A stretch of DNA of 64,000 nt from a virus, in the IMG/VR virus record IMGVR_UViG_3300047678_000276, positions 1 to 64,000 of that record. One strand, written 5' to 3'. How positions within the stretch are numbered: position 1 is the first letter of the stretch; each line of letters begins with the position of its first letter. The position numbers were made by a program, and so were the translations under genes. The notes under the pieces are model-generated. The model saw only the letters and a program-made list of their open reading frames with translations, was not told the origin of the DNA and searched no databases. This document shows, one piece after another, positions 1 through 64,000 of this stretch.

Positions 1-1105
1 CCATGTGATCTACCACACATTTAACATACTTAGGCATGTCTTCAATAGTTCTTTCTTCAAACCACTTAAGTTCCCTATAAATGTGAGGATAATTTTCCAT
101 ATCGTATATGCCTTTAGCACCTTCAGCGGTATAAGCACAAATGTTACTAGGGCTAAATCTTTCGTCAACTTTATCGAAGACAATTATTTCCCCTACATTA
201 AATCCACTATTAGGATAATCTAAAATAACTTTAAATCTTCGTATTATTAATTCAGTAGTTGTCATTTCAATATTTATTCTTATCTGTTTTTAATATGAAA
301 CCAAGCGTCCTTATACACATACTCAAATTAATTTATTTAAAATTTTATTACTCATACCACTCTATAAAAGGCCCATCCACACCATGGATAATTTTACCCC
401 TGAGCATCCACCCAAAGTTTTCATCCCATCCATATATGTCATTTCCTAATTGCATCATAAGCTCTTATTCACCTTTCTTATTTAAACCCCTTCTCTCCAG
501 GGGGAGAGTTGCTTCTTATAGGGGAGAGTTGTATTTTTTAGATTATACGATTTTTCTTCCAATAAGTTACATAAGATACAAGACCTATTAGGGAGAGTTC
601 TTTGGGGCCGAAGGCCCCCAAATTCACGTTATTAATTAACCCCTCTCTCTGATCTCTCACAAGGGGGAGAGATGTCTATTTCTAGGCAGGGAATTTCTAG
701 GGGAAATTCCTCATTTAATTGTGGTGAATTTTACGTGAATTTTATGTGAATTAATTGGTGGTAAATTGTGGGTAATTAGGGAGGGAAATTATGCCCTAGA
801 ACCATCGAAATTTTAGGTATATTGATGGTTGGAATATAACCAACTGACCCTCAACCTATCCCCTCAGATATGTTAACTACTTGTTAATAACTTTGTTGAG
901 TGAATTTAGGTGGGTTTTGGGTGGTATAAAAAAGGAGGCCTGTTCTCTCCACATTTTACCACTATTTACCACTCCAAATTCTCGACCATCGAAATTTCGG
1001 AAATTTTGTTGGTTGGCATGATTTTTGATGACCGCTGCGGATTTTTAAAAATTCGACACCAACGAAAAAACCATAATTTCATTGGTTGCGTGGAACGTCA
1101 AAAAA

Positions 1106-1121
1106 GGTTCTCCGTGGAACA
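1106..1121. promoter_or_regulatory. parS-like site
   Basis: GGTTCTCCGTGGAACA, close to the parS palindrome TGTTCCACGTGGAACA; second copy at 1599. Confidence 0.4.
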
Positions 1122-1368
1122 TAAAAAATAACATCTTAAGGATAAAGAGAATAAGGAAAATTAAGGCAAAGAATTGCCAGCAAATTCATGGTGAATTTGT
1201 CACTTAATTTAAGGCAATAAATTGCCAGGCCCAAGAGTGGGATTTTTGATCTATATGACCTTGTCTAAATGGCCATACTTGTTATACGTATACTGAGAGA
1301 AAAGTTTACATAATCTTGAAAATTTAACAAATAACTTTTTAAGTTTTCGATTAGTGCTTATATGAGTA

Positions 1369-1397
1369 TTATACGCATGAGATCCTAAAAAGTTACA
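1369..1397 (-). promoter_or_regulatory. class II (ECF-like) promoter motif
   Basis: TGTAAC-N16-CGTATAA. Confidence 0.6.
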
Positions 1398-1432
1398 CGG
1401 CGGAACTTAAAAAATTTTTATTTATTTTTCTT

Positions 1433-1577
1433 TTAAGTTCCTCAAGAATTCTTTCTATTGGTTGGCACTTAAAAATAATAACTCAGATCTTGGGCCAACA
1501 TATAGAAAGTTATTAACAAGAACTTAATAACTTTTTTTCTTTTTTAAGTTTGGCGGAAAAAGTTTCTATAGGTTAGC
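1433..1577. repeat. cluster of variant (gene-less) class I motifs
   Basis: TTAAGTT-N14-TCTAT-WKGTTR-GC at 1433-1466(+), 1494-1527(-), 1544-1577(+). Confidence 0.75.
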
Positions 1578-1598
1578 TAATGAAGGAGTTACAAAATA

Positions 1599-1614
1599 TG
1601 TTCTCCGTGGAACA
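1599..1614. promoter_or_regulatory. parS-like site
   Basis: TGTTCTCCGTGGAACA, 14/16 match to TGTTCCACGTGGAACA. Confidence 0.45.
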
Positions 1615-1621
1615 TATGAAA

Positions 1622-2203
1622 TTATAGATATTTGTTATATCTATTCTCGATTTCATATTCACACTTAGAGATTAGTTTTGTTAGGATTTCTATATTTCCA
1701 GGATCTGTTTCTTTTTTAATTTTGTTTTGCAGCTTCTGGATAGAGAAGTGTACTGAGCATCCTTTTAGTCTATTGTCTTCATTGAACATTGGGAACATAT
1801 TTAAATAATGATAACACAATTTTAAATCTTCTTCATTATTTAAATCAAAAACTTCAACGGGTATTATATGATCTATTCCCCAGATGACACCAAAATTTTC
1901 ACTTAACATGTCTGGTAATATTTGGGCATCTAAATAATTTTTAAAGCCACCTTTGTCAATAGACAAATATTTAGATATTTCTTTTGATGGGCTGTCAGAA
2001 ATATAGAATCTCCTAATGGATATCTGGTATTTCTTCTTTGTTCTGTAGTTGTTTTCTTTTTCTATAATATATTTTGTGTGCATAGACACAAAAATAAATA
2101 GTATGAAATTTTTGCCGCTCGCCGACGAGCTAAAAAAAGGTCCCCGTTTCCAGGAACCTTTTCGGACATTATATCGGATATGTCCGATATCAATATTTGC
2201 CAT
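1622..2203 (-). CDS. HNH-type endonuclease-like protein (start may be 2083)
   Basis: W-x-IDHIIPV...FDL...C-x-HYxN...N-x-x-KG motif. Confidence 0.7.
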   Translation of the reverse strand: MANIDIGHIRYNVRKGSWKRGPFFSSSASGKNFILFIFVSMHTKYIIEKENNYRTKKKYQISIRRFYISDSPSKEISKYLSIDKGGFKNYLDAQILPDMLSENFGVIWGIDHIIPVEVFDLNNEEDLKLCYHYLNMFPMFNEDNRLKGCSVHFSIQKLQNKIKKETDPGNIEILTKLISKCEYEIENRYNKYL

Positions 2204-2444
2204 TGAACTTATCCAAGAATAAGTTTTGATCCTTAGTTAAGGAGTCTCTTAAGCCTACCCAGTCGATTCTATCGCAGTAGGCTTTTAAGTATGCTCTTAA
2301 GTCAGCTACATTATCTATGTAGGTCTTAACAACGAAATCAGAGTCATTAGAATTTGAATCGATATCTTTCTTTATATAGCCTAAGGCTAAGTTGGTTTTA
2401 ATGATCTTGAAATATACATCTCTATTTATTTTTCCGAATAACAT
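2190..2444 (-). CDS. hypothetical protein
   Basis: ORF co-oriented with the gene block. Confidence 0.6.
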   Translation of the reverse strand: MLFGKINRDVYFKIIKTNLALGYIKKDIDSNSNDSDFVVKTYIDNVADLRAYLKAYCDRIDWVGLRDSLTKDQNLFLDKFNGKY

Positions 2445-2493
2445 AGCGTTACCCTCCTTTCTTTTCTTTAATAGAATGGAAAGGTTGGAAAAC

Positions 2494-2772
2494 TTAAAAA
2501 GTATATTTTTCTTTTTTACCTCGAATAATAAATTGTTCTCCTTCTACTCTATTTTTAAGGTAGATTGATTTGCTTAAGGCCCAGTTTCCGCTTAGATCGG
2601 AGTTTGCCAGGAAATACCATAGACCAGTTCTATTGCCGTGGTCATCCCATTGGTTGGGTTTTGATTTAGAATTCGATTTCTTCACCTTCTTTAATTTGGT
2701 CTTTAAATATAACGAATAAACTTGGTTCGGTTTCTGAGGAGACGTAAGCTTTAAATAATCCTTGCCAGACAT
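2494..2772 (-). CDS. small protein, MORN-variant-like, C-terminal EGE motif (true start probably downstream)
   Basis: GNRTGLWYF...VEGEQFII. Confidence 0.55.
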   Translation of the reverse strand: MSGKDYLKLTSPQKPNQVYSLYLKTKLKKVKKSNSKSKPNQWDDHGNRTGLWYFLANSDLSGNWALSKSIYLKNRVEGEQFIIRGKKEKYTF

Positions 2773-3130
2773 TATTTATTAACTGGACTTCGAATAGGAG
2801 TTTAGATTCTGAGTTCTCATCATAGATAAAAGCTCTCTTGAGTCCTGTGACTTGTCCTTTGGAGTTTACTGTAAAGAGTTGAGCTATGTATGATTTGGTT
2901 TTATCTATACAGGAATTATGTTTAAAGCGGACCTGATATTGATCTGGGAATTCAGTATTGGTTGTAACCCAAATTTTCGGTTCAGGAATTCCTTCGGCGT
3001 GTTTAAATAGTTCTATATGGGATCCGTTTGGAAAGAAGTATAATGCCATTGAGTTATTTATAAAAAACCAAAAGCCCCTGTCTTTGAAATTGGGGCCTCT
3101 GGTTTCATAGTTTTTAAAATCAGGCCACAC
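2666..3130 (-). CDS. hypothetical protein, MORN-variant-like, C-terminal EGE motif
   Basis: WQGLFKAY...KEGEEIEF; class II-like motif upstream at 3170-3198. Confidence 0.6.
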   Translation of the reverse strand: MWPDFKNYETRGPNFKDRGFWFFINNSMALYFFPNGSHIELFKHAEGIPEPKIWVTTNTEFPDQYQVRFKHNSCIDKTKSYIAQLFTVNSKGQVTGLKRAFIYDENSESKLLFEVQLINNVWQGLFKAYVSSETEPSLFVIFKDQIKEGEEIEF

Positions 3131-3218
3131 TAAAACGCAAATTTCAAAATAAGACCTGATTCTATATGATTATACGTTTATAATTTCAAAAAGTTATAAG
3201 AAGTTATCAAGAGTATGT

Positions 3219-3380
3219 TTATAACTCTATTTCCAAAGATTCTCCGATTGGAGTACGCCATTCGGCCATTGTCAGTGGGTTGTCTTTATTAAGTATTTCT
3301 ATTTCTAATAAAAGGATACATCTTAGTTCGGCGCATATATTCTTGGTATCTGATAATTCTATGGTTGGTTTATTTAGCAT
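3219..3380 (-). CDS. 53-aa protein with C-terminal GE motif (not in ORF track)
   Basis: Hand translation MLNKPTIE...PIGESLEIEL*. Confidence 0.55.
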   Translation of the reverse strand: MLNKPTIELSDTKNICAELRCILLLEIEILNKDNPLTMAEWRTPIGESLEIEL

Positions 3381-3537
3381 AAGCTATATCGATTGATTCC
3401 CCGTTTTTTTGGAAGTTTGTGCAAGGTCCTGTTATTGTGATCTTGCGGATTTTAAATATTACATTGGTATGTTCGCCGTAGATATTTTTGGTTCCTTTAA
3501 ATATTGGACCTTTAGGAGATAGGGGTTTGTTTTTCAT
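3370..3537 (-). CDS. 55-aa protein with C-terminal GE motif (not in ORF track)
   Basis: Hand translation MKNKPLSPKG...KNGESIDIAYAK*. Confidence 0.55.
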   Translation of the reverse strand: MKNKPLSPKGPIFKGTKNIYGEHTNVIFKIRKITITGPCTNFQKNGESIDIAYAK

Positions 3538-3729
3538 TTAAAAAAATATTTCTAATTCTTCGCCTTCTTGGTGTGTATTTCTTATCGATGGGTGTTGGAA
3601 AGAATAAATTTGTTCGCCGACCAATTTATCTCCTACATGAGGATAATGGAGATTTGTCTGGACCACTCTTAGATCGCCTATTACTTTTGGCCAACCTGGT
3701 TTTAATACTGGTATTGTATATTCGCTCAT
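3538..3729 (-). CDS. small protein, C-terminal EGE motif
   Basis: ends QEGEELEIFF; coupled to neighbours. Confidence 0.65.
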   Translation of the reverse strand: MSEYTIPVLKPGWPKVIGDLRVVQTNLHYPHVGDKLVGEQIYSFQHPSIRNTHQEGEELEIFF

Positions 3730-3935
3730 ATCATTACTTCTAAATGTTCACCTTCGAAGAAGGATCCGCTGATCATTAAACCTTTTGATGATGGTGTTCT
3801 TAAAAGAAGAAATTCATAACCAACGATGGCCCATGAATCAAATCCTGTGTTGGATTCGTGGATATTGTTTTTATATGTTGACAGTTCTCCATTTCTTTTT
3901 GGATACCCTGAAGCTAATCTATAATTTAATCCCAT
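3726..3935 (-). CDS. small protein, C-terminal EGE motif
   Basis: ends FEGEHLEVMI; ATGA overlap. Confidence 0.65.
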   Translation of the reverse strand: MGLNYRLASGYPKRNGELSTYKNNIHESNTGFDSWAIVGYEFLLLRTPSSKGLMISGSFFEGEHLEVMI

Positions 3936-4192
3936 ATTAATACAACTTGTTCTCCTTCTCTGTCATTATCTTTTACGCCGTGGACATTTAGTAACAACCA
4001 GCAATAACAATCTGTAACGTCCCATGTTTCTTCTCTGACCTGGTAAATTGATTTGGAGTCCCTGTAGTTTATGGTTCGTTGATCTATAGAAGCAACATGC
4101 CATACTTCAGGTTGATATTTTGACCAGCTTACATTACATGGGCGATTTGCATCCAGGCCGATTAGGATTAGATATGGGTGTTTCTTTTTCAT
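3926..4192 (-). CDS. small protein, C-terminal EGE motif
   Basis: ends REGEQVVLIWD. Confidence 0.65.
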   Translation of the reverse strand: MKKKHPYLILIGLDANRPCNVSWSKYQPEVWHVASIDQRTINYRDSKSIYQVREETWDVTDCYCWLLLNVHGVKDNDREGEQVVLIWD

Positions 4193-4202
4193 TGAGGGTT
4201 AT

Positions 4203-4232
4203 AAAAAAAGCTGCAGGTTTAAATTGCAGCTT
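4203..4232 (-). terminator. intrinsic terminator
   Basis: AAGCTGCA/TGCAGCTT hairpin followed by T-run on the minus strand. Confidence 0.7.
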
Positions 4233-4332
4233 CTTGTTTTGTTAAACAAACCATAGGAAGAGGAGTTAAAAAAAATATGACTGAACACAATAAAATCTCC
4301 TCTCCTCTACAGTGCGGTTCTCTTTAGAAGAA

Positions 4333-4701
4333 TTAGTCTCTAACTTTTTCTAAAGCTTTAGTGAAGGGGTTGTATTGACGTTGAACAGTACGTAAGTAAT
4401 AACCTTCTTCTAAAGTGATTGGTCCGTGTTCTTCGTGTAGAATAACAGCTTTACCTTTAACTTCGAAAAAGATATTCTCTCTGTCTGTTAGGTCTTTAAT
4501 TTCTGCTGAATCATAACCAGCAACCTGGTGATGTTCGATGATCATAGAATCATCCATTGCAATTACTTCATGGCTATGTCCTGTAACTTCTCCAAGTCCA
4601 AGAGTTAATCTTTTTAACTCTGCTGTTTGCATTCCTGCAACTTGGTCTTTGGATACTCTGAAAATTGTCATGTCTCCGTGGCGTGCGATAATGTTTGTCA
4701 T
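4333..4701 (-). CDS. conserved phage protein (HGD...GEVTGHSH...HEEH...QYNP family)
   Basis: His-rich motifs; paralog at 40739-40999; TATATTTG host-type element upstream (4737-4744). Confidence 0.8.
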   Translation of the reverse strand: MTNIIARHGDMTIFRVSKDQVAGMQTAELKRLTLGLGEVTGHSHEVIAMDDSMIIEHHQVAGYDSAEIKDLTDRENIFFEVKGKAVILHEEHGPITLEEGYYLRTVQRQYNPFTKALEKVRD

Positions 4702-4772
4702 TTTATTTATTGTTTTAAGTTAATTATTGTTGTTTACAAATATAGTGAATTAATTTTATAAAGGCAAATAAA

Positions 4773-5501
4773 TTATGCTTCAGATTGAAGTTTCATATAT
4801 TCTTCTTTAGTTAAGCAATCACCATTGTCTTTAACCATTGTCCAGGCAACTGCACCGATTGCATCTTTACATTGTGGTTCAGTACCATCAACGAAGATGA
4901 AATAGTTCTGGTGAGTAGAAGGACATTGTACCTGAAGAACGAATACATCATTCTCTAATCCAGAGTTCTCGCCGAAATTCTTTTTGTCAATCTTGTGAAG
5001 AATATATTTATCTTCATAAGTTACATCTTTGATCTCGAATAATTCTGAACTTACAGAGGGAGACTTCTCAGTTTTCGCTGAACCAAAGTTCAGGGTATTT
5101 GCGTCTTTAAGGAAAGTTCTTTTTTGAGTTTTGATTATTGTCTGAGTATCAAACACTTCAGACTTCAGGGCTTTAAAAGTTTGTTCAGGGCCCATGATTG
5201 ACATTACTGTCATTAATTGTTGTGCGTTTGAGGAGTATTTTTTAAACGCCTCCTTAGGTTCGATTGCTGGAACTGTGTCCCATAATTTGCGAATTTCTTC
5301 TACAGGTGTAGAGTATTCTGTTTGCAAGGCTAGAGTTTGTTCTACGTGTTTTTCAACGCCGCCGAAATCTGGTTGATGTTTACGAATGGCAACATATTCT
5401 TCGATTGTATCGAATTTAACGCCACGTACATAATAAGACTTCTTAATTGATTTTGGCTTCTGTGCTTCGGTTGCCTCAGGGGCTTTTTCTTTATCGCTCA
5501 T
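4773..5501 (-). CDS. DUF6745-like protein
   Basis: V-x-CPST...YFIFV...AIGAVAWT; paralog at 38878-39555. Confidence 0.65.
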   Translation of the reverse strand: MSDKEKAPEATEAQKPKSIKKSYYVRGVKFDTIEEYVAIRKHQPDFGGVEKHVEQTLALQTEYSTPVEEIRKLWDTVPAIEPKEAFKKYSSNAQQLMTVMSIMGPEQTFKALKSEVFDTQTIIKTQKRTFLKDANTLNFGSAKTEKSPSVSSELFEIKDVTYEDKYILHKIDKKNFGENSGLENDVFVLQVQCPSTHQNYFIFVDGTEPQCKDAIGAVAWTMVKDNGDCLTKEEYMKLQSEA

Positions 5502-5536
5502 ATTATTTTTTTGTTGTTATTGTATTTTGTGATGAA

Positions 5537-5565
5537 TTATACGAATTAGATTTAAAAAAGTTACA
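5537..5565 (-). promoter_or_regulatory. class II (ECF-like) promoter
   Basis: TGTAAC-N16-CGTATAA upstream of 5501. Confidence 0.75.
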
Positions 5566-5566
5566 A

Positions 5567-5761
5567 TCAGTATCTATTTTTTTTTGAGGCCTGGCTAATT
5601 TTAAACTGTTGTTCTTTCTCAGCATGGAATAACCATTGAGCCACAGCCATCTGATCCTGTGGGGAGAGCTGCATAATTGATTCAGCTGCCTGGTTTGTTA
5701 ATTGAGAATTATTGCTCAAAGAGATCATTCTCATTAATATGACTTGTTTATTTATGGCCAT
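5567..5761 (-). CDS. hypothetical protein
   Basis: tightly packed ORF. Confidence 0.65.
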   Translation of the reverse strand: MAINKQVILMRMISLSNNSQLTNQAAESIMQLSPQDQMAVAQWLFHAEKEQQFKISQASKKNRY

Positions 5762-5765
5762 GATC

Positions 5766-5948
5766 TTAATCGTTATCTTTTAATTCGAAGATGGCTCCTT
5801 CACACAATTCTGATAAGGCTATCCAGAATGCTAGACTACGTTCTTTATTACCTGTCAGGATCCTAACTTCGTTTCCTGCGTCTCTTTCTACAAGCAGATC
5901 TAATCCTCCTGCAGAATTTTCCACTGATGTGGGTTGTTTTTTTGCCAT
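5766..5948 (-). CDS. hypothetical protein
   Basis: tightly packed ORF. Confidence 0.65.
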   Translation of the reverse strand: MAKKQPTSVENSAGGLDLLVERDAGNEVRILTGNKERSLAFWIALSELCEGAIFELKDND

Positions 5949-5956
5949 GGTATTTA

Positions 5957-6232
5957 TTATTTAATTTCTTTTTTCAAACAGATCAATACATCACCTACAA
6001 CATAGTCATCAGATGCAATAGCTTTTAATTCTGAAAGAACACTTGTTGCCTCATCATTATTAGGGAGACCCATTAGTTTTCCTTCTTCGTTCATCACCAT
6101 GATCTCACCATCCATGTGACGAAACTCGATGTATCCGCCGACAAAGGATTGTAATTCTTGTAATGTAAAGAACTTTCCGTTTCCTGGAAGGACCTCACTG
6201 GTCTGTCCGTTTGCTTTAATTAGTTGAGCCAT
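5957..6232 (-). CDS. DUF3846-family protein
   Basis: L-x-ELQ-x-x-VGGYIE...NEEGKL-x-GLP-x-N-x-x-AT...VGDV. Confidence 0.8.
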   Translation of the reverse strand: MAQLIKANGQTSEVLPGNGKFFTLQELQSFVGGYIEFRHMDGEIMVMNEEGKLMGLPNNDEATSVLSELKAIASDDYVVGDVLICLKKEIK

Positions 6233-6236
6233 GATT

Positions 6237-6485
6237 TTATCCGAAATTTAATTTGATTGCTGATTTAATTTGTGCAGGAGTTAAACCAGATTGTTTTAAT
6301 CTGTTCAACCATCTAGTTTGTGCTTGCTTTTGTGTTAACTCGCCGTCGCACATATAGTTCTCTGGCGCCTCACCTGGTTCAGTAATAATATATTCCTGAT
6401 CTTCAGTTAAATTTGTTAAACCTGCCTTGGCTAATTTCTCAGCCATTTCTTTTTTATATTCTGCGAACCAATCTTTATCTGCCAT
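6237..6485 (-). CDS. hypothetical protein
   Basis: ORF with class II promoter at 6497-6525. Confidence 0.75.
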   Translation of the reverse strand: MADKDWFAEYKKEMAEKLAKAGLTNLTEDQEYIITEPGEAPENYMCDGELTQKQAQTRWLNRLKQSGLTPAQIKSAIKLNFG

Positions 6486-6509
6486 GTTGTTTGTTATTAT
6501 ACGTTTAAA

Positions 6510-6875
6510 TTAAGGAGAAGTTACAAAAGAAACCACTTGATTATATTCTCTTATGCCTCCTTCACTTTCTCCATCCAGGTGTTTATAGATTATCAAATAA
6601 GTTTTGCCGACATTCTTTTTAACAGTTTTATTTATTCCGCCGATGACCTGGTCTGTTGCTTCTTCATCCCAGAATTCTTTTTCGAATTCTTTTGTGATGT
6701 TCTGGTTAATAAGCGTTACAAGACTCAAGGTGTCCCCTAGTTTGTTTTTGAATGTCATGTCGCTACCTGCAAGATCCCATTCAACTGCACCTATGTAAGT
6801 GCATGTGCAGGTGTAACTCTGAGATAAGACATTGAGACTTATCAGGGAGAGTATTATAGAGAGGAGTTTTTTCAT
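6510..6875 (-). CDS. secreted/periplasmic hypothetical protein
   Basis: N-terminal signal peptide MKKLLSIILSLISLNVLSQ. Confidence 0.7.
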   Translation of the reverse strand: MKKLLSIILSLISLNVLSQSYTCTCTYIGAVEWDLAGSDMTFKNKLGDTLSLVTLINQNITKEFEKEFWDEEATDQVIGGINKTVKKNVGKTYLIIYKHLDGESEGGIREYNQVVSFVTSP

Positions 6876-6876
6876 T

Positions 6877-7260
6877 TTATATTCCTCTTAGTGCTTGTTC
6901 AACTGTGCATCCATATTCTTTATCTGTTTGGATATCTTTTATCTTAACAGCATACTTTGGTTTATTGATATTAAATCCAATAACTTCATAAACCTTTCCG
7001 TTGATGGTTGTTGTGGACCCAACGATATCTTCTGGCAATCCAAGCAACTTTGCATGCATTGCATTCTTTTCTTTAACCAAAGGGTTGTCCTCGCTTGTTG
7101 ATAGGACAATTCTTAGCTTACCTGTAGCTTCTAGATCTGAGTAGGTGATACCTTCAAGCTTCATTGACTCAAGACCTAAATCTTTGGCCACAGATACTAA
7201 TGCTTCATTTACTTTTTGGCGCATGAGGCGCAGGAATTCTTTATCGTCTAATTTGTTCAT
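6877..7260 (-). CDS. hypothetical protein (start moved downstream of class I promoter)
   Basis: class I motif at about 7282-7307 followed by AAACAAAC leader and ATG. Confidence 0.75.
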   Translation of the reverse strand: MNKLDDKEFLRLMRQKVNEALVSVAKDLGLESMKLEGITYSDLEATGKLRIVLSTSEDNPLVKEKNAMHAKLLGLPEDIVGSTTTINGKVYEVIGFNINKPKYAVKIKDIQTDKEYGCTVEQALRGI

Positions 7261-7346
7261 GTTTGTTTGTTTTATATTAGAATAGAAAATAATTAGGGAG
7301 AACTTAAAAAAAAGAGGGAGAATTTTCATCCCCCTCTTTTATATCT

Positions 7347-8297
7347 TTAAAGAGCCAATAACATTTCAGTTGCCTTGCTTGCAATCTTTGTGCTCTCACC
7401 TTCAATCAAGTTAACGAACTTTGAAGTTTGGCTTCTGTAGTTCTTCTCATGATCTAAGTAGTGAGTGATACCATTAATAACACCCCAAGCAGTTCCAAGA
7501 ATGTTTTCTTGACCAACACCTTCGCCATAAGAGCGCATAACAGCCTCATGGATGTTCTTCATGCGAGTACTATCTTCTTTCTCACTTTTAAATAACTCCT
7601 CAACCAGAGCCTTTACTTGTGTATCAGTAACCACTTTCTTTGCAAGCACATTGAAGCATTGATTTAATTCTTCAGTGTATTTGTGAGCAATCCCAAGAAC
7701 ATTGTGAGCTTCTTCAAGCTTCACCATAACGCTTGAACTGTGGCGTACAGCAACTTTGCTGATGGTATCTTTCAATGCCATGTTTAAAGTATTATTGCAT
7801 ACAACTCTCACAGGAGTAACAGCTGCAATAATTGATCCGCTTCCATCGTGTGATGAAGTAAGAAGTACATATACTTCTGTCAAGTCATCTGTCCCTGCGA
7901 TGCGAATCATGTCAGGCATTTTTGCTGTGATAAAGATACGTTCACCTTTACCTAGAACTCCTGCAGTTTCATACATTGCGTAGTCTGCACCTACGATTGA
8001 ATCAAAGAAACCGAATGCTTCTTTATTCTGAACGATTGTATAACCTTTACCCAAACGTCCGCCTAATATGTCCCCTGTATCAGTTCTATGAACCGAGAAC
8101 GAACCAGGTGATTCAACAAACTTTCCGTCTATTAAGGCGTAGTTTGGAACTTTGGCCACCTCATAATCGAGGTTTGCGAGTTTGATAGCTTCTTCAGCTG
8201 TCATTGCGCCGTTGACGATCTGACCTAGACCGTGCCATGCTTTTTGAGTGCTTGCGAATGAAGCGACTCCTTTTCTGATTTCGATGTTGTGTGCCAT
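7347..8297 (-). CDS. DUF932-family phage/plasmid protein
   Basis: AWHGLG, ETAGVL, SHDGSGS, PVRVVCNNTL motifs. Confidence 0.9.
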   Translation of the reverse strand: MAHNIEIRKGVASFASTQKAWHGLGQIVNGAMTAEEAIKLANLDYEVAKVPNYALIDGKFVESPGSFSVHRTDTGDILGGRLGKGYTIVQNKEAFGFFDSIVGADYAMYETAGVLGKGERIFITAKMPDMIRIAGTDDLTEVYVLLTSSHDGSGSIIAAVTPVRVVCNNTLNMALKDTISKVAVRHSSSVMVKLEEAHNVLGIAHKYTEELNQCFNVLAKKVVTDTQVKALVEELFKSEKEDSTRMKNIHEAVMRSYGEGVGQENILGTAWGVINGITHYLDHEKNYRSQTSKFVNLIEGESTKIASKATEMLLAL

Positions 8298-8383
8298 TTT
8301 CTCTTTTTTTATTTGGTTTATATTATGATAGAATTAAAACTCTTGGAAACTTAAAAACTTTTTTTGGAGTTTTATTGCAATAA

Positions 8384-8412
8384 TTATACGGATGAGGAAC
8401 AGAAAAGTTACA
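8384..8412 (-). promoter_or_regulatory. class II (ECF-like) promoter
   Basis: TGTAAC-N16-CGTATAA, in tandem with a class I motif upstream of DUF932. Confidence 0.75.
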
Positions 8413-8446
8413 GCTTCGCTCGGATAAATCCACAACAATAAACTTT

Positions 8447-8480
8447 TTAAGTTTTGATCAGGATGTTTCTATTGGTTGGC
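8447..8480 (+). repeat. inverted variant class I motif
   Basis: TTAAGTT-N14-TCTAT-TGGTTG-GC facing a terminator hairpin at about 8501-8534. Confidence 0.75.
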
Positions 8481-8535
8481 GCTATAGGAAAAATACGGCA
8501 AAAAAAAGAGGAGACTATTTCTAATCTCCTCTTTG

Positions 8536-8609
8536 TGGACCAGCCTGGGCTCGAACCAGGGACCCTCAGATTATGAGTCTGATGCTCTAACCAACTGAGC
8601 TACAAGTCC
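8536..8609 (-). tRNA. tRNA with CAT anticodon (Ile2 or elongator Met)
   Basis: cloverleaf GGACTTG...TCAGA-CTCATAA-TCTGA...GGTTCGAG...CTGGTCCA. Confidence 0.88.
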
Positions 8610-8745
8610 GATTGAAGGCCTGGACTTTACAAAAATAAGCGGAGTGTTTCATCACTACTCGTATCGTTGTACCTTCTGATTAACTTTATTTTTCTGATGC
8701 TAGGTGCAGCTTATTCACCTCTTGACCAGCGATATGGCTGATCTG

Positions 8746-8819
8746 TAGTCCCGATGCGATTCGAACGCATGGCCGCAGGTTTAGAAAACCTGTGCTCTAT
8801 CCAGCTGAGCTACGGAACC
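8746..8819 (-). tRNA. tRNA-Arg(TCT)
   Basis: CAGGT-TTTCTAA-ACCTG anticodon arm; D-loop CTGGATA; TTCGAAT T-loop. Confidence 0.9.
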
Positions 8820-8844
8820 ATATGATAAATATACGAAAAGTTTT

Positions 8845-9198
8845 TTAGATCAAACCACCGTCAAGTAATTTCTTTTCGAGTTTTTTAATTTGTTTTTCTC
8901 TGTTGGAGATATCTCTTTTAAATTTGTCATACTCCTCTTCTTCCATACCATCATGAAGCTCTGATTCAATGAGATAAATTTCTCTCTTGCCTTCTGCGAT
9001 TGTATTTAAAATCATTTCTCTCTCTGTGGCAACCGATTCTTTTTTGGTATCATATAAACCAGCAAGATATTTTTTGGCCTCGTCGATCATATCATGACTC
9101 CAAACCATATTATCGCTAACAATAACCTCTGCATCTATTGGCCACAAGCCAACTGATGGATCTCCAGGAGAATGTATAAAGAATGTAATTTTTGCCAT
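8845..9198 (-). CDS. hypothetical protein
   Basis: ORF, GDPSVG motif, coupled to upstream gene. Confidence 0.7.
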   Translation of the reverse strand: MAKITFFIHSPGDPSVGLWPIDAEVIVSDNMVWSHDMIDEAKKYLAGLYDTKKESVATEREMILNTIAEGKREIYLIESELHDGMEEEEYDKFKRDISNREKQIKKLEKKLLDGGLI

Positions 9199-9494
9199 TA
9201 TTTTATTTCGTCAAAGTAAAATGTTAAAACACGATTTTTTCCTGTTATTAAATTAGCGTATGTATCACCCATTTCAAATATAGCCCCTTTATTAATTAAA
9301 GTCTTTGCTCGTTTAAGTCGCTTAATAATAAGTGCATCATTAACCTCCGAGCGTTGTGCTGTGCTATATGATGATGTAACATATTCGCCACCGCATCCAC
9401 ATCTACAACCTTCTTTACCGCTATATACAGTTGAAATGTCTTTGATTGAAGCTTTTAAGAAATCTTCTTTTGATTTGATATTTGACGTTTTCAT
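9198..9494 (-). CDS. hypothetical protein (GCRCGCGG motif)
   Basis: ORF with both class I and class II (9540-9568) motifs upstream. Confidence 0.75.
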   Translation of the reverse strand: MKTSNIKSKEDFLKASIKDISTVYSGKEGCRCGCGGEYVTSSYSTAQRSEVNDALIIKRLKRAKTLINKGAIFEMGDTYANLITGKNRVLTFYFDEIK

Positions 9495-9574
9495 TTGCGT
9501 TTTATTTAATAGAAATAAAGTTCATAGGAACTTAAAAGATTATACGTTTAATTTCAGGAAATGTTACACCAGCG

Positions 9575-9665
9575 CAAAAGAAAAGCCCTAGGTGGCAACC
9601 CAGGGCTCTCTTAGACTTGGCAAAGTCTGCGTAAATATTAAACAAACGATTATAGCATTTACACT
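9575..9665 (-). ncRNA. putative small RNA from a class II promoter
   Basis: promoter 9669-9697, three hairpins, two with TTGCCA loops, last one followed by a T-run; no ORF. Confidence 0.55.
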
Positions 9666-9720
9666 ACATTATACGTTTGGCGTTTAAAAAAGTTACAACT
9701 TCGTTGGGATAAATCCACAA

Positions 9721-10374
9721 TTATTTTTGGCTCTTCTCCTTAATCTTGTCCCTAACAGCTGCAGCCCAAATCCATTCTTCATCCTGTTCAGCCTTAATTC
9801 TCTCAGCCTCAAGTTCTTCTAAGGTCATTGTGTCGAGCATTTCCTGTTTAGTTACTTGTTTTCCTTTAAACTCTTTTTGAGAATTTAACATGCTGGTTAG
9901 GAGTTTATTTCTTAATTCGTGTAATTCATTTAGGTTAGAAAAATCCCCTTTGAACATTGATTCTCCTGTTCCGCCGTTTGTTAGATCTATAATATTGATT
10001 GAACCTTTTATATCTTGTCCTGCTGGACCTGACATATTTCTCAGGAAATCTAGAGGAGAAGCTGGCATTGGTGATTTTGGTTTTAACAGAACAATAACAG
10101 CTTCGCCGATTGTTTGAAGCTTTTGTTTTATTTCTACAGATATAACTATAATGGCCATTAGAAATAATAAAGCTAAGCCCCCAGTAAGTTCCACAGCATC
10201 TATTGCTTGTAAGTCATAAGTGGTGAATAATGATTGGCCTAATTTAATTAATCCTGTTAGTGTAAAACCAACAGCTACAACAATCATTATTAGTATTGCT
10301 ATAGATTTAAAAAATAAGCTTATTTTACTGCCAGCAGTTTCTTTTTTTTCAGGAGCATCAAATTTTATATCCAT
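9721..10374 (-). CDS. membrane protein, 2 TM helices, UVR-like C-terminal helix
   Basis: two hydrophobic segments; C-terminal A-x-x-x-EEW-x-x-AA-x-x-RD; TATCTTTG upstream (10394-10401). Confidence 0.75.
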   Translation of the reverse strand: MDIKFDAPEKKETAGSKISLFFKSIAILIMIVVAVGFTLTGLIKLGQSLFTTYDLQAIDAVELTGGLALLFLMAIIVISVEIKQKLQTIGEAVIVLLKPKSPMPASPLDFLRNMSGPAGQDIKGSINIIDLTNGGTGESMFKGDFSNLNELHELRNKLLTSMLNSQKEFKGKQVTKQEMLDTMTLEELEAERIKAEQDEEWIWAAAVRDKIKEKSQK

Positions 10375-10427
10375 GGTTTAATGAGATTTTAAACAAAGAT
10401 AATAATTTAAAAATAAAAAAACAAGAA

Positions 10428-10685
10428 TTATTCTGCTTCGTCTTGAAGTTCGTTATACAGGTCCTGGATGTCTGATTTGATTTGTTTTACCTCATCATCA
10501 TCCCAGGTAACTTCATCTACATAAAACATTAGATCACTAGTTAACTGGAGAACTTCATCAATACTTTCAACACTCTCTATGTCCCTATAGATTGACTCTA
10601 ATGCGTCGTTTAATATTGGATCATCTATCCTAATACAAAGCTCAGAGATCTCATCAAAAATGTTTTTTGCTTCTTTTAGATTCAT
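10428..10685 (-). CDS. acidic helical hypothetical protein
   Basis: ORF downstream of the sigma gene. Confidence 0.7.
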   Translation of the reverse strand: MNLKEAKNIFDEISELCIRIDDPILNDALESIYRDIESVESIDEVLQLTSDLMFYVDEVTWDDDEVKQIKSDIQDLYNELQDEAE

Positions 10686-10767
10686 ATCAACAGTTGTTGA
10701 AATTTATTCTAAATAGAATGTAAAAAAACAAAACCTAGACTTTTGATCTAGGTTCGTTAATTATTCT

Positions 10768-11427
10768 TTATGAGTTGAAAGAGAAGTCAGGAGTTTTTCT
10801 CGTAATGAATTCCTGAATTTCTGCCCGTCCACGATTCACGTATGCTTTAATACTTCCTTTTGGTAAGCCCGTCATCTCAACAATTTTATCGTAATCCAAA
10901 TCCTCTAAGTAGCGTAATTTAATTACTTCACGAACAGTTTTGTTTTTGATTGATTCGATTGCGTTAAGAACCATTTCAGCACGCTCTTGTTTTACAATAT
11001 CAGCAAACCCATTGCCCATGTTTGATTTGTCCGCAATTTGGAAACTGAATGTGCTGTCATCTGTATTGTCTCCGTTTTTTACGTTAAGTTCTTCAATACT
11101 TAATACCTCATACTTTTCAGCACGTTTGTAATCAATTAAGCGATTGTTTGCGATTGTATAAATCCAAGTAGACAATGCCGCCTCATTTGGATTGTAAGAT
11201 TCGAAATTAAGATGAATCTTTGTAAAGATATCCATCATTAAATCTTTTGCCACTTCTGTGTTGTAGCGTACACCCATGGACATTTTTTGAAGAACTCCTG
11301 GTTTAAACTTTGCAAATAGCTTTGCAAATGCTGCTTGCTTTTCAGATTCAGAACCTGATTTTATAATTAATGCCAAGACTTTGTCTTGGTCAATTGCTGA
11401 TGTTACTTCTGCTTTTGCGTTTTTCAT
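10768..11427 (-). CDS. ECF-type sigma-70 family RNA polymerase sigma factor
   Basis: region 2 (AKDLMMDIF...STWIYTIANNRLIDYKR) and region 4 HTH (LRYLEDLDYDKIVEMTGLPKGSIKAYVNRGR). Confidence 0.92.
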   Translation of the reverse strand: MKNAKAEVTSAIDQDKVLALIIKSGSESEKQAAFAKLFAKFKPGVLQKMSMGVRYNTEVAKDLMMDIFTKIHLNFESYNPNEAALSTWIYTIANNRLIDYKRAEKYEVLSIEELNVKNGDNTDDSTFSFQIADKSNMGNGFADIVKQERAEMVLNAIESIKNKTVREVIKLRYLEDLDYDKIVEMTGLPKGSIKAYVNRGRAEIQEFITRKTPDFSFNS

Positions 11428-11449
11428 GTTATTTGCGTTTTAGATTATG

Positions 11450-11478
11450 TTATACGTTAATAGATTCAAAAAGTTACA
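11450..11478 (-). promoter_or_regulatory. class II promoter in front of the sigma gene
   Basis: TGTAAC-N16-CGTATAA. Confidence 0.78.
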
Positions 11479-11482
11479 AAAC

Positions 11483-11788
11483 TTAAAAACTATTTTTTCC
11501 TTTCGGCGTTGGATCTACTTTCGGCCCAGGAACATTCCAGGGACTATCCTCATCAGGATCCTGTTGCGGGATAATTTCAGGTTTTGGCACAGTACTGGGA
11601 CCTGGTTTAACCAGCGGCTCTGGAGCAACCAACGGTTCAAAGCTCGTTTTAAATTTAAACTGTTTTAGATTTAAAAACCCCTTTTTTGTTTCACTGGTTA
11701 CTGGTGAAATCACTGGAGCTGCCAGCAGCTTTATTCTATTTTTTCTCATTTTAAATTTAAACTGTTTTAGATTTAAATTACCTTCCAT
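11483..11788 (-). CDS. Pro-rich hypothetical protein with internal duplication
   Basis: LNLKQFKFK twice, from a 29-bp direct repeat at 11647-11675 and 11749-11777. Confidence 0.55.
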   Translation of the reverse strand: MEGNLNLKQFKFKMRKNRIKLLAAPVISPVTSETKKGFLNLKQFKFKTSFEPLVAPEPLVKPGPSTVPKPEIIPQQDPDEDSPWNVPGPKVDPTPKGKNSF

Positions 11789-11798
11789 ACCTGCAGCT

Positions 11799-12722
11799 TT
11801 ATCTTGGCGGCTTTCTAGTTAATAATTGTATTTGGTCATCTACAACATCTTTAATGTCTTGGTTATATTTTATTCTAATTAATTTAATTTTATGTTTTTT
11901 ACAAAATTTAGTTTTAAATTTATCATTCTTTTGTGTTGTTTTAAAACCTTCTTCTCCACCAAACCAATCGACAATTTTATAATGTTGTTCCCCATCAAAT
12001 TCTATACACACATTAAGTGTTGGTAAATAAAAATCAAATGGTAAATAATTTTTTATTTTACACTGACCAAATGTTTTCTGTGTCTCAAATATAATGTTAT
12101 TTTTCGAAAGTATATTAGCTATTTCTCGCTCTCCTTTAGATTCTCTACATCTACCACATCCTTTTCCAGCCCAGTGTGCGTTTGGAGTTTGTTTAAATTC
12201 GCCATGTTCAGGGCAAAGAATAACAACCTGATCTCTACTATGTTTATATTCCACTAAAGAATAATCATATTTATTACCATGTATGTTTTTAGCTTTTTTA
12301 ATAAATTCAAAAGTATTATATGTTTTTTTGTTTGAGGTTGTTTCTATTCCGCACAAAAAACAACCATTGCTATTCATATGCCTATCAGGTGTTTGTTCAA
12401 ATTCGCCATGTTTTGAGCATATGATTTTTACTTTATTAAAAACTCCAGCATAGTTTACTAAAGAATAATTGTATCTGTTGTTATGTATTTTATTAGCTCT
12501 GTTAATAAACTCTATTGTATTCATTTTATAACCAGAACATGCTGGGCATTTTCTTCCTTTAAAGTGTTTACAAGGAGGAATCCAAAAACTCCCATGCACA
12601 GGACAAATTATTTCTACCAATTGTTGATTATCCTTATATTCAACTTTTGAGTAATCGTATGTTTCACCATGTACTATTACACTTTTATTAATAAATTCTT
12701 CTTTAGTTAATTTTTTTGGCAT
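11799..12722 (-). CDS. homing-endonuclease-like protein (repeated C-x-x-HG Zn modules + Vsr/DUF559-like nuclease)
   Basis: 3x YDYS-x-V-x-Y...CPxHG repeats; FDFYLP...IEFDGEQH; TATTTATA upstream. Confidence 0.85.
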   Translation of the reverse strand: MPKKLTKEEFINKSVIVHGETYDYSKVEYKDNQQLVEIICPVHGSFWIPPCKHFKGRKCPACSGYKMNTIEFINRANKIHNNRYNYSLVNYAGVFNKVKIICSKHGEFEQTPDRHMNSNGCFLCGIETTSNKKTYNTFEFIKKAKNIHGNKYDYSLVEYKHSRDQVVILCPEHGEFKQTPNAHWAGKGCGRCRESKGEREIANILSKNNIIFETQKTFGQCKIKNYLPFDFYLPTLNVCIEFDGEQHYKIVDWFGGEEGFKTTQKNDKFKTKFCKKHKIKLIRIKYNQDIKDVVDDQIQLLTRKPPR

Positions 12723-12770
12723 ATTATTTATTATAAATATACAAAAAATTTATTAAAATGAAGAATGGCA

Positions 12771-13835
12771 TTATATTATTTTATAGTAAATTGCTTTTTC
12801 TCTACCTTTTGCCTTGTCATTAATTATAGTTCTAAATAAATCAGTAAGTTCAGAATAAGATAATTTAGTTATTTGCAATATTGCATTAGGTATGAGATGG
12901 CTATCTATGTGTAATACATCTAATAAATCAACCCACAACGTCGGCGACAACAAGTAGTGATAGAATTCATGTTGGTAATTATCCGCCTTGCTATAGTAAT
13001 ACGCCAGCTCTTCTTTAGAATAATGCTTTGGTATACTGTGACAGATCAGATAATCAATAACTCCTTTATTCACCTCATGTAGAAGTGCAGGAAAATTTAT
13101 AGCCTTACAAAGAACGGTTGCTTGAGGTTTTCCAGGCTGGTCAAATTTTATTTCATTAAACCCCTGTGTTAATTGTTGCCCATTTTCAATTGCATTTTGA
13201 ATTCCTTCAGGGTTCATCATCCAAAATTGGAAATTGATTCCTGCTGTGAACTCATCATATAATTCCACCAGCTGTGGATTCATCTCATCCAGTTTATCTT
13301 TGACCAGGTAGTAAACTCCTTTCCAAATATGCATTGAGGATCCATGAACCAGCCCGTTTAAAATAACACGCTTTTGAATCTCATCTCTCATGGTGTTCTT
13401 TTGCTCCAGGCTGAGTTCTAAGAACGGTTCAGGATTATTATCTTGTTCTGTATCTAAATGAATCCTGGGCTCAATGAACGCCTTTAAATCGACATGTTCA
13501 GGAACATCATAAAGGTCTCTGATTATTTCAACTGCTAGGCTCTGGAGATCTGCAACAAATGGTTTCTCTTTTCTGGAGATATATTCGAACAGGCCCATAA
13601 CTTTTAAAAGAACGTCGGAGGGTTTAATCTCATCTCCGAATCGGCGCTGGAATAAATCACAAACTGATTTAAATTCTTGTCCAGCCAGGTATTCAGGTTT
13701 ATAGCTGTATACATTATTTGCATCCAAGGAAAATAGTTTAGCATCTAGTTTCTTTATTATTCCCCTGTTTGGAGTATAAGGAAGATTCTGGATTGTCTTA
13801 GAGAATTCTTTATTGCCTATGTCTATTTTTGCCAT
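12771..13835 (-). CDS. conserved large-phage hypothetical protein
   Basis: long ORF; FPALLHE-x-x-KG motif; TATCTTTG upstream (13841-13848). Confidence 0.8.
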   Translation of the reverse strand: MAKIDIGNKEFSKTIQNLPYTPNRGIIKKLDAKLFSLDANNVYSYKPEYLAGQEFKSVCDLFQRRFGDEIKPSDVLLKVMGLFEYISRKEKPFVADLQSLAVEIIRDLYDVPEHVDLKAFIEPRIHLDTEQDNNPEPFLELSLEQKNTMRDEIQKRVILNGLVHGSSMHIWKGVYYLVKDKLDEMNPQLVELYDEFTAGINFQFWMMNPEGIQNAIENGQQLTQGFNEIKFDQPGKPQATVLCKAINFPALLHEVNKGVIDYLICHSIPKHYSKEELAYYYSKADNYQHEFYHYLLSPTLWVDLLDVLHIDSHLIPNAILQITKLSYSELTDLFRTIINDKAKGREKAIYYKII

Positions 13836-13853
13836 TTCAGCAAAGATACGATT

Positions 13854-14459
13854 TTATTCCTTTAAGCCAAATTTCAATTCTTTATATCCTGCTGGTATTT
13901 CTTTTTCCATAGATATGATGTTGCGAGCCCAAGAGCCGATTAATCCTTTTGGATCTCTGCCTCTGAAATCTCCACCGCCTCCACCGTTTCCTTCTGCTGT
14001 TAACAGGGAGAGAGGATGAATTTGATATCCGTCTTTCTCAGGAGACTTTGATTTATCCACATATTGTTTTGTGGTATGATTCACAACAAACTTATATTTG
14101 CTTGATTGTGCTAAGGTTAAAGCTTTTGGACTTTGAATCTTGAAAGATAATTGTTCTCCTTCTGTTCTTTCTTCATCAGACATTGAATATAAATTATCTT
14201 CAGATCCTTCTTCAGGAGCTGCATAATCACCTGCCCAAACAATTGGTTTTTTATACCAAGCACCGCCAGGGATTAATAATTTCTCAACACAGTGCATGAG
14301 TTTGTTTTTAACGTAGGAGTGTTCCATTAATTTCAGGCCCTCACCTATCATGAATGATTTACCGTCATCACGTGTGAATTTTGATTTAACATCGTGGCTA
14401 TAGATCCATTCAATAGCTTTTTTGTTTTCGATTTGGCAAGGTTTATAATATTGTCCGAT
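13854..14459 (-). CDS. conserved phage protein (GQYYKP...GLKLMEHSY...VWAGDYA family), lacks ATG start
   Basis: frame extends 36 codons upstream of 14351 to ATC-GGA-CAA-TAT-TAT-AAA-CCT. Confidence 0.7.
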   Translation of the reverse strand: MGQYYKPCQIENKKAIEWIYSHDVKSKFTRDDGKSFMIGEGLKLMEHSYVKNKLMHCVEKLLIPGGAWYKKPIVWAGDYAAPEEGSEDNLYSMSDEERTEGEQLSFKIQSPKALTLAQSSKYKFVVNHTTKQYVDKSKSPEKDGYQIHPLSLLTAEGNGGGGGDFRGRDPKGLIGSWARNIISMEKEIPAGYKELKFGLKE

Positions 14460-14547
14460 AATTTTAACCCTCTTTTGGATGGGCCCTCATTTTAATTGTT
14501 AAACATTTATTTACTTATACTTGTATAGACACATTTAAATTAAAAAC

Positions 14548-15276
14548 TTAAAAATATTTCCACAAATAATTTCCTGCACTTTTTCTTTTGTTAACACATA
14601 CTTCTCTAATATGACCACCGCTTATTTTTAATTTCCTTGAAGCTTCTTCTGTGGATTTCCAGATTTTAATTTCATTTCCTTCTCTATCCAATTGAATTAC
14701 TTTTTTAGAAAGTCGATCTGATAGTTTTTCTTTTAAATTTTTAATTGGATCGACTGTATTTGATTTATAATTTTTTACAATATATCCTTTTATTAAGTGA
14801 TTTTTGTTTATACTTAAAGACAAAGAAACTCTTTTAACCTCTAAAAAATCAGCACAATCTATGTGTGCATCGAATTGTCTAAAAAACGTACCATCTTTTT
14901 TATAGAGGAAAACTGATTTTATAGCATTCTTGTCTCTGAAGCCTACCATCCCATCTCCACCATCAGTCAAATTAACTAAAGAACCTTTTTTATTATCAAT
15001 TTTTTTGCCGTAAAACTTTATTAATTCTTTTTCTTTGTTTTTTATCTGGTCATGGTCATCACTTTCAAAGATAATATTTATAGAATATTCTGTTTTAGAA
15101 GTTATATTATTCCAAAATTTACTTCTATATCTGCCTTTTTGTTTAGATCTAGAATAATCTTTCGAATTATTATATTTAGCCCCTATGCCAATATAGAATA
15201 TTTCATTAGTGTCTAACCTTAAATGTGAGTACACATAATACTTACCATTTAAATCTGTTGTCTTAATTATAATCAT
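14548..15276 (-). CDS. GIY-YIG-like homing endonuclease with NUMOD1-type DNA-binding domains
   Basis: YYVYSH...FYIGIG...E-x-ELIKFYG...LVNLTDGGDG; C-terminal VIQLD...W-x-S-x-x-EA...SAG-x-Y-x-W. Confidence 0.85.
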   Translation of the reverse strand: MIIIKTTDLNGKYYVYSHLRLDTNEIFYIGIGAKYNNSKDYSRSKQKGRYRSKFWNNITSKTEYSINIIFESDDHDQIKNKEKELIKFYGKKIDNKKGSLVNLTDGGDGMVGFRDKNAIKSVFLYKKDGTFFRQFDAHIDCADFLEVKRVSLSLSINKNHLIKGYIVKNYKSNTVDPIKNLKEKLSDRLSKKVIQLDREGNEIKIWKSTEEASRKLKISGGHIREVCVNKRKSAGNYLWKYF

Positions 15277-15303
15277 GTTTTTAATTATAAATATACAAAA
15301 AAA

Positions 15304-15327
15304 TTATAGTTTATAATACTGTCCCAT
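15304..15327 (-). pseudogene. orphaned N-terminus MGQYYKL* of the 13854-14459 gene
   Basis: ATG GGA CAG TAT TAT AAA duplicates GGA CAA TAT TAT AAA at 14442-14456; preceded by a class I promoter. Confidence 0.7.
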
Positions 15328-15408
15328 GTTGTTATTTTTTAAAGTTTATATATGAATAGAAAGGTTTATAGGGAGAACTTAAAAATTTCTCAAAAAAAAA
15401 GAGGAGAT

Positions 15409-16344
15409 TTAATTCTCCTCTTCTACATTTGATACTTCCGTTATTTTTGTGTCGATTCTACCGACAAGTTCGTACAGTTCTTTTTCGAGCAACTCTCCCT
15501 TTAATGCTTCAAGCAATGTTGTTGTGTTGTAGTAATTATCATTTGCAATAGCAACTTCAACAACTCTTTCTGGACTTAACTTACTAAGCAAGACAGCTAC
15601 AATATCAGAGGCAAACTCCTCATCTTCACAACTACCATACATATCAATCAAATCCGTAATATCATATCCTTTAACTTCTGTAGCAAGGATTAAAGCTTTA
15701 GGGCTTCCGCCTTTTGGTACATTTTCTTCTGTTACAATACCTTTTTGAAAAGTTAATTCACCGCAGTTATGTCCAAAGTCCTCATCAGCATAGCGCACAA
15801 ATAATTTAACTTTTGGAAACATTTCAGAAAGCTTTTTGATAATAGGATATGGAGTACCCCATGCTGTATTGAAACTGAACGAATCGATGCTTTCCTCTGT
15901 TTGAGAATAAGCATTCCATTTTGTTCCCCACTTATCGTTGCACCAAGAATACCAATCCTTATGACCGTATTTCTTTATGTTGTCAAGAGCTTGTTGACCA
16001 GTAACCAGATTAGCACGATTTTCTTTCAAAAGATAATCCGTCAATGTGCTTATATCTTTTATTCCTTCAGCTTTAACCCAAGGCCAAGATAACATGTTTG
16101 TTAATTCTGCTGAATCCCCTGTTTTTCTAAAGATAAGTATCGCCATTCCGTTGTCTGTAGAAGAACCCGATTCTATACGTAACTCTTCTGGCATTGGAAT
16201 AATCTTATTGAAATCGATTATGGTCCCAACGTCGTCATCTTCTTTTCCGTCCGCAGTTGCATCAGGTCGAATTGCGTTTCTTAAGGCGATGATATCTTCC
16301 TTGGCCCCTTTTAATTTTATTTGTGTTGTTACGTGATTAGGCAT
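15409..16344 (-). CDS. DUF1281/YubB ferredoxin-like domain protein
   Basis: MPNHV...DFNKIIPMP...WYSWC-x-x-KWGTKWNA...FNTAW-x-TP...YADED. Confidence 0.82.
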   Translation of the reverse strand: MPNHVTTQIKLKGAKEDIIALRNAIRPDATADGKEDDDVGTIIDFNKIIPMPEELRIESGSSTDNGMAILIFRKTGDSAELTNMLSWPWVKAEGIKDISTLTDYLLKENRANLVTGQQALDNIKKYGHKDWYSWCNDKWGTKWNAYSQTEESIDSFSFNTAWGTPYPIIKKLSEMFPKVKLFVRYADEDFGHNCGELTFQKGIVTEENVPKGGSPKALILATEVKGYDITDLIDMYGSCEDEEFASDIVAVLLSKLSPERVVEVAIANDNYYNTTTLLEALKGELLEKELYELVGRIDTKITEVSNVEEEN

Positions 16345-16399
16345 GATGTATTGTTTTTATATTAATATATAATGATTAATAGGGAGAACTTAAAAACTT

Positions 16400-17161
16400 T
16401 TATCCTTTTAATTCAGTAATGTTTTTGCCTTGTTTAACAGAGTATGCTCTTTCCTTTTTATCAACCAACCCTTCTGTATATTGACGAACAACATTCATAA
16501 GAGTTCTCAATTGTTTGTCATCAAGATTTTCTTTTAACCCATCAATTTTGATTGTAATAGGTTTTGGCTTTGAAACTTTCTTTGCAGCAGTTTTCTTCTC
16601 AGTAGTTTTTTTATCAATCAAGAATACTACATCAGTCTGCATAAAATTGCTCTTGCTTTGTGGATAAGCATATGCCTCACAATTTTCAGGAGTAATTTCT
16701 TTTTTAGTTCCTTTATAAGGCTCAGTAAACACTTTATTGTTTTCAATATAAATTTCACCAACATCCCCTGTTTCTTCACCTTGCCAAGTTACCTGTCCGT
16801 TTAAGACATAACCATTTGGTGCAAGTATTTTATGAATGAGATAAACCAACCATTCAGTATAGTAATAGAATTTCCCACCACCATCCCACACAATTTCTGT
16901 CCCATCTTCATTTGGAACCCATTGACACCATAATCCTGGTTGAGTTCTTGGTGGTTTGTTATGGTCAATAACATCAGGCATTGTGCCTTGACCTGAATTT
17001 CCTGTGCCTTCAATGAAGAATTCACCTTCAACACCAAACTCTTTTGATTGTTTGCGTGCCATTCTACGAGTTCCTGAGAACTTTGTGATGAAATCTTTCA
17101 TCTTTTCTGATAGTGGCTTGTTTAATTCAAAACTGCCATCGAAGTCTGTTGTATATCCCAT
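16400..17161 (-). CDS. conserved phage protein
   Basis: MGYTTDFDG...QPGLWCQW...WDG-x-x-KFY...WQGEE. Confidence 0.8.
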   Translation of the reverse strand: MGYTTDFDGSFELNKPLSEKMKDFITKFSGTRRMARKQSKEFGVEGEFFIEGTGNSGQGTMPDVIDHNKPPRTQPGLWCQWVPNEDGTEIVWDGGGKFYYYTEWLVYLIHKILAPNGYVLNGQVTWQGEETGDVGEIYIENNKVFTEPYKGTKKEITPENCEAYAYPQSKSNFMQTDVVFLIDKKTTEKKTAAKKVSKPKPITIKIDGLKENLDDKQLRTLMNVVRQYTEGLVDKKERAYSVKQGKNITELKG

Positions 17162-17207
17162 ATTTGTTTTTTTATTAATAGAATGATTTGTTTGTGAAAC
17201 TTAAAAA

Positions 17208-17519
17208 TTAAATGTGTGGTAAATATCTGCTTGGCCCAGTCTCCATATAGTACTTGCCATCCTTTTCTTTGCGAACCATTTTAAACCCCTCAATAATATC
17301 CTGACAAGTTTGCTTCGCACCATCATTTCTGCCATCAGTCCGATAACCCTGGTCTGCTGCAGCTTCGATTGTTTCCAGAAATAATCTGATTGTTGATTGT
17401 TGTAAAGTTCTGTGCTGGTTAAATAGAGCTTTAATAAAAGCCTTTCTGTTCTCATCACTGAATGTGTTCACAAAATCTGTGATTGTTTCTGCTAATTCTT
17501 CTGGTGTTAATCGTTTCAT
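17208..17519 (-). CDS. hypothetical protein (HRTLQQS...DGRN family)
   Basis: ORF with overlapping class I and class II-like motifs upstream. Confidence 0.78.
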   Translation of the reverse strand: MKRLTPEELAETITDFVNTFSDENRKAFIKALFNQHRTLQQSTIRLFLETIEAAADQGYRTDGRNDGAKQTCQDIIEGFKMVRKEKDGKYYMETGPSRYLPHI

Positions 17520-17575
17520 GTTTGTGTTTTTATATTATACGTAAGGATAGAATAAAGATTACAGGAACTTAAAAA

Positions 17576-17836
17576 TTAATATATCCAGGTCTCAAGGATT
17601 CTTATTTCATATTCCAACCCGTCAATGTTAACCAGGAAATCTTCATATGGAGAGCCAGCGAACAGGTCAGGAATTTCCGTAAGCTCTATATCCATAACAT
17701 CGTAATGTTCACATATAGCTTTTGTAAGTCTTTCTATAAATAATTGTTTGCCGACTTTGTTGTTTGTTACATTATCAATTGTGCCGATCATTGGAGATTC
17801 ATTATCTCCTAATTCTATAATTGTGAAATGTTTCAT
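17576..17836 (-). CDS. hypothetical protein
   Basis: own class I promoter. Confidence 0.75.
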   Translation of the reverse strand: MKHFTIIELGDNESPMIGTIDNVTNNKVGKQLFIERLTKAICEHYDVMDIELTEIPDLFAGSPYEDFLVNIDGLEYEIRILETWIY

Positions 17837-17939
17837 ATTGTTTTTATTTAATAGAATGAAACTTCTGGGAAACTTAAAAATAAAAAGGGAGAGCTATTAA
17901 CTCTCCCAATTTACCCGTACCAAGATCAAGTCTTGTTTG

Positions 17940-18013
17940 TGAGAAAGGCGTGGAGTTGAACCAGCGACACAAGACTGTTCAGGTCTTTGCTCTACCACCT
18001 GAGCTACTTCCTC
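17940..18013 (-). tRNA. tRNA-Phe(GAA), atypical
   Basis: GAGGAAG/CTTTCTC acceptor stem, AAGAC-CTGAACA-GTCTT anticodon arm with C37, bulged T-stem. Confidence 0.72.
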
Positions 18014-18062
18014 ATTTATTAAAGTAAATATAATAAAGGGAGAGCTTAAAACAAAATATTTT

Positions 18063-18887
18063 TTAATTTTCTTCTTCGAATTCTGGTTCGTTAATTTCTT
18101 CTAAATAACCTGCTGCCTCACCGAAAGTATCCCACATTTCAGGGCGATAGCATCCAATAAGTTGTGAAGGTCTGCCTTCATTTCCAGAAGGGAATATGAA
18201 TTTGCTATTGAAAAAACCTTCTTCAGTCATTTGTCCTTTGATATTCACAAGGTTATCAAAAGCTAAGGCCGCTATTGTCAAGTCATGAATTCTGTCATGG
18301 CTGTGTGCGCCGTGTCCAAAATAATTGCCATAAGCAAGATGTTCCTGGAATAACTTATAAGCCCTGTCATATCTTTCTTGAAAGTCTTTTCTTCTATTGC
18401 CTGTGAAATTCTCCAATGGTTTGCCGATTGGATTAACATTTCTTTTTGAGAAGCTTTTTGAAGCTGCAATTATACTTTGTTGTTTTGGATCAATTTTACA
18501 TAATTGGTGAATTCTTTTAACCACTTCTGTATGGCCAACAACATCTCTGAAATAATTATTTGCTCCTCCAGAATAATCTTTCATATTCTTTATGGTGCGA
18601 TATAAGAATGTGCATCCACTATGATTAAAAGCTCCTTTTGAGATGGTGATATAAATACCCATAACATCATTAAACATCCCCATAAGATGGAGGTCACCTG
18701 AAACCGCAATTCCGCCTGCATTAAAACTAACTTCAAATTCTCGAAGCTTCAGAGCGCTTGCCAGATGTTTCATTGCTTTAAGACCTCTTTCTTTAAATTT
18801 GTCTTTTGCAGATTGATCATAAGAAAGGTCATTATACTGTACGAATCTTATAAGTCTTGCCAATTGGCTTGTGCTTGTTGTTTTCAT
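18063..18887 (-). CDS. hypothetical protein
   Basis: own class I promoter; N-x-GGIAVSGD...YRT...DYSGG-x-N motif. Confidence 0.8.
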   Translation of the reverse strand: MKTTSTSQLARLIRFVQYNDLSYDQSAKDKFKERGLKAMKHLASALKLREFEVSFNAGGIAVSGDLHLMGMFNDVMGIYITISKGAFNHSGCTFLYRTIKNMKDYSGGANNYFRDVVGHTEVVKRIHQLCKIDPKQQSIIAASKSFSKRNVNPIGKPLENFTGNRRKDFQERYDRAYKLFQEHLAYGNYFGHGAHSHDRIHDLTIAALAFDNLVNIKGQMTEEGFFNSKFIFPSGNEGRPSQLIGCYRPEMWDTFGEAAGYLEEINEPEFEEEN

Positions 18888-18917
18888 GTTGCTTAATTTA
18901 TATGAATAGAAATTATT

Positions 18918-19388
18918 TTAAGAAAACTTAAAAATGTATTTGTCTGAATCTGAAGTTTTTATAAACTGACCGTATTCTTTGTCTTCACCTCTAGATTTAA
19001 TTTTAACATAATGCATGCCCGTGGTTGTATGTTTTTCTTCTGTTTCGAAGTTAAAGATTGAAAGTAATAGTCTCATCTCAAGTTTATCAATTGTTCTTCT
19101 GTCAGTGTGAATTCTCATTACCAATTCTTTAAAGTCTTTGCATTTTAAGAATGAGTTAATTTTTTCGCAAGCAGTTAAATAATCTTCAGTGTCGTCAATC
19201 AATTCGTTCAAGCGCTGAAAAGCATATTCTGTTTGTTCTTTGGTGCCAATATTCATTCTGCCAAAACTCAATTGTGAGTTGGCCACATCAATCCCGTATG
19301 TACCGCTGTCAACAAATACCAATACAATAAGGCTATCCTTTTTGTATTTGTGTGTTTGTTCTTTTATTATTCTAAATCCTCCGCTCAT
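18918..19388 (-). CDS. hypothetical protein
   Basis: own class I promoter. Confidence 0.72.
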   Translation of the reverse strand: MSGGFRIIKEQTHKYKKDSLIVLVFVDSGTYGIDVANSQLSFGRMNIGTKEQTEYAFQRLNELIDDTEDYLTACEKINSFLKCKDFKELVMRIHTDRRTIDKLEMRLLLSIFNFETEEKHTTTGMHYVKIKSRGEDKEYGQFIKTSDSDKYIFKFS

Positions 19389-19461
19389 ATTAAACCGTAT
19401 TGTTAATGCGCTCTTTTCTTTGATAGAAAGGAAACTGTGTAAAACTTAAAAAACTTTATTT

Positions 19462-19495
19462 TTAAGTTCTGGTCAGAAACTTTCTATTGGTTGGC
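19462..19495 (+). repeat. inverted variant class I motif
   Basis: TTAAGTT-N14-TCTAT-TGGTTG-GC. Confidence 0.78.
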
Positions 19496-19549
19496 ACTTA
19501 CAGATCCAGGAAAGAAATAAAAAAAAGGAGAATGATCTCCTCTTTTAAT

Positions 19550-19903
19550 TTATTTAAACATTTCCATTTGAGTTCCAATTCCTGTGAAGTCTGCAAGTTG
19601 CATTTCGAAAACCTCATCAATGAAACCTCCATACTGGTCTAGCATATCAGGATGATATAACCCGTCTTTATCAGCAACCCAAAAACCTTTCTCATAATCT
19701 TCCTTAATGAGCTTGGCTAGTTCTTTATGGTCTTTTTCTGTTGAGGCTAATTTTGGTTCGAACTGAATTGACTTCTCGCCGAACTTATCATACCAGTCTC
19801 TGGCCATCCAGTGTCCATCAGGGTCATTTCCGATTGATTCATTCTCTAATTGGAATAGTAATTCAGCTAGACCAATAAATTCTTTCATTGTGTATTTTTT
19901 CAT
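19550..19903 (-). CDS. hypothetical protein
   Basis: ATGA-coupled to 19900-20121. Confidence 0.7.
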   Translation of the reverse strand: MKKYTMKEFIGLAELLFQLENESIGNDPDGHWMARDWYDKFGEKSIQFEPKLASTEKDHKELAKLIKEDYEKGFWVADKDGLYHPDMLDQYGGFIDEVFEMQLADFTGIGTQMEMFK

Positions 19904-20121
19904 TTTAATTCTTTTAAGAGTTTTTGATATTTCTTTGTATTCATCCATTTAATAACTGTGGTCGCATTATGTCCGATATTTTTATCTCCGCTTACAGGAT
20001 AATCAACCAGGATATAATCAGGCTTGTCAGAATTAAAAGACGCTGCCTGGATTATGCCTCTCTCTTTACGAAAGGGGTTATAAAAATCTATGCCGCTACT
20101 TATTGCAAATACTTTGTCCAT
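19900..20121 (-). CDS. hypothetical protein (predicted leaderless)
   Basis: ATG 6 nt after TCTAT. Confidence 0.72.
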   Translation of the reverse strand: MDKVFAISSGIDFYNPFRKERGIIQAASFNSDKPDYILVDYPVSGDKNIGHNATTVIKWMNTKKYQKLLKELK

Positions 20122-20137
20122 GTTTTAATAGAATGAT

Positions 20138-20386
20138 TTATTTGCGAAACTTAAAAATACGATCAACTAATTCCTGAGGATTGGTATGAAACAAGTGAAC
20201 TGCATTCACCATTGGTATAGCAACCGAAGCGTCCTCCTCAATTTCATCCAGGTGATAATAAACCACATGAATAGGATCCTTGGTCTCGCCTTTGTCGATG
20301 TAAATTCCTACACTTTCCTGGTCGATAGAAATTTCTAACTTTTCTTTTTTTCCGTTTATGATTACTTGTTTTCTCATGCTACCCAA
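20138..20386 (-). CDS. hypothetical protein
   Basis: coupled to upstream ORF. Confidence 0.7.
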   Translation of the reverse strand: MGSMRKQVIINGKKEKLEISIDQESVGIYIDKGETKDPIHVVYYHLDEIEEDASVAIPMVNAVHLFHTNPQELVDRIFKFRK

Positions 20387-20706
20387 AATATATCTTTAAT
20401 TTCTTTATTTTTTATTGTGAAATGAACCTCCACATCAATGAAGCGTGTTAGTGATTCATGTTGGTCTGTAATACTTTCAACATGAACCTTGCCGAATTTA
20501 ACAGCTAGTTCAGTTTCAGGATTTTCAACATAATCCTTTGATAGTTTCATTACTTTAAACTCCTCAATGCCAAGACTTACAAAAAACTCACTAAAGTCTT
20601 TTTGTGAAGGATGTTTAGCAATTGAAATAATCTTGTTTTTAAGTTTATCAACCACTCCAAACAATTTAACTTCTTCTTCTTTTTTTAAAGGATAATGTCC
20701 AGCCAT
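20374..20706 (-). CDS. hypothetical protein
   Basis: own class I promoter. Confidence 0.75.
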   Translation of the reverse strand: MAGHYPLKKEEEVKLFGVVDKLKNKIISIAKHPSQKDFSEFFVSLGIEEFKVMKLSKDYVENPETELAVKFGKVHVESITDQHESLTRFIDVEVHFTIKNKEIKDIFWVA

Positions 20707-20752
20707 GTTATTTTTATTTAATAGAATGATTTGTTTATGAAACTTAAAAAGA

Positions 20753-21043
20753 TTATTTTGTTATAAGCAATTCAACTTCACTTGGCGCAACTTCAACGAA
20801 ACCAAGTTTTTGAATATCTTTTTCAAATTCATATTCAGAAATGTTTTCAAAGAAGTCTGGATAAACTCTTAAGAACCCTCTCATTGTGTCAATGAAACAA
20901 TCTACCATAACTCCCATGTAAGTATTGCTTATACTGTTATAGGTGTAAATAAATGATATAGTTGAATCTCTGTAGTGATGAACATTAAATACAATGTCCT
21001 TATTTTCTTTTACGATCTTCGAATAATTTGGCTTAAATTCCAT
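20753..21043 (-). CDS. hypothetical protein (start corrected)
   Basis: first ATG downstream of class I promoter. Confidence 0.72.
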   Translation of the reverse strand: MEFKPNYSKIVKENKDIVFNVHHYRDSTISFIYTYNSISNTYMGVMVDCFIDTMRGFLRVYPDFFENISEYEFEKDIQKLGFVEVAPSEVELLITK

Positions 21044-21085
21044 GTTGTTTTTATTTAATAGAATGATTTGTTTGTGAAACTTAAA

Positions 21086-21298
21086 AACTAAACGTACTGG
21101 CACAGCGCTATCAAATGAGGGTGCAGTTCTCTAAGACAGTCCACTTACAGTATCGTGGAGATAACCTATAACTCAATGCTCTGAATTCAATCTTTGATAA
21201 GATCTCTTTCTATAGGTTGCTTCATGGAAGTGCCAAGCTTTCGAGTCAAATTATGTCTACCTATGCATTACCTCAGCACTGCACCAGTACGTTTAGTT
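21086..21298 (-). ncRNA. unknown structured RNA, about 213 nt
   Basis: perfect 15-bp terminal inverted repeat extended by G-U pairs on the minus strand; internal stems; no ORF. Confidence 0.65.
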
Positions 21299-21304
21299 AT
21301 TTAT

Positions 21305-21514
21305 TTAAAAACCTTCTCCTCTTTTTTCTTCCTCTTCATCAAATGGACATTCCAGGTCATCAACGATTTGTTCGATGTGTTCAAATGGATTATCCATTAA
21401 TTTCTCAGACAACTTTGGAACAGCTGCTTCCATAATATCTTGTTCAGTGGCATTCTCATCCACAATTACCCTGGTCAATAAAGACACATATACTAACTTT
21501 GCTACTTTTTTCAT
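21305..21514 (-). CDS. hypothetical protein (predicted leaderless)
   Basis: ATG 6 nt after TCTAT. Confidence 0.75.
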   Translation of the reverse strand: MKKVAKLVYVSLLTRVIVDENATEQDIMEAAVPKLSEKLMDNPFEHIEQIVDDLECPFDEEEEKRGEGF

Positions 21515-21551
21515 ATTTGAATAGAATTAAATTAAACCAGAACTTAAAAAC

Positions 21552-22364
21552 TTATCTCTCTGCTTTATAAATGATTTGTTTCATTGTGCAATCTGTCAAA
21601 TCGCTGTCAGGTCGCTTGCCTAAATATACAGGTTGAAATATAGCACCGCCTTTATAGGCATATAAATATCTTACTTCAACCAAGTCTCCAATTTCAGGTA
21701 CGTCGTAGTTTGGAGAGATAGTTACCTTGCCCATAAATATCCTCTCTGAGCCTTCTATAAGCTCTAAGCCAACACTTCTTTTGGCTTTGGTAATGTTTGC
21801 CACAATGAATGTTGCAGTCTTTTGAAACTTGAATTTTAACTGGTCTCCGCCACTTGCTGGTCTACCATGTTTATAAGTAGCATTTTTCTTTTTAAATACA
21901 ATCCCCTCTTTATTCTCCTTTTTGAGTTTGTCAAATAAAGCTCTTTTTTGTTCTGTGGTATAAGCTGTTTCAACAACTTGAATGTTCTCATCAAATTTTA
22001 AAGTTCCTAAAACATTTAACCTACCAACACAAGGTTGGCTTTTCATATCATTGCCATTAAGAGATAGAATATCAAATACATATAATTTGTTTCCGATAAT
22101 CTCTCCATCAAGAATGAAGTCTGCTGCGTGTGAACGCTCGCCGAGAACTGAATTGATAATTGTATCAGGTAATGGAACTTCTGTTCCTTTTTTGTTCAGA
22201 CCAAAGATTTTTGGTCCAGTGATAAGCATTCTTCTTTCGCCGTCTTGTTTTTCTTGAGCGATGTATTCGTCGTTTGTAATATATTCTTCCACGTCCTCAA
22301 TAGTATTAAGGAGCTGTGGAAGAATAATAACTTCTTTAGAAACAACAGTTACATTAGAGAATTC
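21552..22364 (-). CDS. ATP-dependent DNA ligase domain (C-terminal part of WGR-ligase fusion)
   Basis: QEKQDGER (motif I), LDGE, YVFDIL, EGIVFK, KFK; frame open back to the A10 run and contains LPQLLN. Confidence 0.88.
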   Translation of the reverse strand, partial: EFSNVTVVSKEVIILPQLLNTIEDVEEYITNDEYIAQEKQDGERRMLITGPKIFGLNKKGTEVPLPDTIINSVLGERSHAADFILDGEIIGNKLYVFDILSLNGNDMKSQPCVGRLNVLGTLKFDENIQVVETAYTTEQKRALFDKLKKENKEGIVFKKKNATYKHGRPASGGDQLKFKFQKTATFIVANITKAKRSVGLELIEGSERIFMGKVTISPNYDVPEIGDLVEVRYLYAYKGGAIFQPVYLGKRPDSDLTDCTMKQIIYKAER

Positions 22365-22600
22365 TTTTTTTTTTCGCCTTCAGTGTAACCTTTTCTTAGC
22401 TGTTCTTTTAATTTGCTTTCATAAACCTTGTCAGCCTCTTTTAAAGGTAAAGGAGTAGGAGTTTTTGTTCCAGCCGAAAGGTTGCTGCCTCTGCGACCAT
22501 ACTGAAAGTTAACCACAAAGCCATCACCAGATTTTTCTAACTGGATATGGTATTCTTTGTCGCTGTTTCCTTCTTGAAAATAAAGTGATACGTTTTTCAT
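22349..22600 (-). CDS. WGR domain (N-terminal part of the ligase)
   Basis: SDKEY-x-I...VNFQYGRRG...K...KGY. Confidence 0.85.
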   Translation of the reverse strand: MKNVSLYFQEGNSDKEYHIQLEKSGDGFVVNFQYGRRGSNLSAGTKTPTPLPLKEADKVYESKLKEQLRKGYTEGEKKKNSLM

Positions 22601-22644
22601 ATTGTTTGTTTTTATATAAGGATAGAATGAAAATTAGGGAGAAC

Positions 22645-22914
22645 TTAAAAATCTATTAATTTTTTATCTAATAATTTACTACCACTATTTAAAAGAGAGG
22701 CTAAATTATTAATTAATAACCCCATGTGTTTTACACCTCCAAATCCTTTTAATTCAGCTGCGCTAAAACTACTTAAAAAATACCCTAACTGTGAAATATC
22801 TGTCGTTAATGCCTCACGTAAAGTGTTGCTTTCTTCGTAATTTGAAAGGAAATCATTTATTTTGCTTTTACAACTCAAGCCTAAATTTTGTAATCTTTGT
22901 TCTTGTTCTTTCAT
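22645..22914 (-). CDS. hypothetical protein
   Basis: own class I promoter; stop codon lies in the next motif. Confidence 0.75.
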   Translation of the reverse strand: MKEQEQRLQNLGLSCKSKINDFLSNYEESNTLREALTTDISQLGYFLSSFSAAELKGFGGVKHMGLLINNLASLLNSGSKLLDKKLIDF

Positions 22915-22974
22915 ATTGTTTGTTTTTATATAAGGATAGATAGAAATTCAGGGAGAACTTAAAAACTTTTAAAT

Positions 22975-23841
22975 TTATTTTAACCCCTGAAAAAGAAATG
23001 CTATTGTATCTACATTCCAACCATTGCCAAGAGCTTTATATCTTGCCCCGTCGCTTACCATTGCTGTATGTCCTTCAGGAACGCCTTGAAGTCTTTCGTA
23101 TTCAGTTGGAGTTAATTTTCTAACTCTACCATCCTGGATAACTTTCTTTTGTTGATTACCTCCACAAACTGCTGTTAAGGTTTGGCATTTATGTTTTGTT
23201 GAATTAACACGCTTTAAAATATCATGTCCATTGATTGCAAGTGTGGCGCAAACAACTTTATCATCGCCGTGGAATACAAATGGCTCTTTATAGAAATACT
23301 TCTCCGCCACAGTTGGCTCTAATATATCTCCAAGAACCAAGGAGTTTTTTTCTGTTGGTAATTCTAACAATGGAATGTTGGTCCAGTATAATCTAGGACG
23401 ACTTTGTGCCGAAAAGATCTCAGAATTGATTTGTATAGGCTCCACGCCGAGAATATCTGTGATAACTTGTTCCCATTGTTTTTTCATTACAACATTCTCC
23501 AAGAAGAAATACTTTGGCTTCAGTTCTTTTAATAATCGAACATATTCGAAAAATAATTTTGATTTCCCGTCAAACCCAGTATTAGATGAGATGGCAGGTG
23601 AAAAGCTTTGGCAAGGTGAACCGCCGATTAATAGATCAATCTGAGGGAGTCCTTGAGCTGTAACCTTGGTAACATCTCCTAATTGAACTGTTCCAGGAAA
23701 GGTGTTTTGTGTAACTTTAATAGAAGCTTTCTCGATCTCAGAAGCGAAATATTGCTTCACTTGGATTCCTAATCTCTGTAGAGCCAATTGGCCACAGCTA
23801 ATGCCATCGAATAATGATAATACGTTTATTGGTTCTTTCAT
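22975..23841 (-). CDS. C5 cytosine DNA methyltransferase
   Basis: SLFDGI, GGSPCQ, LENV, Q-x-R-x-R, R-x-LT-x-x-E-x-ERLQG, LGNGW. Confidence 0.93.
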   Translation of the reverse strand: MKEPINVLSLFDGISCGQLALQRLGIQVKQYFASEIEKASIKVTQNTFPGTVQLGDVTKVTAQGLPQIDLLIGGSPCQSFSPAISSNTGFDGKSKLFFEYVRLLKELKPKYFFLENVVMKKQWEQVITDILGVEPIQINSEIFSAQSRPRLYWTNIPLLELPTEKNSLVLGDILEPTVAEKYFYKEPFVFHGDDKVVCATLAINGHDILKRVNSTKHKCQTLTAVCGGNQQKKVIQDGRVRKLTPTEYERLQGVPEGHTAMVSDGARYKALGNGWNVDTIAFLFQGLK

Positions 23842-23859
23842 ATTGGAATAGAAAGAAGC

Positions 23860-24279
23860 TTAGTTAGAACTTAAAAGTAATTTTATTCTAGCTCTTTCTT
23901 CTTCTTCTATTCTTTGTGCTTCTATTCTTTTATTTGAAGCTCTGATGTACCAAATCCAACGAGAGATATTATTTTTAAAATCTACTGGTCTGGCAACTGT
24001 TTTCTCAATCTTTAACTCAGGAATATACTCATCATTTGGATTGAATAATTTATAACGTGTGTACCCTTTATTGTCTTTGTATTTTATCAGTTTCTTACCA
24101 ACAATTAATTCAATAGCTTTATGTTTGAAAGTTTTGTTTTGGTCTAAACTTTCATTATAAAGATTTCTAATTAAATTCTTATCTCCTTCAGAGATAAATA
24201 CAAGGTCATCATTTTTCTTTGAAGCCATTACTCTTCCGAGTAAATCTTCATTAATTCTGAATTTATTAAATATTGGCAT
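23860..24279 (-). CDS. hypothetical protein
   Basis: class II promoter 24289-24317. Confidence 0.72.
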   Translation of the reverse strand: MPIFNKFRINEDLLGRVMASKKNDDLVFISEGDKNLIRNLYNESLDQNKTFKHKAIELIVGKKLIKYKDNKGYTRYKLFNPNDEYIPELKIEKTVARPVDFKNNISRWIWYIRASNKRIEAQRIEEEERARIKLLLSSN

Positions 24280-24331
24280 GGTATATTATTATACGTTAAA
24301 ATTAATAAATTGTTACATTAATGCAAAATTT

Positions 24332-24571
24332 TTAGTTCTTGCATATCAACTGCAAATACATATCTCTTGCATCCTCAATGAATTGTTCAAAAGAAATATT
24401 TTCAATATACTCTTGGTCAATTCCGTTTTTTTGGTCATAGGTCTTAACAATTAAACCAATATCATCTCTACGAATGGTAATGTTTTGTTCTGTCTTAGAT
24501 AGAACAGCATACAATCCAAATCCGATTAAAGGATATACGAATGTGTTTTTTGAGGCTTTGGTTGCTAACAT
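24332..24571 (-). CDS. hypothetical protein
   Basis: own class I promoter. Confidence 0.7.
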   Translation of the reverse strand: MLATKASKNTFVYPLIGFGLYAVLSKTEQNITIRRDDIGLIVKTYDQKNGIDQEYIENISFEQFIEDARDMYLQLICKN

Positions 24572-24637
24572 AGTTCTTGATTTATAAGAGGATAGAAATA
24601 TATTTTAAACAAACTTAAAAATTTATTTTGTTTTTGT

Positions 24638-24666
24638 TGTAACTTTTATTATCTTTGTACGTATAA
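24638..24666 (+). promoter_or_regulatory. class II promoter of the tRNA operon
   Basis: TGTAAC-N16-CGTATAA; spacer also contains TATCTTTG. Confidence 0.75.
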
Positions 24667-24706
24667 ATTGATAAGAAACAAAAATTTTAACTATTTAAAG
24701 ATATAT

Positions 24707-24779
24707 TGCGGGTTGGAGAAGGGGTTATCTCGAATGGCTCATAACCATTAGGTCGGTGGTTCGAATCCATCACCCGCTA
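24707..24779 (+). tRNA. tRNA-Met(CAT), initiator-like
   Basis: unpaired 1:72, GCGGGT/ACCCGC stem, AATGG-CTCATAA-CCATT arm. Confidence 0.85.
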
Positions 24780-24879
24780 CTAAAAGCCTGAAAGGGCGGA
24801 CACCTAAAACTACCCAATTAAAGCTAGGATATACAAACGGGGACACTAGTACAAGTTTAGGTTAAAGAAATTAAAAGAA

Positions 24880-24954
24880 ATGAACAGAATAATTAACATA
24901 TTAAATGAACGTGAGGAAAGCCAGATGACTGACCTCACTTCGACTATATGTTAA
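24880..24954 (+). CDS. putative 24-aa leader peptide MNRIINILNEREESQMTDLTSTIC
   Basis: A-rich leader, Glu cluster GAA-CGT-GAG-GAA, overlaps alternative hairpins and precedes a terminator. Confidence 0.6.
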   Translation: MNRIINILNEREESQMTDLTSTIC

Positions 24955-24978
24955 TTTAAAAATATAACTTATCAAGTC

Positions 24979-25012
24979 AAAAGGGTGGTCGCTAAGCGTC
25001 TGCCCTTTTTTT
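24979..25012 (+). terminator. attenuator-type intrinsic terminator directly before tRNA-Glu
   Basis: AAAAGGGTGGTCGC-TAA-GCGTCTGCCC-T7. Confidence 0.72.
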
Positions 25013-25017
25013 ATTAT

Positions 25018-25090
25018 GCTCCATTCGTCTAGAGGCCCAGGACGATGCACTTTCACTGCATAAACACGGATTCGAATTCCGTATGGAGTA
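25018..25090 (+). tRNA. tRNA-Glu(TTC)
   Basis: GCTCCAT/ATGGAGT stem; ATGCA-CTTTCAC-TGCAT arm. Confidence 0.9.
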
Positions 25091-25099
25091 CAAATTTAT

Positions 25100-25185
25100 C
25101 GTCCGTTAGACTAGCGGTTATGGTCGCTGTGCTTTCACCACAGTGTTTCGAAAGGAGCTCATGGGTTCGAATCCCATACGGACGA
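25100..25185 (+). tRNA. tRNA-Glu(TTC) with long variable arm
   Basis: CGTCCGT/ACGGACG stem; CTGTG-CTTTCAC-CACAG arm; GTTTC-GAAA-GGAGC variable stem. Confidence 0.8.
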
Positions 25186-25199
25186 CAATTTTAACATAT

Positions 25200-25382
25200 T
25201 TATTTGTATGAGTAAAAATTGCGCAAAATGTAACTTGCACTCAACATACGTCCGTGTACATTTGTTGGAATGTGTGTAGGACTGTCCTCAACAAGTGTTT
25301 TGCTTAGTGCTTTATTTTCTTTTGAGTAAGCACCTTTGCCGTCCAAGTATGTTTTGTCAAGTGGGGTTGATTTTCTTTTCAT
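25200..25382 (-). CDS. hypothetical protein (predicted leaderless, possibly truncated)
   Basis: ATG 6 nt after TCTAT. Confidence 0.6.
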   Translation of the reverse strand: MKRKSTPLDKTYLDGKGAYSKENKALSKTLVEDSPTHIPTNVHGRMLSASYILRNFYSYK

Positions 25383-25417
25383 ATTAATATAGAATTAAAA
25401 CAGGGAGAACTTAAAAA

Positions 25418-25672
25418 TTAAAGACCGATTCTACAATCTTTTTCAATGCTCTCCTCAAAATTTCCATTGATAATAGCCTGGTCCAATATCTTATCTTCAA
25501 ACTTATTCCAATCACTTGGTTCATTTGTAAATTGAGCATTGGCAAACAAATCATTCAACTCATCAGTATTAACGTCTTCGTTGCTACCGTCATAAAATCC
25601 CAAGATTTCACATAACTCATCTAAAGTGTAATGTTTCTTTAGAATTTCTTTTTTCTCTTTGTTTGATTGCAT
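25418..25672 (-). CDS. hypothetical protein (predicted leaderless)
   Basis: ATG 6 nt after TCTAT. Confidence 0.75.
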   Translation of the reverse strand: MQSNKEKKEILKKHYTLDELCEILGFYDGSNEDVNTDELNDLFANAQFTNEPSDWNKFEDKILDQAIINGNFEESIEKDCRIGL

Positions 25673-25745
25673 ATTGATATAGATATTAATTCAGGGAGAA
25701 CTTAAATAAATTCCTTATATTCTTTTAGGCGAGTTTCTAAATGTT

Positions 25746-25943
25746 TTAAACTGTTTGTTGAATTGGTGATGAATTCATCAGCTTTATGGCTTGTAGAACC
25801 ATTATAAAAAGTCTCCTTAAAAAGGACATATTTATAATACGTGCTTTTATAGCCTGGAGTGTTGCTAAATGAACCCTCTCTTTTTCGATCATCCTTTCTA
25901 CTGAAGGTATGATAATTGTTCTCATTTCGTCTTTAAATTCCAT
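25746..25943 (-). CDS. hypothetical protein
   Basis: own class I promoter. Confidence 0.6.
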   Translation of the reverse strand: MEFKDEMRTIIIPSVERMIEKERVHLATLQAIKARIINMSFLRRLFIMVLQAIKLMNSSPIQQTV

Positions 25944-26006
25944 GATTGTTTTTATATATGAATAGAAATAAAAAAGGAGAAACTTAAAAATTTCTCCTCA
26001 ATTTTT

Positions 26007-26462
26007 TTACCAAGATGCTCGATAATAATAGTCGCCTTCTTCTTTTAAGAGTTCCTCAAGTAATACAATAGTTTCTTTCACATCCTGAAAGTAATACTCA
26101 TCATAATCAGTTCCGCCAAAAAAGAACCCGCTTGCAGTTGGCAATACTTTCTTTGCAGTTTTTGCATCTGCAGCAGCAATAGTTTTCAAAGCATCAAGCA
26201 ACTCTTTAAGTTTTTCTTCACTTACATAAGTTTCCTGACATTCATCTCTGCCTCCTTGACAATTTTGAACGAACCAATTATGAAGTGCATTGAATTTTCT
26301 CCAATAACCAACTTGTTCAGTTATTTCTGAAATTCGTTCAGGTTTAATATCCTTGCGAACCTTACCACCCTTCTTAACAGTGATTTGATGTTTTTCTTCT
26401 TTAGACATATGGTTCCAATTCTTCACATAAGTCTTTTTGTGCAAATACATATCTAATCCCAT
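26007..26462 (-). CDS. conserved phage protein (MGLDMY...YWRK-x-NA-x-H-x-WF...YY-x-ASW)
   Basis: family motifs; own class I promoter. Confidence 0.85.
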   Translation of the reverse strand: MGLDMYLHKKTYVKNWNHMSKEEKHQITVKKGGKVRKDIKPERISEITEQVGYWRKFNALHNWFVQNCQGGRDECQETYVSEEKLKELLDALKTIAAADAKTAKKVLPTASGFFFGGTDYDEYYFQDVKETIVLLEELLKEEGDYYYRASW

Positions 26463-26522
26463 GATTTCTTTTTTTTAATTGTTTATATGTTTATAGAATA
26501 ATTTATAGGGAGAACTTAAAAA

Positions 26523-26801
26523 TTAAATTTCTCTGAAACGACAACAATCTTGTAGGTCTGCCAAAGGTATTCTGCCATATGAAGCAGAGCTATAATAACC
26601 TTGACCTTCATATCTCTTTGCCCATTCTTTAAAAGACGCAAGGGCTGTAGCCATGTTCTTATATGAGCTTTTATCAAACTCGATTGTAAACCCATCAGGG
26701 GAGATTACTTCAACTCGTTTTTCTTTTATTTTTGTCTTTGCCATAATTGTTTGTTTAAATAATAATTGATTTGTTGTTGTTGCTATTAAGACTTTTTTCA
26801 T
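26523..26801 (-). CDS. hypothetical protein
   Basis: ATG 6 nt after TCTAT. Confidence 0.72.
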   Translation of the reverse strand: MKKVLIATTTNQLLFKQTIMAKTKIKEKRVEVISPDGFTIEFDKSSYKNMATALASFKEWAKRYEGQGYYSSASYGRIPLADLQDCCRFREI

Positions 26802-26851
26802 ATAAAGATAGAAACAAAAAAGGAGAAACTTAAAAATCTCTCCTTTTAATT

Positions 26852-27403
26852 TTATTTATCTGCTTTTTCTGCAAATGCCATAAATTCTTTTATTGTTGGC
26901 AATTTGTCTAGTGAGAACTTTTTGATAAGTCTTGGAGGAAAATATTCCCCTTTTTTGCTATCCTTATTGTATTTGGCAAAGCGATTATTTTTTGCCACAG
27001 GATGTACATTAAATCCTTTATACACCTCAAAAGTTTTCTTGTCAAGGTCAATAACATATGCCCACTCACACATTAATCCATCACCCACGAATTCTTCGTT
27101 ATTGACAAGCCCAAGCACTTTCTTTTTGTAAACCATTTCCAGTATTTGCGCACCTGCATCTCTGCTTAGGTATGGATAATTTTCTGTCCAATTTGGATCA
27201 GCATTTACTTTTTCCACTTCTTTGTCTGTAAGCCAACGAAGTCCTCTAATTTTCTCTGTGAATTTTTTTAAATTAAAACCTTTTGACCTTAAGAATTTCA
27301 ATGCTGTTAAACCTTGTCCTCTTGGATACCCATCCCATTGTCCATATTGTGCAATTTTTGTTTCTGCACTTTCAATAACCATTGTTACATTTCTTGTTCC
27401 CAT
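26852..27403 (-). CDS. conserved phage protein (MGTR...QWDGYP...EWAYVIDLD)
   Basis: family motifs; related to 37761-38177. Confidence 0.85.
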   Translation of the reverse strand: MGTRNVTMVIESAETKIAQYGQWDGYPRGQGLTALKFLRSKGFNLKKFTEKIRGLRWLTDKEVEKVNADPNWTENYPYLSRDAGAQILEMVYKKKVLGLVNNEEFVGDGLMCEWAYVIDLDKKTFEVYKGFNVHPVAKNNRFAKYNKDSKKGEYFPPRLIKKFSLDKLPTIKEFMAFAEKADK

Positions 27404-27461
27404 TTTTCTAGTTTTTGTTTGTTATATGAATAGAATGATTTATCTGTGAAACTTAAAAAGA

Positions 27462-27749
27462 TTATTTAAGTGTTGGTACGTGAACATAAGATACCCAAAA
27501 ATGTTCCAGGTTAATTTGTTGTTCGTTGCAGTCCTCCATAAAATTATTCATTTCATATACAAGTATTTCTAAGTCATCGAACGCATCACCATTACCTTCA
27601 TCTCTGCCAACACCATTGCTCTCAACAATTTTCTTTACATCAGCAATAGAAGGCAGTCTTTCTCCTTGAATTAAATTTGCAACCTTTCTACCATTTGAGT
27701 AGCGGTCTACTGGTATTAATACCACCCTGACTTCATATTGTGTTTTCAT
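27462..27749 (-). CDS. hypothetical protein (predicted leaderless)
   Basis: ATG 6 nt after TCTAT. Confidence 0.75.
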   Translation of the reverse strand: MKTQYEVRVVLIPVDRYSNGRKVANLIQGERLPSIADVKKIVESNGVGRDEGNGDAFDDLEILVYEMNNFMEDCNEQQINLEHFWVSYVHVPTLK

Positions 27750-27778
27750 ATTGTTATAGAATTAAAATTAGGGAGAAC

Positions 27779-28621
27779 TTAAAACTTTAATAAAGGTATC
27801 AAGTGATTGTTGAAAGAATCATCCGAACTATCAATGGTATGGCACATTCTTTTTAATTCCTGACAAGCCTTCAAAATCTTTCCTGAGCCACCAAAAGGGT
27901 CCAGCACCCAATCTCCAATCTTTGTCCCCTGAGCAACCAAAGTCTTAATCATTTCATAAGGCTTTGAAGTAGGATATTCTCTTAAGTCAGGAGTTAATTT
28001 AAAGTCCATTATCCATTGGTCAAGATTTTCAACCTTGCCTGACTTACTAAATACATAAATATGTTCCTCAGGCATCAAATACTTGCCCATATTCATGCGA
28101 TTACCATTGCTCCATAGCTTTGTGTAGCTACCAATCTTATCGCATTGCTTAAGGCTTGTCTTATTGAATTGAGACATATATTTGTCATGTGCCGACTTGC
28201 TTGTCTTTCCTGAGGTGAACATGAATAATAAAGGACTTACATCAGTTTTTAAAAGTCCTTCAAGTTTTTGAACAAATGTTCCAAATTCCTCAGGAGATAT
28301 TGTGTCTCTAGCAAATAAATTTCTATTGCCACCTTTTTGACCTGCAGCTGAATATGGAATATCCAAGAAGATAAAATCAAATAAGTCCCCTTCTGAACTT
28401 ATCCTATCAATAACTTCAAGGGAGTTTCCATGTTCGATTATTGCTTGCTCCGATACATATAAGCCTTTGCCCACACGTTGAATGCCTTTGCCTAGACTGT
28501 CATATACTCTCCCTCGAACAGTGGTTTTTGCGATTTCAGGAAACTTTGTATAGATTTCCTGCATTGTCATTTTATCATTGCTATTATTTAATAGCGCTAA
28601 GATTTTGCTTTTTAAACTCAT
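27779..28621 (-). CDS. N6-adenine/N4-cytosine DNA methyltransferase (beta class) with N-terminal HTH
   Basis: DIPY catalytic motif, YPTSKP, VLDPFGGSG. Confidence 0.88.
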   Translation of the reverse strand: MSLKSKILALLNNSNDKMTMQEIYTKFPEIAKTTVRGRVYDSLGKGIQRVGKGLYVSEQAIIEHGNSLEVIDRISSEGDLFDFIFLDIPYSAAGQKGGNRNLFARDTISPEEFGTFVQKLEGLLKTDVSPLLFMFTSGKTSKSAHDKYMSQFNKTSLKQCDKIGSYTKLWSNGNRMNMGKYLMPEEHIYVFSKSGKVENLDQWIMDFKLTPDLREYPTSKPYEMIKTLVAQGTKIGDWVLDPFGGSGKILKACQELKRMCHTIDSSDDSFNNHLIPLLKF

Positions 28622-28695
28622 GGTTTGTTTGTTTGTTATATGAATAGAAACAAAAAAGGGAGAACTTAAAAATTCTCCATTTGTTTTTTAACTTT

Positions 28696-29445
28696 TTATT
28701 TAAGGACCTTCACCTTGGTAGGGAGCGTTCGAATTGCAAACCCTGTATCAAAAGCTTGTTGTTTGCCTTTTGTATTTTTAAACTTCAAACCAACAATAAC
28801 ACCTTCTTTGTCTAAGAAACGCAAGTCCGTTTCGTCTCCATCTATAACCTTAAAGCCTTCAAACTTTTTTGGTGGAGTGTCAAATACCATTGCTACCTTA
28901 ATACCTTTCTTAAGCAACTCAATTGATTTATCATGATTGTATTCTGAACGAGAAAATAAAAGTGAGTAATTTTTTGGCATTGCTTGTTCAAAGCGAAGAT
29001 GATTTTTTGTATAATCATAGAATTGAACATTTGGAAACAACTCAAAGATATTTTTGTTATCCTTAATTTTAAACTTCTCCCAACGAATATCAGAGGTTCC
29101 GTTTAAACGAATTGCCACATTATCATTTTTGTGTCTCTTCTCAATTAAGATTAACTCTCTGTAGATCTGTTCCATAAAAGCCGTTCTGTCTGCAAGAAAA
29201 TATTCTGTCTTATTTAATCTCGCACGTTCCACGCTTGTAAAGCGACCACGTCCTGCTCCAACTAAACACGAAGCAACGCAACCTGCAGATGCATGAGGAC
29301 ATATGTTAATGCCTTTTGAGTTTGCCGTATAAGGAGACATATACATGATATATGTTATCCAACCTTTTTTGAGACCTTTAATTGTTTTTGCGTCTCCATT
29401 GGCATTCAGTAATTTTGTTGGGATGTAGTAATTTGTCTTTTTCAT
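28696..29445 (-). CDS. GP88-like protein (Cys-cluster, radical-SAM-like fold)
   Basis: CP-x-AS-x-GC-x-x-x-CL, RLNGTSD, FYDYTK, DGD-x-x-DLRFLD. Confidence 0.85.
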   Translation of the reverse strand: MKKTNYYIPTKLLNANGDAKTIKGLKKGWITYIMYMSPYTANSKGINICPHASAGCVASCLVGAGRGRFTSVERARLNKTEYFLADRTAFMEQIYRELILIEKRHKNDNVAIRLNGTSDIRWEKFKIKDNKNIFELFPNVQFYDYTKNHLRFEQAMPKNYSLLFSRSEYNHDKSIELLKKGIKVAMVFDTPPKKFEGFKVIDGDETDLRFLDKEGVIVGLKFKNTKGKQQAFDTGFAIRTLPTKVKVLK

Positions 29446-29500
29446 GTTTTGTTTTGGTTTATATGAGTATAGAAAGATATACGTATGAAACTTAAAAAGA

Positions 29501-29668
29501 TTACTCTTCAACTTTATTTTCTATCATGTAGATATACATTTCCATATCAGTCATGTGAAAATAGTCTATATCATTTTCATTAAAAAAATGAATTAACTCC
29601 TGTCTGTCAATTTCTCTATTCACTCTTCTAAGAGCTTCTAAGTCAGGTAAAAGTTTGTATATTGCCAT
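29501..29668 (-). CDS. small hypothetical protein (not in ORF track)
   Basis: hand translation MAIYKLLPDL...KVEE*. Confidence 0.55.
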   Translation of the reverse strand: MAIYKLLPDLEALRRVNREIDRQELIHFFNENDIDYFHMTDMEMYIYMIENKVEE

Positions 29669-29787
29669 GATTTAAAAAAACAACCAGTTTGAGTGTGGAG
29701 AGCTATATTATCCCTTTCAATTCCCGATATTGGCTGGTTGTCTATTATATAGAAACAAACATAGGATAAACTTAAAAATAAAAGTTT

Positions 29788-29821
29788 TTAAGTTTTGATC
29801 AGGAAGTTTCTATATGTTGGC
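29788..29821 (+). repeat. inverted variant class I motif
   Basis: TTAAGTT-N14-TCTAT-ATGTTG-GC. Confidence 0.78.
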
Positions 29822-29972
29822 ACAAAATAAAAAAGGTGCCGAATTATAGGAATAAAAAAAGCCCCTGTTTCCAGGAGCTTCCTAATGATAGTCTACGCAT
29901 TTGGCACTAGTTGCATAGTGGCAACCCATTTGCGGACAGTATCGACCCGCCGTTAAACCTTACATCGACTTA

Positions 29973-30257
29973 TCAATTTTCTTGTAATTCTTTGTGCTGT
30001 TCAGCCAATTCCAAAATTTCGTTTAAAACATCTGTCTTAAGGTCTTCGTATTTTATGTAATCCGAACTAGTTTCGTTCTCATGGACATAAATAACAGCTT
30101 CTATTTTATGAAGTTCAAAACGTTCAGCGAGCATACAAGTATCTTTTCCAAGAGTTTTAATGACAGGACTTGACGTTGCTTCAACATCAGCAGTTGTAAA
30201 TCCACCATAGTTTTCTATGATAGTTTTAATTTTTTTGATTATGTTTGCTTTTTTCAT
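29973..30257 (-). CDS. hypothetical protein (predicted leaderless)
   Basis: ATG 6 nt after TCTAT. Confidence 0.75.
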   Translation of the reverse strand: MKKANIIKKIKTIIENYGGFTTADVEATSSPVIKTLGKDTCMLAERFELHKIEAVIYVHENETSSDYIKYEDLKTDVLNEILELAEQHKELQEN

Positions 30258-30275
30258 ATTGTTATAGAACTAAAT

Positions 30276-30485
30276 TTAAGGATAACTTAAAAAGTCAATG
30301 TCATCACAAAGGATTAATTGATATCTTTCGCCGTCTTTACCAACCCATCTCTCAAAGCCCACATTTGTCCCAGAAGGAACTTTTTTACCTGTAGCTTTAT
30401 AGATATACTCCTGAAAATCTTCTCCATCCTCAGCCTGAACTATGTTCTCTAATGGGACGATCCTTTCTATTGTTTTGCTTGTCAT
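30276..30485 (-). CDS. hypothetical protein
   Basis: packed ORF. Confidence 0.68.
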   Translation of the reverse strand: MTSKTIERIVPLENIVQAEDGEDFQEYIYKATGKKVPSGTNVGFERWVGKDGERYQLILCDDIDFLSYP

Positions 30486-30489
30486 AAAA

Positions 30490-30909
30490 TTATCCCTCTA
30501 ATTCAACGTTAATTTCATATTCCTTTTCGCCCACATAAACTGTGCAACCTATTTCAGCAGCTTCAAAATCGAAGGCATCCTCAATATCCACATCACAATC
30601 AGAGCAATAAAATTCAGCTTTTAATTTGTCGCTTTTTAAATCTTCTTCTGTCAGCTTATAATTATATTCTTTGCCTTCTTCAAAAGTATCAAGGTCAACA
30701 AATAATCTAGCTGAGAATTCAAAATTCTTTCCTTTCTTTCTAGGATTTGTAAAATCTGTGTTATCAGCGTCCAGAATGAAATTTCTGCCGCCAAGGCTTA
30801 ATGTTAATGCCCCTGTGTTTAAAGAGAAACCATTATCAGGCAATGTCTTTAAAATTGGAATTGATACAGAGATTTCCGCAGTTGTTGTGTCTTTGTTTAG
30901 CTTGCTCAT
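30490..30909 (-). CDS. hypothetical protein (start corrected)
   Basis: own class I promoter. Confidence 0.75.
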   Translation of the reverse strand: MSKLNKDTTTAEISVSIPILKTLPDNGFSLNTGALTLSLGGRNFILDADNTDFTNPRKKGKNFEFSARLFVDLDTFEEGKEYNYKLTEEDLKSDKLKAEFYCSDCDVDIEDAFDFEAAEIGCTVYVGEKEYEINVELEG

Positions 30910-30953
30910 GTTTATTTGTTTTATATGTGAATAGAACAAACTTTAGGCAAAAC

Positions 30954-31205
30954 TTAAAAACCCATAATTTTCTTTTTGAGTTCAATGATTGACTCCTTCT
31001 CATTTATAATGTCCATTATTAAAGAAAGAGCATCTGCCGAGTCCAACTTCCCTTTTGAACTGTATCTTTTTTTGACAAAGGCAATAACTTCTGCTCCAGA
31101 AACATTACCGTATAAAACTTTGTGAGCATCTTCTTTGGCCATCATTTGTGAACCAACCAAGATGTGAGTTATTTGGCCGTCTTGGCCTCTTTTTACTGTT
31201 TGCAT
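30954..31205 (-). CDS. hypothetical protein (predicted leaderless)
   Basis: ATG 6 nt after TCTAT. Confidence 0.75.
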   Translation of the reverse strand: MQTVKRGQDGQITHILVGSQMMAKEDAHKVLYGNVSGAEVIAFVKKRYSSKGKLDSADALSLIMDIINEKESIIELKKKIMGF

Positions 31206-31233
31206 ATTGTTATAGAAATTTTATTTGTGAAAC

Positions 31234-31518
31234 TTAAAACAAATGGTATATGATATAATCATCTTTCTTGCCTTCGTCTTTTAAAGACTTAATTTCATCT
31301 TTAAGAGTTTCTATTTCAAAATCATCCAAGCCTAATTCATCTGCACTTTCTAATGCTTCTTCTAAAACATGAAACTGAGTTTCAATCTGTCCTCCGCCAT
31401 CACTTTCAGTTGTATCATCGTGTTTCATTATGAAATCACCTAATTTACTTTGACCTAACTTAAATAGCGTTTGTTCAGTATATTCAATTACCTTAACTCT
31501 GTGCGCTCTAATTCCCAT
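31234..31518 (-). CDS. hypothetical protein
   Basis: own promoter; stop in next motif. Confidence 0.75.
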   Translation of the reverse strand: MGIRAHRVKVIEYTEQTLFKLGQSKLGDFIMKHDDTTESDGGGQIETQFHVLEEALESADELGLDDFEIETLKDEIKSLKDEGKKDDYIIYHLF

Positions 31519-31569
31519 GATTATTTGTTTTTTAGTTTATATATGAATAGAATGTTATTTGATTGAAAC

Positions 31570-32034
31570 TTAAAAGTATTTTATTTTTGTCCAAGCAATA
31601 GGAGTTATTTTATATCCTTTACCATCGCTACCAACAACGAACAACCCCTCATTATCATAAACAGGATATTCTTCTCCTTTGATAAATTTGTCGTTTACTG
31701 AAAGTTTTGCTAATTGTCCTGTGAATTTATCTCCTTTAAACTTCATTGTGCCTATGGCAAATAAAGGACGCATTGGAAAGTTTTTTGGTACAGCAGGAAA
31801 AATAACTCTTAATTGTTTTTCTGTAAGATAATTTCTTTGTGGAATAACCATTGATATTTCACTATCAATACTTAGATTATGAGTTACTGCCCAAGTAAAG
31901 ATTTTATGCACTTCATTTACAGGAGTTGTAAATCCATGAGGGAGTTTTTCTCCTTTGAATATCAATTTGGCCGCATCTGTTTGAGGCTTAATTATTGCTT
32001 GCTTGCCGTTTTTTGTTATAATGATGTCTTTCAT
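31570..32034 (-). CDS. hypothetical protein
   Basis: own promoter; stop in next motif. Confidence 0.78.
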   Translation of the reverse strand: MKDIIITKNGKQAIIKPQTDAAKLIFKGEKLPHGFTTPVNEVHKIFTWAVTHNLSIDSEISMVIPQRNYLTEKQLRVIFPAVPKNFPMRPLFAIGTMKFKGDKFTGQLAKLSVNDKFIKGEEYPVYDNEGLFVVGSDGKGYKITPIAWTKIKYF

Positions 32035-32088
32035 GTTTGTTTGGTTTTGTATATGAATAGAATGATTTACAGGGAGAACTTAAAAACT

Positions 32089-32304
32089 TTACATTGCTTT
32101 ATTCCATTGCCGATTAACAAGGTCATAAAAATCCAGGATCTCCTTATCAGTTATCCACCCATCAGCAAAATCATCATTTGTCAAATCAGAAACATGAACG
32201 TTCCTGAACTCAACATTCTTCCACTTCATTGTTTGCTTTGTGGATTGTCCACCATCCTTCTGAATGATGTACATTATTCTTTCAATCATTAAATGCTTAA
32301 ACAT
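32089..32304 (-). CDS. hypothetical protein
   Basis: coupled to 32297-32446. Confidence 0.68.
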   Translation of the reverse strand: MFKHLMIERIMYIIQKDGGQSTKQTMKWKNVEFRNVHVSDLTNDDFADGWITDKEILDFYDLVNRQWNKAM

Positions 32305-32446
32305 TGGCTTTTATTTTAACGAGTGTATAAGGTCTGTCCCAACATTCTCTAATCCATTTCTTTGCAGATGCAATACTTTTAAATTCGCCAGTTAAGATTT
32401 CTCTTCTAGAACCATGCAGTCTTATTTTGCATTTTTGTGCTTTCAT
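32297..32446 (-). CDS. 49-aa protein (predicted leaderless, not in ORF track)
   Basis: ATG 6 nt after TCTAT; MKAQKCKIRL... Confidence 0.65.
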   Translation of the reverse strand: MKAQKCKIRLHGSRREILTGEFKSIASAKKWIRECWDRPYTLVKIKANV

Positions 32447-32474
32447 ATTGGTATAGAATTAAATTAGATGAAAC

Positions 32475-32690
32475 TTAAAAATTATTATCGACAAGCCAAT
32501 TAATTACTTCGTTATCGAATTTTATATTCTCCTCTTCATCCTCAATATCAGGGATTTCTAATCCAACGATTGAGCCTAAGCGCTCCCCATCTTTAAATAC
32601 TTCGACTCCACTCAAATCAGGGTCTACATCAGTGAATGATTGGCATTGATATTCATCGCCAAATTGGAATACAGATTTTTGATTTTTCAT
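32475..32690 (-). CDS. hypothetical protein
   Basis: stop in next motif. Confidence 0.72.
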   Translation of the reverse strand: MKNQKSVFQFGDEYQCQSFTDVDPDLSGVEVFKDGERLGSIVGLEIPDIEDEEENIKFDNEVINWLVDNNF

Positions 32691-32695
32691 ATCTT

Positions 32696-32914
32696 TTATT
32701 TTTTAATTTCACGTAATCCACAAGGGACTAATTTAATTTTTGGAAATTGTTTTTCAGGAGTCCAAGTTTTAGCTTCTCTTTCTTCTAGCCAATAAGTTGC
32801 TTCGTTAATATCTTTTACAAAAGTTGTAACAAAAGTGCCTCCAGTTTTCTTTTTATTTGTACTTATTTTTAGATAAGTATTATTTATTTTATAGACGTAA
32901 AATACTGTTTTCAT
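32696..32914 (-). CDS. hypothetical protein (predicted leaderless)
   Basis: ATG 6 nt after TCTAT. Confidence 0.72.
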   Translation of the reverse strand: MKTVFYVYKINNTYLKISTNKKKTGGTFVTTFVKDINEATYWLEEREAKTWTPEKQFPKIKLVPCGLREIKK

Positions 32915-32967
32915 ATTGGTATAGAAATAAAAAAGAGGGGAACTTAAAAATCCCCTCTTTTAATTTG

Positions 32968-33477
32968 TTATAATTTAATTCCCAATTTCTCCAAGTTCGT
33001 ATTTAAAAATACTTCTCCTTTTTTAAACTCCATTTTATATTTGTTAATGTACGTTTGTAATTGAGCCAAAGGAATTTGAGATAATGGAACTTTAAACTTT
33101 ACTTGTTGATAGCGAAAGCCATTTGGAACACCCCACATAATAGACTTCTCCATTTGCTTCTCCATTTTCTTTTCGCCTTTATTTTTTAACTCAGCTTCAA
33201 CCAAATCATCAACGAAGTTTATTAAATTCATTTTGATTTCAAATGGCTTACCACTAAGTCCATCCAATACAGTTGGAGGGAGAGATTTACAGAATTCTTC
33301 TGCCTTTTTTAGCATACCATTGTTATTTGATGCAGGATGATAATAGGTCTCCCCCCCATGCCCATCATTTTTTGCATGAGCAACTAGAACTCCATTAGCA
33401 TAAACGTCTGAAACAAAAGCATTTGTTTCTTCACTCATTCTTTCAAAGAATTGGAACTTTTTTAATTCAATTTTCAT
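32968..33477 (-). CDS. conserved hypothetical protein (SEET-x-AF...NDG-x-GG-x-T)
   Basis: family motif; own promoter. Confidence 0.8.
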   Translation of the reverse strand: MKIELKKFQFFERMSEETNAFVSDVYANGVLVAHAKNDGHGGETYYHPASNNNGMLKKAEEFCKSLPPTVLDGLSGKPFEIKMNLINFVDDLVEAELKNKGEKKMEKQMEKSIMWGVPNGFRYQQVKFKVPLSQIPLAQLQTYINKYKMEFKKGEVFLNTNLEKLGIKL

Positions 33478-33562
33478 ATATTGTTTTTTTAAGGTTATAC
33501 ATGAATAGAAACAAAAAAGGAGAAACTTAAAATTTCCCCTCTTTTAATTTGTTAAATTTTTA

Positions 33563-34114
33563 TTATTCTGCTGCCCAACCAAAGAATACAAATGTACCTT
33601 CTTTTTCGCTTGTAGATTGTTTATAGCTTACTTCTGCAACTTTTGAACCTCCGCCATCCAAAACTTTTTCCATGTGAATAGAGCAACGTGTTTGATTTTT
33701 TTCAGCATAAGCACGTGCAACCTTAACTGCATCGCCTTTTGTACGTTTTGAGTCAATGGTTCCGTTTCTGTCTGATACAACAAACTTCAATACCCACTTC
33801 TTTGTACCTTTACTTACAATATGTTCAACTTGGCTCTTAACCTTATTTGTATTGCCTTTTGGTTGTTCAATACAGATCGCCAGGCAAGAACCCCATTTTT
33901 CTGCTCTGTCAATATTCTTATTGATAAAGGCATTTAATTCTTGTTTACTACGTTTAAATTCATCAGTAACGTCTCTGAAACCATGTGTGGTTGAAATTGT
34001 GCCATTGTAACCATCTTGATGTCCGTATTCCTCTCTTGCATCTTCGCAAGCTCTGTTATACGCATCATTCATTGTTTTACCTCTTCTTTTTGTTGTGAAA
34101 CTACAAGCTCCCAT
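33563..34114 (-). CDS. conserved phage protein (MGA...YGH-x-x-GYNGTIST...FFGWAAE)
   Basis: family motif; own promoter. Confidence 0.82.
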   Translation of the reverse strand: MGACSFTTKRRGKTMNDAYNRACEDAREEYGHQDGYNGTISTTHGFRDVTDEFKRSKQELNAFINKNIDRAEKWGSCLAICIEQPKGNTNKVKSQVEHIVSKGTKKWVLKFVVSDRNGTIDSKRTKGDAVKVARAYAEKNQTRCSIHMEKVLDGGGSKVAEVSYKQSTSEKEGTFVFFGWAAE

Positions 34115-34175
34115 TTTGTTTTAGTTTTTATTGGTTTATATGAGTATAGAATGAATTGTTATTGAAACTTAAAAA

Positions 34176-34586
34176 CTATTTTCCACGTGGATATAAAAAT
34201 GAAATATCTTTATTTTTTTCTTTGCACCATTGTATTAAAACTTTGCTTGCATTTAAATACTCTGCATGGCTTATTTTCTCAGGTTTAAGACTACCAAATA
34301 CTTTAACACCCTCATTGTCCCAAAAAGCAGTATAAAGGCTCTTAGACGTTTTAAATGGCTTTGACAAGGTAGCATCATCAACATTAGCATTGTGAAACCC
34401 AATCCAAGTAAAATCTTTTAATTGAAAGAATGTGTGGCAATGATTTCCACCCGATTGAAAAGATGAGGTAATGCCGTTTAATTGGTCAGTGTATTTGTTT
34501 AATGTTTTATACACTTTTTTCTTTTCATCTTCGTTGAAACCAATTAGGTTATTATCAACCAATGTTTTTATATATGCTTTTTCCAT
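34176..34586 (-). CDS. hypothetical protein (predicted leaderless)
   Basis: ATG 6 nt after TCTAT. Confidence 0.75.
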   Translation of the reverse strand: MEKAYIKTLVDNNLIGFNEDEKKKVYKTLNKYTDQLNGITSSFQSGGNHCHTFFQLKDFTWIGFHNANVDDATLSKPFKTSKSLYTAFWDNEGVKVFGSLKPEKISHAEYLNASKVLIQWCKEKNKDISFLYPRGK

Positions 34587-34622
34587 ATTAGTATAGAATT
34601 AAAATTAGGGAGAACTTAAAAA

Positions 34623-34973
34623 TTATAATGCTCTTACTGAACTCTCAGAAATAATTGTATTCATTTTTGGAGTTTTTACTGTATAGGCATATCCCTTGAA
34701 TTTTGAGATGTGAGTACGAGCCTTTATGATTATTTCACCCAAGTCAGATTGAGGCATTTCAATGGTTAAAGTCTCTCCATCAAACGTATAAGGCAATCTA
34801 ATGCTGTTTATGGTTGACTCTAATGTTGTCAAGCCACCAACTTTAAATTCGCCATTACGATCCAGTTCATGGAATATCTTTTCTACTTCAGTGATCTCTC
34901 CTTCGTTTTCGCCGTAAAGATTTTTGCTCGTCATCCTTACTTTATCGCCGACTTTATATTTTGGTTGCTTCAT
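34623..34973 (-). CDS. hypothetical protein, KOW/SH3-like N-terminus (predicted leaderless)
   Basis: KYKVGDKV; ATG 6 nt after TCTAT. Confidence 0.75.
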   Translation of the reverse strand: MKQPKYKVGDKVRMTSKNLYGENEGEITEVEKIFHELDRNGEFKVGGLTTLESTINSIRLPYTFDGETLTIEMPQSDLGEIIIKARTHISKFKGYAYTVKTPKMNTIISESSVRAL

Positions 34974-35001
34974 ATTGGAATAGAATGAAATTTAATAGAA
35001 C

Positions 35002-35247
35002 TTAAAAATCAGTTAAACATAAATGAGGATTTGCCTTAAGAACGTCTTTTAACTGTTCTTGTTTTTCTGCAATCTCCTGCTCTACAGTCATTGTAGCTTC
35101 CCATATATCAACTTTTTTGAGCATATAGTATGTCAAGTCCCAAACCTTGCGAATTAGCTTCAAGGCTTCTTTTTCAGAATTGGCATGAATGTCATATGCA
35201 TTCCAACTGCCAGGTAATTGATATTTATAGCGTATCATATTAAGCAA
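35002..35247 (-). CDS. hypothetical protein
   Basis: stop in next motif. Confidence 0.7.
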   Translation of the reverse strand: MLNMIRYKYQLPGSWNAYDIHANSEKEALKLIRKVWDLTYYMLKKVDIWEATMTVEQEIAEKQEQLKDVLKANPHLCLTDF

Positions 35248-35470
35248 TTTTACAACGTTTTCTCACCAATTCATTAAATACTTGTTGAGTTACTTTAAAG
35301 TTTCCTTTTGGATGCCTACGACCATTCTTTGTTAATTGGTAATAGCCCTTGCCGAATATACCTGTCCACTTCCATTCCCAGAAATGTTGTATGTCCCCTT
35401 TTTCTCCGACGTATTCATAAACAACTTTTGGATGTTCTTTTAAAAAGTCTATGTATTTTGGTGTTTCCAT
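35240..35470 (-). CDS. hypothetical protein (predicted leaderless)
   Basis: ATG 6 nt after TCTAT. Confidence 0.72.
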   Translation of the reverse strand: METPKYIDFLKEHPKVVYEYVGEKGDIQHFWEWKWTGIFGKGYYQLTKNGRRHPKGNFKVTQQVFNELVRKRCKIA

Positions 35471-35505
35471 ATTAAGATAGAATGAAATTATTTGAAACTT
35501 AAAAA

Positions 35506-35715
35506 TTAAAGTTCATCTATTGTATCTAAATACAAAATAGAGTCATTTAGAGTGATGTACTCTCGTTCTTCCATCTCAGCGTCATACCAAACTTTAAACC
35601 ATCCCAATTCGCCTTTAATATCGTCATGGAGGCATATAACATCTCCTTTGTGTTCAAAGAATAGATTTTCTTCTGAAGAAATATCAGCGTGTTCAATTGT
35701 TTTTATTTTTCCCAT
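35506..35715 (-). CDS. hypothetical protein (predicted leaderless)
   Basis: ATG 6 nt after TCTAT. Confidence 0.72.
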   Translation of the reverse strand: MGKIKTIEHADISSEENLFFEHKGDVICLHDDIKGELGWFKVWYDAEMEEREYITLNDSILYLDTIDEL

Positions 35716-35751
35716 GATAACATAGAAACAAATAAAAAGGAAACTTAAAAA

Positions 35752-36015
35752 CTAAAGTTCATCAATATCAACCAACTCTCCATCAACCTCAATGAATTGG
35801 AATTCACTTTCATCCTCCCATGCAGTCCAATAAGAGTCTGTCTCTCCATCTGCATACATTTCCTTCCATTCTTTTTTGGTGTAATGTTTATGGAGACATT
35901 TATCAGAACAATAATACTCCTCTCCTCCGTTTACAACAAAGCCTTCATTCATGCCTTGTTCACATTCATCGCATTTGCGTGCGTATTTCAGATTGGTTAA
36001 ATTTTTCTTGCTCAT
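35752..36015 (-). CDS. small zinc-finger protein (start corrected, predicted leaderless)
   Basis: C-x-x-C...YCS-x-x-C; ATG 6 nt after TCTAT. Confidence 0.78.
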   Translation of the reverse strand: MSKKNLTNLKYARKCDECEQGMNEGFVVNGGEEYYCSDKCLHKHYTKKEWKEMYADGETDSYWTAWEDESEFQFIEVDGELVDIDEL

Positions 36016-36061
36016 GTATGAATAGAACCAAAACAAGGGAGAACTTAAAAAGAAAAAGTTT

Positions 36062-36095
36062 TTAAGTTTGGGCCAGAAACTTTCTATTTGTTGGC
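36062..36095 (+). repeat. inverted variant class I motif
   Basis: TTAAGTT-N14-TCTAT-TTGTTG-GC. Confidence 0.78.
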
Positions 36096-36197
36096 GCTTA
36101 GGATCCAGATCTGAAAAAGGGAGAGAAAACAAAAAACCCCTCCTTGTGAGAGGGGCTTTTCGAACCAAACCAAAACTAAGAGAACCACCACTTAGTG

Positions 36198-36488
36198 CTA
36201 TTTATAAAAGAAACATTTTCTTTCAGGAATTTCTTTGCCTTTCCAGGCGCATTTATACATTTCTAATAACTCATCCAAAGACGAACTTTTAAGACGATGA
36301 CTGCGAAACTTACCTTTCTTATCAGTGTAGTTTACACAATAAGTAACTCCGCCGACAAACTCAATAACACGTGTATCTCTATTGAACTTGCGTTCTAATC
36401 TTTCAAATTCTTTTTCAGAGAACACAACATCAGCTGCTTGTATTTTAACAGTCTTTGAACCGTCTTTTGTATTTACTGTAGCTTTCAT
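36198..36488 (-). CDS. hypothetical protein
   Basis: packed ORF. Confidence 0.72.
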   Translation of the reverse strand: MKATVNTKDGSKTVKIQAADVVFSEKEFERLERKFNRDTRVIEFVGGVTYCVNYTDKKGKFRSHRLKSSSLDELLEMYKCAWKGKEIPERKCFFYK

Positions 36489-36491
36489 ATC

Positions 36492-36860
36492 TTAAATACT
36501 CTTTGAGTTAATTTTAATCAATTCATCTGCCTTGCCCATTTTAACGAAGTCGCAAATAATATCAACTCCTTCGTTTGTTTTTGGATTAATCCAAAAGAAC
36601 ATTTCAAGACTTTCAATTTGTTCCACTTGCCAACTTGTGCCATGCGTACACCATTTCTTTGTGTGAGTTACGAATGTGTCCCCAAGTTCAATAATTTCTT
36701 CTTTATATTCAACCTCAATCTCATCCAAACACACATTGAATTGGATTGCCATTGTGCATTTTAAATCCTCGATTTCACATAGACTTTGTTCGTCTGCATT
36801 TACTGAGGTAATAATTTCATTGTTTATTCTAAAAATGGTTCTTCTGATTTTGTGTAACAT
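36492..36860 (-). CDS. hypothetical protein
   Basis: own promoter. Confidence 0.72.
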   Translation of the reverse strand: MLHKIRRTIFRINNEIITSVNADEQSLCEIEDLKCTMAIQFNVCLDEIEVEYKEEIIELGDTFVTHTKKWCTHGTSWQVEQIESLEMFFWINPKTNEGVDIICDFVKMGKADELIKINSKSI

Positions 36861-36921
36861 TTGTTTTTGGTTTATTTGGTTATATGAGTATAGAATGATT
36901 TGTTATAAGAACTTAAAAATA

Positions 36922-37122
36922 TTAAGGAAAAGTTCGCCAAGCCTTTTCTATATTCACAACCCAATCCTCAACTTTTTTTGGATCGACACCTGCGCCCAAT
37001 TTCCTTAAGGCTTCTTTAAAAAGAACTTGTTTAAAACTTCCTGGCATACTAAAATTTACCTCATCAGCATACATGATGACAAGTCCGTTTCTGTGTTCTT
37101 CTTTTGTAATTGTTTTTCCCAT
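36922..37122 (-). CDS. hypothetical protein (predicted leaderless)
   Basis: ATG 6 nt after TCTAT. Confidence 0.72.
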   Translation of the reverse strand: MGKTITKEEHRNGLVIMYADEVNFSMPGSFKQVLFKEALRKLGAGVDPKKVEDWVVNIEKAWRTFP

Positions 37123-37151
37123 GTTTATATAGAATGATTTGTTGTAATAAC

Positions 37152-37364
37152 TTAAAAACGTTTTAAGTGAAATTCAGTCCCTCTATCATCAATAACTCGA
37201 TAGATTATGTTTTCCACAATTAAATCCCATGTCCCCGTAGGGTCATTTTCTTCTTCTCCAGGATATTCATCTATAATGAATTGGATTTCTTCATCAGTTA
37301 CTTCTTGTTTGATTGACTGTGCAACGTTCTTAACGTCCTCAGGAGTTATTTTTGGTGTTTCCAT
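37152..37364 (-). CDS. hypothetical protein (start corrected, predicted leaderless)
   Basis: ATG 6 nt after TCTAT; stop in next motif. Confidence 0.72.
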   Translation of the reverse strand: METPKITPEDVKNVAQSIKQEVTDEEIQFIIDEYPGEEENDPTGTWDLIVENIIYRVIDDRGTEFHLKRF

Positions 37365-37401
37365 GATAAGATAGAATATGAACTGGACCAAACTTAAAAA
37401 G

Positions 37402-37720
37402 AAAAACCCCTCATGGACTTTTATCGTCTACCAAAGGGGTTTTTATTATCTAGTTATCTTTATGTGATTAATAAGTAAAGAACTTATTTAGGGATTGTCT
37501 CTTGCTCTGTTCATATCCGAGTTATTAGCGGGTAATTTAATTTTTTTAATTGTTGTCACCTTTAGGAAGTATGTTTAGTGCCGTCTCTAATTCTGTTCAT
37601 ATAATATCTTTTTAGGCGTTTTTAATTAATTTACTTGTCAGTGGACAGTTTGTCTTGGGTGATGGCCACACCCTTAAATGTTACTTCTTCATGATTTCCA
37701 GGTTTTCGTTTGTTTGTTGC
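37402..37720 (-). other. transcription unit with only micro-ORFs (MNRIRDGTKHTS*, MNRARDNP*) ending in a terminator
   Basis: class I promoter at about 37727-37752; AAAACCCC/GGGGTTTT terminator at 37402-37444. Confidence 0.55.
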
Positions 37721-37760
37721 ATTAAGATAGAACGTTATTTGGCCAAACTTAAAAACTTTT

Positions 37761-38177
37761 TTAATCTCTTTGACACATTTCTTTTGTCAGCAACTTTAAC
37801 TTGCCTCCGTGGTCGCTTACATACCATTTCTTTTCATCTTCTTTGTATATGTAATCAAATTCCTCGCCCATATTAGAAGGAAGTTTATTTTTAAAAGACT
37901 TTGCCTCAATGCCAGTTTCTCCCCTGTCTCTACCATAAGCATTTACAACACCTTTAATAGGATTGTCGAATGTATGTCCATCTCCTTTTTTTGGAGCCAC
38001 GTTTGGAGCTAAAGAACTAATATCGCCCACTGCAATAAGTTTCTTTATTTTTGCTGCAGTCTTATAATGTTCCAATAAGATTGTGCCGTTATTTGAAGGA
38101 TAGCCATCCCAGTGGCAATAAATTCTTTTGCCATTTCCTTCTTTGTCAATTATTGATATTGTACTTCTTGTTGCCAT
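37761..38177 (-). CDS. conserved phage protein (MATRS...IYCHWDGYP...YGRDRGE)
   Basis: family motifs; own promoter. Confidence 0.85.
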   Translation of the reverse strand: MATRSTISIIDKEGNGKRIYCHWDGYPSNNGTILLEHYKTAAKIKKLIAVGDISSLAPNVAPKKGDGHTFDNPIKGVVNAYGRDRGETGIEAKSFKNKLPSNMGEEFDYIYKEDEKKWYVSDHGGKLKLLTKEMCQRD

Positions 38178-38228
38178 GTTTTGTTTATTTAAATGAATAG
38201 AAAGGTTTATAGATAGAACTTAAAAAGA

Positions 38229-38486
38229 TTATCGTCTTTTGTGAATATAATCCGAACTCTTATCATCCAAATAGCGATTAACTTCTTGGTGCAAAATTTC
38301 AGTATCATTGATTTCTTCAATTTTATAATACAACGCATGGTCATATTTGAATAGCTCGTCAATACCTATGCTATGGTCGCCTCCTTTAAATACAGAGCCA
38401 CTCATAAATTCCTCATCAGGAGTTTGTTTCCTTGACTCAAAGAATTTGTCAAGCAGTTTCTTTTGTTTTGAAGTTAATTGTCTCAT
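38229..38486 (-). CDS. hypothetical protein (predicted leaderless)
   Basis: ATG 6 nt after TCTAT. Confidence 0.75.
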   Translation of the reverse strand: MRQLTSKQKKLLDKFFESRKQTPDEEFMSGSVFKGGDHSIGIDELFKYDHALYYKIEEINDTEILHQEVNRYLDDKSSDYIHKRR

Positions 38487-38524
38487 GTTGGTATAGATTG
38501 GTTTTTGATTGAAACTTAAAAAGA

Positions 38525-38809
38525 TTATGCAGCTTTTAACATTCCTCTAATGTCTCCACAAGGAAGTTCTTTAAAGGTTGGAGTTACTGCGTAATAACGA
38601 TATACAAACATTTTCTTCTTACTAGGTATCATTACTCTAATGCGAGTGATTAATTTCTTTTCCATAGCAACCGAAAGAAGTGCATTATGACTTTTCTTTC
38701 TTTGTTGGTGCCAACATTCTCTAGCAATTTCGTATTCAGACTTGTGAGGATTTGCGATAATGAATTTAACCAAATCCTTTACACTATTTCTTTGTGGTTT
38801 GTTTCTCAT
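38525..38809 (-). CDS. winged-helix-like basic protein (predicted leaderless)
   Basis: FI-x-x-NP-x-x-SE-x-EIA helix pattern; ATG 6 nt after TCTAT. Confidence 0.7.
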   Translation of the reverse strand: MRNKPQRNSVKDLVKFIIANPHKSEYEIARECWHQQRKKSHNALLSVAMEKKLITRIRVMIPSKKKMFVYRYYAVTPTFKELPCGDIRGMLKAA

Positions 38810-38877
38810 ATTGGAATAGAATAAGATCCAGGATAAACTTAAAAAGAAAAAAGGGGAATTTTATTTCCCCTCTTTAT

Positions 38878-39555
38878 TTAACTTTCAGCTACAAGCAACT
38901 TTTTATATTCTTTTTCAGTCAGGTGTCGTGGAGTTTCCAACATTTTTTCTTTCATATCTTTTGGCTTAACAAGTACACAGTCCCCTTGTCTTAAAATTTT
39001 CTCAATGTTCCCCTCTGCAACTGTTGTTTGAATTGTCCAAGCAATACATTGAATTGCGTTGATTGTTTTAATGTCAACGTGCCATCTTGAACCTCCATTT
39101 GTTTCAGAAACTCTTTTTATGTCAACCCAAATAAGGTATTCTCTTTTTGTTGAGGTATCTTTACATTTTACGAAGTGGCAATTTTCCATTTTTTGGTGGC
39201 TTTGTAAGCCTTGACTGAAATATGCACCCTCAACTTCAAAAAGTTCATAAGTATCATTAAATTTACTTACAACAACCTTGCCTTCCTTATCAATATAAGT
39301 TGTTGTCTTTTTGATTGTTTGTTTATCAATCAACTTTGGCTTAACTTCTTTTATTAATCTTTCAATTCCCAAACAAAGAATACCAACTCGTCTTTGTTCC
39401 AAATTTTCCATCTTTGCGATTTCTTTGAAAGTTAATGGCTTAATGTTGTTCCACTCACCTTTCAATTCTTTAAAAGGACAAACTTCATTTTTTAATTTTA
39501 GAAGTCTGCAACCTAAGTCATAAGGAAATTCTGTATTTTCAATTACTATTTTCAT
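38878..39555 (-). CDS. DUF6745-like protein
   Basis: N-x-EQRRV...GIE...VKCKDTST-x-REYLIWV...AI-x-x-IAWT...RQGD. Confidence 0.75.
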   Translation of the reverse strand: MKIVIENTEFPYDLGCRLLKLKNEVCPFKELKGEWNNIKPLTFKEIAKMENLEQRRVGILCLGIERLIKEVKPKLIDKQTIKKTTTYIDKEGKVVVSKFNDTYELFEVEGAYFSQGLQSHQKMENCHFVKCKDTSTKREYLIWVDIKRVSETNGGSRWHVDIKTINAIQCIAWTIQTTVAEGNIEKILRQGDCVLVKPKDMKEKMLETPRHLTEKEYKKLLVAES

Positions 39556-39623
39556 TTGTTTTGGTTTATAAGTTTATAGAAATAAAAGAGAGAGAAACTT
39601 AAAACTTCTCTCCCTTAAAATGT

Positions 39624-40289
39624 TTAATCACTATCTTTAAATTCTGTATAGCTATTTCTTATTGATATTTTCAAAGAATTTCCTTTGATTGTTAAAACAT
39701 CTCCTTCTTCGTTTGTTGTGTATGTAAACCATTCTTCCATCTCCCCATCTTCATTCTCCAACTCAGGAGTGAACTCAGAAGTTTCTTTTTCTATTTTTGC
39801 TTTGATTTCTTCTAACAGAGTTTCTTGTTCATCTGTCATAATAAAATCTCTGCTAAAATTCACAACAACATCACTACCCTCACCTCCATTGATATTCAAC
39901 ACATTCTCCTTAATGAATTTAACCATTTTAGGGGAGAGTTCAACTTCCATTTCGCTTGTTTGAGTTTCGCTATATTCACTTTGAGCAGTTTTAGAATACT
40001 CAAAATTTTCTTCTTCCTCGTCTAAGGTTATTTCAACCGTTCCACTTTCTCCTTGATAGTGTCCATCAGAGTTTACATAAAATTCAACGTGGTCATAGAC
40101 TGCATTATCAAAGTAGGTTGTCAATTCCTCACTTTCAACTTCTTCTCCATCTTTGTCAAAGAAAGTAAAAGAGGTATTCCCCATACTATCTCCGCCACAG
40201 TCAAATTCCAATGTAGATGAAACTATGCCGAGTTTTTTCCAAATTTTTATTGCGTTTTCCATTTTATTTTTTAGTGTTAAGTTTTTCAA
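39624..40289 (-). CDS. DUF6878-like acidic protein
   Basis: F-x-x-GGDS-x-G...G-x-x-G-x-V; adjacent to DUF6915-like gene. Confidence 0.65.
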   Translation of the reverse strand: MKNLTLKNKMENAIKIWKKLGIVSSTLEFDCGGDSMGNTSFTFFDKDGEEVESEELTTYFDNAVYDHVEFYVNSDGHYQGESGTVEITLDEEEENFEYSKTAQSEYSETQTSEMEVELSPKMVKFIKENVLNINGGEGSDVVVNFSRDFIMTDEQETLLEEIKAKIEKETSEFTPELENEDGEMEEWFTYTTNEEGDVLTIKGNSLKISIRNSYTEFKDSD

Positions 40290-40665
40290 TAAGTTCTTCT
40301 GCTACTTTTGTTGCCTCAGGATTTTCAACATCCTTTACCCCATTACACATCCAAGCCTGAACTTGCATATGTTTTAAATAATCTTGTGGTGTTGGCACAA
40401 ACTTCATTCTAAAGTCCTCTGCAACGTGCAACATAGCAATATCAACCGTATCCACTGACCTGCCATCAGAGTTTGTAATGTTATATCCAAATATCTTTGG
40501 AATAATTGAATAACAGAACCAAGTGTTGTGAGTAAGTGTACGAGAAGTGTTGTTGTTCATAGATGCCTTTGGGCTATCTATTAATTCGTGGATTGCTAAA
40601 TAATCTTCAACTTTGCCACCCCAGCGTTTTACGCTTGATTTTGAATGTATTAGTGGATTTGCCAT
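40264..40665 (-). CDS. DUF6915-like protein
   Basis: MANP-x-x-HS-x-SS-x-x-RWGG-x-x-EDY-x-x-IH...H...HV-x-ED. Confidence 0.8.
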   Translation of the reverse strand: MANPLIHSKSSVKRWGGKVEDYLAIHELIDSPKASMNNNTSRTLTHNTWFCYSIIPKIFGYNITNSDGRSVDTVDIAMLHVAEDFRMKFVPTPQDYLKHMQVQAWMCNGVKDVENPEATKVAEELIEKLNTKK

Positions 40666-40738
40666 TTGGTTTTAGTTTGTTGGTTTATATGAGTATAGAA
40701 CAAAAAAAAGAGGAACTTAAAAAATTCCCCTTAAAATT

Positions 40739-40999
40739 TTAATCCCAAACTTGAGATATAGTTTGCTTAAATGGATTGTATTCCACTTGTCTACCCATAA
40801 CCCATTCGCCCTTATCCACTTTTAAAGCGTTGTGTTCGCCAAATGAACCATCAGGTTGTTCGTGTTTTAAAACAGTTTCTTTTAGCACTATAACTTCTGC
40901 AAAGTCAGGTTGCTTATCTTCCATCTTAAATTCTCCATACAAAGTATGTTGGTTTGCACCACTTCCTTTAAGAATGATTTTATTATTGCTTTTTTTCAT
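40739..40999 (-). CDS. conserved His-motif phage protein, paralog of 4333-4701
   Basis: H...LKHE...EH...Q-x-EYNPF...V-x-D. Confidence 0.78.
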   Translation of the reverse strand: MKKSNNKIILKGSGANQHTLYGEFKMEDKQPDFAEVIVLKETVLKHEQPDGSFGEHNALKVDKGEWVMGRQVEYNPFKQTISQVWD

Positions 41000-41041
41000 A
41001 TGTTTATTTTTATAGAAATTTATTTAAGGAGAACTTAAAAA

Positions 41042-41209
41042 TTAAACTTTATCGTATTTAATCGCACAGCCATTCATCCCATCAATCATCCCAGATAGCT
41101 CTACGCCATCTATAAAGGCATCAGCTTCTTGTTTTGTGGCAAATGAACGTACTTTTTTTGTCTTTAACGAATCTTCGAAGTGAAGTGTTACTTTGTGTGG
41201 CTTTTTCAT
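41042..41209 (-). CDS. small hypothetical protein (start corrected, predicted leaderless)
   Basis: ATG 6 nt after TCTAT. Confidence 0.7.
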   Translation of the reverse strand: MKKPHKVTLHFEDSLKTKKVRSFATKQEADAFIDGVELSGMIDGMNGCAIKYDKV

Positions 41210-41222
41210 ATTTGAATAGAAA

Positions 41223-41480
41223 TTATTTTTCTTGTAACTTAAAAGATTTATTCTGAATTTGCAGTTTTTCTTCTTTGGTTGGTCGATAATATACCTCAAA
41301 GTCATCCTTTAAAAATGTGTTTACACAAGGAATAGAAAGTTTTTGATGAATCTCCATAACATCCATACGATTATGATTGTCATCAGGAGTTTTATCCACC
41401 ACAAGAAAGATTTGATCTTTCTCATAATCTGCCATTGGTGTATGGAATTTTACAAAATCCAGGTGTTTAAATTTGCTCAT
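41223..41480 (-). CDS. hypothetical protein (start corrected)
   Basis: promoter plus AACCAACC leader. Confidence 0.72.
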   Translation of the reverse strand: MSKFKHLDFVKFHTPMADYEKDQIFLVVDKTPDDNHNRMDVMEIHQKLSIPCVNTFLKDDFEVYYRPTKEEKLQIQNKSFKLQEK

Positions 41481-41524
41481 GGTTGGTTGGTTTATATGAG
41501 AATAGAAAGAAAACAAGGGAGAAC

Positions 41525-41854
41525 TTAAAAATCGTCCTCCGTAAATAATTCTTTTTTGCCACCATCTTTTGTGATAGAGAAACACTCCCCGTGCAAACTG
41601 TTTTTATCAAGGTAGTTCTCAATATATTCTTGTAATTCAGGATAAATTTTTTTCTTGTCCTTTACCTCAATAGTAAAATTTTCCTCAATTAAACCGTAAT
41701 TGTGTTGGTCAGGTTCTCCTTCATATTCCACCCCTTCAACAGTGATTATCCTATTGTTTTTAGCGTATGTTTTATAGAACTTTTCAAGAGTGCCGAACTC
41801 ACTGCAAGTGATTGCTATTTTTAATTCGATTTTTGTTTTTGCTTTCGTTTTCAT
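41525..41854 (-). CDS. hypothetical protein (predicted leaderless)
   Basis: ATG 6 nt after TCTAT; stop in next motif. Confidence 0.75.
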   Translation of the reverse strand: MKTKAKTKIELKIAITCSEFGTLEKFYKTYAKNNRIITVEGVEYEGEPDQHNYGLIEENFTIEVKDKKKIYPELQEYIENYLDKNSLHGECFSITKDGGKKELFTEDDF

Positions 41855-41889
41855 GTTGATATAGAATGTTTATTTATGAAACTTAAAAA

Positions 41890-42247
41890 TTAATCAACAA
41901 CGCCACCACCATAATACAAATTAAAACTCTTTGCCTTATAGTCATCTGAATTTAGCCAAGCATTATATTTGATTTCCCAATTGTGTTTTTTATCATAGAC
42001 AAATTTATAATACGAGCCATTACAATAGCGTAAAGAATTATTTAGTTTATAGAATATCTCAAACAATTCTATTTCAGTATCAGCTTGAATAAGTTCTTGT
42101 CTTACAATTTCAGAAGTTTGGTCTTGGTAATATCCACCACCCGATAAATACTTTCCGTTCGCATCATATTTTATTGGATATTGCTTTGTTTTGCGTAAGC
42201 AGTCCCAGTAATCTAAAATCGCTTTTAATGGTTTTTTTTGTTGGCAT
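41890..42247 (-). pseudogene. hypothetical gene frameshifted in an A8 run
   Basis: leaderless ATG at 42247 is out of frame with the long ORF by one base in the run at 42232-42239. Confidence 0.55.
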
Positions 42248-42292
42248 ACTATAATAGAAACAAACATTGAGCAAACTTAAAAGAAAAAGTTT

Positions 42293-42326
42293 TTAAGTTC
42301 TGATCTGAAATGTTCTATTGGTTAGC
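42293..42326 (+). repeat. inverted variant class I motif
   Basis: TTAAGTT-N14-TCTAT-TGGTTA-GC. Confidence 0.78.
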
Positions 42327-42432
42327 ACTTAGAACGGATCTCCAGAAAAAAAGAAAGGCGATGAGAATTAACCCACCGCCATTTAAAGACGGGAACCACC
42401 CACGTCTTATTGATAAACCAACCTAGAAAACT

Positions 42433-42609
42433 TTAATCTTTTTTGCGAAGTGCTAATGCCTCCGTGTATTTTTTGAGGTAATCTTCATATAATCCCTCGT
42501 TAATGCCTTTTAAACGATTTAAATGAGGTGCAATGTCTTTTGGTTCTTTCGTTCCGTTTTTAATCCCCATTATTCCGCCTGTGATTTTTTTGATTAGTTG
42601 CTCTTGCAT
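42433..42609 (-). CDS. 58-aa protein (not in ORF track)
   Basis: MQEQLIKKITGG...; own promoter. Confidence 0.65.
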   Translation of the reverse strand: MQEQLIKKITGGIMGIKNGTKEPKDIAPHLNRLKGINEGLYEDYLKKYTEALALRKKD

Positions 42610-42684
42610 AGTGTTTTGGTTTATTTGGTTTATATGGTTATAGAAATAAAAGGGAGAGAAACTTAAAAATCTCTCCCCAATTCT

Positions 42685-43014
42685 TTAATCTTCTTCTTCA
42701 ACGTGAACTCCACGTTCTGTCCAAGGATTTTCAGTTACAATGTAACCAATCCGATTAACAAACCAGCACCCAGTTTGAATAACCAAGTCGCCATCGCAAT
42801 CCACAACAGTCCACACAAGATTTTCTTTGCCTTCTTTACAAAGTGAACGTATGTATTCCACGTCCTCTCCATAAGTTTCGTACATCGTACCTCCATAAGA
42901 TGCCACGTCCTCGTCATCAACGCTCTTTGGCTGCTTTTTTCTCTCAATGTGATTGATAACTGGCTTATACTTGTCGTAAAAGTCCTCTTCTGAAATTGGT
43001 TTATATTCGCTCAT
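42685..43014 (-). CDS. conserved hypothetical protein (ETYGED...WT...G-x-x-FVNRIGY)
   Basis: own promoter. Confidence 0.8.
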   Translation of the reverse strand: MSEYKPISEEDFYDKYKPVINHIERKKQPKSVDDEDVASYGGTMYETYGEDVEYIRSLCKEGKENLVWTVVDCDGDLVIQTGCWFVNRIGYIVTENPWTERGVHVEEED

Positions 43015-43058
43015 AAGTTGTTTGGTTTATATGAGTATAGAAAGAAAATGATTAGAAC

Positions 43059-43430
43059 TTAAAAAATATGATTGAACTTTTTTGGCTCAGGTTTAGGTTC
43101 AGACATTTGTGGCATTGCGCAACCTTGTGGCGCAGGCTCACCTTTTATTTCTTTATTCTCTAAAGAATTTAAAAAATGAACCAAGTATTCATTGTTAAGT
43201 GTGTGTCTAACAGTTTCAATTTCACCTTGTTTATTTACAAAGTTAGCTCCCACAACATACATTGGATTTCCAGGTGTGTCAGTGATTGAAATAATGCCAA
43301 TGAATTTGTTTGTTGAAAGTTCAAAAGTTAATCCTAAAAAACTTTCATAGGCACTTTCTATCATCCAATTTTTTGTTACATCCACATTTTTTTTGAACTC
43401 CTCGATTATTGATTGAATTAGTATTTTCAT
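43059..43430 (-). CDS. hypothetical protein
   Basis: own promoter; stop in next motif. Confidence 0.75.
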   Translation of the reverse strand: MKILIQSIIEEFKKNVDVTKNWMIESAYESFLGLTFELSTNKFIGIISITDTPGNPMYVVGANFVNKQGEIETVRHTLNNEYLVHFLNSLENKEIKGEPAPQGCAMPQMSEPKPEPKKFNHIF

Positions 43431-43483
43431 GATTGGTTTGGTTTATATAAGAATAGAATAAAATCCAGATAAAACTTAAAACT

Positions 43484-43774
43484 TTAATTTAAAACTTCAG
43501 AAAATATATATGCAGCAGTGTATAATTCTATGCAATGATTAACTTCTTCAAGTTCATTATTGAACTTTGTTTGCATAAACTTTTTGTTTTTTTGAAGTCT
43601 GTTATAAATTTCAATCAATATATTGTCAGGTTTCAAAGTTCTTTGTAAAAGCAATTGATAACTTTCGTCAAATAAGCCTTGCATAAAATCAATGTTTGTG
43701 ATCTTGCCATCTGTTTTCTCTATTAAAACATATCTGTCATAACCTTTGATAGCCGTTATTTGTAATTCTTTCAT
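43484..43774 (-). CDS. hypothetical protein
   Basis: own promoter. Confidence 0.75.
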   Translation of the reverse strand: MKELQITAIKGYDRYVLIEKTDGKITNIDFMQGLFDESYQLLLQRTLKPDNILIEIYNRLQKNKKFMQTKFNNELEEVNHCIELYTAAYIFSEVLN

Positions 43775-43816
43775 GATTGGTTGGTTTATATGATTATAGA
43801 ATAACTAATAAGAAAC

Positions 43817-44047
43817 TTAATAAATAAAATCTTTAAGATGATTTACTGATTTAAGATGATTTACCAATTCTTGTTTTTCGTTTGGTGTTAGAGGAGAACC
43901 TGATATCCAAAAGTTTGGATACATACCCATGGCATCTATAGGAAGTCCGTGTTTAGAGTTTTCTTTTTCGAAAAGAAGTAAGGCCGCACCATGACTCCTG
44001 TCTAACCACAATTCATATCCGCCTAAGGTAATTTTTTCTCTGATCAT
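43817..44047 (-). CDS. hypothetical protein (predicted leaderless)
   Basis: ATG 6 nt after TCTAT; stop in next motif. Confidence 0.72.
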   Translation of the reverse strand: MIREKITLGGYELWLDRSHGAALLLFEKENSKHGLPIDAMGMYPNFWISGSPLTPNEKQELVNHLKSVNHLKDFIY

Positions 44048-44076
44048 ATTAGAATAGATAAATTTATAGGGAGAAC

Positions 44077-44439
44077 TTAAAACTTTCTCCTCTTTTTTCC
44101 TTTAGCAAATTTCTCATACCATTGCTTATTCATATCATCCCTCTTAATATGAATCTCAGGGAGATGTTCATGGTAGTTTCTAATTGGAATTGGTGGAGGT
44201 GCAAACATCTCCTTATTCTTTTGAATGATTTTATCCTGATTAATTTTATCTTGGTCAGCTTGTGGCAAATCCCCCATGCCGATAATCATTATCTCATGTT
44301 TTTTGCTCATTCTCGCAATTAATTCAGCGTGCTTTAAACCCGCCCCTTCATCTTCGATAATAATGAGCTTAATGCCTTTTTTGTCAGTTTCCTCTATAAG
44401 CTCGCTAAGAGATTTTCCTGAGGGGTTTGTGTTTTCCAT
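44077..44439 (-). CDS. hypothetical protein
   Basis: stop in next motif. Confidence 0.72.
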   Translation of the reverse strand: MENTNPSGKSLSELIEETDKKGIKLIIIEDEGAGLKHAELIARMSKKHEIMIIGMGDLPQADQDKINQDKIIQKNKEMFAPPPIPIRNYHEHLPEIHIKRDDMNKQWYEKFAKGKKRRKF

Positions 44440-44873
44440 ATTTTTACGTTTTCAAATTTATAATGTTTTGTACCTTTATCTTCTAAAAAATCAATCCTAT
44501 TCTTAAATCGCTTATTCATTGTATCAACAACTTTATAAACCCCATCCTTATGCCCCGCTCCTGAAATTTGAACTATGTCCCCATAATGAAACTCTCCGCC
44601 CCACCGTGCAATCATATCTCTACTCATTGCAATCCACTTCTGTTCACTTGCCTTTCCAGGAATGATCTTGTACATTCCAGCAGTAACCAAAGGGTCAGAA
44701 TCACATTGAGATGACACAGGGTAATACATTGTGGCTGTTACCTCATAAGTGTTCACCTTTTTAACTTCAGTGTTTGTACGCTTGAATATGAATGTTTTGA
44801 AGGTGTTGTGAGTTAGCTCATTTATGAAAAGTGATAGAGCTATGATGACTAAGGTGATTTTAATTTTTCTCAT
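44394..44873 (-). CDS. 3D-domain (MltA/RlpA-like double-psi barrel) protein with N-terminal anchor
   Basis: VTATMY...TA...IAMSRD...GD-x-V...V-x-DTM...RIDF. Confidence 0.82.
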   Translation of the reverse strand: MRKIKITLVIIALSLFINELTHNTFKTFIFKRTNTEVKKVNTYEVTATMYYPVSSQCDSDPLVTAGMYKIIPGKASEQKWIAMSRDMIARWGGEFHYGDIVQISGAGHKDGVYKVVDTMNKRFKNRIDFLEDKGTKHYKFENVKIWKTQTPQENLLASL

Positions 44874-44918
44874 TGGTTGGTTGGTTTATATGAGAATAGA
44901 AAGAAACGGAGGGAGAAC

Positions 44919-45251
44919 TTAAAAATCCCCCTCAGTTAAATGATTTTCTTTCATCAAGCGAATAAATGTTTTACGAGCATTTTTGATGTTTGAAGATACT
45001 ATACAATACTCATTTACCTTATAAACTTTCCACCCTTTAAACCTCTCCCCCATATCAGCATTGTGATTTACAATAGCAGTAGCAAGATTAAATAATCTAT
45101 CTGCCTTTAGCTTGTCCATCTCCTCAGGGGAGAGTTTTCTTGGCTCAGGCTCGTTATAACGTCGTTTTGGTGATGAATAGCTTGGCATAGAGTTTCCTCC
45201 CATCATCATAGCCATTGCCATCATCATATACATACTTCCTTTTAAACTCAT
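44919..45251 (-). CDS. hypothetical protein, Met-rich N-terminus
   Basis: own promoter; stop in next motif. Confidence 0.72.
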   Translation of the reverse strand: MSLKGSMYMMMAMAMMMGGNSMPSYSSPKRRYNEPEPRKLSPEEMDKLKADRLFNLATAIVNHNADMGERFKGWKVYKVNEYCIVSSNIKNARKTFIRLMKENHLTEGDF

Positions 45252-45281
45252 GTTGTTTGGTTTTTATAAATTAATAGAAAA

Positions 45282-45860
45282 TTATTTTTTAGAACTTAAA
45301 ACTTCATACTTAAATTTGTTTGCCTGAAATTTTACAAGATTACCAATTTCTCTGAATTCTCCGCTTATTTCAAAAACAGGCTTCCAAACATTTGTGCGAC
45401 TTGTCTTTTGAAAAGTATCATAAGAGATACCGCTTCTAAATTCTAATGGCTCACTTACTTTTATAACGTCCCCTTCTTTTACTTTTGGCTTTGAAGTTCT
45501 ATTGTTGATTTTCGCCCAACAACGCTCTCTCCAATTCTTTGCCCATGTAGTTGAACTATCGTCGTTATCAGGAAGAGGAGTTAATAATTCTAAAATTCTT
45601 TTTGGACATTCACTTTGAACAGGTCCAGCGAATTCACTCATATCCTTATACCCAAAATTATCCCATGTTCTGCTATAAGTAAGCATATAAACAAGTGCAA
45701 TAACTTCTCCTGTATCTTTCAAGCGAACTGCCATGTAAGCTGTCATTCGCTTTACAATAGCAATATCAAGCAATTCGTGGTTAGGTTCGTGTTTAAAAGC
45801 ATCTCTGAAATAATCAGAAGGTGAAATGTGTTTTGGTTTATTGAATGTTGTCCAGCCCAT
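45282..45860 (-). CDS. DUF6927-like protein
   Basis: MGWT...FGYKDM-x-E-x-x-GP...CP-x-RIL-x-LL...WRERC. Confidence 0.8.
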   Translation of the reverse strand: MGWTTFNKPKHISPSDYFRDAFKHEPNHELLDIAIVKRMTAYMAVRLKDTGEVIALVYMLTYSRTWDNFGYKDMSEFAGPVQSECPKRILELLTPLPDNDDSSTTWAKNWRERCWAKINNRTSKPKVKEGDVIKVSEPLEFRSGISYDTFQKTSRTNVWKPVFEISGEFREIGNLVKFQANKFKYEVLSSKK

Positions 45861-45915
45861 TGGTTTATTTGTTTAATTGGTTATCTATTGTAATAGAACT
45901 TATTTGAGATGAAAC

Positions 45916-46125
45916 TTAAAAACTTTTCAGCTTTTCATCAATCATTTTAATCCTTCGTTGATAGCTTTCAATATACCCTTGCATATCGTCCATCATAGCG
46001 AATTCAAGCCCCTCAACCGCAATCGCTCTCAATTGCTCATAAACTTCCTTATCTGTTGGAATTCTGCCAAGATCCTCAGTCATGTATCCTTTAACTTTAT
46101 CGAATCTTCTTTGTAAATCTTCCAT
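45916..46125 (-). CDS. hypothetical protein
   Basis: own promoter; stop in next motif. Confidence 0.72.
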   Translation of the reverse strand: MEDLQRRFDKVKGYMTEDLGRIPTDKEVYEQLRAIAVEGLEFAMMDDMQGYIESYQRRIKMIDEKLKSF

Positions 46126-46190
46126 ATTTTGGTTTGTTGGTTTCTATTGTAATAGAACGAAATAACACAGAACTTAAAAACAAAAACTTT

Positions 46191-46224
46191 TTAAGTTTGG
46201 GGCCGAAAGTTTCTATTGGTTAGC
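46191..46224 (+). repeat. inverted variant class I motif
   Basis: TTAAGTT-N14-TCTAT-TGGTTA-GC. Confidence 0.78.
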
Positions 46225-46287
46225 GATTTGGGATCACCAGGAAAAAAAAGATCAAAAAAAAGGGGGAAATTAATCCCCTTCAGTTTT

Positions 46288-46446
46288 TTAACCTTGTCTG
46301 TCAGCTTTACGACGCAATGTGCGTTTATCTCTGCCACTCATAACCAATTGTGGACAACGAACCACTGAAGGACGTAAGATTGGTAAACGTGTTGCTGATT
46401 CAATTACTGCGATAAAGATTGCTAATAAAATTACTAATGTTTTCAT
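46288..46446 (-). CDS. 52-aa membrane-anchored basic peptide (not in ORF track)
   Basis: MKTLVILLAIFIAVIES...RRKADRQG*; own promoter and terminator. Confidence 0.62.
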   Translation of the reverse strand: MKTLVILLAIFIAVIESATRLPILRPSVVRCPQLVMSGRDKRTLRRKADRQG

Positions 46447-46500
46447 GGTTTTGTTTGTTTTTATTGGTTTATATATGAATAGAACTTTTTTTGATGAAAC

Positions 46501-46785
46501 TTAAAAAATTCTTATTGTTTTTATTACTCTTTTGTCTGCACTTGCATTTATTATAAATGGTCGTTTTGAAGTCCATTCGCTAAATCCAAGTGTTGCTCTT
46601 TTAATGACCGCCCATAAAGGCACGTCCTCAACAAAAATCGTTTGTCTGTATATTGGTATCTTACCAAATAAAAGATAATCGAGATAAACAATGTTTTCAC
46701 AAAATTCTTCTTTATCCTCATATCCACGTACATAACGAAGATGAGTAACTAATTTGCCACAAAGGCGCTTTTTTAATAATATCAT
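46501..46785 (-). CDS. hypothetical protein
   Basis: stop in next motif. Confidence 0.68.
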   Translation of the reverse strand: MILLKKRLCGKLVTHLRYVRGYEDKEEFCENIVYLDYLLFGKIPIYRQTIFVEDVPLWAVIKRATLGFSEWTSKRPFIINASADKRVIKTIRIF

Positions 46786-46787
46786 AA

Positions 46788-47030
46788 TTATGCTCTATAA
46801 AATCTTACATAAGTTAAATCCTTTGTGTATTCAACACGCAACTGATTTCCTGGACCACCCAAGCCCCAATACGCTCCGCCTTTATCATAAGCCGAATCTG
46901 AACTCATTGGAACTTTTCTGTCAAAGATTTTTTTGTCTGTTGGCTTTTCTGAAGGTAAGTTTGAACCTCTGCCCATTGGCGCACCGAATTTGCAGTTAAC
47001 AGGGTGAACGATTTTTGAAATTGCGTACAT
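46788..47030 (-). CDS. conserved hypothetical protein (GAPMGR...YD-x-GGAYWG)
   Basis: family motif; own promoter. Confidence 0.8.
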   Translation of the reverse strand: MYAISKIVHPVNCKFGAPMGRGSNLPSEKPTDKKIFDRKVPMSSDSAYDKGGAYWGLGGPGNQLRVEYTKDLTYVRFYRA

Positions 47031-47081
47031 TTGATTTTGGTTTGTTGGTTTATATGAGAATAGAAAGAAAATGTCAGAAAC

Positions 47082-47294
47082 TTAAAGAATTAAAACTTTA
47101 TAGTTATCAACTTTTTCATGTTCAATACCAAGCTTTGTTAACCCCTCACAAATGCGAACAGAATCCATGCTCTCAATCATCCAGCCTCTACCAGCTTTTA
47201 ACCGAGCATCATCCACATCAAGCGCATTAAACGCCTTAAGCATTCGTAGCCAATTCGATTTGCCTTTTTCCTTTGGTGCTAATAATACATCCAT
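47082..47294 (-). CDS. hypothetical protein
   Basis: stop in next motif. Confidence 0.68.
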   Translation of the reverse strand: MDVLLAPKEKGKSNWLRMLKAFNALDVDDARLKAGRGWMIESMDSVRICEGLTKLGIEHEKVDNYKVLIL

Positions 47295-47297
47295 ATC

Positions 47298-47468
47298 TTA
47301 TTTGTTTTTCTTTTTACGTTGTTCATTTGCGTATTCCTTTAGTCTTTTCTTTTCATAGAAATCTAAAAACTCCCCTTTTCTTTCTTTTCTTAAAAGGTCT
47401 TTAATTAGGTGGAAATACATGGTCGATTCGCCACGTGTTCTGAATGATTTTAAAATACTTGCTCTCAT
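47298..47468 (-). CDS. 56-aa basic protein (not in ORF track)
   Basis: promoter plus AACCAACC leader; MRASILKSF... Confidence 0.62.
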   Translation of the reverse strand: MRASILKSFRTRGESTMYFHLIKDLLRKERKGEFLDFYEKKRLKEYANEQRKKKNK

Positions 47469-47510
47469 GGTTGGTTGGTTTATATGAATAGAAACAAATG
47501 AAGGGAGAAC

Positions 47511-47831
47511 TTAAGATTTTCTTCTCCCTTTTTCAATAATTTTTGCAGTCAATTCCTTATCCTGATTAGGATTATAAGGGTCTGAAATTTCATAGATTGC
47601 AAGTCTGCACATCAAGGCATTTAATTGGTCATCATTTAATTCAGCAGCTCTCTGGCCCACCTCAAATAAAATGTCCCCAAATATCTGCAAAGGAATTCTT
47701 AATGCAAACCCCTCTTTTGAGTATTGTGCAATTTCTTTTAAAAGTCCAGGAGTGTTAACTCTCCACTGAAGTCCACTATCTTTTTCGACTTTGTCTTTGA
47801 ATTGTGCTTTTCGCTTAGGTTCTTTTGGCAT
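47511..47831 (-). CDS. hypothetical protein
   Basis: own promoter; stop in next motif. Confidence 0.75.
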   Translation of the reverse strand: MPKEPKRKAQFKDKVEKDSGLQWRVNTPGLLKEIAQYSKEGFALRIPLQIFGDILFEVGQRAAELNDDQLNALMCRLAIYEISDPYNPNQDKELTAKIIEKGRRKS

Positions 47832-47880
47832 GGTTGGTTGGTTTATATTAATAGAAAGGATTTAAGAGGAACTTAAAAAT

Positions 47881-48174
47881 TTACATATCCAAAAAGCTAA
47901 ATAAGCTTGGATGAATTTCTCTTGCTTGTTTTTCAGAAATGCGTTTGCACTTCTCTCTTAAATAATCATTATGAACCGACGTAGAACCAACGCCTGAGTT
48001 TCTTGTGTAAAATACTGCTCCAATGGCATCGTAATGAGCGCCATCTTTATTTATGCGCAATGTATCATCTAACACCGCAACAACGTTTCCTGAGTGATTT
48101 CCTGGATTCTTACGAGTCCCTTTATTTTTTTCAGTCTTATTTTCGTATTCTAAGAAAAATTTGATTCCGTTCAT
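47881..48174 (-). CDS. hypothetical protein (start corrected)
   Basis: own promoter. Confidence 0.75.
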   Translation of the reverse strand: MNGIKFFLEYENKTEKNKGTRKNPGNHSGNVVAVLDDTLRINKDGAHYDAIGAVFYTRNSGVGSTSVHNDYLREKCKRISEKQAREIHPSLFSFLDM

Positions 48175-48236
48175 GATTTCTTTGGTTGGTTGGTTATATT
48201 GGAATAGAAACAATTCAAGGGAGAACTTAAAAACTC

Positions 48237-48461
48237 CTATAAAGGAAATGCTTTAATGATTGCCTTAATTTCTTTTTTATAGCCCATCATAGCACACTTA
48301 ATAAAAAACTTACCATTCTCCTCTCTACCAAAACAAGTGCCTCCTAGTTGATTCATAATGATGTCATGAGCCTTTTGAGATACCTCAACTTGTGTATCAT
48401 ACTTCAACTTGAATGGTTGAGGGGTTATTTCGTTCATAAAATTTTGTCTTTCAATATCCAT
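48237..48461 (-). CDS. hypothetical protein
   Basis: own promoter. Confidence 0.72.
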   Translation of the reverse strand: MDIERQNFMNEITPQPFKLKYDTQVEVSQKAHDIIMNQLGGTCFGREENGKFFIKCAMMGYKKEIKAIIKAFPL

Positions 48462-48506
48462 GATTGGTTGGTTTTATAAATTAATAGAAAGATTATTGAT
48501 TGAAAC

Positions 48507-48863
48507 TTAATAACCCGTAACAATTATTCCTTGTCCTGATACTGATTGCTCACGTCCAAACGCATCCACAAAACGAATGAAGTTTGAACTTTGACTCAAA
48601 ATTGAGTCTGTTACAAATGTTTGGTGGTCGCCATAATTTATTACCTCGACTGTGTAAAACTTTTTGCCGTGCTTTTTTGAATTTGCATAAGTTACGCCAT
48701 TTAATGCGAACTTCGCCACAATAGCAATGATTGCTAATGCGAATACTACTTTAAACATTATTCCAAAATTATTCATAGTTTTTTTGTTTTTTTTAAACGC
48801 ATCATCAAACTCCTTATCAAAATTTTCGAATTCTTTATCGAATTTATCCCAGTCTGTGTGCAT
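48507..48863 (-). CDS. single-pass membrane protein
   Basis: one TM helix; stop in next motif. Confidence 0.75.
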   Translation of the reverse strand: MHTDWDKFDKEFENFDKEFDDAFKKNKKTMNNFGIMFKVVFALAIIAIVAKFALNGVTYANSKKHGKKFYTVEVINYGDHQTFVTDSILSQSSNFIRFVDAFGREQSVSGQGIIVTGY

Positions 48864-48918
48864 TTGGTTTAGTTTTGTTGGTTATATGAATAGAAACAAA
48901 TTGATTAAAACTTAAAAA

Positions 48919-49212
48919 TTATTCAGCCATTACATGAGCAAATAAAAACCCCTCTCTTTTCATTGTTCCATACAACTCACTCAATTCTTTTTTTTGCTCT
49001 AAACACTCCTTAATGATATTGTTATTGCTTGTTGCATAACTACGCTCCTCTAATTTTTTCATCATATTCTCAACATTCCATTCCAAGCAAATAAAAACCT
49101 CTCCCATCATAATAGACTTAACATCCATAAATGGTGCATTGTGTTTTACAAATTCAAATGTTGATTTTGAAACACGTACATTTATAAGTTTATATTCGCT
49201 GATTACTTTCAT
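48919..49212 (-). CDS. hypothetical protein
   Basis: own promoter. Confidence 0.72.
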   Translation of the reverse strand: MKVISEYKLINVRVSKSTFEFVKHNAPFMDVKSIMMGEVFICLEWNVENMMKKLEERSYATSNNNIIKECLEQKKELSELYGTMKREGFLFAHVMAE

Positions 49213-49271
49213 GGTTGGTTGGTTTATTGTAATAGAATCAAATCCAGTTAGAACTTAAAAAGTATTTGTTT

Positions 49272-49306
49272 TTAAGTTTGGCCCCCGAAACTTTCTATTG
49301 GTTAGC
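49272..49306 (+). repeat. inverted variant class I motif
   Basis: TTAAGTT-N15-TCTAT-TGGTTA-GC. Confidence 0.78.
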
Positions 49307-49386
49307 ACTTACAGATCCAGGATAAACAAAAGCGAGTCGGAACCACCCGACTCGCTACCTTTAGAAACCAAGAAACCAACTACACT

Positions 49387-49563
49387 TTATTTCCCCTTGC
49401 TCACCACTTTGTCAAGAATTTTGACGTGGTGAAAAATATGATGTTCTGACTTGCCATGCTCCGCCATGTGTTCTTCATAGTGAGTGCTTTCAGAGTCATT
49501 CATATACTCCAATACTTTTTTTAATGCTTTTATTTCTTTTGGTGTTAATGTGATTGTTTTCAT
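49387..49563 (-). CDS. 58-aa His-rich protein (predicted leaderless, not in ORF track)
   Basis: ATG 6 nt after TCTAT. Confidence 0.65.
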   Translation of the reverse strand: MKTITLTPKEIKALKKVLEYMNDSESTHYEEHMAEHGKSEHHIFHHVKILDKVVSKGK

Positions 49564-49592
49564 ATTGGTATAGAAAGATTATTGATTGAAAC

Positions 49593-50030
49593 TTAAAACT
49601 CATCTAACACATTTGTCATTTTAATGATATAATCAGAATGACACTCTGACACTTCAGTTATTGCCTTAATCAGAATACAATAGAACTTTTCATTATAAAA
49701 TTCCATTATGTTTTTTGGAAACTTTGAAGGCATGACATTATTAAGCATATCAGTTAATAACTTATGAGGTTTTCTATATTCGTTCAAATAATCTACTGGA
49801 CCCCAATGATAATTAATAGATATATTATATGGTTGAGTTTCATCAAAAATTATAAATACCCTTGCATCTATTGAAGAATTTTTTGGTACATAAGAAAATA
49901 CTCCATCTCCCTCTCCATACTCCATTGGATAGCCTGGATGAATGTGAGTACCCTCAAGTATATTAAGAGCATTTGAAATGTTCTTAAATAACTCTTTTGT
50001 TCTTGACTTTTCTAGTGTGGTTGTTTTCAT
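49593..50030 (-). CDS. hypothetical protein (predicted leaderless)
   Basis: ATG 6 nt after TCTAT; stop in next motif. Confidence 0.75.
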   Translation of the reverse strand: MKTTTLEKSRTKELFKNISNALNILEGTHIHPGYPMEYGEGDGVFSYVPKNSSIDARVFIIFDETQPYNISINYHWGPVDYLNEYRKPHKLLTDMLNNVMPSKFPKNIMEFYNEKFYCILIKAITEVSECHSDYIIKMTNVLDEF

Positions 50031-50058
50031 GTTTGAATAGAAAGGAAATGATCGAAAC

Positions 50059-50319
50059 TTAAAAATCTTTTGCAGTTACCAATTCCAATGCCATGTACAA
50101 TCCCAATGGCACATTGATTTGCATAACATCAACCGAGTTCATCATTTGGTCTGCAATCTTAACGCTATTGAAAAACTCAAACTTCATCTCCTTAATGTAT
50201 TTCAAACCTGTTTCAGTTACACCTGTTGCTTTTTCTCCTTCATCACCAACAAGCTGACGAATTGTTAAGAAATGGCTTAACTGTTCTTTTTTATGAATGA
50301 ATATCGAAACTGTGATCAT
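50059..50319 (-). CDS. hypothetical protein (predicted leaderless)
   Basis: ATG 6 nt after TCTAT; stop in next motif. Confidence 0.75.
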   Translation of the reverse strand: MITVSIFIHKKEQLSHFLTIRQLVGDEGEKATGVTETGLKYIKEMKFEFFNSVKIADQMMNSVDVMQINVPLGLYMALELVTAKDF

Positions 50320-50334
50320 ATGGTTATAGATAAT

Positions 50335-50613
50335 TTATTTGTTCAAACTTAAAAACTTCTCCTCATTCAATAAGTCAAACTTTCCTGTCCACCCTTTTAT
50401 CTTTGTCTCTCCCTCAGGATTACCAATGGCAATAATATCTTCGTTCTTAATGAACTCCCCAAGCGAATGATGCCCATAAAGAAAATGAACCAAAACTCTG
50501 TCCTCGTATACCTTTGTGATATTGGTAACTTGTATTTCAGTTGGCTCACCTCCGTGGTAATTAAATCCAAATGCGATAAAATCCCCTTCTTTTAAATCTG
50601 AAACTTTTTTCAT
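50335..50613 (-). CDS. hypothetical protein (start corrected)
   Basis: promoter plus AACCAACC leader. Confidence 0.75.
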   Translation of the reverse strand: MKKVSDLKEGDFIAFGFNYHGGEPTEIQVTNITKVYEDRVLVHFLYGHHSLGEFIKNEDIIAIGNPEGETKIKGWTGKFDLLNEEKFLSLNK

Positions 50614-50647
50614 TGTTGGTTGGTTTAAATGAATAGAAACAAAATGA

Positions 50648-50872
50648 TTAGAACTTAAAACTTTCAAAGTCAATTATTGTCCAATTAATTTCCCCGTTCT
50701 CCCAAGCCTCATTACCATCATTCTCAGCGTTCAGTATCTCTCTTGCTGAATCCATTAAGGCAGTCATCAAATCATCCTCAGAGGTGCTATCAGGCACTTC
50801 CACGTGATAAGGGTCAGTCCCTATGTATTCGCCGTTATGAACGAAACGTATATCTACTTTATAAACAATCAT
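50648..50872 (-). CDS. acidic hypothetical protein (start corrected)
   Basis: coupled to upstream small ORF. Confidence 0.68.
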   Translation of the reverse strand: MIVYKVDIRFVHNGEYIGTDPYHVEVPDSTSEDDLMTALMDSAREILNAENDGNEAWENGEINWTIIDFESFKF

Positions 50873-50873
50873 T

Positions 50874-51047
50874 TTATTTTTGTTTAATTGAGAATGGAAA
50901 CGCACCTTTGCCTTTTAAGCAACACACACGAATGAAAGACTTTGCTTTCTTGTCATCTCCACCGATGAACATTGTGTTTGTTCCGCCTGAATAGTTTGCT
51001 AAAACTCCGTAGTTGTTTGCTTGTTGAATGAATGCTAATTTTGACAT
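50874..51047 (-). CDS. 57-aa protein (not in ORF track)
   Basis: MSKLAFIQQANN...; own promoter. Confidence 0.62.
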   Translation of the reverse strand: MSKLAFIQQANNYGVLANYSGGTNTMFIGGDDKKAKSFIRVCCLKGKGAFPFSIKQK

Positions 51048-51108
51048 GGTTTATTTTTTTATGGTTTATAATTTAATAGAATGATTTTTGAGGGGAACTT
51101 AAAAAGAA

Positions 51109-51450
51109 TTATAATGAAGTTAGTTGACATTTTTCCCAATAAGTAGGTATAGACCTTTCTAATGTTTTCAAAAGTTCTTTACAAAATTTATCTCCCTTTT
51201 TTGCTTTAGACAACATAATAAAATGAGAATAGATAGCATTTCTAATAAGAGGGTTTAACTCTTTCATTTGCTCATCAGTTAAATGTTTAACATGAAAGTT
51301 CTCTATATTGTTTCTAACTGACAAAGCCAAACATTTTGCTACAAATTCTAATACGACTAATTCATCATCAGACAAAAGAGATAAATCGCTAAGCTTCTTT
51401 TTTGTTTTTGCTATATCTTTTTTAAGATTTTTTATGAAGTCTTTTGACAT
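51109..51450 (-). CDS. hypothetical protein
   Basis: own promoter; VRN-x-IE-x-FH...MKELN-x-x-IRNAIY...P-x-YWE. Confidence 0.78.
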   Translation of the reverse strand: MSKDFIKNLKKDIAKTKKKLSDLSLLSDDELVVLEFVAKCLALSVRNNIENFHVKHLTDEQMKELNPLIRNAIYSHFIMLSKAKKGDKFCKELLKTLERSIPTYWEKCQLTSL

Positions 51451-51503
51451 GGTTGGTTGGTTGGTTTAAATGAATAGAAAGAAAAATCCAGGAACTTAAA
51501 AAA

Positions 51504-51704
51504 TTATTTCTTAACCTCAACTCCCATAGATTTATAATACTCCTCACTCGTTAATGGCTTGGCATATGCTCTATGTTTGCAGTCAGGACACTCATAAGAA
51601 CCATGAAGTCCAATTCCAGCTTGCCACTCTCCAATGGTTGCATATCTTCCGCATCTGCATCGAGCGTGTGAGCTTGGCATTAAATTGTTGTTGTGTTTAC
51701 TCAT
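51504..51704 (-). CDS. small zinc-ribbon protein
   Basis: C-x-CG...CPDC. Confidence 0.7.
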   Translation of the reverse strand: MSKHNNNLMPSSHARCRCGRYATIGEWQAGIGLHGSYECPDCKHRAYAKPLTSEEYYKSMGVEVKK

Positions 51705-51802
51705 GGTTGGTTTGGTTTATCTATTGTAATAGAATAAAAAAAAGGGAAACTTAAAAAAATTTCCCTCTCCCAGATAAACAAAAATTTATAAACCCCTCTC
51801 CC

Positions 51803-52039
51803 TCAATTCTCAAACATTGGAACCGCCACATCAATAATAACAATATCACAATGATGGTCAACCAAATCATCTTGACGATAATTCACAATATCTCCCTCCA
51901 CAAGCCCATTATCATCCAAAACACTCCCTCCAATAGCAAACTTCTCCCCAGTCATAATATCCTTTAAAATGTGAGTTAAATCACTCCAGAGAAAATTAAT
52001 CTCTCCCTTTTTGGCTCTTAATAGAATTGCTTTTTTCAT
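51803..52039 (-). CDS. hypothetical protein
   Basis: own promoter. Confidence 0.7.
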   Translation of the reverse strand: MKKAILLRAKKGEINFLWSDLTHILKDIMTGEKFAIGGSVLDDNGLVEGDIVNYRQDDLVDHHCDIVIIDVAVPMFEN

Positions 52040-52293
52040 ATTGGTTGGTTTCTATTGTTATAGATAAATAACCCACCAAAACTTAAAAACTCTCCCTTTG
52101 CCATTTGCCCACCTTTTTGGATCTACACAAACTCCCACCAAAAGCGCTAACATATAGAAACAATAAGCCATAAACTTAAAAACTCTCCCCAATATAAAGT
52201 TATAAACATTCTGTCAACAAAAAAACCCCAAGCGATCTGCAAGGGGTTTTTAAAACTTAAAAAGAAAGGGGAATTTTAACTCCCCTCACTTTA

Positions 52294-52872
52294 TTAATCT
52301 TCGATGATGTAATTTGTACCTTTGAAAGTAAGTGCGATAATGTTTGTAAGTGTGATTGTTAAGCGAAAGAAATTATTTGCCTCGTCAACCAAACCACGAC
52401 CCGCTGTCTTTTTTTCAGCGAAGTAAGCAGGTGCAAACAAATTCTTTGCGATTGCATCCTCCTTAGAGATTTTTTTGCCTTCATTGTATAACCATACATT
52501 TACTTTTGCCTTTTTTTCTTGGTCGCATACCAAATACTCAACATTTGCATTTTTGTTCATAAAGGCTAAACAATTTGAGCCTTCAACAAAAGTCTTTCCA
52601 CTCATTTCCTGACTTTCAAAACCTACTTCATCCCCTTGCTTCTCTAAACGTGTATTAACACGATTTTCGTAATTAGAGCCGATTGTGATGTTTCTGAAAG
52701 TTAATTTTTGAAGTAAGCGTTTACCCTTTACTACACGACTGCCATATTCATCAGTGAACGCTACAATGTGAGCAAATGTTGTACCCTTGTGCTTTAATAA
52801 CATTTCACGTAATTCAGCAAGTGTAATTGTTTTTTGATTTTTTCTTTTACTTGTACGATTGATTTTAGCCAT
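52294..52872 (-). CDS. hypothetical protein (first gene of the leftward block)
   Basis: long ORF; tandem class I and class II (52974-53002) promoters. Confidence 0.82.
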   Translation of the reverse strand: MAKINRTSKRKNQKTITLAELREMLLKHKGTTFAHIVAFTDEYGSRVVKGKRLLQKLTFRNITIGSNYENRVNTRLEKQGDEVGFESQEMSGKTFVEGSNCLAFMNKNANVEYLVCDQEKKAKVNVWLYNEGKKISKEDAIAKNLFAPAYFAEKKTAGRGLVDEANNFFRLTITLTNIIALTFKGTNYIIED

Positions 52873-53044
52873 TTTTTCTTTTTTTTAAAGGTTTATATTG
52901 TTTGTTTATCTATTGTAATAGAACGTTATTTGTTTGAAACTTAAAAACTTTTTTGTTAACCTTATTGCAATAATTATACGAATTAGATACAAATAAGTTA
53001 CAAAGTAAATTGTTAAAATTTCAGATTGTCAATTAACGTGTTAT

Positions 53045-53235
53045 CTATTGTAATAGATATAAACCCACCCAAAACTTAAAAACTTTTCTTTTTAAGTTTC
53101 ACCCAAAAACTATCTATATGTTAGCACAAAAAAATAACCACATAATGATCAGCGCCAACATATAGAAACAAAAAACAATAAACTTAAAAACTCCTTTTTT
53201 TTAAGTTCATATAAAGATTATATCTATAACAATAG
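53045..53235. promoter_or_regulatory. divergence point with four class I motifs, two of them convergent variants
   Basis: motifs at about 53052(-), 53092-53125(+ variant), 53154-53187(- variant), 53201-53227(+). Confidence 0.75.
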
Positions 53236-53255
53236 AAACCAATCAAAACCAAAAT

Positions 53256-53552
53256 ATGAAAAAAATAACCACATTAGAACAATTACAAAAGGCAGTTGAG
53301 GGAACAAAATTCGCTCAGGACATGACAACCAGCATGAGCGTAAATGGTAACCCAATGCCACACGGATATTGGAATTTAATATGCTCTATTAGAGATTGTA
53401 AGCTCTACTCAAAAGGAATTAAACCAACTCGCAGTTGGAAGATTTCAGATGTGAAATGGTATTTCAGTGTGAGTGGTAGTGCTGAGAAAATTGCTGAAAC
53501 TTTGGAGATGTATAAAAATATCTTAGTGCCAGAGAAAAAAGAAGCTGCTTAA
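53256..53552 (+). CDS. hypothetical protein
   Basis: class I promoter on + strand with AACC leader. Confidence 0.8.
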   Translation: MKKITTLEQLQKAVEGTKFAQDMTTSMSVNGNPMPHGYWNLICSIRDCKLYSKGIKPTRSWKISDVKWYFSVSGSAEKIAETLEMYKNILVPEKKEAA

Positions 53553-53612
53553 TTGCAGTTTCTTTTTAAGTTTCAGTTAGTTTTCTATCTATAACAATAG
53601 AAACCAACCAAC

Positions 53613-53801
53613 ATGGCAAAGAATAAAAATAAAAAACTAAAAATTACAGCAGAACAAATCTATAACATAGAACGTACTGCTCGCAGACAAGCTGATATTG
53701 AAATGGGTGTCCCTTTCTTTAAACATAAAGCTCATAAGACTGCAAAAGACTACACACGAAAGCCAAAACATAAAAAATACATTGACAGAGGGGACGAATA
53801 A
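53613..53801 (+). CDS. small basic protein (C-terminal H-K-x-x-K-D-Y-x-R-K-x-K-H-K)
   Basis: class I promoter on + strand; ArfA-like basic tail by eye only. Confidence 0.72.
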   Translation: MAKNKNKKLKITAEQIYNIERTARRQADIEMGVPFFKHKAHKTAKDYTRKPKHKKYIDRGDE

Positions 53802-53815
53802 CCCCTCTGTCCTTA

Positions 53816-54097
53816 GTTAAGGGGTCTATATAAGGCTTTGACTTGACTAGGGGTCTAAAGATAGCCATAAGCCTATTAAGGGTCTTAATATAGGCAATTA
53901 GGGGTCTAATTTAGGGGTCTATCCTAATGGTGCTAATTTTGCGCCCTAGTTTAAGGTTCTGCCCTGGGGGCCACCCAGGCCTTCACACATTTTTTTCCCA
54001 ATTTTTTGTCCTAAATTCTCAACCAACGAAATAGCCAATATATTAGCTATTTAGACAATATATCGGTTATTTAGACAATATATTAGCTATTTAGACA
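53816..54097. repeat. iteron-like repeats, possible origin or packaging region
   Basis: about 5x TA(A/G)GGGTCT; 3x 20-nt CAATATATYRGYTATTTAGA at 54036-54095. Confidence 0.6.
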
Positions 54098-54227
54098 CCC
54101 ACCCCCTTTTCCTTTTGACCTCTAAATAAAGTGATCTGAAAAAAATTTTTCCAAAAAAAATCAGACATAAAAATCCAAAAAAATTATATGTAATTTTTTT
54201 TAATGTATTTATATAAAACAATATAAT

Positions 54228-54704
54228 ATGTTTAAGTGTAAAATATGCGGATGCGATGATATAGACATGTTCTATAAAACAAACAAATCTAACTGTAAAG
54301 TTTGTATTTCTAAACAAATGAAAACAAAATATACAACAATGTCTGCTTCAGACAAAAATGCATATAAAAATAAGCAAACAGTCTGGCAAGAAAACAATAT
54401 GTTAAAATATAGAATGTTAGTAGCAAAAGATAGGGCCAAAAAGAAAAAGATAGCATTCGATATTACAGAAGATTTTCTTTATGAATTATGGGATTTACAA
54501 AAAGGCAAGTGTTATTATTCTAAAATAGATTTAAGTCAAAAAATAAAAGACTTACATTCTGTGTCAATAGATAGAAAAGATAGCAATATTGGGTACACCA
54601 CGCAAAATACAGTCCTGTGTTCTAGTATAGTTAATAGCATGAAAAATGATTTAGATATTAATAAATTTAAAGAAGTAGTTAATATTCTACATAACAATCT
54701 TTAA
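54228..54704 (+). CDS. HNH-like endonuclease with N-terminal Zn finger
   Basis: C-x-x-C pairs; GKCYYS...SIDRKDS-x-x-GYT-x-x-N...VN-x-MK; TATTTATA upstream. Confidence 0.82.
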   Translation: MFKCKICGCDDIDMFYKTNKSNCKVCISKQMKTKYTTMSASDKNAYKNKQTVWQENNMLKYRMLVAKDRAKKKKIAFDITEDFLYELWDLQKGKCYYSKIDLSQKIKDLHSVSIDRKDSNIGYTTQNTVLCSSIVNSMKNDLDINKFKEVVNILHNNL

Positions 54705-54708
54705 TTAA

Positions 54709-54863
54709 GCGATTATTTTCTACTAAGACGACAAGTAATGTCGGAAATGGCGATTATTTTCCACTAAGAGGCTCTTTTAGGCGAATATTTTCTATTATAC
54801 CGAATCTGTATAGTTTATATGCAATGGCGTATAATTATACCAAATCTGTATAGTTTATATGCA
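54709..54863. repeat. two pairs of direct repeats
   Basis: GCGATTATTTTCYACTAAGA x2 and TTATACCRAATCTGTATAGTTTATATGCA x2. Confidence 0.7.
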
Positions 54864-54935
54864 TGGACATATAATCTTGTCACGGTTCAGCGTCTTATAA
54901 GATGTCACGCTTAGGTATATATATAAAAAGACCAT

Positions 54936-55121
54936 ATGAAAAAAGAAAAAGAACAATTTGCCCAAGCCTTATTAAAGGCCATGAGGAGTTATGGGTATCT
55001 CTTCCCACAAACAGAGGACGAAGTAGAATTATTTTACAAGACATTCGGCCATGAAAAGGCAGAATTGCCAGAGTCTCTAAAAGACGCAAGCTTCTTATTT
55101 AAGGAGAAGATTCGAAAATAG
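54936..55121 (+). CDS. hypothetical protein
   Basis: ORF with A-rich leader. Confidence 0.55.
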   Translation: MKKEKEQFAQALLKAMRSYGYLFPQTEDEVELFYKTFGHEKAELPESLKDASFLFKEKIRK

Positions 55122-55252
55122 GCCACCCCTTTTTCTTTTCACTTATTTTAAAAGGTGTCCCAAAAAAATTTTTTTCCAAAATTTTGAGGTTAAAAATCTA
55201 GGATAGGGGTTTTTCTTATTATTTATCTGTAAACAAATTAACCCAAATAAAC

Positions 55253-56809
55253 ATGACAACACAACCAATCCAATTTAACATTGTAAATCTTAGAAATCTT
55301 GTAGAAGATAACTTAGATTTAAACTTTGCCATTACTTCAAATAATGGTCCTAGTGACCCTGCCACAACTATCGTATCTAATTCTTCTGTGGCTATTCAAA
55401 TGAATACTTCTTATCCTTTATCTGTCTTTACAGGCGATACAATGGAACTTGGAATGAATTTCATAAATTCAGGAAGAATGTATTTTGGTTATGGTGAATT
55501 GCCAACTAATGTATCGGGTTCAACTGCTCCAATTCCTGAAGGTCAACAATATTATGGTTGGATTGAATTTTCTAGAAAGGCAACTGATATGTGCTTGTGG
55601 ATAAACTTATCTAATGTGGATATTGTAGGTCTTCCAATTTCTTTATCTTCTTCAACTTGGTCTTTAGGCTATAAAAATCCAGTTACTGCCATTACAAATA
55701 CTCTAGCAACTGCTTACCCTGGATGTTCTGTGGTGTGTAGTGGAGGAACCAAGACAAAGATTGTGGCGCCAGGGATAAACAATGCACCATATCCAAGTTT
55801 TAGTGATTATCTTTCAAATTTATATAATTCAGGTGTTGACCTATGTATTAATTCAGATACATTATCTGATGGAACTCAAAAGCAGTTCGTTGGTTATTTT
55901 ATGGGATGGGATCCAGAGCCTTGTATTTTCCTTGAAAGTAATTCAGGGGACACTTTTATATTATCTTTCAATCAATTTACAAATGATATTGTTTATAGGG
56001 GTGATGGCGGAACTATTACATATAACGGAGTGGTTATAGACCAAAACAGGGCAGGCGGAAGTGATGATGTTATTTCATCAAACTCTGTATTTAGAAATTT
56101 GGTTATTGGGATGAATGAGGGGTATTTTGAATCTAATCCTACTTATTCTGATGGGATTAACTATAGCATGAATTATTCTTATCTTAAGCCTTTTGGTGAT
56201 AATGGAGATAAAGGAAGTATGTATGCAAAGATTATACATGAGAATTCAAATTCTTATGGTTTTGCTTATTCTGATTCAAATTTAAAAACATTAATACAAT
56301 CTCCTTTGAACCAAGTTGTGACTCTATACATTGTAAAGGATGATGATGCTAGTGGATTATGTTATAAGGATGATGAGAGTTCTACAACAAATTGTCCAGG
56401 ACTTGGATCTACATATATTAGTTTTGGTCAGAATTCAGATTCTCTTGGTAATATTAGAATTGGTAATTGTAATTATCCTGCTACACAACCTTTAGTTGGA
56501 ACTTCAGGTGTATTACCTTGGGTTGACGGTTATGTTCACGTTCGCTTTATGGGAACTATTGGAGCTGATGGCAAGCCGAATTACATATTGGTTAACACAA
56601 AGACTCTTGACTTTATCGTAACAGATGAAAATGGTAATGCATGCTTGACAGGAGGCAATCCAACGATTACCAATGTTCAGAATTCTCAGGGGCAAGTTAT
56701 TGGTCAGGAATTAAGTTGGGGAGCTAATATAACTTGGAATCTAGGAGCGGGTAATGCTTATTTAGCGCCACCAGCACCAAGTCCAAGTCCAAGCGGAATG
56801 CCTAATTAA
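55253..56809 (+). CDS. GH64-like (beta-1,3-glucanase/thaumatin-fold) protein
   Basis: SGRMYF, WIEF, INLSNVD-x-x-GLP, YAKIIH, YGFAYSD motifs; TATTTAT upstream. Confidence 0.72.
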   Translation: MTTQPIQFNIVNLRNLVEDNLDLNFAITSNNGPSDPATTIVSNSSVAIQMNTSYPLSVFTGDTMELGMNFINSGRMYFGYGELPTNVSGSTAPIPEGQQYYGWIEFSRKATDMCLWINLSNVDIVGLPISLSSSTWSLGYKNPVTAITNTLATAYPGCSVVCSGGTKTKIVAPGINNAPYPSFSDYLSNLYNSGVDLCINSDTLSDGTQKQFVGYFMGWDPEPCIFLESNSGDTFILSFNQFTNDIVYRGDGGTITYNGVVIDQNRAGGSDDVISSNSVFRNLVIGMNEGYFESNPTYSDGINYSMNYSYLKPFGDNGDKGSMYAKIIHENSNSYGFAYSDSNLKTLIQSPLNQVVTLYIVKDDDASGLCYKDDESSTTNCPGLGSTYISFGQNSDSLGNIRIGNCNYPATQPLVGTSGVLPWVDGYVHVRFMGTIGADGKPNYILVNTKTLDFIVTDENGNACLTGGNPTITNVQNSQGQVIGQELSWGANITWNLGAGNAYLAPPAPSPSPSGMPN

Positions 56810-56813
56810 AATT

Positions 56814-57434
56814 ATGAATCTTAGGAAAATCATAAGGGGTATATTAAACGAGAGCAAGTTTGGGATGTCGTGGGCTTCGCCCATTGATGAGGCTATGGTT
56901 GCTCATGGTAATGTTGGTTCTGATGTGGCATTATTTATTAAGGGCAATGGCACAGTGCGAGATATGACTTTATATGATCCTAAGGAAAATAAGGTATATG
57001 GTCATATTGGCATTCATAAATTGTCCAGCGGTAATTGGGCTGTTGGAGGAGTTGCAGCTGAGCGTGGATATGGGCCATTATTATATGAGCTTGCTATGAC
57101 TTATGTTTACCCTACTGGACTTATGCCGACAAGAGATGGTGATGTTCGTGGTGTGGCTGAAGGTGTGTGGAAAAAATTCTTGGGTAGGGATGATGTTAGA
57201 AAGGAATTTATTGAAGAAGGGGATTCTGATTTTCCTATTAGATATTATGAAGACATGGGAGGGCTTGAGGAGAATCCTGGTTCTGAGTTTATGTATAATA
57301 GATTTTATTATGATGGCGCAGGGGATTTATTGAAGAGGTTAAAAAGGAAGATGTTTGAGTATTTGAGAGCAGGGGTTTCTATAAAGGATGTAGATAGGAA
57401 GGGTAATGAGTATTGGTTAGAGAAATACGATTGA
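56814..57434 (+). CDS. GNAT-like acetyltransferase with amphipathic N-terminal leader
   Basis: VAAERGYGPLLYELAM...A-x-x-VW; leader MNLRKIIRGILNE. Confidence 0.62.
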   Translation: MNLRKIIRGILNESKFGMSWASPIDEAMVAHGNVGSDVALFIKGNGTVRDMTLYDPKENKVYGHIGIHKLSSGNWAVGGVAAERGYGPLLYELAMTYVYPTGLMPTRDGDVRGVAEGVWKKFLGRDDVRKEFIEEGDSDFPIRYYEDMGGLEENPGSEFMYNRFYYDGAGDLLKRLKRKMFEYLRAGVSIKDVDRKGNEYWLEKYD

Positions 57435-57599
57435 TGAAGTGAAATTAGGATGGGACTCTGGGAAAAAAATATGCGGGTGCCGCCTTCGGCGAAAAAAATG
57501 AATATTTATAAAAAAGGAAAAATAAAGATAATGGCGACCTAAATAAAAAACAAACTCTTTTAACCCTCTGAAAAAACAGGGGGTTTTTAATTTACAAAA

Positions 57600-57914
57600 A
57601 TGAAATATTGGGTGACCATATTATTTATCTTATTTTCATTCCTTGCTTATTCTCAGAGTGGCGGAAGGATGAAAGAGAGAAAGAATCAAAAGAGACTTGT
57701 GCATCACATTGCAAAGAGTGGATGGCATTACAATCCGACAAGACCTGGCAAGACTCAAAACTACAGAAGAGAGGGGAGAAAATTATTTCATCGAAGCATG
57801 ACAAGAGGGGAAGTATTTAGGTCCAAGTATCAAACTAGGATAAACAGGGATAGGGCGAGAAAAAGAGTGAGGGGTAATTTGGTATTTGCTAAAAAGAAAT
57901 ATAAGAGAGTTTAG
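57600..57914 (+). CDS. secreted, very basic protein
   Basis: signal peptide followed by an Arg/Lys-rich region. Confidence 0.65.
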   Translation: MKYWVTILFILFSFLAYSQSGGRMKERKNQKRLVHHIAKSGWHYNPTRPGKTQNYRREGRKLFHRSMTRGEVFRSKYQTRINRDRARKRVRGNLVFAKKKYKRV

Positions 57915-58663
57915 GATTCTTTTCTCTCTTGATTCATATTTATGTTTTGCATTTTGGGTGATAAGTTTTGATCACCATAGCCAAGGTCAAACATGGCGAG
58001 GTTTCCGCTTTTTTTAATTCCAAGATTTGAAACTCCCCAATCTGTTGATTTTATTTTCCATCCTTTTAATTCTTCTATAATACCGAACATTCCTGTCATG
58101 AACCATATAGTTTTCTCAGCGTCCATATTATTGGAATATTCTGATCTTGCAAAATTACGAATTTCTTTTTTGTATTCTTTTATTTGGTTTTGATCTACGT
58201 GACCATCTATTGCATCTTGAAATATCCACCAAAGAGAATGCCCAAATGTACCTTCAACAAAATCAGATAACCAATCACGACCATTATCAATATCTTCGCT
58301 CTTATCTAGAAGCTCAGAGATGATGACATAGGTTCCTTCGTATTTTCCATGGAGTGCATATACATCATATACATTTGCAAGATGTTTTAAATTCTTGCCC
58401 TTGATCTTAAACGCTTCTACAGCTTCAGATTTATCCTTGGTGATTTTTAGAACTTTGTTGTTTGGAATATAATAGGCAAATCCGCCTGTTCCTTGACCTA
58501 ATGGAGCGACTTTTGATATACCTAGGTGTTTGGTTAGCTTATTTAAGATCTCTGTCTCTTGACCCTTAAATTGATCAACGGGAGACCCTTCTTCAATCTT
58601 CTTCCAAGTTGTGTAATAACTTTCTTTGATGGTGGTTCTAACTATCTTTCTTATGGATTGCAT
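57911..58663 (-). CDS. protein-kinase-like (APH/RIO-type fold) protein with amphipathic leader
   Basis: LGQGTGG-x-AY, VLKITKD-x-x-E, D-x-x-x-x-N, FDLG; leader MQSIRKIVRTTIKE. Confidence 0.75.
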   Translation of the reverse strand: MQSIRKIVRTTIKESYYTTWKKIEEGSPVDQFKGQETEILNKLTKHLGISKVAPLGQGTGGFAYYIPNNKVLKITKDKSEAVEAFKIKGKNLKHLANVYDVYALHGKYEGTYVIISELLDKSEDIDNGRDWLSDFVEGTFGHSLWWIFQDAIDGHVDQNQIKEYKKEIRNFARSEYSNNMDAEKTIWFMTGMFGIIEELKGWKIKSTDWGVSNLGIKKSGNLAMFDLGYGDQNLSPKMQNINMNQERKES

Positions 58664-58808
58664 CTTAAGAATAAATAGCTGAAAATTTAAGAAGATTTAA
58701 AGGCTTTTAGTAAGCTATATGTCGGGATTTGTCTTATAATAATATATTTTATTAACAATTTGTTAATATGATTATTTTGTTGTATATTTATAAATAAAGG
58801 AGGTTAAA

Positions 58809-59078
58809 ATGAAAACTATGAAAACAGTTTTGTTCTGCCTTATGTTAACGCTATTATTTTCTGGATTTAGATTTAAAGAAAAAAGCACATCAAGAGTTCT
58901 TCTTGTTTTGGAGAATGTCAATAAAAAAGAAAGTTTCTCAATGTTCTCAATACAAGAAGTGAATGGTATTTTTGTTGGGACCAATATTGATGAGTACAAA
59001 GTTGCGGATGGTATTTATTATATCACAGGCACATCAAATGATAAATTCTATCACAAGAAGATTATCGTTGTTTCTTAA
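58809..59078 (+). CDS. secreted hypothetical protein
   Basis: signal peptide; TATTTATA upstream (58785-58792). Confidence 0.68.
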   Translation: MKTMKTVLFCLMLTLLFSGFRFKEKSTSRVLLVLENVNKKESFSMFSIQEVNGIFVGTNIDEYKVADGIYYITGTSNDKFYHKKIIVVS

Positions 59079-59301
59079 ATAGGGCTATCACAGCTAGTAC
59101 AGACCAAATGAAGTTTACGATTGCAGGGGGATAAGACTCTTTGTAAAGGGAAAATATTGTGAGCGTAATCCCTCCGATCAGGTTGGCCACTTTGTATTTT
59201 AATGATAGGGGACTTATTTTATTTAGAGCAACAAAAGAATAGGCCCACATAACGAGTGCTGATCCAATCCAACCTGTTGCTTCTAGAATATAATTAATCA
59301 T
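59062..59301 (-). CDS. small 3-TM membrane protein
   Basis: GWIGS...AY...N-x-x-G...N-x-x-W pattern. Confidence 0.75.
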   Translation of the reverse strand: MINYILEATGWIGSALVMWAYSFVALNKISPLSLKYKVANLIGGITLTIFSLYKESYPPAIVNFIWSVLAVIALFKKQR

Positions 59302-59457
59302 TTTAAGAGAAAGTAAAATATAGCAAAGACAACAATTGTGGTCACAACTGTAAGAATTGCGCCTGGGAAACTTTCTTCCAGCTCTTCATTGGTTGCATAA
59401 ATTCCAAATCTAATCAGATTCCAATTTCTTTCTTCGTCTTTGTTTTTGAATTCCATG

Positions 59458-59652
59458 TTAATAAATATGCGTTATTTCTCTTCCGTCAGGATAACCTATT
59501 CTTATCCAAGCTGCTTGTCTAAACTCTTTGATAATCATTCCTTTAAAATGTTTATTAAGGAGTTTGTTTGCTTCTTCCCAACTGTATGCGGTAAAGTCTT
59601 TTTTTTGGGTTATTCCTGGTGAGTCTGGATGTGAATATTCGACTCTATACAT
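59458..59652 (-). CDS. hypothetical protein (start corrected)
   Basis: ATG just after the 59660 stop. Confidence 0.55.
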   Translation of the reverse strand: MYRVEYSHPDSPGITQKKDFTAYSWEEANKLLNKHFKGMIIKEFRQAAWIRIGYPDGREITHIY

Positions 59653-59659
59653 TTTTAAA

Positions 59660-60112
59660 TCATTCATCGTCATCGTCATCAACCATCCAACTAGCTTTTT
59701 CCATTCCAAGTTCTTCGAGTGTGTATTTTCCTTCAGAAAGTAATCTCTCGGCGGTCCTAATTCTACACCAGCGGAATAGTTGGTCAAAGCATGGTCTGTC
59801 GAATCCTGCCTCCTTGGCTTGTTTAATAACATCTTCCATGTCCACATCATTTTCATCAAAAATATATGGTGATCCAAATAGGAAGTCGTGTATTTCAATT
59901 TTCCATTTCTTAGCAAATTCATTCTCGCCAACTCCGCAACCTCCGCATGGATCTAGGGAGTTATATTCTAGGGTATATTCAGTCCCAAGGCCTTCTGGAA
60001 ATTCTTCAGACTTTCCTGTGAAATCGCAAATGACTCCGCATTGTTCCATTTGTGGTTTTAATTTCTTTCCTGTCTTGGGGTCGAATCTATCGACCATTTT
60101 ATATAATCTCAT
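59660..60112 (-). CDS. hypothetical protein, Cys-containing
   Basis: coupled ORF. Confidence 0.72.
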   Translation of the reverse strand: MRLYKMVDRFDPKTGKKLKPQMEQCGVICDFTGKSEEFPEGLGTEYTLEYNSLDPCGGCGVGENEFAKKWKIEIHDFLFGSPYIFDENDVDMEDVIKQAKEAGFDRPCFDQLFRWCRIRTAERLLSEGKYTLEELGMEKASWMVDDDDDE

Positions 60113-60321
60113 ATTTTATTTGGCTTTGGTATGTTCATCATTTTGTTTTCTGGGATGGGCATGGCCTGTGGATGTATTCTTCTATCAACTATATTTCCAT
60201 TTGGAAGAATGCCTGCATAACCTTCTCTGTTTGCTTTCATGATGTCGGCTAGATCTGTTCGGCCCATTTGGCGAAGTTGGTCTTCTCTTTCTGAGGAGTT
60301 ATTAAAAAATTCGTCTTTCAT
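60109..60321 (-). CDS. hypothetical protein
   Basis: coupled ORF; GYAG-x-x-x-NG-x-IVDRR. Confidence 0.72.
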   Translation of the reverse strand: MKDEFFNNSSEREDQLRQMGRTDLADIMKANREGYAGILPNGNIVDRRIHPQAMPIPENKMMNIPKPNKI

Positions 60322-60965
60322 TATTTGTTTTTATATTCAATGATTGGACAAAATTTGTTTTTTACAGCCATGATGTATTCAAATACAAACCATGTTTTTT
60401 TCTCTTTATCGGTTACTTCTTTAGGAATGTGATACCAATCTTTGGCTTCAGGGTGTTTGGCTATATAATCTGCCTTTCTCTTTTCTTCTTTGATTTCTTT
60501 ACGGCGTTCTAACATGTTGCCTATTAAAATTACAATGCCAATTATAGCGCCTAGAGCTGCGACTAAAAGAACAATAAATACAAATGAGTAATAATAAAGT
60601 GATAAGGCATCTATTATTAAATCATGCCAATTCTTAGATCCTGGGTTTGTTGGTAGGTGTAAAAACGTAAGTGTTGTGCAACATAGTTTCCACCCGAATG
60701 CGCCACCTGCAGCAAGCATGGCAAATCCAACACCAAGAGCATTACAAAGACCTGTTTTATATTGGTGACTGGGGTCACGCTCGTCTTTTCCATATAATTC
60801 TCTTATATTCCAAAGATGGCCCCAAAGGGATATTGGGAATAAAATAATTGAGGATAGGAATACCCAAAAGAACGAGCAAAGACTTTTTGGCAAGCTATCT
60901 GAGTCTTTTATGGCATAGGTTGATCTGATTAATTGTACTTTCCAATTTCTGATATTTAATTGCAT
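60321..60965 (-). CDS. membrane protein
   Basis: LC-x-FFW...TM helices...K-x-KFCP; TATATTTG upstream (60988-60995). Confidence 0.78.
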   Translation of the reverse strand: MQLNIRNWKVQLIRSTYAIKDSDSLPKSLCSFFWVFLSSIILFPISLWGHLWNIRELYGKDERDPSHQYKTGLCNALGVGFAMLAAGGAFGWKLCCTTLTFLHLPTNPGSKNWHDLIIDALSLYYYSFVFIVLLVAALGAIIGIVILIGNMLERRKEIKEEKRKADYIAKHPEAKDWYHIPKEVTDKEKKTWFVFEYIMAVKNKFCPIIEYKNK

Positions 60966-61070
60966 AATTTTTTAATTTAATTTAGGTCAAATATAATAAA
61001 AACAAAGGAGATGACAAAATTTTGCATGAAGGGTTTTTTGGACTATTTATTGGAAACCTTTTCTGTCATA

Positions 61071-62258
61071 ATGTCAATTAGAAAACTAATAAGAGAAACC
61101 TTAGAGAACCATCTTAATGAGATTGATTGGAATAGGGCATTTTCTGACGTTAAAGGCACTTGTTTAAGTCCTGTGGCGGTTGTTAAGTGGTTAAATGATG
61201 AGCTCGCTAGAATCGATTATAATAAGGAAAATCCCCAAGGAGATAGAATTAAGAGAGGCAAGAAGGATATTATTGTAACAAGAGGGACAATTGAGGATGT
61301 AATGGATGAGAAGGGGACAATTAATATTGACCAATTCATTAAGAACATAACTGCAGAACCTGATTCTATTTTTGAACATAACCCTAAAATGGAGAAGAGT
61401 GATGTGGGTAGGCCACAAGTTACAATGAATACAGGGCTTCCTGCAATTGTTGGTATTGTATATGATCTAGAAAATAAGAAATTTTATTCTGTATCAACAT
61501 GTCCTGGAGCTGGCGCTTGTCAGCTTGGTTGTTATGCGAGAAAGGCGTTTTATGGGATGGACAATTCAAAGACCATGAAACTTACAAGGAGATTAAATTT
61601 ATTATTTAACAATCCTGAGGGGTATAAGGCTAGAATTTTAAGTGAGATTGAGCCAATGGCCAAAAATCTAAAAGTAAGTTCAATTGGAATGCCTCAACAA
61701 ATGCAATTGGTATTAAGATGGAATGATGCTGGAGATTTCTTTGGAGATGCGTATTTTAATATCGCTGTGGAAGTTACAAAGGAGTTGATTGATAAGGGGT
61801 ATAATGTGAAGTCTTATGCTTATACGAAGAATAGCAAGTATTTAATTGCGATGGATAAGAATAAGAATTTCGTTGTAACATTTTCTAGTGATGCTAAACC
61901 TGGAGAATTAAAAAAAGCTCAGGATTATGATGTTAAGGGTAAAATGAAGATGGCTGAGAACGTTCCAAAAGATTTATTTTCAGATATCTTTATTAAAGAA
62001 CATTCTAGCTATAAAAAAGGATATAATGGACTTCCATTATTTTCAAACGAGCAAGCTCCTGAAATATTGAAGAAGAGAATTTATGAAGCTTATAAAGACA
62101 AATATAAGTTTAGTAAGAACAGTTTAAAATATACATTTGAAATGCCTCCGCAAGAAGGTGGAAAAAATGAATATAATTTAATTGTATTGCCGACTGGAGA
62201 TAGTGATATAGGGGCTCAAAGAAAAGACGTTCAGATATCATTCTTATTACAACATTAA
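61071..62258 (+). CDS. GP88-like protein with amphipathic leader (start corrected)
   Basis: TCPGAG-x-C-x-x-x-CYA, RWNDAGDF, YAYTK; TATTTAT at 61044; leader MSIRKLIRETLE. Confidence 0.8.
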   Translation: MSIRKLIRETLENHLNEIDWNRAFSDVKGTCLSPVAVVKWLNDELARIDYNKENPQGDRIKRGKKDIIVTRGTIEDVMDEKGTINIDQFIKNITAEPDSIFEHNPKMEKSDVGRPQVTMNTGLPAIVGIVYDLENKKFYSVSTCPGAGACQLGCYARKAFYGMDNSKTMKLTRRLNLLFNNPEGYKARILSEIEPMAKNLKVSSIGMPQQMQLVLRWNDAGDFFGDAYFNIAVEVTKELIDKGYNVKSYAYTKNSKYLIAMDKNKNFVVTFSSDAKPGELKKAQDYDVKGKMKMAENVPKDLFSDIFIKEHSSYKKGYNGLPLFSNEQAPEILKKRIYEAYKDKYKFSKNSLKYTFEMPPQEGGKNEYNLIVLPTGDSDIGAQRKDVQISFLLQH

Positions 62259-62268
62259 AAATAAAAAT

Positions 62269-63177
62269 ATGAAAAACAAAAAAACGCTTAACGAAGAAAT
62301 GAATAGAATGAAAAAACTTTCTGGACTTCTTAAAGAATCAGAAGGAGATTTTATGGAAGAAAAATCTATTCAAGAGTTTCACAATACAACTTCAAACATT
62401 GAGATCAATGGAAAAAAAGTTGATGTTGGTTCTATTAAAATTGACGGTATTGACAGAGGAGATTATCCTGATTTTTCTGATGCATATGTAACGAGTGCTC
62501 AATTTGAAGATGGTTCTGAGTTAGATGAAGATGAATTAATGGAATTAGACTCTAGTCATGGAGATAAAATTCATGAATTGATTTTTGACAGACAACTTTA
62601 TCTTGAAGAGAGTGAGAAAAACGAATGTATGAATGAAGGCGTTGATGGTGGTGTTCTTACTTATGATGGTCTACCAAATAAAGTTAAAGAATATTTTCAA
62701 AGAAACATTACTATAAGCGTGGCCTTTGTAAAGAAAGATGGATCTGTTAGACATATGGCATTTAGAAGAAGTTTAAAAGCATATGAAAAAAGCGATAAGG
62801 AAAAAACTGACGCTCAGATGAATGTTCTTAAAAACAATAATTTAATGAATGTTTATGACACAAACGTATACATCAAAACCAAAAAAGAAACTGGAGACCC
62901 CGCATTGGCAGCAAAGAGTAGTTTTAGAAACTTCAAACTAGAGAATGTTTTGGCGTTTCTTTGTGGTGGAGAGGTTTTTGACATGAGAGAAAACAACAAG
63001 ATCAAAGAGAGATTTGGAGAAGTGGTTTATGATTCATTAACAAGAAATATGGTTTCGGCCCTAGAAAAGGATGAGGCTGAGGGTGAGATGGGAATGAAGA
63101 CAGATGAGACTATGAATGAATCTATGATTAGGAGAGTTGTAAGGGGTATTATGTTAGATTTTATACCTAAAAAATAA
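62269..63177 (+). CDS. multi-module protein with SH3/WYL-like domain
   Basis: V-x-F-x-KKDGSVR-x-M...VYD...FR-x-F; leader LNEEMNRMKKLSGL. Confidence 0.72.
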   Translation: MKNKKTLNEEMNRMKKLSGLLKESEGDFMEEKSIQEFHNTTSNIEINGKKVDVGSIKIDGIDRGDYPDFSDAYVTSAQFEDGSELDEDELMELDSSHGDKIHELIFDRQLYLEESEKNECMNEGVDGGVLTYDGLPNKVKEYFQRNITISVAFVKKDGSVRHMAFRRSLKAYEKSDKEKTDAQMNVLKNNNLMNVYDTNVYIKTKKETGDPALAAKSSFRNFKLENVLAFLCGGEVFDMRENNKIKERFGEVVYDSLTRNMVSALEKDEAEGEMGMKTDETMNESMIRRVVRGIMLDFIPKK

Positions 63178-63239
63178 ACGGCTTTTGGTCTAAAATTACT
63201 TTTTTTGATATATTTATAAACAAACAAATCTATTATACT

Positions 63240-63824
63240 ATGAAAAAACAAATTATATCTGAGTCTAAACTTAGAGAAATAATCAAAGAAGAAGCTCTTA
63301 GAATGAAAAAGAGAATCACTCTTGAGAACGAAAAGAAGACTCTTTTAAAGAAGCTTAATGAAATGTATATGGAAGATAGCGCTTCTGACGACAACACTGA
63401 CGATGGTGAGTGTGACGGTTCAATGGCAGGTGCAATGGGAGAAGGACAAGTAGAAGAAGGCGTTTTTAGTAAGCCTGATTATGCTGCTGACGCTGATCAA
63501 AAACTTGCGCTTCCAGCGTATAAAAAAGCTGCACAAGGACTTATATCTGCTCTTGTTAGAAAAGGCGCAGAAGCTGTTGGTGATTGGGCTAAACACTTCT
63601 TTGAAGGTAAAGACATAACTGATCAAGCTCAAGCTAATGAAGTATTCAGAAACATGCTTGGAACTTATAAAAACCTTTGGAAATCAGCTTATATTGCAAA
63701 CGAAGGAAACATGGCAAATATGTCATTTAATCCTTTAACTGGAGCATTTGAAAAAGGTGCTGGTCCTAGCTCAGGAACTTGGTTTACAGGTTTAACTGGA
63801 GAAGGAAAAGAAGTTAAAAAATAA
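63240..63824 (+). CDS. hypothetical late protein with amphipathic leader
   Basis: ISESKLREIIKEE; TATTTATA at 63211-63218. Confidence 0.78.
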   Translation: MKKQIISESKLREIIKEEALRMKKRITLENEKKTLLKKLNEMYMEDSASDDNTDDGECDGSMAGAMGEGQVEEGVFSKPDYAADADQKLALPAYKKAAQGLISALVRKGAEAVGDWAKHFFEGKDITDQAQANEVFRNMLGTYKNLWKSAYIANEGNMANMSFNPLTGAFEKGAGPSSGTWFTGLTGEGKEVKK

Positions 63825-63839
63825 TATTAAAACATATAA

Positions 63840-63867
63840 AAAAAGCCCTCAACTTGAGGGCTTTTTT
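63840..63867. terminator. bidirectional intrinsic terminator
   Basis: A5-GCCCTCAA-C-TTGAGGGC-T6. Confidence 0.85.
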
Positions 63868-64000
63868 GTTTTAAATCGTTTTGTTTATTCTGTCTAGATC
63901 ATCTTGACTTAGGAACAGAAAACTAATGAATGAGTGTTTCGTTTCAGCTGAAACTTTTCTGTCTTCATATAGCTTATATATGATAAAAGACATGGCAAAA

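Follow-up and report, generated by a model that had tools for sequence, protein, structure and literature searches.

Opposed and gene-less promoters in phages and bacteria

At phage replication origins, some promoters serve the DNA itself and not a gene, including phiOL, phiOR and phi1.1A/B of T7 and oriF and oriG of T4. These promoters are phage-specific, are followed by A/T-rich DNA and number only a few per genome, and we know of none that is paired with a terminator, phased with a divergent promoter or distinguished by its own start module. A second group comprises pairs of opposed promoters from which short antisense RNAs arise, such as pIN/pOUT of IS10, Pant/Psar of P22 and oop of lambda. 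These promoters stand face to face a few tens of bases apart, with one pair per element. Their RNAs are conserved in sequence and act by base-pairing with the leader of one particular mRNA, and one of the two IS10 promoters is under methylation control through a GATC site.

In E. coli, read-through is stopped where polymerases collide head-on at a hairpin element (10.1101/2022.10.23.513370; review PMC13500782), and collision-driven bidirectional termination between convergent E. coli units was described by Ju et al. 2019, as outlined by Wang et al. (10.1101/2022.10.23.513370). In the hyperplastic regions of T4-type phages, small genes are arrayed with PeSL (promoter-early stem-loop) cassettes, in which a strong repeated promoter is coupled to a terminator stem-loop; the cassettes lie in a variable early region (Arbiol et al. 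2010, PMC2839356). ONT-cappable-seq of Pseudomonas phages has revealed antisense starts, bidirectional terminators and intergenic small RNAs, and the non-coding transcription was proposed to silence other temporal classes (PMC9163698).

The window analysed here, a 64,000-nt stretch, is part of a 76-kb fragment covering about 41% of the genome of a large uncultured phage, and holds 13 copies of a variant of the main phage promoter. Its small-gene arrays with repeated promoters and stem-loops resemble PeSL cassettes; however, the sense promoters of the latter are of sigma-70 type, and no gene-less counter-oriented partner, changed start module or GATC link has been described for them. As in the E. 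coli collision system outlined by Wang et al., a promoter is directed, across a hairpin, at the 3' end of another unit. Here, however, the opposing unit consists only of a gene-less promoter, predicted to fire, of a dedicated sequence type that recurs many times in a genome and includes a GATC; the sense terminators are canonical, whereas termination of the collision type works independently of a canonical intrinsic terminator. Face-to-face spacing of a few tens of bases recalls the IS10, P22 and lambda pairs, but here the transcribed sequence varies freely and the GATC occupies no set position relative to the promoter. No dedicated conserved promoter subclass was reported for the non-coding transcripts of the Pseudomonas phages (PMC9163698).

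Anatomy and conservation of the variant promoters

The main promoter, TTTTTAAGTT-N15/16-CTAT, occurs in about 100 copies in the window. Its architecture is similar to that of ECF (group 4) sigma-type promoters, which have an AAC-like -35 core, a spacer of about 16 nt and a short -10 element; a separate motif, GTAAC-N16-CGTATAAT, is present in 13 copies and lies closer to the SigW-type consensus than the main promoter does. The gene at 10768-11427 (minus strand), outside any of the units described below, encodes a phage ECF-type sigma factor.

The variant motif TCTATWKGTTRGC has 13 exact matches in the window, compared with 0.56 on average and at most 3 in shuffled sequence. These start at 1454, 1565, 8468, 19483, 29809, 36083, 42314, 46212, 49294 and 53113 on the plus strand and at 1494, 52146 and 53154 on the minus strand; the initial annotation had located the identical sites by the starts of their -35 boxes (1433, 1544, 8447 and so on). 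All 13 have a -35 box, (T/A)TAAGTT, 15-16 nt 5' of CTAT, with a spacer of 15 nt in 12 sites and 16 nt in one. As far as the -10 region, the layout is that of the main promoter: the -35 box TTTTTAAGTT is followed by 15-16 nt of spacer and by a -10-like TCTAT that ends 7 nt upstream of the predicted start. Where normal copies are leaderless, the ATG at the 7th base after CTAT opens a real ORF in 27 of 27 cases, which sets the start position, so that RNAs from the variants would begin with (R)GC, as the initial annotation had supposed.

The difference lies in the start region. Normal copies continue after CTAT as W-M-N-W-A-T-A-T-R-A-A, with G nearly absent (the A/C-rich hexamer first noted there is a rough description of this), and the start base is A in 82 of 88 (ATAT-R-AAA). 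The variants lack this A/T-rich, G-free region and continue after TCTAT as W-K-G-T-T-R-G-C, with G at the predicted start position. Judged by sequence, they read as full copies of the main promoter in which the normal start region (about ATATAAAC) has been swapped for a conserved WKGTTRGC module.

Conservation of the GTTRGC extension, on which the initial annotation had staked its proposal, extends to relatives of only 67-72% nucleotide identity. The variant is represented by 121 non-identical units (77 clusters) across 64 related loci, with the consensus CTATAGGTTGGC; the -35 box accompanies 121 of 122 CTATWKGTTRGC sites in loci that were retrieved by a box-containing pattern. The variants had also been described as gene-less, and indeed none of the 13 in the window has a credible ORF of its own. 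An ORF starting 0-35 nt past the start site, the mark of the main promoter, is missing from them; the exceptions nearby are genes having their own promoters and a 9-codon frame with a Shine-Dalgarno sequence after the unit at 1544, followed by a GTTCTCCGTGGAACAT repeat.

Arrangement of the units

Seven internal units lie on the plus strand, each aimed at a hairpin about 26-40 nt from its predicted start, within the 25-50 nt originally estimated, and in each case the hairpin is a canonical terminator of a minus-strand unit. The unit at 8447..8480 (predicted start 8479) faces the terminator at 8505..8534, a 13-bp stem then T8 that follows a tRNA-Met. The others, each back-to-back with a normal minus-strand promoter, are 19462..19495 (start 19494; promoter 19416..19449, start-to-start 78 bp; terminator 19521..19546), 29788..29821 (29820; 29742..29775, 78 bp; 29856..29883), 36062..36095 (36094; 36015..36048, 79 bp; 36130..36162), 42293..42326 (42325; 42247..42280, 78 bp; 42357..42380), 46191..46224 (46223; 46145..46177, 78 bp; 46263..46278) and 49272..49306, the unit with the 16-nt spacer (49305; 49225..49258, 80 bp; 49331..49356). 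The terminators at 29856 and 49331 have no U-tract in the direction of the variant.

The remaining units include two convergent pairs, as first annotated. At the left end, 1433..1466 on the plus strand (start 1465) converges with 1494..1527 on the minus strand (start 1495), the starts being 30 nt apart; the latter stands back-to-back with another variant, 1544..1577 on the plus strand (start 1576), so that these two partner each other. At the right end, where two gene arms diverge, 53092..53125 on the plus strand (start 53124) converges with 53154..53187 on the minus strand (start 53155) at a distance of 31 nt, and both have normal promoters behind them, at 53046..53079 on the minus strand (78 bp) and at 53201..53234 on the plus strand (79 bp), the latter driving the gene at 53256-53552. 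In an orthologous convergent pair, in locus L062, the distance of 30-31 nt is kept although the intervening sequence has changed. The last unit, 52146..52179 on the minus strand (start 52147), is placed in tandem upstream of a normal promoter at 52087 on the same strand.

The proposed back-to-back pairing of internal copies with a normal promoter holds for 8 of the 13 window units, with start-to-start distances of 78-80 bp in all eight pairs, but not for 8447, whose partner is a GTAAC-N16-CGTATAAT promoter at 8383-8411 on the minus strand; another such promoter (1368-1396, minus strand) is the upstream neighbour of 1433. Across relatives, 85 of 121 units (70%) have a sense promoter back-to-back, and the gap is 11-13, 21-23 or 32-33 bp in 81 of these 85; the units are helically phased with their sense partner.

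Such phasing points to stereospecific contact, which would suit a docking site that makes no RNA. On this reading, the upstream half would recruit holoenzyme or a specificity factor while the altered start blocked opening or escape, leaving a static roadblock or a local reservoir for the neighbouring promoter; or WKGTTRGC might be the binding site of a regulator. The ATATAAAC-like start region shared by normal promoters and a possible later promoter class is absent from the variants, which are richer in G and C from -6 to +2, and the heptamer KGTTRGC is rare elsewhere (124 of 186 occurrences in 318 kb fall in variant units). However, the start region is only moderately G+C-rich and offers, at the expected distance, a purine preceded by a pyrimidine on which RNA could start, so that the sequence does not forbid initiation. 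We consider a docking site, of either kind, quite unlikely.

A canonical opposite-strand terminator, ending 21-46 nt from the start, is faced by 75 of 118 units (64%); convergent transcription through the hairpin, as at a collision-type terminator, is predicted from the variant side. A terminator in the unit's own direction is found at only 21 of 118 (18%). This bears on the suggestion that the variants are genes for small trans-acting RNAs starting with GC, for which the hairpin within 25-50 nt downstream of the promoter might speak, as might the GCACTTA/GCGCTTA..GATCCAGG shared by five window units. However, the hairpin is part of the opposite-strand terminator, and searches of Rfam gave no matches. 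The stretch transcribed past the start is, apart from the GATC, not conserved between relatives, which, with the 82% of units without a terminator of their own, makes the tiny-RNA proposal of the initial annotation weak and small RNA genes highly improbable.

The gaps between successive window units (11.0, 10.3, 6.3, 6.2, 3.9, 3.1 and 3.8 kb) shrink towards the point of divergence as had been described, but this is particular to this genome rather than a family feature. Similarly, the variants do sit at block boundaries in the window, but not all unit ends are marked: many other terminators of the array have no variant, and there the -35 box of the next promoter lies within the hairpin loop. 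Punctuation of blocks does not hold for the family, since in locus L099 a unit follows almost every gene (12 units in 9.7 kb) and about 15% of units stand in tandem upstream of a normal promoter, antisense to no gene. Staged DNA entry, also put forward initially, found no direct support.

Copy number weighs against the primer-RNA sites of the initial annotation, read here as transcription-primed replication origins, in which a short transcript would serve as an R-loop or primer beside an A/T tract and the GATC would couple firing to methylation. Origins of T7 (phi1.1A/B and phiOL) and T4 are promoter-based, and the variants share with them a gene-less phage promoter followed by A/T-rich DNA, here a run of A8-9. 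Clustered GATC sites, the G-rich transcript starts of many relatives, which favour R-loops, and the position of one pair at the gene-orientation switch and GC-skew minimum near 53 kb are also consistent with origins. However, 13 copies in 53 kb, or the 12 of L099, far exceed the copy number in known cases, the window units are not G-rich, and the skew minimum falls where the coding strand changes and is therefore not independent evidence. Origins seem to us decidedly unlikely.

The GATC link

The GATC sites first noticed near nearly all copies are a real feature of the variants, occurring in 12 of 13 window units compared with 9 of 89 normal promoters (Fisher p = 2.6e-9), and in 82% of variant units compared with 16% of normal promoters across relatives. 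Their density is 14.5 per kb in window units and 2.0 per kb in the contig. A GATC may lie anywhere from the spacer to +53, with a median of +21; the downstream sites range from +4 to +53. It is found in the spacer at 8447 and 29788, in the spacer and downstream at 42293, at +10 and in the hairpin loop at 19462, just downstream in two copies (GGATCCAGATCT) at 36062, downstream at 49272 and 52146, and between the two starts in both convergent pairs; only 1544 has none. Orthologous units keep a GATC yet shift its place. Of the two at 46191, the GATC inside the A-run is present in all 4 orthologous units, while the other moves. A GATC between the start and the putative barrier is a conserved part of the unit, and may give methylation- or protein-dependent control. 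A methylation-controlled promoter with GATC fixed in the -35/-10 region or an operator does not describe these sites. The 76-kb fragment contains a C5 methylase gene and an N6/N4 methylase gene, with no match to the Dam family.

Such control would be central if the variants formed a timed antisense switch, a separately regulated promoter class responding to GATC methylation state or to a factor binding the start module, and sending long antisense transcripts into upstream early genes to shut them off by interference and double-stranded RNA. The very strong GATC enrichment and the strict conservation of the start module, as expected of a regulator site, agree with this. So do the rarity of own-direction terminators and the hairpins faced by at least 4 of the 7 window units, which show little or no U-tract on the variant side; antisense silencing has been proposed for phages LUZ7 and LIT1 (PMC9163698). 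However, the variable GATC place is unlike known methylation-controlled promoters, the fragment, with its 41% or so of the genome, yielded no Dam-type methylase, and tandem and convergent-pair units are antisense to no gene. We regard an antisense switch as unlikely.

A proposed transcription boundary

Of the four functions proposed initially, an insulator or polymerase trap is the best geometric fit, because the units are aimed at a one-way terminator from behind, the convergent gap of 30-31 nt is conserved and the units are helically phased. We tentatively propose, at somewhat less than even chances, that the variants are boundary promoters at which RNA polymerase is loaded to run head-on into incoming transcription. 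Some observations sit uneasily with this. The sense terminators faced already look strong (a canonical hairpin then 6-9 U), so that it is not evident why they would need help, and many terminators of the same array do without a unit. The tandem units, and convergent pairs possibly reading far-side genes, indicate that the product is not always antisense. The boundary reading also leaves the strict conservation of the start module and the requirement for GATC unexplained.

The variants are placed at the beginning of a transcription unit, just beyond the terminator of the preceding one, most of them aiming back at that terminator and standing back-to-back, at a fixed helical phase, with the first sense promoter of the unit. 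We infer that a polymerase loaded there would travel a few tens of bases before meeting the hairpin, oncoming polymerases or a mirrored copy, and would in this way bar the path of transcription coming head-on. The upstream unit would then be made to end there, and the following promoter would be protected against read-through, with only short or ragged non-coding RNAs as by-products. On this reading, the variants of this phage family would act as a transcription boundary rather than as a source of useful RNA.

Contig and gene content

The window covers the opening 64 kb of a linear virus record, 76,322 bp in length, that has a G+C content of 33% and an estimated completeness of ~41% (CheckV). 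Small genes, nearly all on the minus strand, occupy ~1.6-53 kb (the array), and genes for NadE-like, IMPDH-like, adenylate kinase and peptide deformylase proteins lie at 64-76 kb of the contig. No close relative was found in the phage record collection, a nucleotide search returned no match, and a 518-aa protein had no match in the phage database. The nearest match of the NadE-like gene is in a 642-kb uncultured phage, and a search with the adenylate kinase for a host yielded just distant matches of mixed taxonomy. Among the runs listed, the complete sequence is carried only by two moss-metagenome DNA runs, which may be its source, and by no RNA run; the contig looks like one of moss-metagenome origin. 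Searches for Rfam-type RNA families detected tRNAs alone in the window and none in eight related loci. Both CCGG and CGCG are absent from the whole 76-kb contig (~20 and ~35 expected under a Markov model) and GGCC is at half level in the array, which looks like restriction-site avoidance. At the array end, ~1 kb without an ORF (560-1640) is rich in repeats, including GTTCTCCGTGGAACAT (three copies), ACCATCGAAATTT..TTGGTTGG (two copies) and GTGAATTTTA-like iterons, and could be an origin or regulatory region. In the related locus L058, a GTTCCACGTGGAAC palindrome related to these repeats lies 3' of a gene-less promoter copy of the kind described below.

Main promoter and leaderless transcripts

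The window contains 84 copies of the dominant promoter motif, TTTTTAAGTT (1.7 expected). In its TTAAGTT-N15/16-CTAT form there are ~100 copies in the contig, 85 of which precede genes on the minus strand. CTAT is followed in these normal copies by W-M-N-W-A-T-A-T-R-A-A (start region ATATAAAC), with A as the seventh base in 82 of 88. An ATG falls exactly at this seventh base in 27 promoters at ~20-50 kb, and all 27 open ORFs of at least 27 codons (at least 49 codons in 26). These ATGs are therefore taken as true start codons of leaderless mRNAs, with transcription starting at the seventh base. Counted from that predicted start, TCTAT spans -11 to -7 and the TTAAGTT box approximately -33 to -27. 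Genes that are not leaderless carry leaders rich in A and C (AACCAACC) that lack a Shine-Dalgarno sequence.

A likeness of CTATAGG to the promoters of T7 and SP6 was discounted, since the start position implied by the leaderless ATGs is 7 nt downstream of CTAT. A search of the 76 kb for a T7-like polymerase gave no match, and the control search likewise matched nothing, so that this negative carries no weight. Promoters of the sigma-70 type showed no enrichment over shuffled sequences, and the literature yielded nothing relevant on the -35 motif. Promoter subtypes do not differ by block, as inspection of the promoter list found mixed subtypes in every block. Several terminator hairpins use the -35 box of the next promoter as their loop and its spacer as their U-tract (minus strand, for example 26818-26847, 28659-28678, 33512-33546, 39586-39616, 42653-42678 and 51738-51771), a compact arrangement reminiscent of the PeSL cassettes in T4-type phages.

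Other promoter classes

The array encodes an ECF-type sigma factor (10768-11427, minus strand; TIGR02937 at 66.5 bits), for which the best named matches are SigW. Another motif, GTAAC-N16-CGTATAAT, is similar to the SigW-type ECF consensus and is a better match to it than the main promoter. It has 13 copies in the contig: at 570, 1396, 5564, 6524, 8411, 9567, 9696, 11477, 24316 and 53001 on the minus strand of the window, at 24639 on the plus strand, and at 64328 and 69702 (minus strand) beyond the window. One copy overlaps a main-type promoter 5' of the ECF sigma gene, which suggests autoregulation, and another lies 5' of a plus-strand tRNA cluster. Just upstream of two of these promoters, a common TTGTGGATTTATCC element containing the palindrome GGATTTATCC (8412-8436 and 9697-9721, minus strand) is likely a regulator site. 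Outside the array (54.2-64 kb of the window and 60-76 kb of the contig), sequences like TATTTAT(A/C)T(A/G)TAAAC lie in front of several genes (such as those at 55220, 65851, 68455 and 69165) and may represent a later promoter class with the same ATAAAC start region as the promoters of the array.

A gene-less variant of the main promoter

An initial annotation had described inverted, gene-less copies of the motif punctuating the array at block boundaries. The motif TCTATWKGTTRGC indeed gives 13 exact matches (0.56 expected), ten antisense to the array (1433, 1544, 8447, 19462, 29788, 36062, 42293, 46191, 49272 and 53092) and three leftward (1494, 52146 and 53154). The -35 box and spacing are kept in all 13, the normal start region is replaced by WKGTTRGC, and transcription is predicted to begin at the G of GC or at the purine immediately 5' of it. 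None of the 13 has a credible ORF. The seven internal units (8447 to 49272) and the convergent 53092/53154 pair lie as described; the back-to-back partner of the internal units is a normal promoter, or at 8447 one of the GTAAC type. The units are not the sole markers of unit ends: many array terminators merge straight into the next promoter. Spacer length was dropped as a class marker, being 15 nt in the window and mostly 16 nt in relatives. A sigma-54 reading of TTGGCAC was also rejected by eye: the -12 TTGC is replaced by GATC in some window units only, and relatives have no match.

Conservation and geometry

Pattern scans of viral and metagenome contigs, keeping loci with at least three main-promoter copies, gave 64 loci with 121 non-identical variant units (77 clusters). 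The family consensus is CTATAGGTTGGC, confirming conservation in related phages, whose genes, where alignable, are 67-72% identical in nucleotide sequence. KGTTRGC is otherwise rare: of 186 copies in 318 kb, 124 fall in variant units. A shrinking spacing of units, from about 10 to 3 kb, is confined to this genome and does not hold as a general rule, since the related locus L099 has a unit after almost every gene.

Of 118 units, 75 face a canonical intrinsic terminator belonging to the opposite strand and ending 21-46 nt from the variant start; a terminator in the unit's own direction is present in just 21. The hairpin noted at the internal units is thus present, but it is the terminator of the previous unit and not the variant's own. 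Back-to-back placement with a sense promoter is found in 85 of 121 units, and in 81 of these the -35 boxes are separated by 11-13, 21-23 or 32-33 bp, values that differ by one helical turn; in all eight such pairs of the window the starts are 78-80 bp apart. Convergent variant pairs account for 18 units, the distance between their starts being 30-31, 48-52 or 60-63 nt. In the related locus L062, the left-end pair of the array is conserved with the same 30-31 nt gap and a different intervening sequence. Tandem placement upstream of a normal promoter is seen in 18 units, mostly of one repeated family of the relatives, with one in the window at 52179.

Relatives also carry a repeated intergenic element, with all its parts on one strand and a GATC on each flank of the variant, in the order CCCCAGATCAATTG.., variant promoter, GGCGGCGGCGCA..CTCTCCCCTGGCCGATC, normal promoter (L099 3590-3760 and L109 2100-2260; similar in L040, L072, L077, L083 and L132). 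In the 2.5-kb locus L140, three convergent variant pairs lie close by one another, each enclosing GATC-N6-GATC (G-to-G spacing ~10 bp) and a GGCCGCCGCC stretch.

Association with GATC

The reported proximity of GATC was upheld in the window (12 of 13 units, compared with 9 of 89 normal promoters) and in the family, where 99 of 121 units (62 of 77 clusters) have a GATC nearby compared with 83 of 504 normal promoters (odds ratio 23). Over 242 kb, units have a GATC density of 11.3 per kb and the remaining sequence one of 1.85 per kb, and 14 of the 17 GATCs in the 9.7 kb of L099 sit in units. Across 17-53.2 kb of the array, 41 GATCs are observed against 83 Markov-expected, about half, and 12 of the 41 lie inside the variant units, which make up 768 bp. 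The place of the GATC varies from the spacer to +53 (median +21); in orthologous units it is retained but shifted. The two- to three-fold GATC depletion in the array is the single indirect hint of staged DNA entry, a rejected proposal for which no entry-stop signal was found.

No match to the Dam or MutH families was obtained in the 76 kb (~41% of the genome). A C5-cytosine DNA methylase (22975-23841) and an N6/N4 DNA methylase (27779-28621), both encoded on the minus strand inside the array, may be relevant to the GATC question.

Possible functions

Conservation covers the promoter and its start module, the presence of a GATC close by, and the spacing to the terminator, mirrored copy or partner promoter, while the RNA sequence varies: the stretch 3' of the variant start is not conserved among relatives. 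Because the RNA is free to vary and the site features are kept, the pattern suggests that the site or the act of transcription, and not the RNA, has the role, and trans-acting small RNAs appear very improbable. A polymerase docking site that makes no RNA, or a regulator site, is considered rather unlikely. Transcription-primed origins, a use for which gene-less promoters are already known, seem more doubtful still.

The best fit, held tentatively, is that the variant unit is a boundary element. RNA polymerase would load at the variant and meet the polymerases of the upstream unit head-on at the hairpin. In E. coli, read-through is blocked in this way when polymerases collide at hairpin elements (10.1101/2022.10.23.513370; PMC13500782). 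The boundary-element reading leaves unaccounted for the facing terminators, which already look strong, the strictly kept start module and the GATC. A regulated antisense shut-off switch is considered unlikely.

A broader proposal, put forward as a speculation with a low chance of being correct, is that a widespread clade of large uncultured phages keeps a sequence-distinct promoter class solely for placing RNA polymerase at unit boundaries, wired to GATC sites from which the early region is otherwise cleared. The degree of insulation or silencing of early units would then depend on whether the DNA is methylated or replicated, giving a replication-sensing switch made of promoters alone.

Significance

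Antisense promoters, opposed promoter pairs, gene-less origin promoters and promoter-terminator cassettes are already known. No description was found in the literature of a dedicated promoter subclass that recurs across a phage clade and combines a start module of its own with a GATC rule and phased pairing. Promoters serving the DNA or its traffic, not a gene, were previously scattered single cases only; here, one phage family maintains a distinguishable class of its own promoter that would fill such a role. Three measurable rules define this class: its start module is conserved, a GATC lies close by, and its geometry to terminator and partner promoter is fixed. These rules enable annotation of the units and their early regions in metagenomic phage contigs. 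If the sites fire, they would provide a natural compact insulator part and a clean system for programmed polymerase collisions, and the GATC rule would newly link DNA methylation sites to phage transcription.

What the first reader, a model, noticed from the sequence alone, without database searches (positions are those of the whole stretch)
7282..53240. About 45-kb array of one-gene cassettes, each with its own copy of a novel bipartite promoter motif
Seen: TTAAGTT-N14/15-TCTAT precedes nearly every gene (about 85 leftward copies by hand count) and flips strand exactly where the genes flip (53201, 53566). It matches neither sigma70 TTGACA/TATAAT nor Bacteroidota TTTG/TAnnTTTG. Inference: it is the early promoter of a phage-specific, possibly virion-delivered, sigma factor or RNA polymerase. 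Each gene would be an autonomous expression unit that can be gained, lost or reordered without polarity, an integron-like outcome with no attC or integrase in view.
Basis: partly seen in the sequence, partly recalled or inferred. Interest (0 to 1): 0.82.

Follow-up and report, generated by a model that had tools for sequence, protein, structure and literature searches.

The report
Hundred-copy ECF-type phage promoter array
A large uncultured freshwater phage, probably of Bacteroidota, puts the same near-invariant two-part promoter in front of about 85 small genes; the promoter looks like an alternative (ECF-type) sigma-factor site, and gene cassettes are gained and lost at its copies, much as described for T4-type phages.

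Summary
TTAAGTT-N14/15-TCTAT occurs 99 times in the window against 0.07 expected, co-oriented with the genes. The full consensus is tttTTAAGTT-N14/15-tTCTAT-N6-R. The 7th base after TCTAT is a purine in 99/99 copies, and in 26-27 copies it is the A of the start ATG, so those mRNAs are predicted leaderless.

It is almost certainly a promoter of sigma-factor type. It has the same geometry as a second over-represented motif, TGTAAC-N16-CGTATAA (11 copies in the window, 0 expected), which matches the SigW-type ECF consensus.

The window encodes one ECF sigma (10768-11427). Its specificity residues (Lys at RpoE-171, Asn at RpoE-84) predict -31C/-12G. That is the second motif, not the array motif, which has -31G/-12C.

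TAnnTTTG elements conserved upstream of three core genes point to a Bacteroidota host.

More than 120 freshwater metagenome contigs carry 1,018 further copies. Of 64 homology breakpoints against relatives, 51 lie within 40 nt of a motif copy (12 expected).

The cassette idea is already known as PeSLs of T4-type phages. The promoter type and its density are new. I found no RNA data. Other windows of this scan noted the same array.

The parts
1433..53592 (.). Full extent of the class E promoter motif tttTTAAGTT-N14/15-tTCTAT-N6-R(+1): 99 exact copies, 87 on the - strand and 12 on the +.
   Evidence: 99 copies against 0.07 expected. The positional profile shows the extra conserved T's and a purine at the 7th base after TCTAT in 99/99 copies.
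19423..53227 (-). Dense hyperplastic part of the array: 83 small minus-strand genes (median 92 aa), 69 of them with their own exact E promoter. 26-27 have the ATG exactly 6 nt after TCTAT and are predicted leaderless. The others have CA-rich leaders (AAACCAACCAACC) without a Shine-Dalgarno sequence.
   Evidence: Only 7 of 81 proteins have a Pfam hit (two DNA methylases, a ligase, GP88, WGR, two DUFs). Only about 10 genes are shared with relative G002.
7282..7307 (-). It lies upstream of the gene at 6877-7260.
53201..53227 (+). E promoter on the + strand at the point where the gene direction flips. It serves 53256-53552. A second one at 53566-53592 serves 53613-53801.
10768..11427 (-). Phage ECF-type (group 4) sigma factor, 219 aa. 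It is the only sigma gene in the 76-kb contig.
   Evidence: Pfam Sigma70_r2 33.7 bits and Sigma70_r4_2 33.4 bits, both above the cut-offs. TIGR02937 66.5 bits against a cut-off of 42.9; the best named model is SigW at 76 bits, below its equivalog cut-off. The best PDB matches are RpoE and SigW. Six-frame searches find no other sigma.
11450..11486 (-). Overlapping E and M promoters in front of the sigma gene (TTAAGTTTTGTAACTTTTTGAATCTATTAACGTATAA). The arrangement is conserved in the relatives L255 and G002.
5537..5565 (-). Example class M promoter, TGTAAC-N16-CGTATAA. The other exact copies in the window are at 543, 1369, 6497, 8384, 9540, 9669, 11450, 24289, 52974 (-) and 24638 (+, in front of the tRNA-Met/Glu cluster). 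Two more lie at contig positions 64301 and 69675.
   Evidence: 11 copies in the window against 0.00 expected; 13 in the contig. The consensus equals the SigW-type tGAAACnTTTt / CGTA (PMC5758882).
13841..13871 (-). Class H, host-type promoter TTTG-N19-TATCTTTG in front of the 354-aa core gene. Others lie at 4737-4768 (122-aa gene) and 10394-10424 (217-aa gene).
   Evidence: TAnnTTTG is kept in front of the orthologues in four or five divergent relatives while the 'nn' bases vary.
19462..19560 (+). Example of a gene-less, counter-oriented E promoter. The conserved transcribed start GCACTTAxAGATCC runs about 30-45 nt into a strong bidirectional terminator hairpin. Similar units lie at 8447, 29788, 36062, 42293, 46191 and 49272, and the copy at 53092 has the same start but sits in the right-hand convergent pair. 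The + copies from 19462 onward sit about 13 nt from a leftward copy. These units divide the array into blocks.
1433..1527 (.). Convergent pair of E promoters facing each other across 43 nt. A second pair lies at 53092-53187. The two pairs bracket the whole leftward region.
33505..33550 (-). Example of a terminator-promoter composite: a 16-bp stem whose loop is the TTAAGTT box, followed by a T run that is the promoter spacer. Similar composites lie at 51729, 39576, 26808, 42640, 40695, 32921, 25962, 47488, 44896 and 28644.
   Evidence: 22 copies have a stem of 5 bp or more and 18 of 6 bp or more, out of 99. The shuffled-flank control gives a mean of 11.8 and a maximum of 16.
54206..54215 (+). 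Example of class L (late-like), T-run + (A)TATTTATA(t/a)A. Others lie at 58785 and 63211 (+) and, in contig coordinates, at 65819, 65851, 66966, 68446 and 68472, in front of the genes right of the array.
   Evidence: Enrichment is modest (14-21 hits against 8-10 in shuffles). The position just upstream of genes is the main argument.

Best explanation
The motif is the main promoter class (here 'E') of a roughly 185-kb uncultured freshwater phage whose host is probably a member of the Bacteroidota. It is a sigma-factor-type, two-block promoter. TTAAGTT is the -35 box (about -33 to -27) and TCTAT is the -10 box (-11 to -7). Transcription starts at the purine 7 nt after TCTAT, so about a quarter of the genes give leaderless mRNAs.

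Its geometry and near-invariance are those of ECF (group 4) sigma promoters. It is a specificity variant of the phage's second promoter class 'M' (GTAACTT-N14-CGTAT), from which it differs at -35, at -31 (G instead of C) and at -13/-12 (TC instead of CG); -31 and -12 are the two positions that published work ties to single sigma residues.

The ECF sigma encoded at 10768-11427 most likely reads class M, including its own gene. Class E is most likely read by host core RNA polymerase carrying a different phage-specified ECF-like sigma, which is not in the 76 kb at hand. That sigma could be encoded in the missing about 60% of the genome, and possibly delivered with the virion.

Because one 35-bp sequence is repeated about every 400 bp in one orientation, it also acts as portable homology. 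Recombination between copies adds, removes and moves promoter-plus-gene cassettes, which makes this region hyperplastic.

Shown: the motif, its coupling to genes, the sigma gene, the second motif, and the breakpoints.
For: Promoter:
- 99 copies against 0.07 expected, co-oriented with the genes and immediately upstream of them.
- 85% of all TTAAGTT heptamers are followed by TCTAT at N14/15.
- The 7th base after TCTAT is a purine in 99/99 copies, and pyrimidine-purine in 78/99.
- The ATG is at exactly that position in 26-27 genes. That spike is not explained by anything except a fixed 5' end.

Sigma-type reader:
- Two blocks of 7 + 5 nt with a spacer that varies between 14 and 15: 38/61 in the contig and 170/848 in relatives, with only 4 at 16.
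- ECF sigmas need near-consensus promoters and often autoregulate (Todor et al.).

Relation to class M:
- TGTAAC-N16-CGTATAA occurs 11 times in the window against 0.00 expected.
- It has the same block spacing when aligned as xTAAxTT-N14-xxTAT.
- It equals the SigW-type consensus (PMC5758882).
- E and M are nested in front of the sigma gene in three divergent relatives.

Sigma assignment:
- The phage sigma aligns Lys194 to RpoE Arg171, where SigW also has Lys, and Asn95 to RpoE Asn84.
- Both residues are invariant in four orthologues that are only 32-35% identical overall.
- These positions set the -31 and -12 bases; Arg gives C, Tyr gives G, and Asn gives -12G (Todor et al.).
- No second sigma is found in 76 kb plus about 600 kb of relatives.

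Host:
- TAnnTTTG is conserved in front of three core genes across relatives.
- The leaders lack a Shine-Dalgarno sequence.
- The E motif is not enriched in 401 Bacteroidota genomes.

Cassette turnover:
- The same motif occurs in G001 (17 copies), G002 (71 copies) and 120 freshwater metagenome loci (1,018 copies in 456 kb).
- 51 of 64 homology breakpoints lie within 40 nt of a motif centre, against 12 expected and a maximum of 24 in 2,000 random draws.
- Only about 10 of about 95 array genes are shared with G002, and one is out of order.
Against: There are no transcript data at all, because no RNA run holds this DNA. The start site, the timing and the promoter activity itself are therefore unproven.

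The E boxes lack the two ECF hallmarks: AAC in the -35 box and CGT in the -10 box. The 14/15 spacer is at or below the low end of the 15-18 nt window that Todor et al. searched.

The assignment of the encoded sigma to class M rests on two residues and on a published correlation (R2 about 0.5-0.6). Lys at position 171 was judged by analogy with SigW, not measured.

The breakpoint test cannot separate 'recombination in the motif' from 'recombination anywhere in the very short intergenic gaps', because the gaps consist almost entirely of the motif.

Only 41% of the genome is available (CheckV estimate).
Confidence: 0.6

Rival explanations
1. The ECF sigma encoded in the window (10768-11427) itself reads the array motif. 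It is first made from the nested SigW-like M promoter, read by a host ECF sigma or by another factor, and then amplifies itself and switches on about 100 E promoters.
For: It is the only sigma found in 76 kb plus about 600 kb of relatives. Its gene carries an E promoter, conserved in relatives, as an autoregulated ECF gene would. E has ECF geometry.
Against: Its residues at the RpoE-171 and RpoE-84 positions (Lys, Asn) are those of SigW and RpoE, which read -31C and -12G. E has -31G and -12C. Class M fits these residues exactly and also lies in front of the sigma gene. The sigma is only 32-35% identical between relatives, yet E is letter-for-letter the same in them.
Confidence: 0.17
2. The array motif is read by unmodified host machinery: a host ECF sigma released on infection, or host sigma-A helped by a phage activator bound to the TTTTTAAGTT box, as MotA/AsiA do at T4 middle promoters.
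For: Bacteroidota carry about 22 ECF sigmas per genome (PMC7826278). T4 middle promoters also have a -30 box at slightly variable distance from the -10 box (general knowledge). No phage reader was found in the contig.
Against: The motif is not enriched in 401 sampled Bacteroidota genomes (42 hits against about 47 control hits, at most 3 per genome). It has no resemblance to TTTG/TAnnTTTG, while true host-type elements occur elsewhere in the same phage. Dependence of about 100 promoters on a normally sequestered host sigma would be fragile (inference).
Confidence: 0.12
3. The motif is the promoter of a phage-encoded or virion-packaged RNA polymerase that needs no sigma (T7-like, N4-like, crAss-like or phiKZ-like).
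For: The near-invariant sequence and the conserved initially transcribed bases (ATAAA) recall phage polymerase promoters. 59% of the genome is unseen. About 8-12 proteins right of the array carry a shared N-terminal tag ending in (L/I)xE, which may mark packaged proteins.
Against: The motif has two separated blocks and a spacer of 14 or 15 nt, in both the contig and its relatives. Known single-subunit polymerase promoters are one contiguous block of fixed register (general knowledge). Early transcripts made by the crAss-like virion polymerase show no common motif (10.1101/2020.03.07.982082). E is a four-base variant of an undoubted ECF promoter in the same genome.
Confidence: 0.07
4. The repeat is not a promoter. 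It is a recombination or mobility site, or an operator for a DNA-binding protein, that merely sits between genes.
For: Homology breakpoints cluster at the copies. Thirteen copies have no gene behind them, and some form convergent or divergent pairs.
Against: The orientation follows the genes strictly. The distance to the ATG is fixed in 26-27 cases and there is a purine at the predicted start in 99/99 copies. The motif parallels an ECF promoter exactly. The contig has no integrase or attC-like element. The gene-less copies are followed by a conserved short transcribed segment and a terminator, that is, by small transcription units.
Confidence: 0.04

Closest known systems
PeSLs (promoter-early stem-loops) of T4-type phages such as RB49, phi1, PST and nt-1 (Arbiol et al. 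2010, PMC2839356; Comeau et al. 2014, PMC4122927)
   Same: A strong, highly conserved promoter motif repeated in front of ORFan genes in hyperplastic regions. [quoted passage not shown] Some copies are fused to a stem-loop terminator that overlaps the -35 box. Indels and replacements between related phages are bounded by the motif.
   Different: PeSL promoters are perfect host sigma70 promoters, and there are about 50 per 170-kb genome. Here the promoter is non-host and ECF-like, with about 100 copies in 50 kb (one per about 400-500 bp). Only about a fifth of the copies carry a stem-loop, a quarter of the genes are predicted leaderless, and the phage is unrelated at sequence level to cultured phages. 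Mini-circles were not testable.
ECF (group 4) sigma promoters, especially the SigW type tGAAACnTTTt-N-CGTA (PMC5758882) and the RpoE type
   Same: A 7-nt -35 block and a 5-nt -10 block at a nearly fixed distance. Near-consensus copies throughout the regulon. Pyrimidine-purine at the start. A promoter in front of the sigma gene itself. Class M of this phage matches the SigW consensus almost letter for letter.
   Different: Class E has AAG instead of AAC in the -35 box and TCTAT instead of CGTAT or CGTC in the -10 box, with a 14/15-nt spacer. The regulon is about 100 promoters in a virus, and the cognate sigma is unidentified.
Temporal promoter cascades of large lytic phages (T4 early/middle/late; SPO1 gp28 and gp33/34). 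Recalled from general knowledge, not tested here.
   Same: Several promoter classes in one genome. Tandem or overlapping promoters of two classes in front of core genes. A phage-encoded sigma that replaces the host's.
   Different: In those phages the most numerous class, in front of the small early genes, is read by the host's primary sigma. Here the host-type (TAnnTTTG) promoters are few and the numerous class is a non-host type.
Integron gene cassettes
   Same: Single-gene units that are gained, lost and reordered within an array.
   Different: There is no integrase, no attC/attI and no common Pc promoter. Every unit brings its own promoter, and exchange would be by homologous recombination between promoter copies.

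Membership tests
Sigma70-family, ECF-type promoter (class E motif) | Two conserved blocks (about 7 nt at -35, about 5 nt at -10) separated by a spacer of nearly fixed length that can vary by 1 nt | tested here: met
   TTAAGTT and TCTAT with a spacer of 14 (38 copies) or 15 (61 copies). In relatives the counts are 170 and 848, with 4 at 16.
Sigma70-family, ECF-type promoter (class E motif) | AAC in the -35 block and CGT (or a flipped C at -10) in the -10 block | tested here: not met
   E has AAG and TCTAT. A C does sit at -10 if the start is the 7th base after TCTAT, but the canonical AAC and CGT are absent. Class M has both.
Sigma70-family, ECF-type promoter (class E motif) | Near-consensus copies throughout the regulon, and pyrimidine-purine at the start site | tested here: met
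   99 exact matches over 12 fixed bases. 85% of TTAAGTT heptamers are coupled to TCTAT. Y-R in 78/99 copies and a purine in 99/99. The criterion comes from Todor et al..
Sigma70-family, ECF-type promoter (class E motif) | A cognate sigma factor that initiates from it | not testable with these tools
   One ECF sigma is present, but its specificity residues fit class M. No transcription data are available.
ECF sigma factor (protein at 10768-11427) | Sigma region 2 and region 4 present, with regions 1.1 and 3 absent, in about 170-220 aa | tested here: met
   Pfam r2 at residues 56-105 and r4_2 at 164-203, both above the cut-offs, with no r3 or r1 hit, in 219 aa. TIGR02937 (sigma70-ECF) 66.5 bits against a cut-off of 42.9.
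SigW equivalog (protein at 10768-11427) | Score above the curated equivalog cut-off | tested here: not met
   NF007223 scores 76 bits against a cut-off of 209, and TIGR02948 scores 68 against 243. The protein is SigW-like in its promoter and key residues, but it is not a SigW orthologue.
PeSL-type regulatory cassettes of T4-type phages | A conserved promoter motif repeated upstream of ORFans and concentrated in a variable (hyperplastic) region | tested here: met
   69 of 83 array genes have their own copy. About 90% of the array proteins have no Pfam family. About 10 of 95 genes are shared with G002.
PeSL-type regulatory cassettes of T4-type phages | The promoter is identical to the host sigma70 consensus | tested here: not met
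   E matches neither TTGACA/TATAAT nor the Bacteroidota TTTG/TAnnTTTG.
PeSL-type regulatory cassettes of T4-type phages | A stem-loop terminator joined to each promoter | tested here: inconclusive
   18-22 of 99 copies have a stem of 5-6 bp or more over the -35 box followed by a T run. The shuffled control gives 11.8. About 11 of them are striking, with stems of 8-16 bp.
PeSL-type regulatory cassettes of T4-type phages | Indel and replacement junctions between related phages lie at the motif | tested here: met
   51 of 64 breakpoints lie within 40 nt of a motif centre, against 12 expected and a maximum of 24. Caveat: the intergenic gaps are little more than the motif.
PeSL-type regulatory cassettes of T4-type phages | Excised mini-circles formed by recombination between neighbouring copies | not testable with these tools
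   This needs PCR or long reads from phage DNA.
Integron | IntI integrase, attI, attC sites, and a shared Pc promoter | tested here: not met
   No integrase family appears among the proteins scanned. The repeat is a promoter-like motif, not an attC hairpin.
Bacteroidota sigma-A promoter | -33 TTTG and -7 TAnnTTTG | tested here: not met
   These elements are absent from E. They are present and conserved upstream of three other genes of the same phage.
Single-subunit phage RNA polymerase promoter (T7-like) | One contiguous block of about 20 bp in fixed register with the start site | tested here: not met
   There is a variable 14/15 spacer with an unconserved interior.

The most novel reading that the evidence does not exclude
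Class E defines a new ECF-like promoter specificity (-35 TTAAGTT, -10 TCTAT). It would be read by an as yet unseen phage sigma, or a sigma substitute brought in with the virion or made from the few host-type promoters. About 100 genes per genome in a widespread clade of freshwater Bacteroidota phages would then sit under a private transcription channel, with a quarter of the messages leaderless. The promoter would also be the recombination module that drives cassette turnover.
Probability: 0.3. Interest if true: 0.75.

Novelty: new variant of a known kind. Interest (0 to 1): 0.6.

Why it matters
Transcription programmes of Bacteroidota phages are almost unknown outside the crAss-like group. 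This contig offers a readable four-class promoter system: host-type, E, SigW-like M and late-like.

The main class is a near-invariant, non-host, ECF-like promoter used about 100 times. If confirmed, it would give:
- a natural pair of closely related but orthogonal sigma/promoter specificities, which differ at -35, -31 and -13/-12, and -31 and -12 are the positions that published work identifies as specificity switches;
- a case of widespread leaderless translation in a Bacteroidota system;
- an independent, non-T4 example of promoter copies acting as recombination modules for ORFan turnover. That would suggest the PeSL mechanism is general to large phages, not a T4 peculiarity.

Tried and rejected
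- Cultured relatives: megablast of 10 kb against 50,697 phage records gave no match. tblastn of core proteins gave none or only distant scattered hits. No cultured relative is available to lean on.
- Literature: a search for the motif string returned only primer noise.
- RNA evidence: no RNA holder was listed for 40001-50000. The only full holders are two moss-metagenome DNA runs that may be the source.
Metagenome records could not be opened as handles.
- Host from an auxiliary gene: a genome-contig scan with the 378-aa dehydrogenase gave only a probably mis-binned MAG contig and a distant Bacteroidales hit, which is uninformative.
- Candidate reader among host-promoted core genes: the 354-aa protein (12771-13835) gave a useless model from 4 sequences (pLDDT 40) and an excellent one from 65 (pLDDT 95.6). 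It has no Pfam or PDB sequence match and no Foldseek PDB match. It shows only a weak zincin/M32-carboxypeptidase/DUF885-like resemblance (Z 6.3-4) and no profile similarity to sigma. It is rejected as a sigma candidate on present evidence. The 217-aa neighbour looks like a membrane protein.
- Left of the array in relative G001 there is only a TnpB-like transposase and unknowns.
- A weak r4_2 hint at 1931-2032 (E = 0.02) is not significant.
- An archaeal (TATA/BRE) reading of the motif was considered because of the leaderless genes. It was rejected because the phage encodes a bacterial sigma and a peptide deformylase.
- Complex prediction was not used, because no protein pair was in question.

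Full report
**1. The observation**

TTAAGTT-N14/15-TCTAT occurs 99 times in the window, 87 on the minus strand and 12 on the plus strand. Dinucleotide-preserving shuffles give 0.07, with a maximum of 2.

The window is the first 64 kb of a 76,322-bp IMG/VR virus contig that CheckV rates at about 41% complete. The last 12 kb has no copy.

The two halves are tightly coupled. Of 117 TTAAGTT heptamers in the contig, 99 are followed by TCTAT at 14 or 15 nt.

Anchored profiles extend the motif to tttTTAAGTT(y)(y)...tTCTAT-nnnnaT-A-t-A/G-A-A. The 7th base after TCTAT is A in 83 copies and G in 16, never a pyrimidine. The dinucleotide at -1/+1 is pyrimidine-purine in 78 of 99.

A simple gene call gives 100 minus-strand ORFs of 45 aa or more in the range. 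Of these, 78 have an exact copy within 130 nt upstream. In the dense part (19.4-53.2 kb) the figure is 69 of 83, with a median protein length of 92 aa.

In 26-27 genes the ATG begins exactly 6 nt after TCTAT, that is, at the invariant purine. The other genes have CA-rich leaders such as AAACCAACCAACCATG, without a Shine-Dalgarno sequence.

The two rightward copies at 53201 and 53566 serve the first two rightward genes. The observation therefore stands. The motif is longer, and slightly wider in extent (from 1433), than reported.

**2. What surrounds it**

Of 81 array proteins, only 7 have a Pfam family: two DNA methyltransferases, an ATP-dependent ligase, GP88, WGR and two DUFs. About a dozen have a PHROG.

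Left of the dense array (4.3-19.4 kb) lies a block conserved in relatives. To the right (54-76 kb) lie genes for a GH64-like protein, kinases, NAD synthetase, peptide deformylase and others, with no copy of the motif. There are six tRNA genes.

The upstream regions of the genes that lack the motif reveal three more promoter-like classes.

- *Class M.* TGTAAC-N16-CGTATAA occurs 11 times in the window, against 0.00 in shuffles, and 13 times in the contig. It always has a 16-nt gap. It lies in front of core genes, the plus-strand tRNA cluster and a sigma gene. It equals the Bacillus SigW-type consensus tGAAACnTTTt / CGTA (PMC5758882).
- *Class H.* TTTG-N19/20-TAnnTTTG lies in front of the 122-aa, 217-aa and 354-aa core genes. 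The TAnnTTTG element is kept in front of the orthologues in four or five divergent relatives while the two free bases vary (TATC, TACA, TAAA, TAAG, TAAC). This is the -7 element of the Bacteroidota primary sigma (established knowledge), so the host is probably a member of the Bacteroidota.
- *Class L.* A T-run followed by (A)TATTTATA lies just upstream of many genes right of the array. Its enrichment is only modest.

**3. A sigma factor in the window**

The 219-aa product of 10768-11427 has sigma region 2 and region 4_2 above the Pfam cut-offs and nothing else. It passes the NCBIfam ECF superfamily model. It scores best, though far below equivalog level, with SigW. Its best solved relatives are RpoE and SigW.

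Six-frame searches find no other sigma in the contig. A profile of the four orthologues finds no paralogue in about 600 kb of related DNA.

Its upstream region carries an E promoter with an M promoter nested 9-10 nt further downstream. G002 and L255 have the same arrangement.

**4. Which motif does this sigma read?**

Written as 7 + 5 blocks, M is GTAACTT-N14-CGTAT and E is TTAAGTT-N14/15-TCTAT. They have the same architecture. They differ at -35, at -31 (C against G) and at -13/-12 (CG against TC).

Todor et al. (bioRxiv 10.1101/2020.06.23.168245) showed that the residue at the RpoE-Arg171 position sets the -31 base: Arg gives C, Met gives T and Tyr gives G. They also showed that Asn at the RpoE-84 position goes with -12G.

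HMMER alignments place the phage sigma's Lys194 at position 171, where SigW, which reads TGAAAC, also has Lys. They place Asn95 at position 84. Both residues are invariant in four orthologues that are only 32-35% identical overall.

The encoded sigma is thus predicted to read -31C/-12G, which is class M, and to autoregulate through it. Class E differs at exactly the specificity positions. This is what one expects of a sister specificity read by another ECF-like sigma.

That second reader is not in the DNA at hand. This is the weakest link of the account, and it is inference.

**5. Why a sigma, and not a phage polymerase or the host**

- The spacer varies between 14 and 15 nt, both here (38/61) and in relatives (170/848, with 4 at 16). 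This is typical of two-domain sigma recognition and not of contiguous single-subunit polymerase promoters.
- Near-invariance is expected for ECF sigmas, which melt DNA poorly and need near-consensus sites.
- Early transcripts of the crAss-like Cellulophaga phage phi14:2, made by its virion polymerase, show no common motif. That system is therefore not a model.
- The motif is not a host signal. In 401 sampled Bacteroidota genomes it occurs 42 times, against about 47 for the reversed control, and never more than 3 times in one genome.

**6. Relatives and cassette turnover**

Two IMG/VR contigs carry the same motif: G001 (30.8 kb, 17 copies) and G002 (33.6 kb, 71 copies).

Together they hold 1,018 exact E copies in 456 kb.

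The 4-19 kb block is syntenic with G001 and G002 at 35-81% amino-acid identity. In the array only about 10 genes are shared with G002, mostly in order and one displaced.

Against relatives of 78% nucleotide identity or more, 64 distinct ends of homology fall in the array. Of these, 37 lie within 25 nt and 51 within 40 nt of a motif centre. Random positions give 7.8 and 12.1, with maxima of 17 and 24 in 2,000 draws.

The unit of gain and loss is thus promoter plus gene. The caveat is that the intergenic gaps are hardly longer than the motif, so the test cannot place the crossover inside the motif.

**7. How autonomous are the units?**

- Twenty copies supply the TAA stop of the upstream gene.
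- Only 18-22 copies have a stem-loop over the -35 box followed by a T run, against a control of 11.8. About eleven of them are striking, for example a 16-bp stem at 33505.
- About 14 array genes have no promoter of their own.
- Thirteen copies have no gene behind them, and 13 copies (partly the same ones) start with xGTTRGC. Eight of the latter point against the gene flow and start a conserved segment (GCACTTAxAGATCC...). In seven of these the segment runs 30-45 nt into a strong bidirectional terminator; six of the eight sit 13 nt from a leftward copy.
- These units cut the array into blocks.
- Convergent promoter pairs at 1433-1527 and 53092-53187 bracket the whole leftward region.

Each gene therefore has its own start, but termination is organised by blocks.

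**8. Comparison with what is known**

The closest described system is the PeSL (promoter-early stem-loop) of T4-type phages. There, about 50 strong sigma70 promoters per genome, each joined to a stem-loop, sit in front of ORFans in hyperplastic regions. They bound the indels between related phages and form mini-circles (PMC2839356, read; PMC4122927).

The present array shares the logic: a repeated promoter in front of ORFans, stop codons in the motif, some terminator composites, and breakpoints at copies. It differs in four ways:
- the promoter type is non-host and ECF-like;
- the density is about one per 400-500 bp;
- stem-loops are scarce;
- many of the genes are predicted to be leaderless.

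It is not an integron, since it has no integrase or attC.

My rating is a new variant of a known kind, found in a phage clade with no cultured relative.

**9. Limits**

- There is no transcript evidence; no RNA holder is listed.
- The host is inferred from promoter and leader features.
- Other first-stage notes on this genome describe the same array, the leaderless genes, the stop-codon overlap and the gene-less units. I re-derived these points from the sequence.

Noticed in passing
window 56814-64000, and contig to about 69200 (L009): At least six otherwise unrelated proteins begin with a shared tag of the form x(L/I)RK(I/L)(I/V)Rxx(I/L)xE, for example MNLRKIIRGILNES, MQSIRKIVRTTIKES, MSIRKLIRETLEN, MNPIRKIIREALERL, MDNKLRKIIREMIMAE and MSSKLRTKIRKILEEN. 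Several others carry LxExxxRMKKLAGL. The ending (L/I)xE resembles T4-type prohead-protease sites, so these may be capsid-targeted, injected proteins. All sit behind late-like ATATTTATA boxes.
   Followed up: partly
window 12771-13835 (-): This 354-aa core protein sits behind a host-type promoter. It belongs to a large uncharacterised family (913 representatives at E < 1e-3, some fused to longer proteins). The AlphaFold model has pLDDT 95.6 and no Foldseek match in the PDB. There is only a weak resemblance to M32-carboxypeptidase/DUF885-like zincins (Z 4-6.3), and a conserved HELxKG motif.
   Followed up: partly
window 8447-8530, 19462-19560, 29788-29880, 36062-36160, 42293-42400, 46191-46290, 49272-49360: These are counter-oriented, gene-less promoter copies. 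Each is followed by a conserved 5' segment (GCACTTAxAGATCC) and, 30-45 nt on, a strong bidirectional terminator. They could give 55-70-nt RNAs antisense to the 3' ends of the incoming genes, or act as insulators between blocks.
   Followed up: partly
window 1433-1527 and 53092-53187: Two pairs of E promoters face each other across 43-44 nt, so the two short transcripts would be fully complementary. The pairs bracket the whole leftward gene region.
   Followed up: no
window: 26 of the 99 motif copies, e.g. 22622-22648, 27756-27782, 34593-34619: The sub-motif CTCCC(T) directly follows TTAAGTT in about a quarter of the copies, and in about 28 of 71 in G002. Only some of these have the complementary GGGAG upstream to form a hairpin. 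The sub-motif does not correlate with spacer length or leader type, and its role is unexplained.
   Followed up: partly
window 24627-25186 (+): The plus-strand tRNA-Met and the two tRNA-Glu genes sit behind overlapping host-type (TATCTTTG) and class M promoters, inside the leftward array. Another first-stage note proposes a leader-peptide attenuator here; I did not examine it.
   Followed up: no
window 13854-14456 and 15409-16344 (-), and relatives: Several proteins start with MGQYY(K/F). These include the true start of the 13854 gene (201 aa in relatives) and the 311-aa phrog_12644 protein. This is a paralogous family within the core block.
   Followed up: no
L149 12521-13840 (G001): A TnpB/IS605-OrfB-like transposase (phrog_506, E = 3.5e-44) lies in the relative's motif-free region left of the array.
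   Followed up: no
window 16367-16393 (-) and 43796-43820 (-): These are variant promoter copies that the exact pattern misses: TTAAGTT-N15-TATAT in front of 15409-16344, and TTAAGTT-N13-TCTAT in front of 43484-43774. The true number of E promoters is therefore slightly above 99.
   Followed up: partly

Follow-up and report, generated by a model that had tools for sequence, protein, structure and literature searches.

The tRNA-Met and tRNA-Glu locus

The DNA analysed here, referred to as the window, is 64,000 nucleotides long and forms the beginning of a virus contig of 76.3 kb with 33% G+C. From position 1 to about 53 kb it carries almost exclusively small genes in the minus orientation. The motif TTTAAGTT-N15-TCTAT precedes nearly every minus-strand gene of this block and is present in 89 minus-strand copies. 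Three tRNA genes (Met, Glu, Glu) are embedded in the block in the plus orientation (Table 1). The class II promoter which an earlier note, made from the sequence alone, had placed upstream of them is a genuine motif: there are 11 copies in the window compared to 0.01 expected, and the copy at this position is kept in three loci from a metagenome scan (L043, L044 and L045; see below).

The tRNA-Met carries U and U at positions 1 and 72, which are unpaired in the Infernal alignment, and is separated from the first tRNA-Glu gene by a spacer of 237 nt. While the first tRNA-Glu is ordinary in shape, the second includes a long variable arm, GUUUC-GAAA-GGAGC, and has A as discriminator. A long-arm tRNA-Glu also occurs at the equivalent place in L043 and L045 and in LR756500.1, an unrelated phage, where the long arm differs from that of the window by compensatory changes. 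The genes located 3' of the leader terminator described below are Glu tRNAs only. No comparable leader was seen at the other tRNAs of the contig (Arg, Met, Phe).

Most genes of this phage are not preceded by a Shine-Dalgarno sequence. Both this and the A-rich nature of the leaders would be compatible with a host among the Bacteroidota, although the phylum is a guess; the Bacteroidota promoter consensus TTTG-N18-20-TAnnTTTG shows weak enrichment only (7 versus 3.1).

Table 1. Positions of the genes, sequence motifs and predicted RNA structures of the tRNA module in the window
Feature	Coordinates	Strand	Remarks
Class II promoter GTAAC-N16-CGTATAA	24639-24666	+	would drive the tRNA module
tRNA-Met(CAU)	24707-24780	+	ARAGORN; Rfam tRNA model 57.2 bits; first gene of the transcript
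Structured spacer	24781-24879	+	99 nt; 91% identical to L043/L045
5' segment of the long-range helix, complementary to the terminator 3' arm	24790-24815	+	window lineage only
Leader ORF MNRIINILNEREESQMTDLTSTIC	24880-24954	+	24 codons plus TAA
1:2 hairpin (anti-antiterminator), segments 1 and 2	24891-24956	+	23 pairs; -21.1 kcal/mol
Glu-Arg-Glu-Glu codons GAA CGT GAG GAA	24907-24918	+	the only three Glu codons of the ORF
2:3 antiterminator (24930-24945 with 24975-24991)	24930-24991	+	-11.7
Intrinsic terminator	24979-25012	+	13-bp hairpin plus U7; -16.8 kcal/mol
tRNA-Glu(UUC) #1	25018-25091	+	ARAGORN; Rfam 57.7 bits; ordinary class I shape
tRNA-Glu(UUC) #2	25100-25186	+	ARAGORN; Rfam 49.7 bits; 87 nt

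A small ORF with clustered Glu codons

Located 3' of the promoter and 5' of the tRNA-Glu genes, and hence in the position of a transcribed leader, is the 24-codon ORF with clustered Glu codons that the earlier note had described; both the ORF and the cluster were found as proposed. Like most genes of this phage, it lacks a Shine-Dalgarno sequence. A density of at least three Glu in four codons is reached by 1 of 500 small ORFs (15–45 aa, from the six reading frames of the 76-kb contig), presumably the leader ORF itself. Some amino acid or other attains the same density in 37% of these 500 ORFs. The Glu run is therefore unusual through its match to the downstream tRNAs.

Terminator and alternative pairings

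The hairpin and T7 terminator claimed for the region upstream of the two tRNA-Glu genes is present (hairpin 24979-25009, U7 to 25012) and stops 5 nt short of the first of them. A gap of 5 nt excludes a promoter between terminator and tRNA-Glu, and neither promoter motif was found in the spacer.

The region from 24870 to 25017 is strongly structured, with a predicted fold of -37.9 compared to -20.9 +/- 3.5 for shuffled sequences (z -4.9). The 1:2 hairpin, formed by AAUUAACAUAU/AUAUGUUAAUU, UGAA/UUCG and GUGAGG/CCUCAC, spans the ORF. Its pair list confirms that the Glu codons are in the 5' arm (segment 1) and the TAA stop codon in the 3' arm (segment 2), as had been proposed. The Glu codons end 13 nt 5' of the part of segment 2 which can pair with segment 3, and of the 14 bases in the terminator 5' arm, 12 belong to segment 3 (24975-24991). 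The three mutually exclusive pairings of the earlier note, 1:2, 2:3 and 3:4 (the terminator), were reproduced in the folds, 2:3 when segment 1 was masked and the terminator 3' arm was still incomplete. The 2:3 pairing of the window is weak: the helix is interrupted and its duplex energy of -11.9 lies only marginally outside that of shuffled sequences (-8.0 +/- 2.3; P 0.06).

Stepwise folding of the growing transcript distinguishes three situations. Without a ribosome, the 1:2 hairpin is complete before segment 3 emerges, which leaves segment 3 unpaired, and the terminator then forms. With a 30-nt ribosome footprint on the Glu codons, 2:3 becomes the minimum-energy fold (-11.7) and remains so until the terminator 3' arm is finished. 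A mask at the stop codon hides segment 2 and again allows the terminator to form. In the full-length RNA, the terminated conformer is the more stable (-22.5 versus -11.7 for 2:3) and any switch must therefore be kinetic. For the same reason an equilibrium terminator probability of about 0.95 in the presence of the ribosome mask was set aside as counter-evidence: attenuators are kinetic devices and the stepwise folds are the relevant test.

Homologous loci with a diverged leader

L043, L044 and L045 were retrieved in a metagenome scan with an alignment of the relatives (56–82% identity) of the neighbouring 139-aa protein, and the comparison covers two well-diverged lineages. In L043 and L045 the module consists of the promoter, tRNA-Met, a spacer of 250 nt, three Glu tRNAs and a final terminator. 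The Glu tRNAs are a tRNA-Glu(UUC), a long-arm tRNA-Glu(UUC) and an extra tRNA-Glu(CUC).

Identity of these loci to the window changes abruptly within the ORF, from 91–97% up to codon 7 to 55–58% thereafter. In L043 it amounts to 97% in the 100 nt upstream, 92% in tRNA-Met, 91% in the first 99 nt of the spacer and 95% in the first seven codons, and to 58% in the rest of the ORF and the terminator; the two Glu tRNAs are 65% and 55% identical. Three indels (+6, +3 and -6 nt) separate the ORF of L043 and L045 from that of the window, and none of them shifts the frame. The ATG and the reading frame are retained, and the stop codon is again part of the 3' arm of the ORF hairpin, where L043 ends in TGT TAA as the window does. 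We estimate that a frame would survive by chance with a probability of about 0.25 (no stop codon), to be multiplied by the odds of in-frame indels, a value which is not negligible.

The L043 leader, MNRIINIETVVEREEETLMTGYTLC, has 25 codons, as does that of L045, and 5 of them specify Glu. The island GAACGTGAGGA is conserved in L043 and L045 but lengthened by one Glu codon, and there is another GAA upstream, giving GAA..GAA CGT GAG GAG GAA with five Glu codons. The extra GAG codon in the leader occurs alongside the extra tRNA-Glu(CUC). Conservation of the ORF and of its Glu codons had been named in the earlier note as a check on its proposal: both are kept, and the Glu run is enlarged, despite the 55–58% identity after codon 7.

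A long ORF hairpin analogous to 1:2 is also present in L043 and L045. Their terminator occupies the same position with a different stem (AAGAGGAUGGUCA / UGAUUAUCCUCUU) and its arms covary between the window and these loci, with energies of -17.7 to -17.8 for cognate arms and of -6.6 to -11.2 for swapped arms. The 2:3 helix, UGGCUAU.CCUU with AGAGGAUGGUCA, is stronger than that of the window (-17 to -21 for the whole fold), and its equivalents in the two loci give P values of 0.02 and 0.005 against shuffles, compared to the 0.06 of the window. Exchange of the 2:3 segments between the lineages gives equal energies; this helix thus rests on conserved bases (UGGUC, GAC) and not on covariation. The competitiveness of 2:3, on which the earlier note had made its proposal depend, holds in the folds: with the Glu codons masked, and before the terminator 3' arm is complete, 2:3 is the minimum-energy fold in the window as well as in L043 and L045.

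Closer relatives and loci without the module

Two closer relatives, X3 and X5, came from Logan contigs of other public runs; among the public runs listed with the sequence there is no RNA data set. X5 stems from a metagenome of lake water; over 24735-25011 it shows 18 substitutions and is free of indels. In place of tRNA-Glu #1 it carries 79 other bases with the flanks kept, and its long-arm tRNA is identical to that of the window. X3 covers 24827-25001 with 6 substitutions. The ORF is open and the Glu codons are unchanged in both; altogether, the leader ORF is open in all five versions seen. The four substitutions which fall in the ORF in X3 and X5 are all non-synonymous (I4V, N9S, T20A and C24R), and one of them, U to C at 24949, disrupts one pair of the 1:2 stem. 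Such changes fit a leader peptide of indifferent sequence and fit a non-coding RNA equally.

Region 24600-25300 gave tRNA-level matches only in the phage collection, and a homologous locus was found neither there nor in IMG/VR. These two sources also contain no relative of the 139-aa neighbour. The tRNA module is absent from the relatives of the 151-aa neighbour (L001-L041); one of them, L002 from IMG/VR, is syntenic, but has other genes at its place. Exact-pattern scans of viral contigs and genome contigs returned no match to the locus, and the spacer has no second copy in the contig or in any of the loci retrieved. A comparable leader was also missing from distant loci with a tRNA-Asp or tRNA-Ile gene.

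Leaders with cognate codons in an unrelated phage

The long-arm tRNA match led to LR756500.1, a 462-kb uncultured phage in GenBank unrelated to that of the window. A first leader in this phage (MKAISVHIIHIWEHLLEEVNINIM, 24 codons) precedes a His-Glu-Val-Trp tRNA array and contains 3 His, 3 Glu, 2 Val and 1 Trp codons. It is followed by a terminator of -16.8 located 23 nt from tRNA-His, and 1:2, 2:3 and 3:4 pairings are present. A second leader ends in ..TYPLGQAQTLGTPPITG, followed by a terminator and by tRNA-Ala, Leu-Pro, Tyr-Gln-Gly-Thr and Gly tRNAs. In either case, the score of the leader for its cognate set is reached by only 1 of the 539 small ORFs in this region, presumably the leader itself. 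No leader was found for most other tRNAs of LR756500.1.

Like the window, these loci combine a very short ORF that uses the codons read by the downstream tRNAs with a switchable terminator near the first tRNA. The LR756500.1 leaders are multivalent, with 4–8 or more amino acids, whereas that of the window is monovalent, with Glu only, and precedes only Glu isoacceptors.

A putative attenuator of the tRNA-Glu genes

The organisation of the locus, its conservation and the alternative pairings in silico are matters of observation. Taken together, they suggest that we are dealing with a ribosome-mediated leader-peptide transcription attenuator which gates the phage tRNA-Glu genes, a reading that we regard as fairly probable. 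As judged from the models, the locus appears to have all the parts of such a device: a leader ORF, a cluster of cognate codons, a terminator, mutually exclusive 1:2 and 2:3 pairings, and a geometry appropriate for a ribosome. The reading in terms of trp-type attenuation, already put forward in the earlier note, draws its support from the stepwise folds and from the conserved loci. The tRNA-Glu genes would probably be expressed only when Glu codons are read slowly.

In this scheme, transcription would start at the class II promoter and proceed through tRNA-Met and the structured spacer into the 24-codon leader ORF. As long as Glu-tRNA is plentiful, or if the ORF is not translated, segment 2 would be sequestered in the 1:2 hairpin or lie under a ribosome at the stop codon; segment 3 would then pair with segment 4, and RNA polymerase would stop at U7, 5 nt before tRNA-Glu. 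Slow decoding of GAA and GAG would stall the ribosome on GAA-CGT-GAG-GAA in segment 1. This would free segment 2 to pair with segment 3, which includes the terminator 5' arm. With 2:3 formed, the terminator would come too late and the polymerase would continue into the tRNA-Glu genes. The outcome would be a negative feedback on the supply of usable tRNA-Glu. We infer translation of the leader, stalling of the ribosome and altered read-through from this arrangement.

It could also be imagined that the terminator simply ends the tRNA-Met unit, that the Glu tRNAs are expressed by constitutive, leaky read-through and that the ORF with its Glu codons is incidental. The module is indeed a mosaic, in which tRNA-Met and the 5' spacer are conserved while exchange or divergence has affected everything after codon 7, and tRNA-Glu #1 is replaced in X5; this could mean that a tRNA cassette landed beside an existing terminator. 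Hairpin and U-run terminators are frequent in this genome, the 2:3 pairing of the window is only marginally above chance, and most LR756500.1 tRNAs do without a leader. However, a plain terminator leaves unaccounted for the 1-in-500 Glu run together with its retention and growth at 55–58% identity, the conserved position of the stop codon in segment 2 and the recurrence of cognate-codon leaders in LR756500.1. We consider it unlikely for these reasons.

The attenuator might also serve a more particular purpose, as a damage sensor in a tRNA arms race: host attack on tRNA-Glu would stall ribosomes on the leader and induce replacement Glu tRNAs, one of which would escape by virtue of its class II-like long arm. 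Triggers considered for such a sensor are an anticodon nuclease, Cas13-type collateral cleavage and a toxin directed against Glu-tRNA charging. The idea of counter-defence, which the earlier note had linked to attack of the RloC or HipA type, is attractive given the long-arm tRNA-Glu next to an ordinary one. It is speculative, and we think it improbable in this specific form; simple feedback on tRNA-Glu supply suffices to explain the same anatomy.

The conserved 5' domain

The strong conservation of the 99 nt upstream of the ORF lies outside what the attenuator model explains, and so does the long-range helix of the window lineage described below. The consensus fold of this domain includes a hairpin (24786-24797), a helix (24802-24808/24856-24862) and a second hairpin (24823-24827/24846-24850), and an A-rich unpaired stretch closes it directly before the ATG. 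In L043, L045 and X5 a change of U to C at 24825 is accompanied by a compensatory change of A to G at 24848.

In the window lineage, part of this domain (24790-24801) can in addition form a 12-bp helix with the terminator 3' arm. The duplex energy is -20.7, compared to -10.8 +/- 2.4 for shuffles (P 0.001), and the equilibrium fold of the whole spacer favours this helix over the terminator (P 0.98) whether or not a ribosome is present. The helix is absent in L043 and L045, and we have rejected the view that this long-range closing stem, rather than the terminator, is the true structure because it is not conserved there. It may lower termination efficiency, lock a read-through state or shape the released RNA.

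These properties would be in keeping with a switch independent of translation, in which a protein, a small RNA, a tRNA or a ligand bound to the 5' domain or to segment 1 chooses between 1:2 with 3:4 and 2:3. Such a switch would give a role to the 91% conserved domain and its compensatory pair, which have none in the ribosome model. The pairing of the 5' segment with the terminator 3' arm in the window lineage, the retention of UGGUC in the terminator 5' arm despite differing partners and the lack of conservation of the peptide sequence also point in this direction. We nevertheless judge it quite unlikely: no T-box or riboswitch model matches at E values up to 10, UGGU is paired in the predicted 2:3 helix and offers no free bulge, the long-range helix is missing from L043 and L045, and conservation extends to the ATG, the in-frame nature of the indels, the place of the stop codon and the Glu codons.

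Finally, a gene acting in trans, whose main product would be the short transcript or the 24-residue peptide, seems very unlikely: the terminated tRNA-Met-leader RNA of about 340 nt (24674-25012) would be highly structured (z -4.2) and there is a precedent in the attenuator-derived small RNAs and leader peptides of Sinorhizobium trpL, which are known to act in trans (PMC6614838, PMC7298713), but the peptide varies freely except for its start and the Glu run, and a trans-acting product is compatible with the attenuator and could coexist with it.

Comparison with known systems

With the attenuator as the preferred reading, the locus can be set beside several known types of leader. T-boxes also sense the state of a specific tRNA and also switch between a terminator and an antiterminator, and AGGGUGGU in the terminator 5' arm of the window resembles the T-box core. 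This is not kept in L043 and L045, which have AGGAUGGU. Assignment to the T-box family (RF00230) was rejected since neither the window nor L043 gives a match at E values up to 10 and since UGGU, in the predicted antiterminator, is part of the helix instead of a bulge. The window further differs from T-boxes by its conserved, translated-looking ORF. No other riboswitch model matched at E values up to 10.

The Bacteroid-trp leader (RF01692) is the only leader-peptide family which Infernal aligned across 24860-24990, with a sub-threshold score of 21.2 bits compared to a gathering score of 49 (E 4.2). The two share an A-rich leader without a Shine-Dalgarno sequence, an ORF beginning with M-(K/N)-x-I-I, a hairpin and a terminator which starts with AAAAGG. 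They differ in that the window leader has Glu and no Trp codons and tRNA genes downstream. We do not include the window in RF01692, given the score below gathering and the absence of a Trp codon; the likeness is one of architecture only.

Attenuation by leader peptides is well established in the control of amino-acid biosynthesis and of a few related genes. To our knowledge, no case involves tRNA genes or a phage, and a full-text literature search revealed no description of attenuators in front of tRNA genes or in phage. If real, the attenuator would imply that phages monitor how fast individual codons are decoded and set the supply of their own tRNAs accordingly. Such control would touch on a long-standing question, namely whether phage tRNA genes serve codon supply or replace tRNAs destroyed by host defences, and the locus ties the switch to the unexplained long-arm type of tRNA-Glu. 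It also represents the design in its simplest form, with a single amino acid, three or four regulatory codons and two or three genes for isoacceptors, and is thus a convenient starting point for experiments.

The E. coli pheST operon would be a functional parallel. There, a leader attenuator with Phe codons precedes the genes for phenylalanyl-tRNA synthetase. The window would share with it the control of a component of translation by a cognate-codon leader and, as signal, the level of charged tRNA rather than the amino-acid pool alone; pheST is a cellular synthetase operon, whereas the window contains phage tRNA genes.

In layout, the locus resembles the classical enterobacterial attenuators trpL, hisL, leuL, pheL and thrL. 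These also have an ORF with cognate codons on segment 1, a stop codon near segment 2 and three exclusive helices, 1:2, 2:3 and 3:4, the last being an intrinsic terminator. We know of no Glu-codon leader among them. In E. coli trp the antiterminator is about -12 and the terminator about -20 kcal/mol, and the terminated conformer is likewise the more stable. As in the window, the antiterminator is the weaker structure, which implies that the choice is kinetic. The window element differs by belonging to a phage, by its location 3' of another tRNA in the same transcript and by the lack of a Shine-Dalgarno sequence before its leader. It would also control tRNA genes instead of biosynthetic enzymes, and the charged tRNA-Glu that would be sensed therefore derives from the regulated product itself.

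Turnover of the tRNA cassette

Comparison with metagenomic relatives indicates that the tRNA cassette behind the conserved leader (a 24-codon ORF with Glu codons, followed by a terminator) turns over. In X5, a lake water contig from a closer relative, 79 unrelated bases stand in place of the first tRNA-Glu gene (window 25012-25092), with both flanks intact. Two further relatives with the same tRNA module, L043 and L045, carry diverged Glu tRNAs together with an additional tRNA-Glu(CUC) (L043 3678-3930). In these a terminator closes the tRNA cassette, whereas the window is without one: no + strand terminator was seen 3′ of its long-arm tRNA. On the opposite strand, a hairpin and T-run probably end transcription before antisense entry into the tRNA-Glu genes.

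Features of the tRNA module and its spacer
Feature	Position	Strand	Remarks
Structured domain, 99 nt, conserved	24781-24879		Between tRNA-Met and leader ORF
Long-range helix, 12 + 7 bp	24790-24815 with 24983-25009		Spacer start pairs with terminator
tRNA-Glu(UUC) #2, class II-type long variable arm	25100-25186		Second of two tRNA-Glu genes
Hairpin + T-run	25211-25240	minus	At end of 60-aa gene (25382-25200)

In the variable arm of the second tRNA-Glu, a GAAA loop caps a stem of 5 bp (GUUUC/GGAGC); the tRNA has a C1-G72 pair and A as discriminator. Long-arm Glu tRNAs are found at the equivalent position in L043 and L045, where they measure 92 nt, and in LR756500.1, a 462-kb uncultured phage sequence from GenBank that is unrelated to the window. 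The tRNA of LR756500.1 is 85 nt long; its arm, GUUG-GAAA-CAAC, is compensatory with respect to that of the window and the GAAA loop is identical.

In the Infernal alignment of tRNA-Met(CAU) (24707-24780), the acceptor stem begins with a mismatch, U1 x U72, which is also present in L045. The three G-C pairs that mark the anticodon stem of initiator tRNAs are absent. Elongator, initiator-like and Ile2-type tRNA are all possible identities.

Spacer structures

The conserved domain, which has no match in Rfam, includes a hairpin, GCCU-GAAA-GGGC, a helix, ACCUAAA/UUUAGGU, and a second hairpin, GCUAG/CUAGU, in which relatives show a compensatory change from U-A to C-G. At equilibrium the spacer as a whole adopts the long-range helix, which is better than those of shuffled sequences (P 0.001), is limited to the lineage of the window and is strengthened further in X5 by a G>A change at 24798.

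Promoter classes

Nearly all small genes in window 1-53200 are preceded by the motif TTTAAGTT-N15-TCTAT, with 89 minus-strand copies. About 10 copies on the + strand are placed back to back with one on the minus strand; these are followed not by a gene but by a conserved tail of the TCTATTGGTTGGCAC type. The second class, GTAAC-N16-CGTATAA(T), is of fixed length and occurs 11 times between 543 and 53001 (0.01 expected), including copies upstream of the tRNA-Met module (24639) and of the neighbouring 139-aa gene (24316-24289, minus strand).

Leaders in an unrelated phage

LR756500.1 also carries two leader ORFs, each with a terminator, that encode residues corresponding to the downstream tRNAs (L046 2243-2385; region 58000-122000, L075 and L076): His-Glu-Val-Trp in one and Ala/Leu/Pro/Tyr/Gln/Gly/Thr in the other. 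Its tRNA-His and tRNA-Glu both exceed 80 nt.
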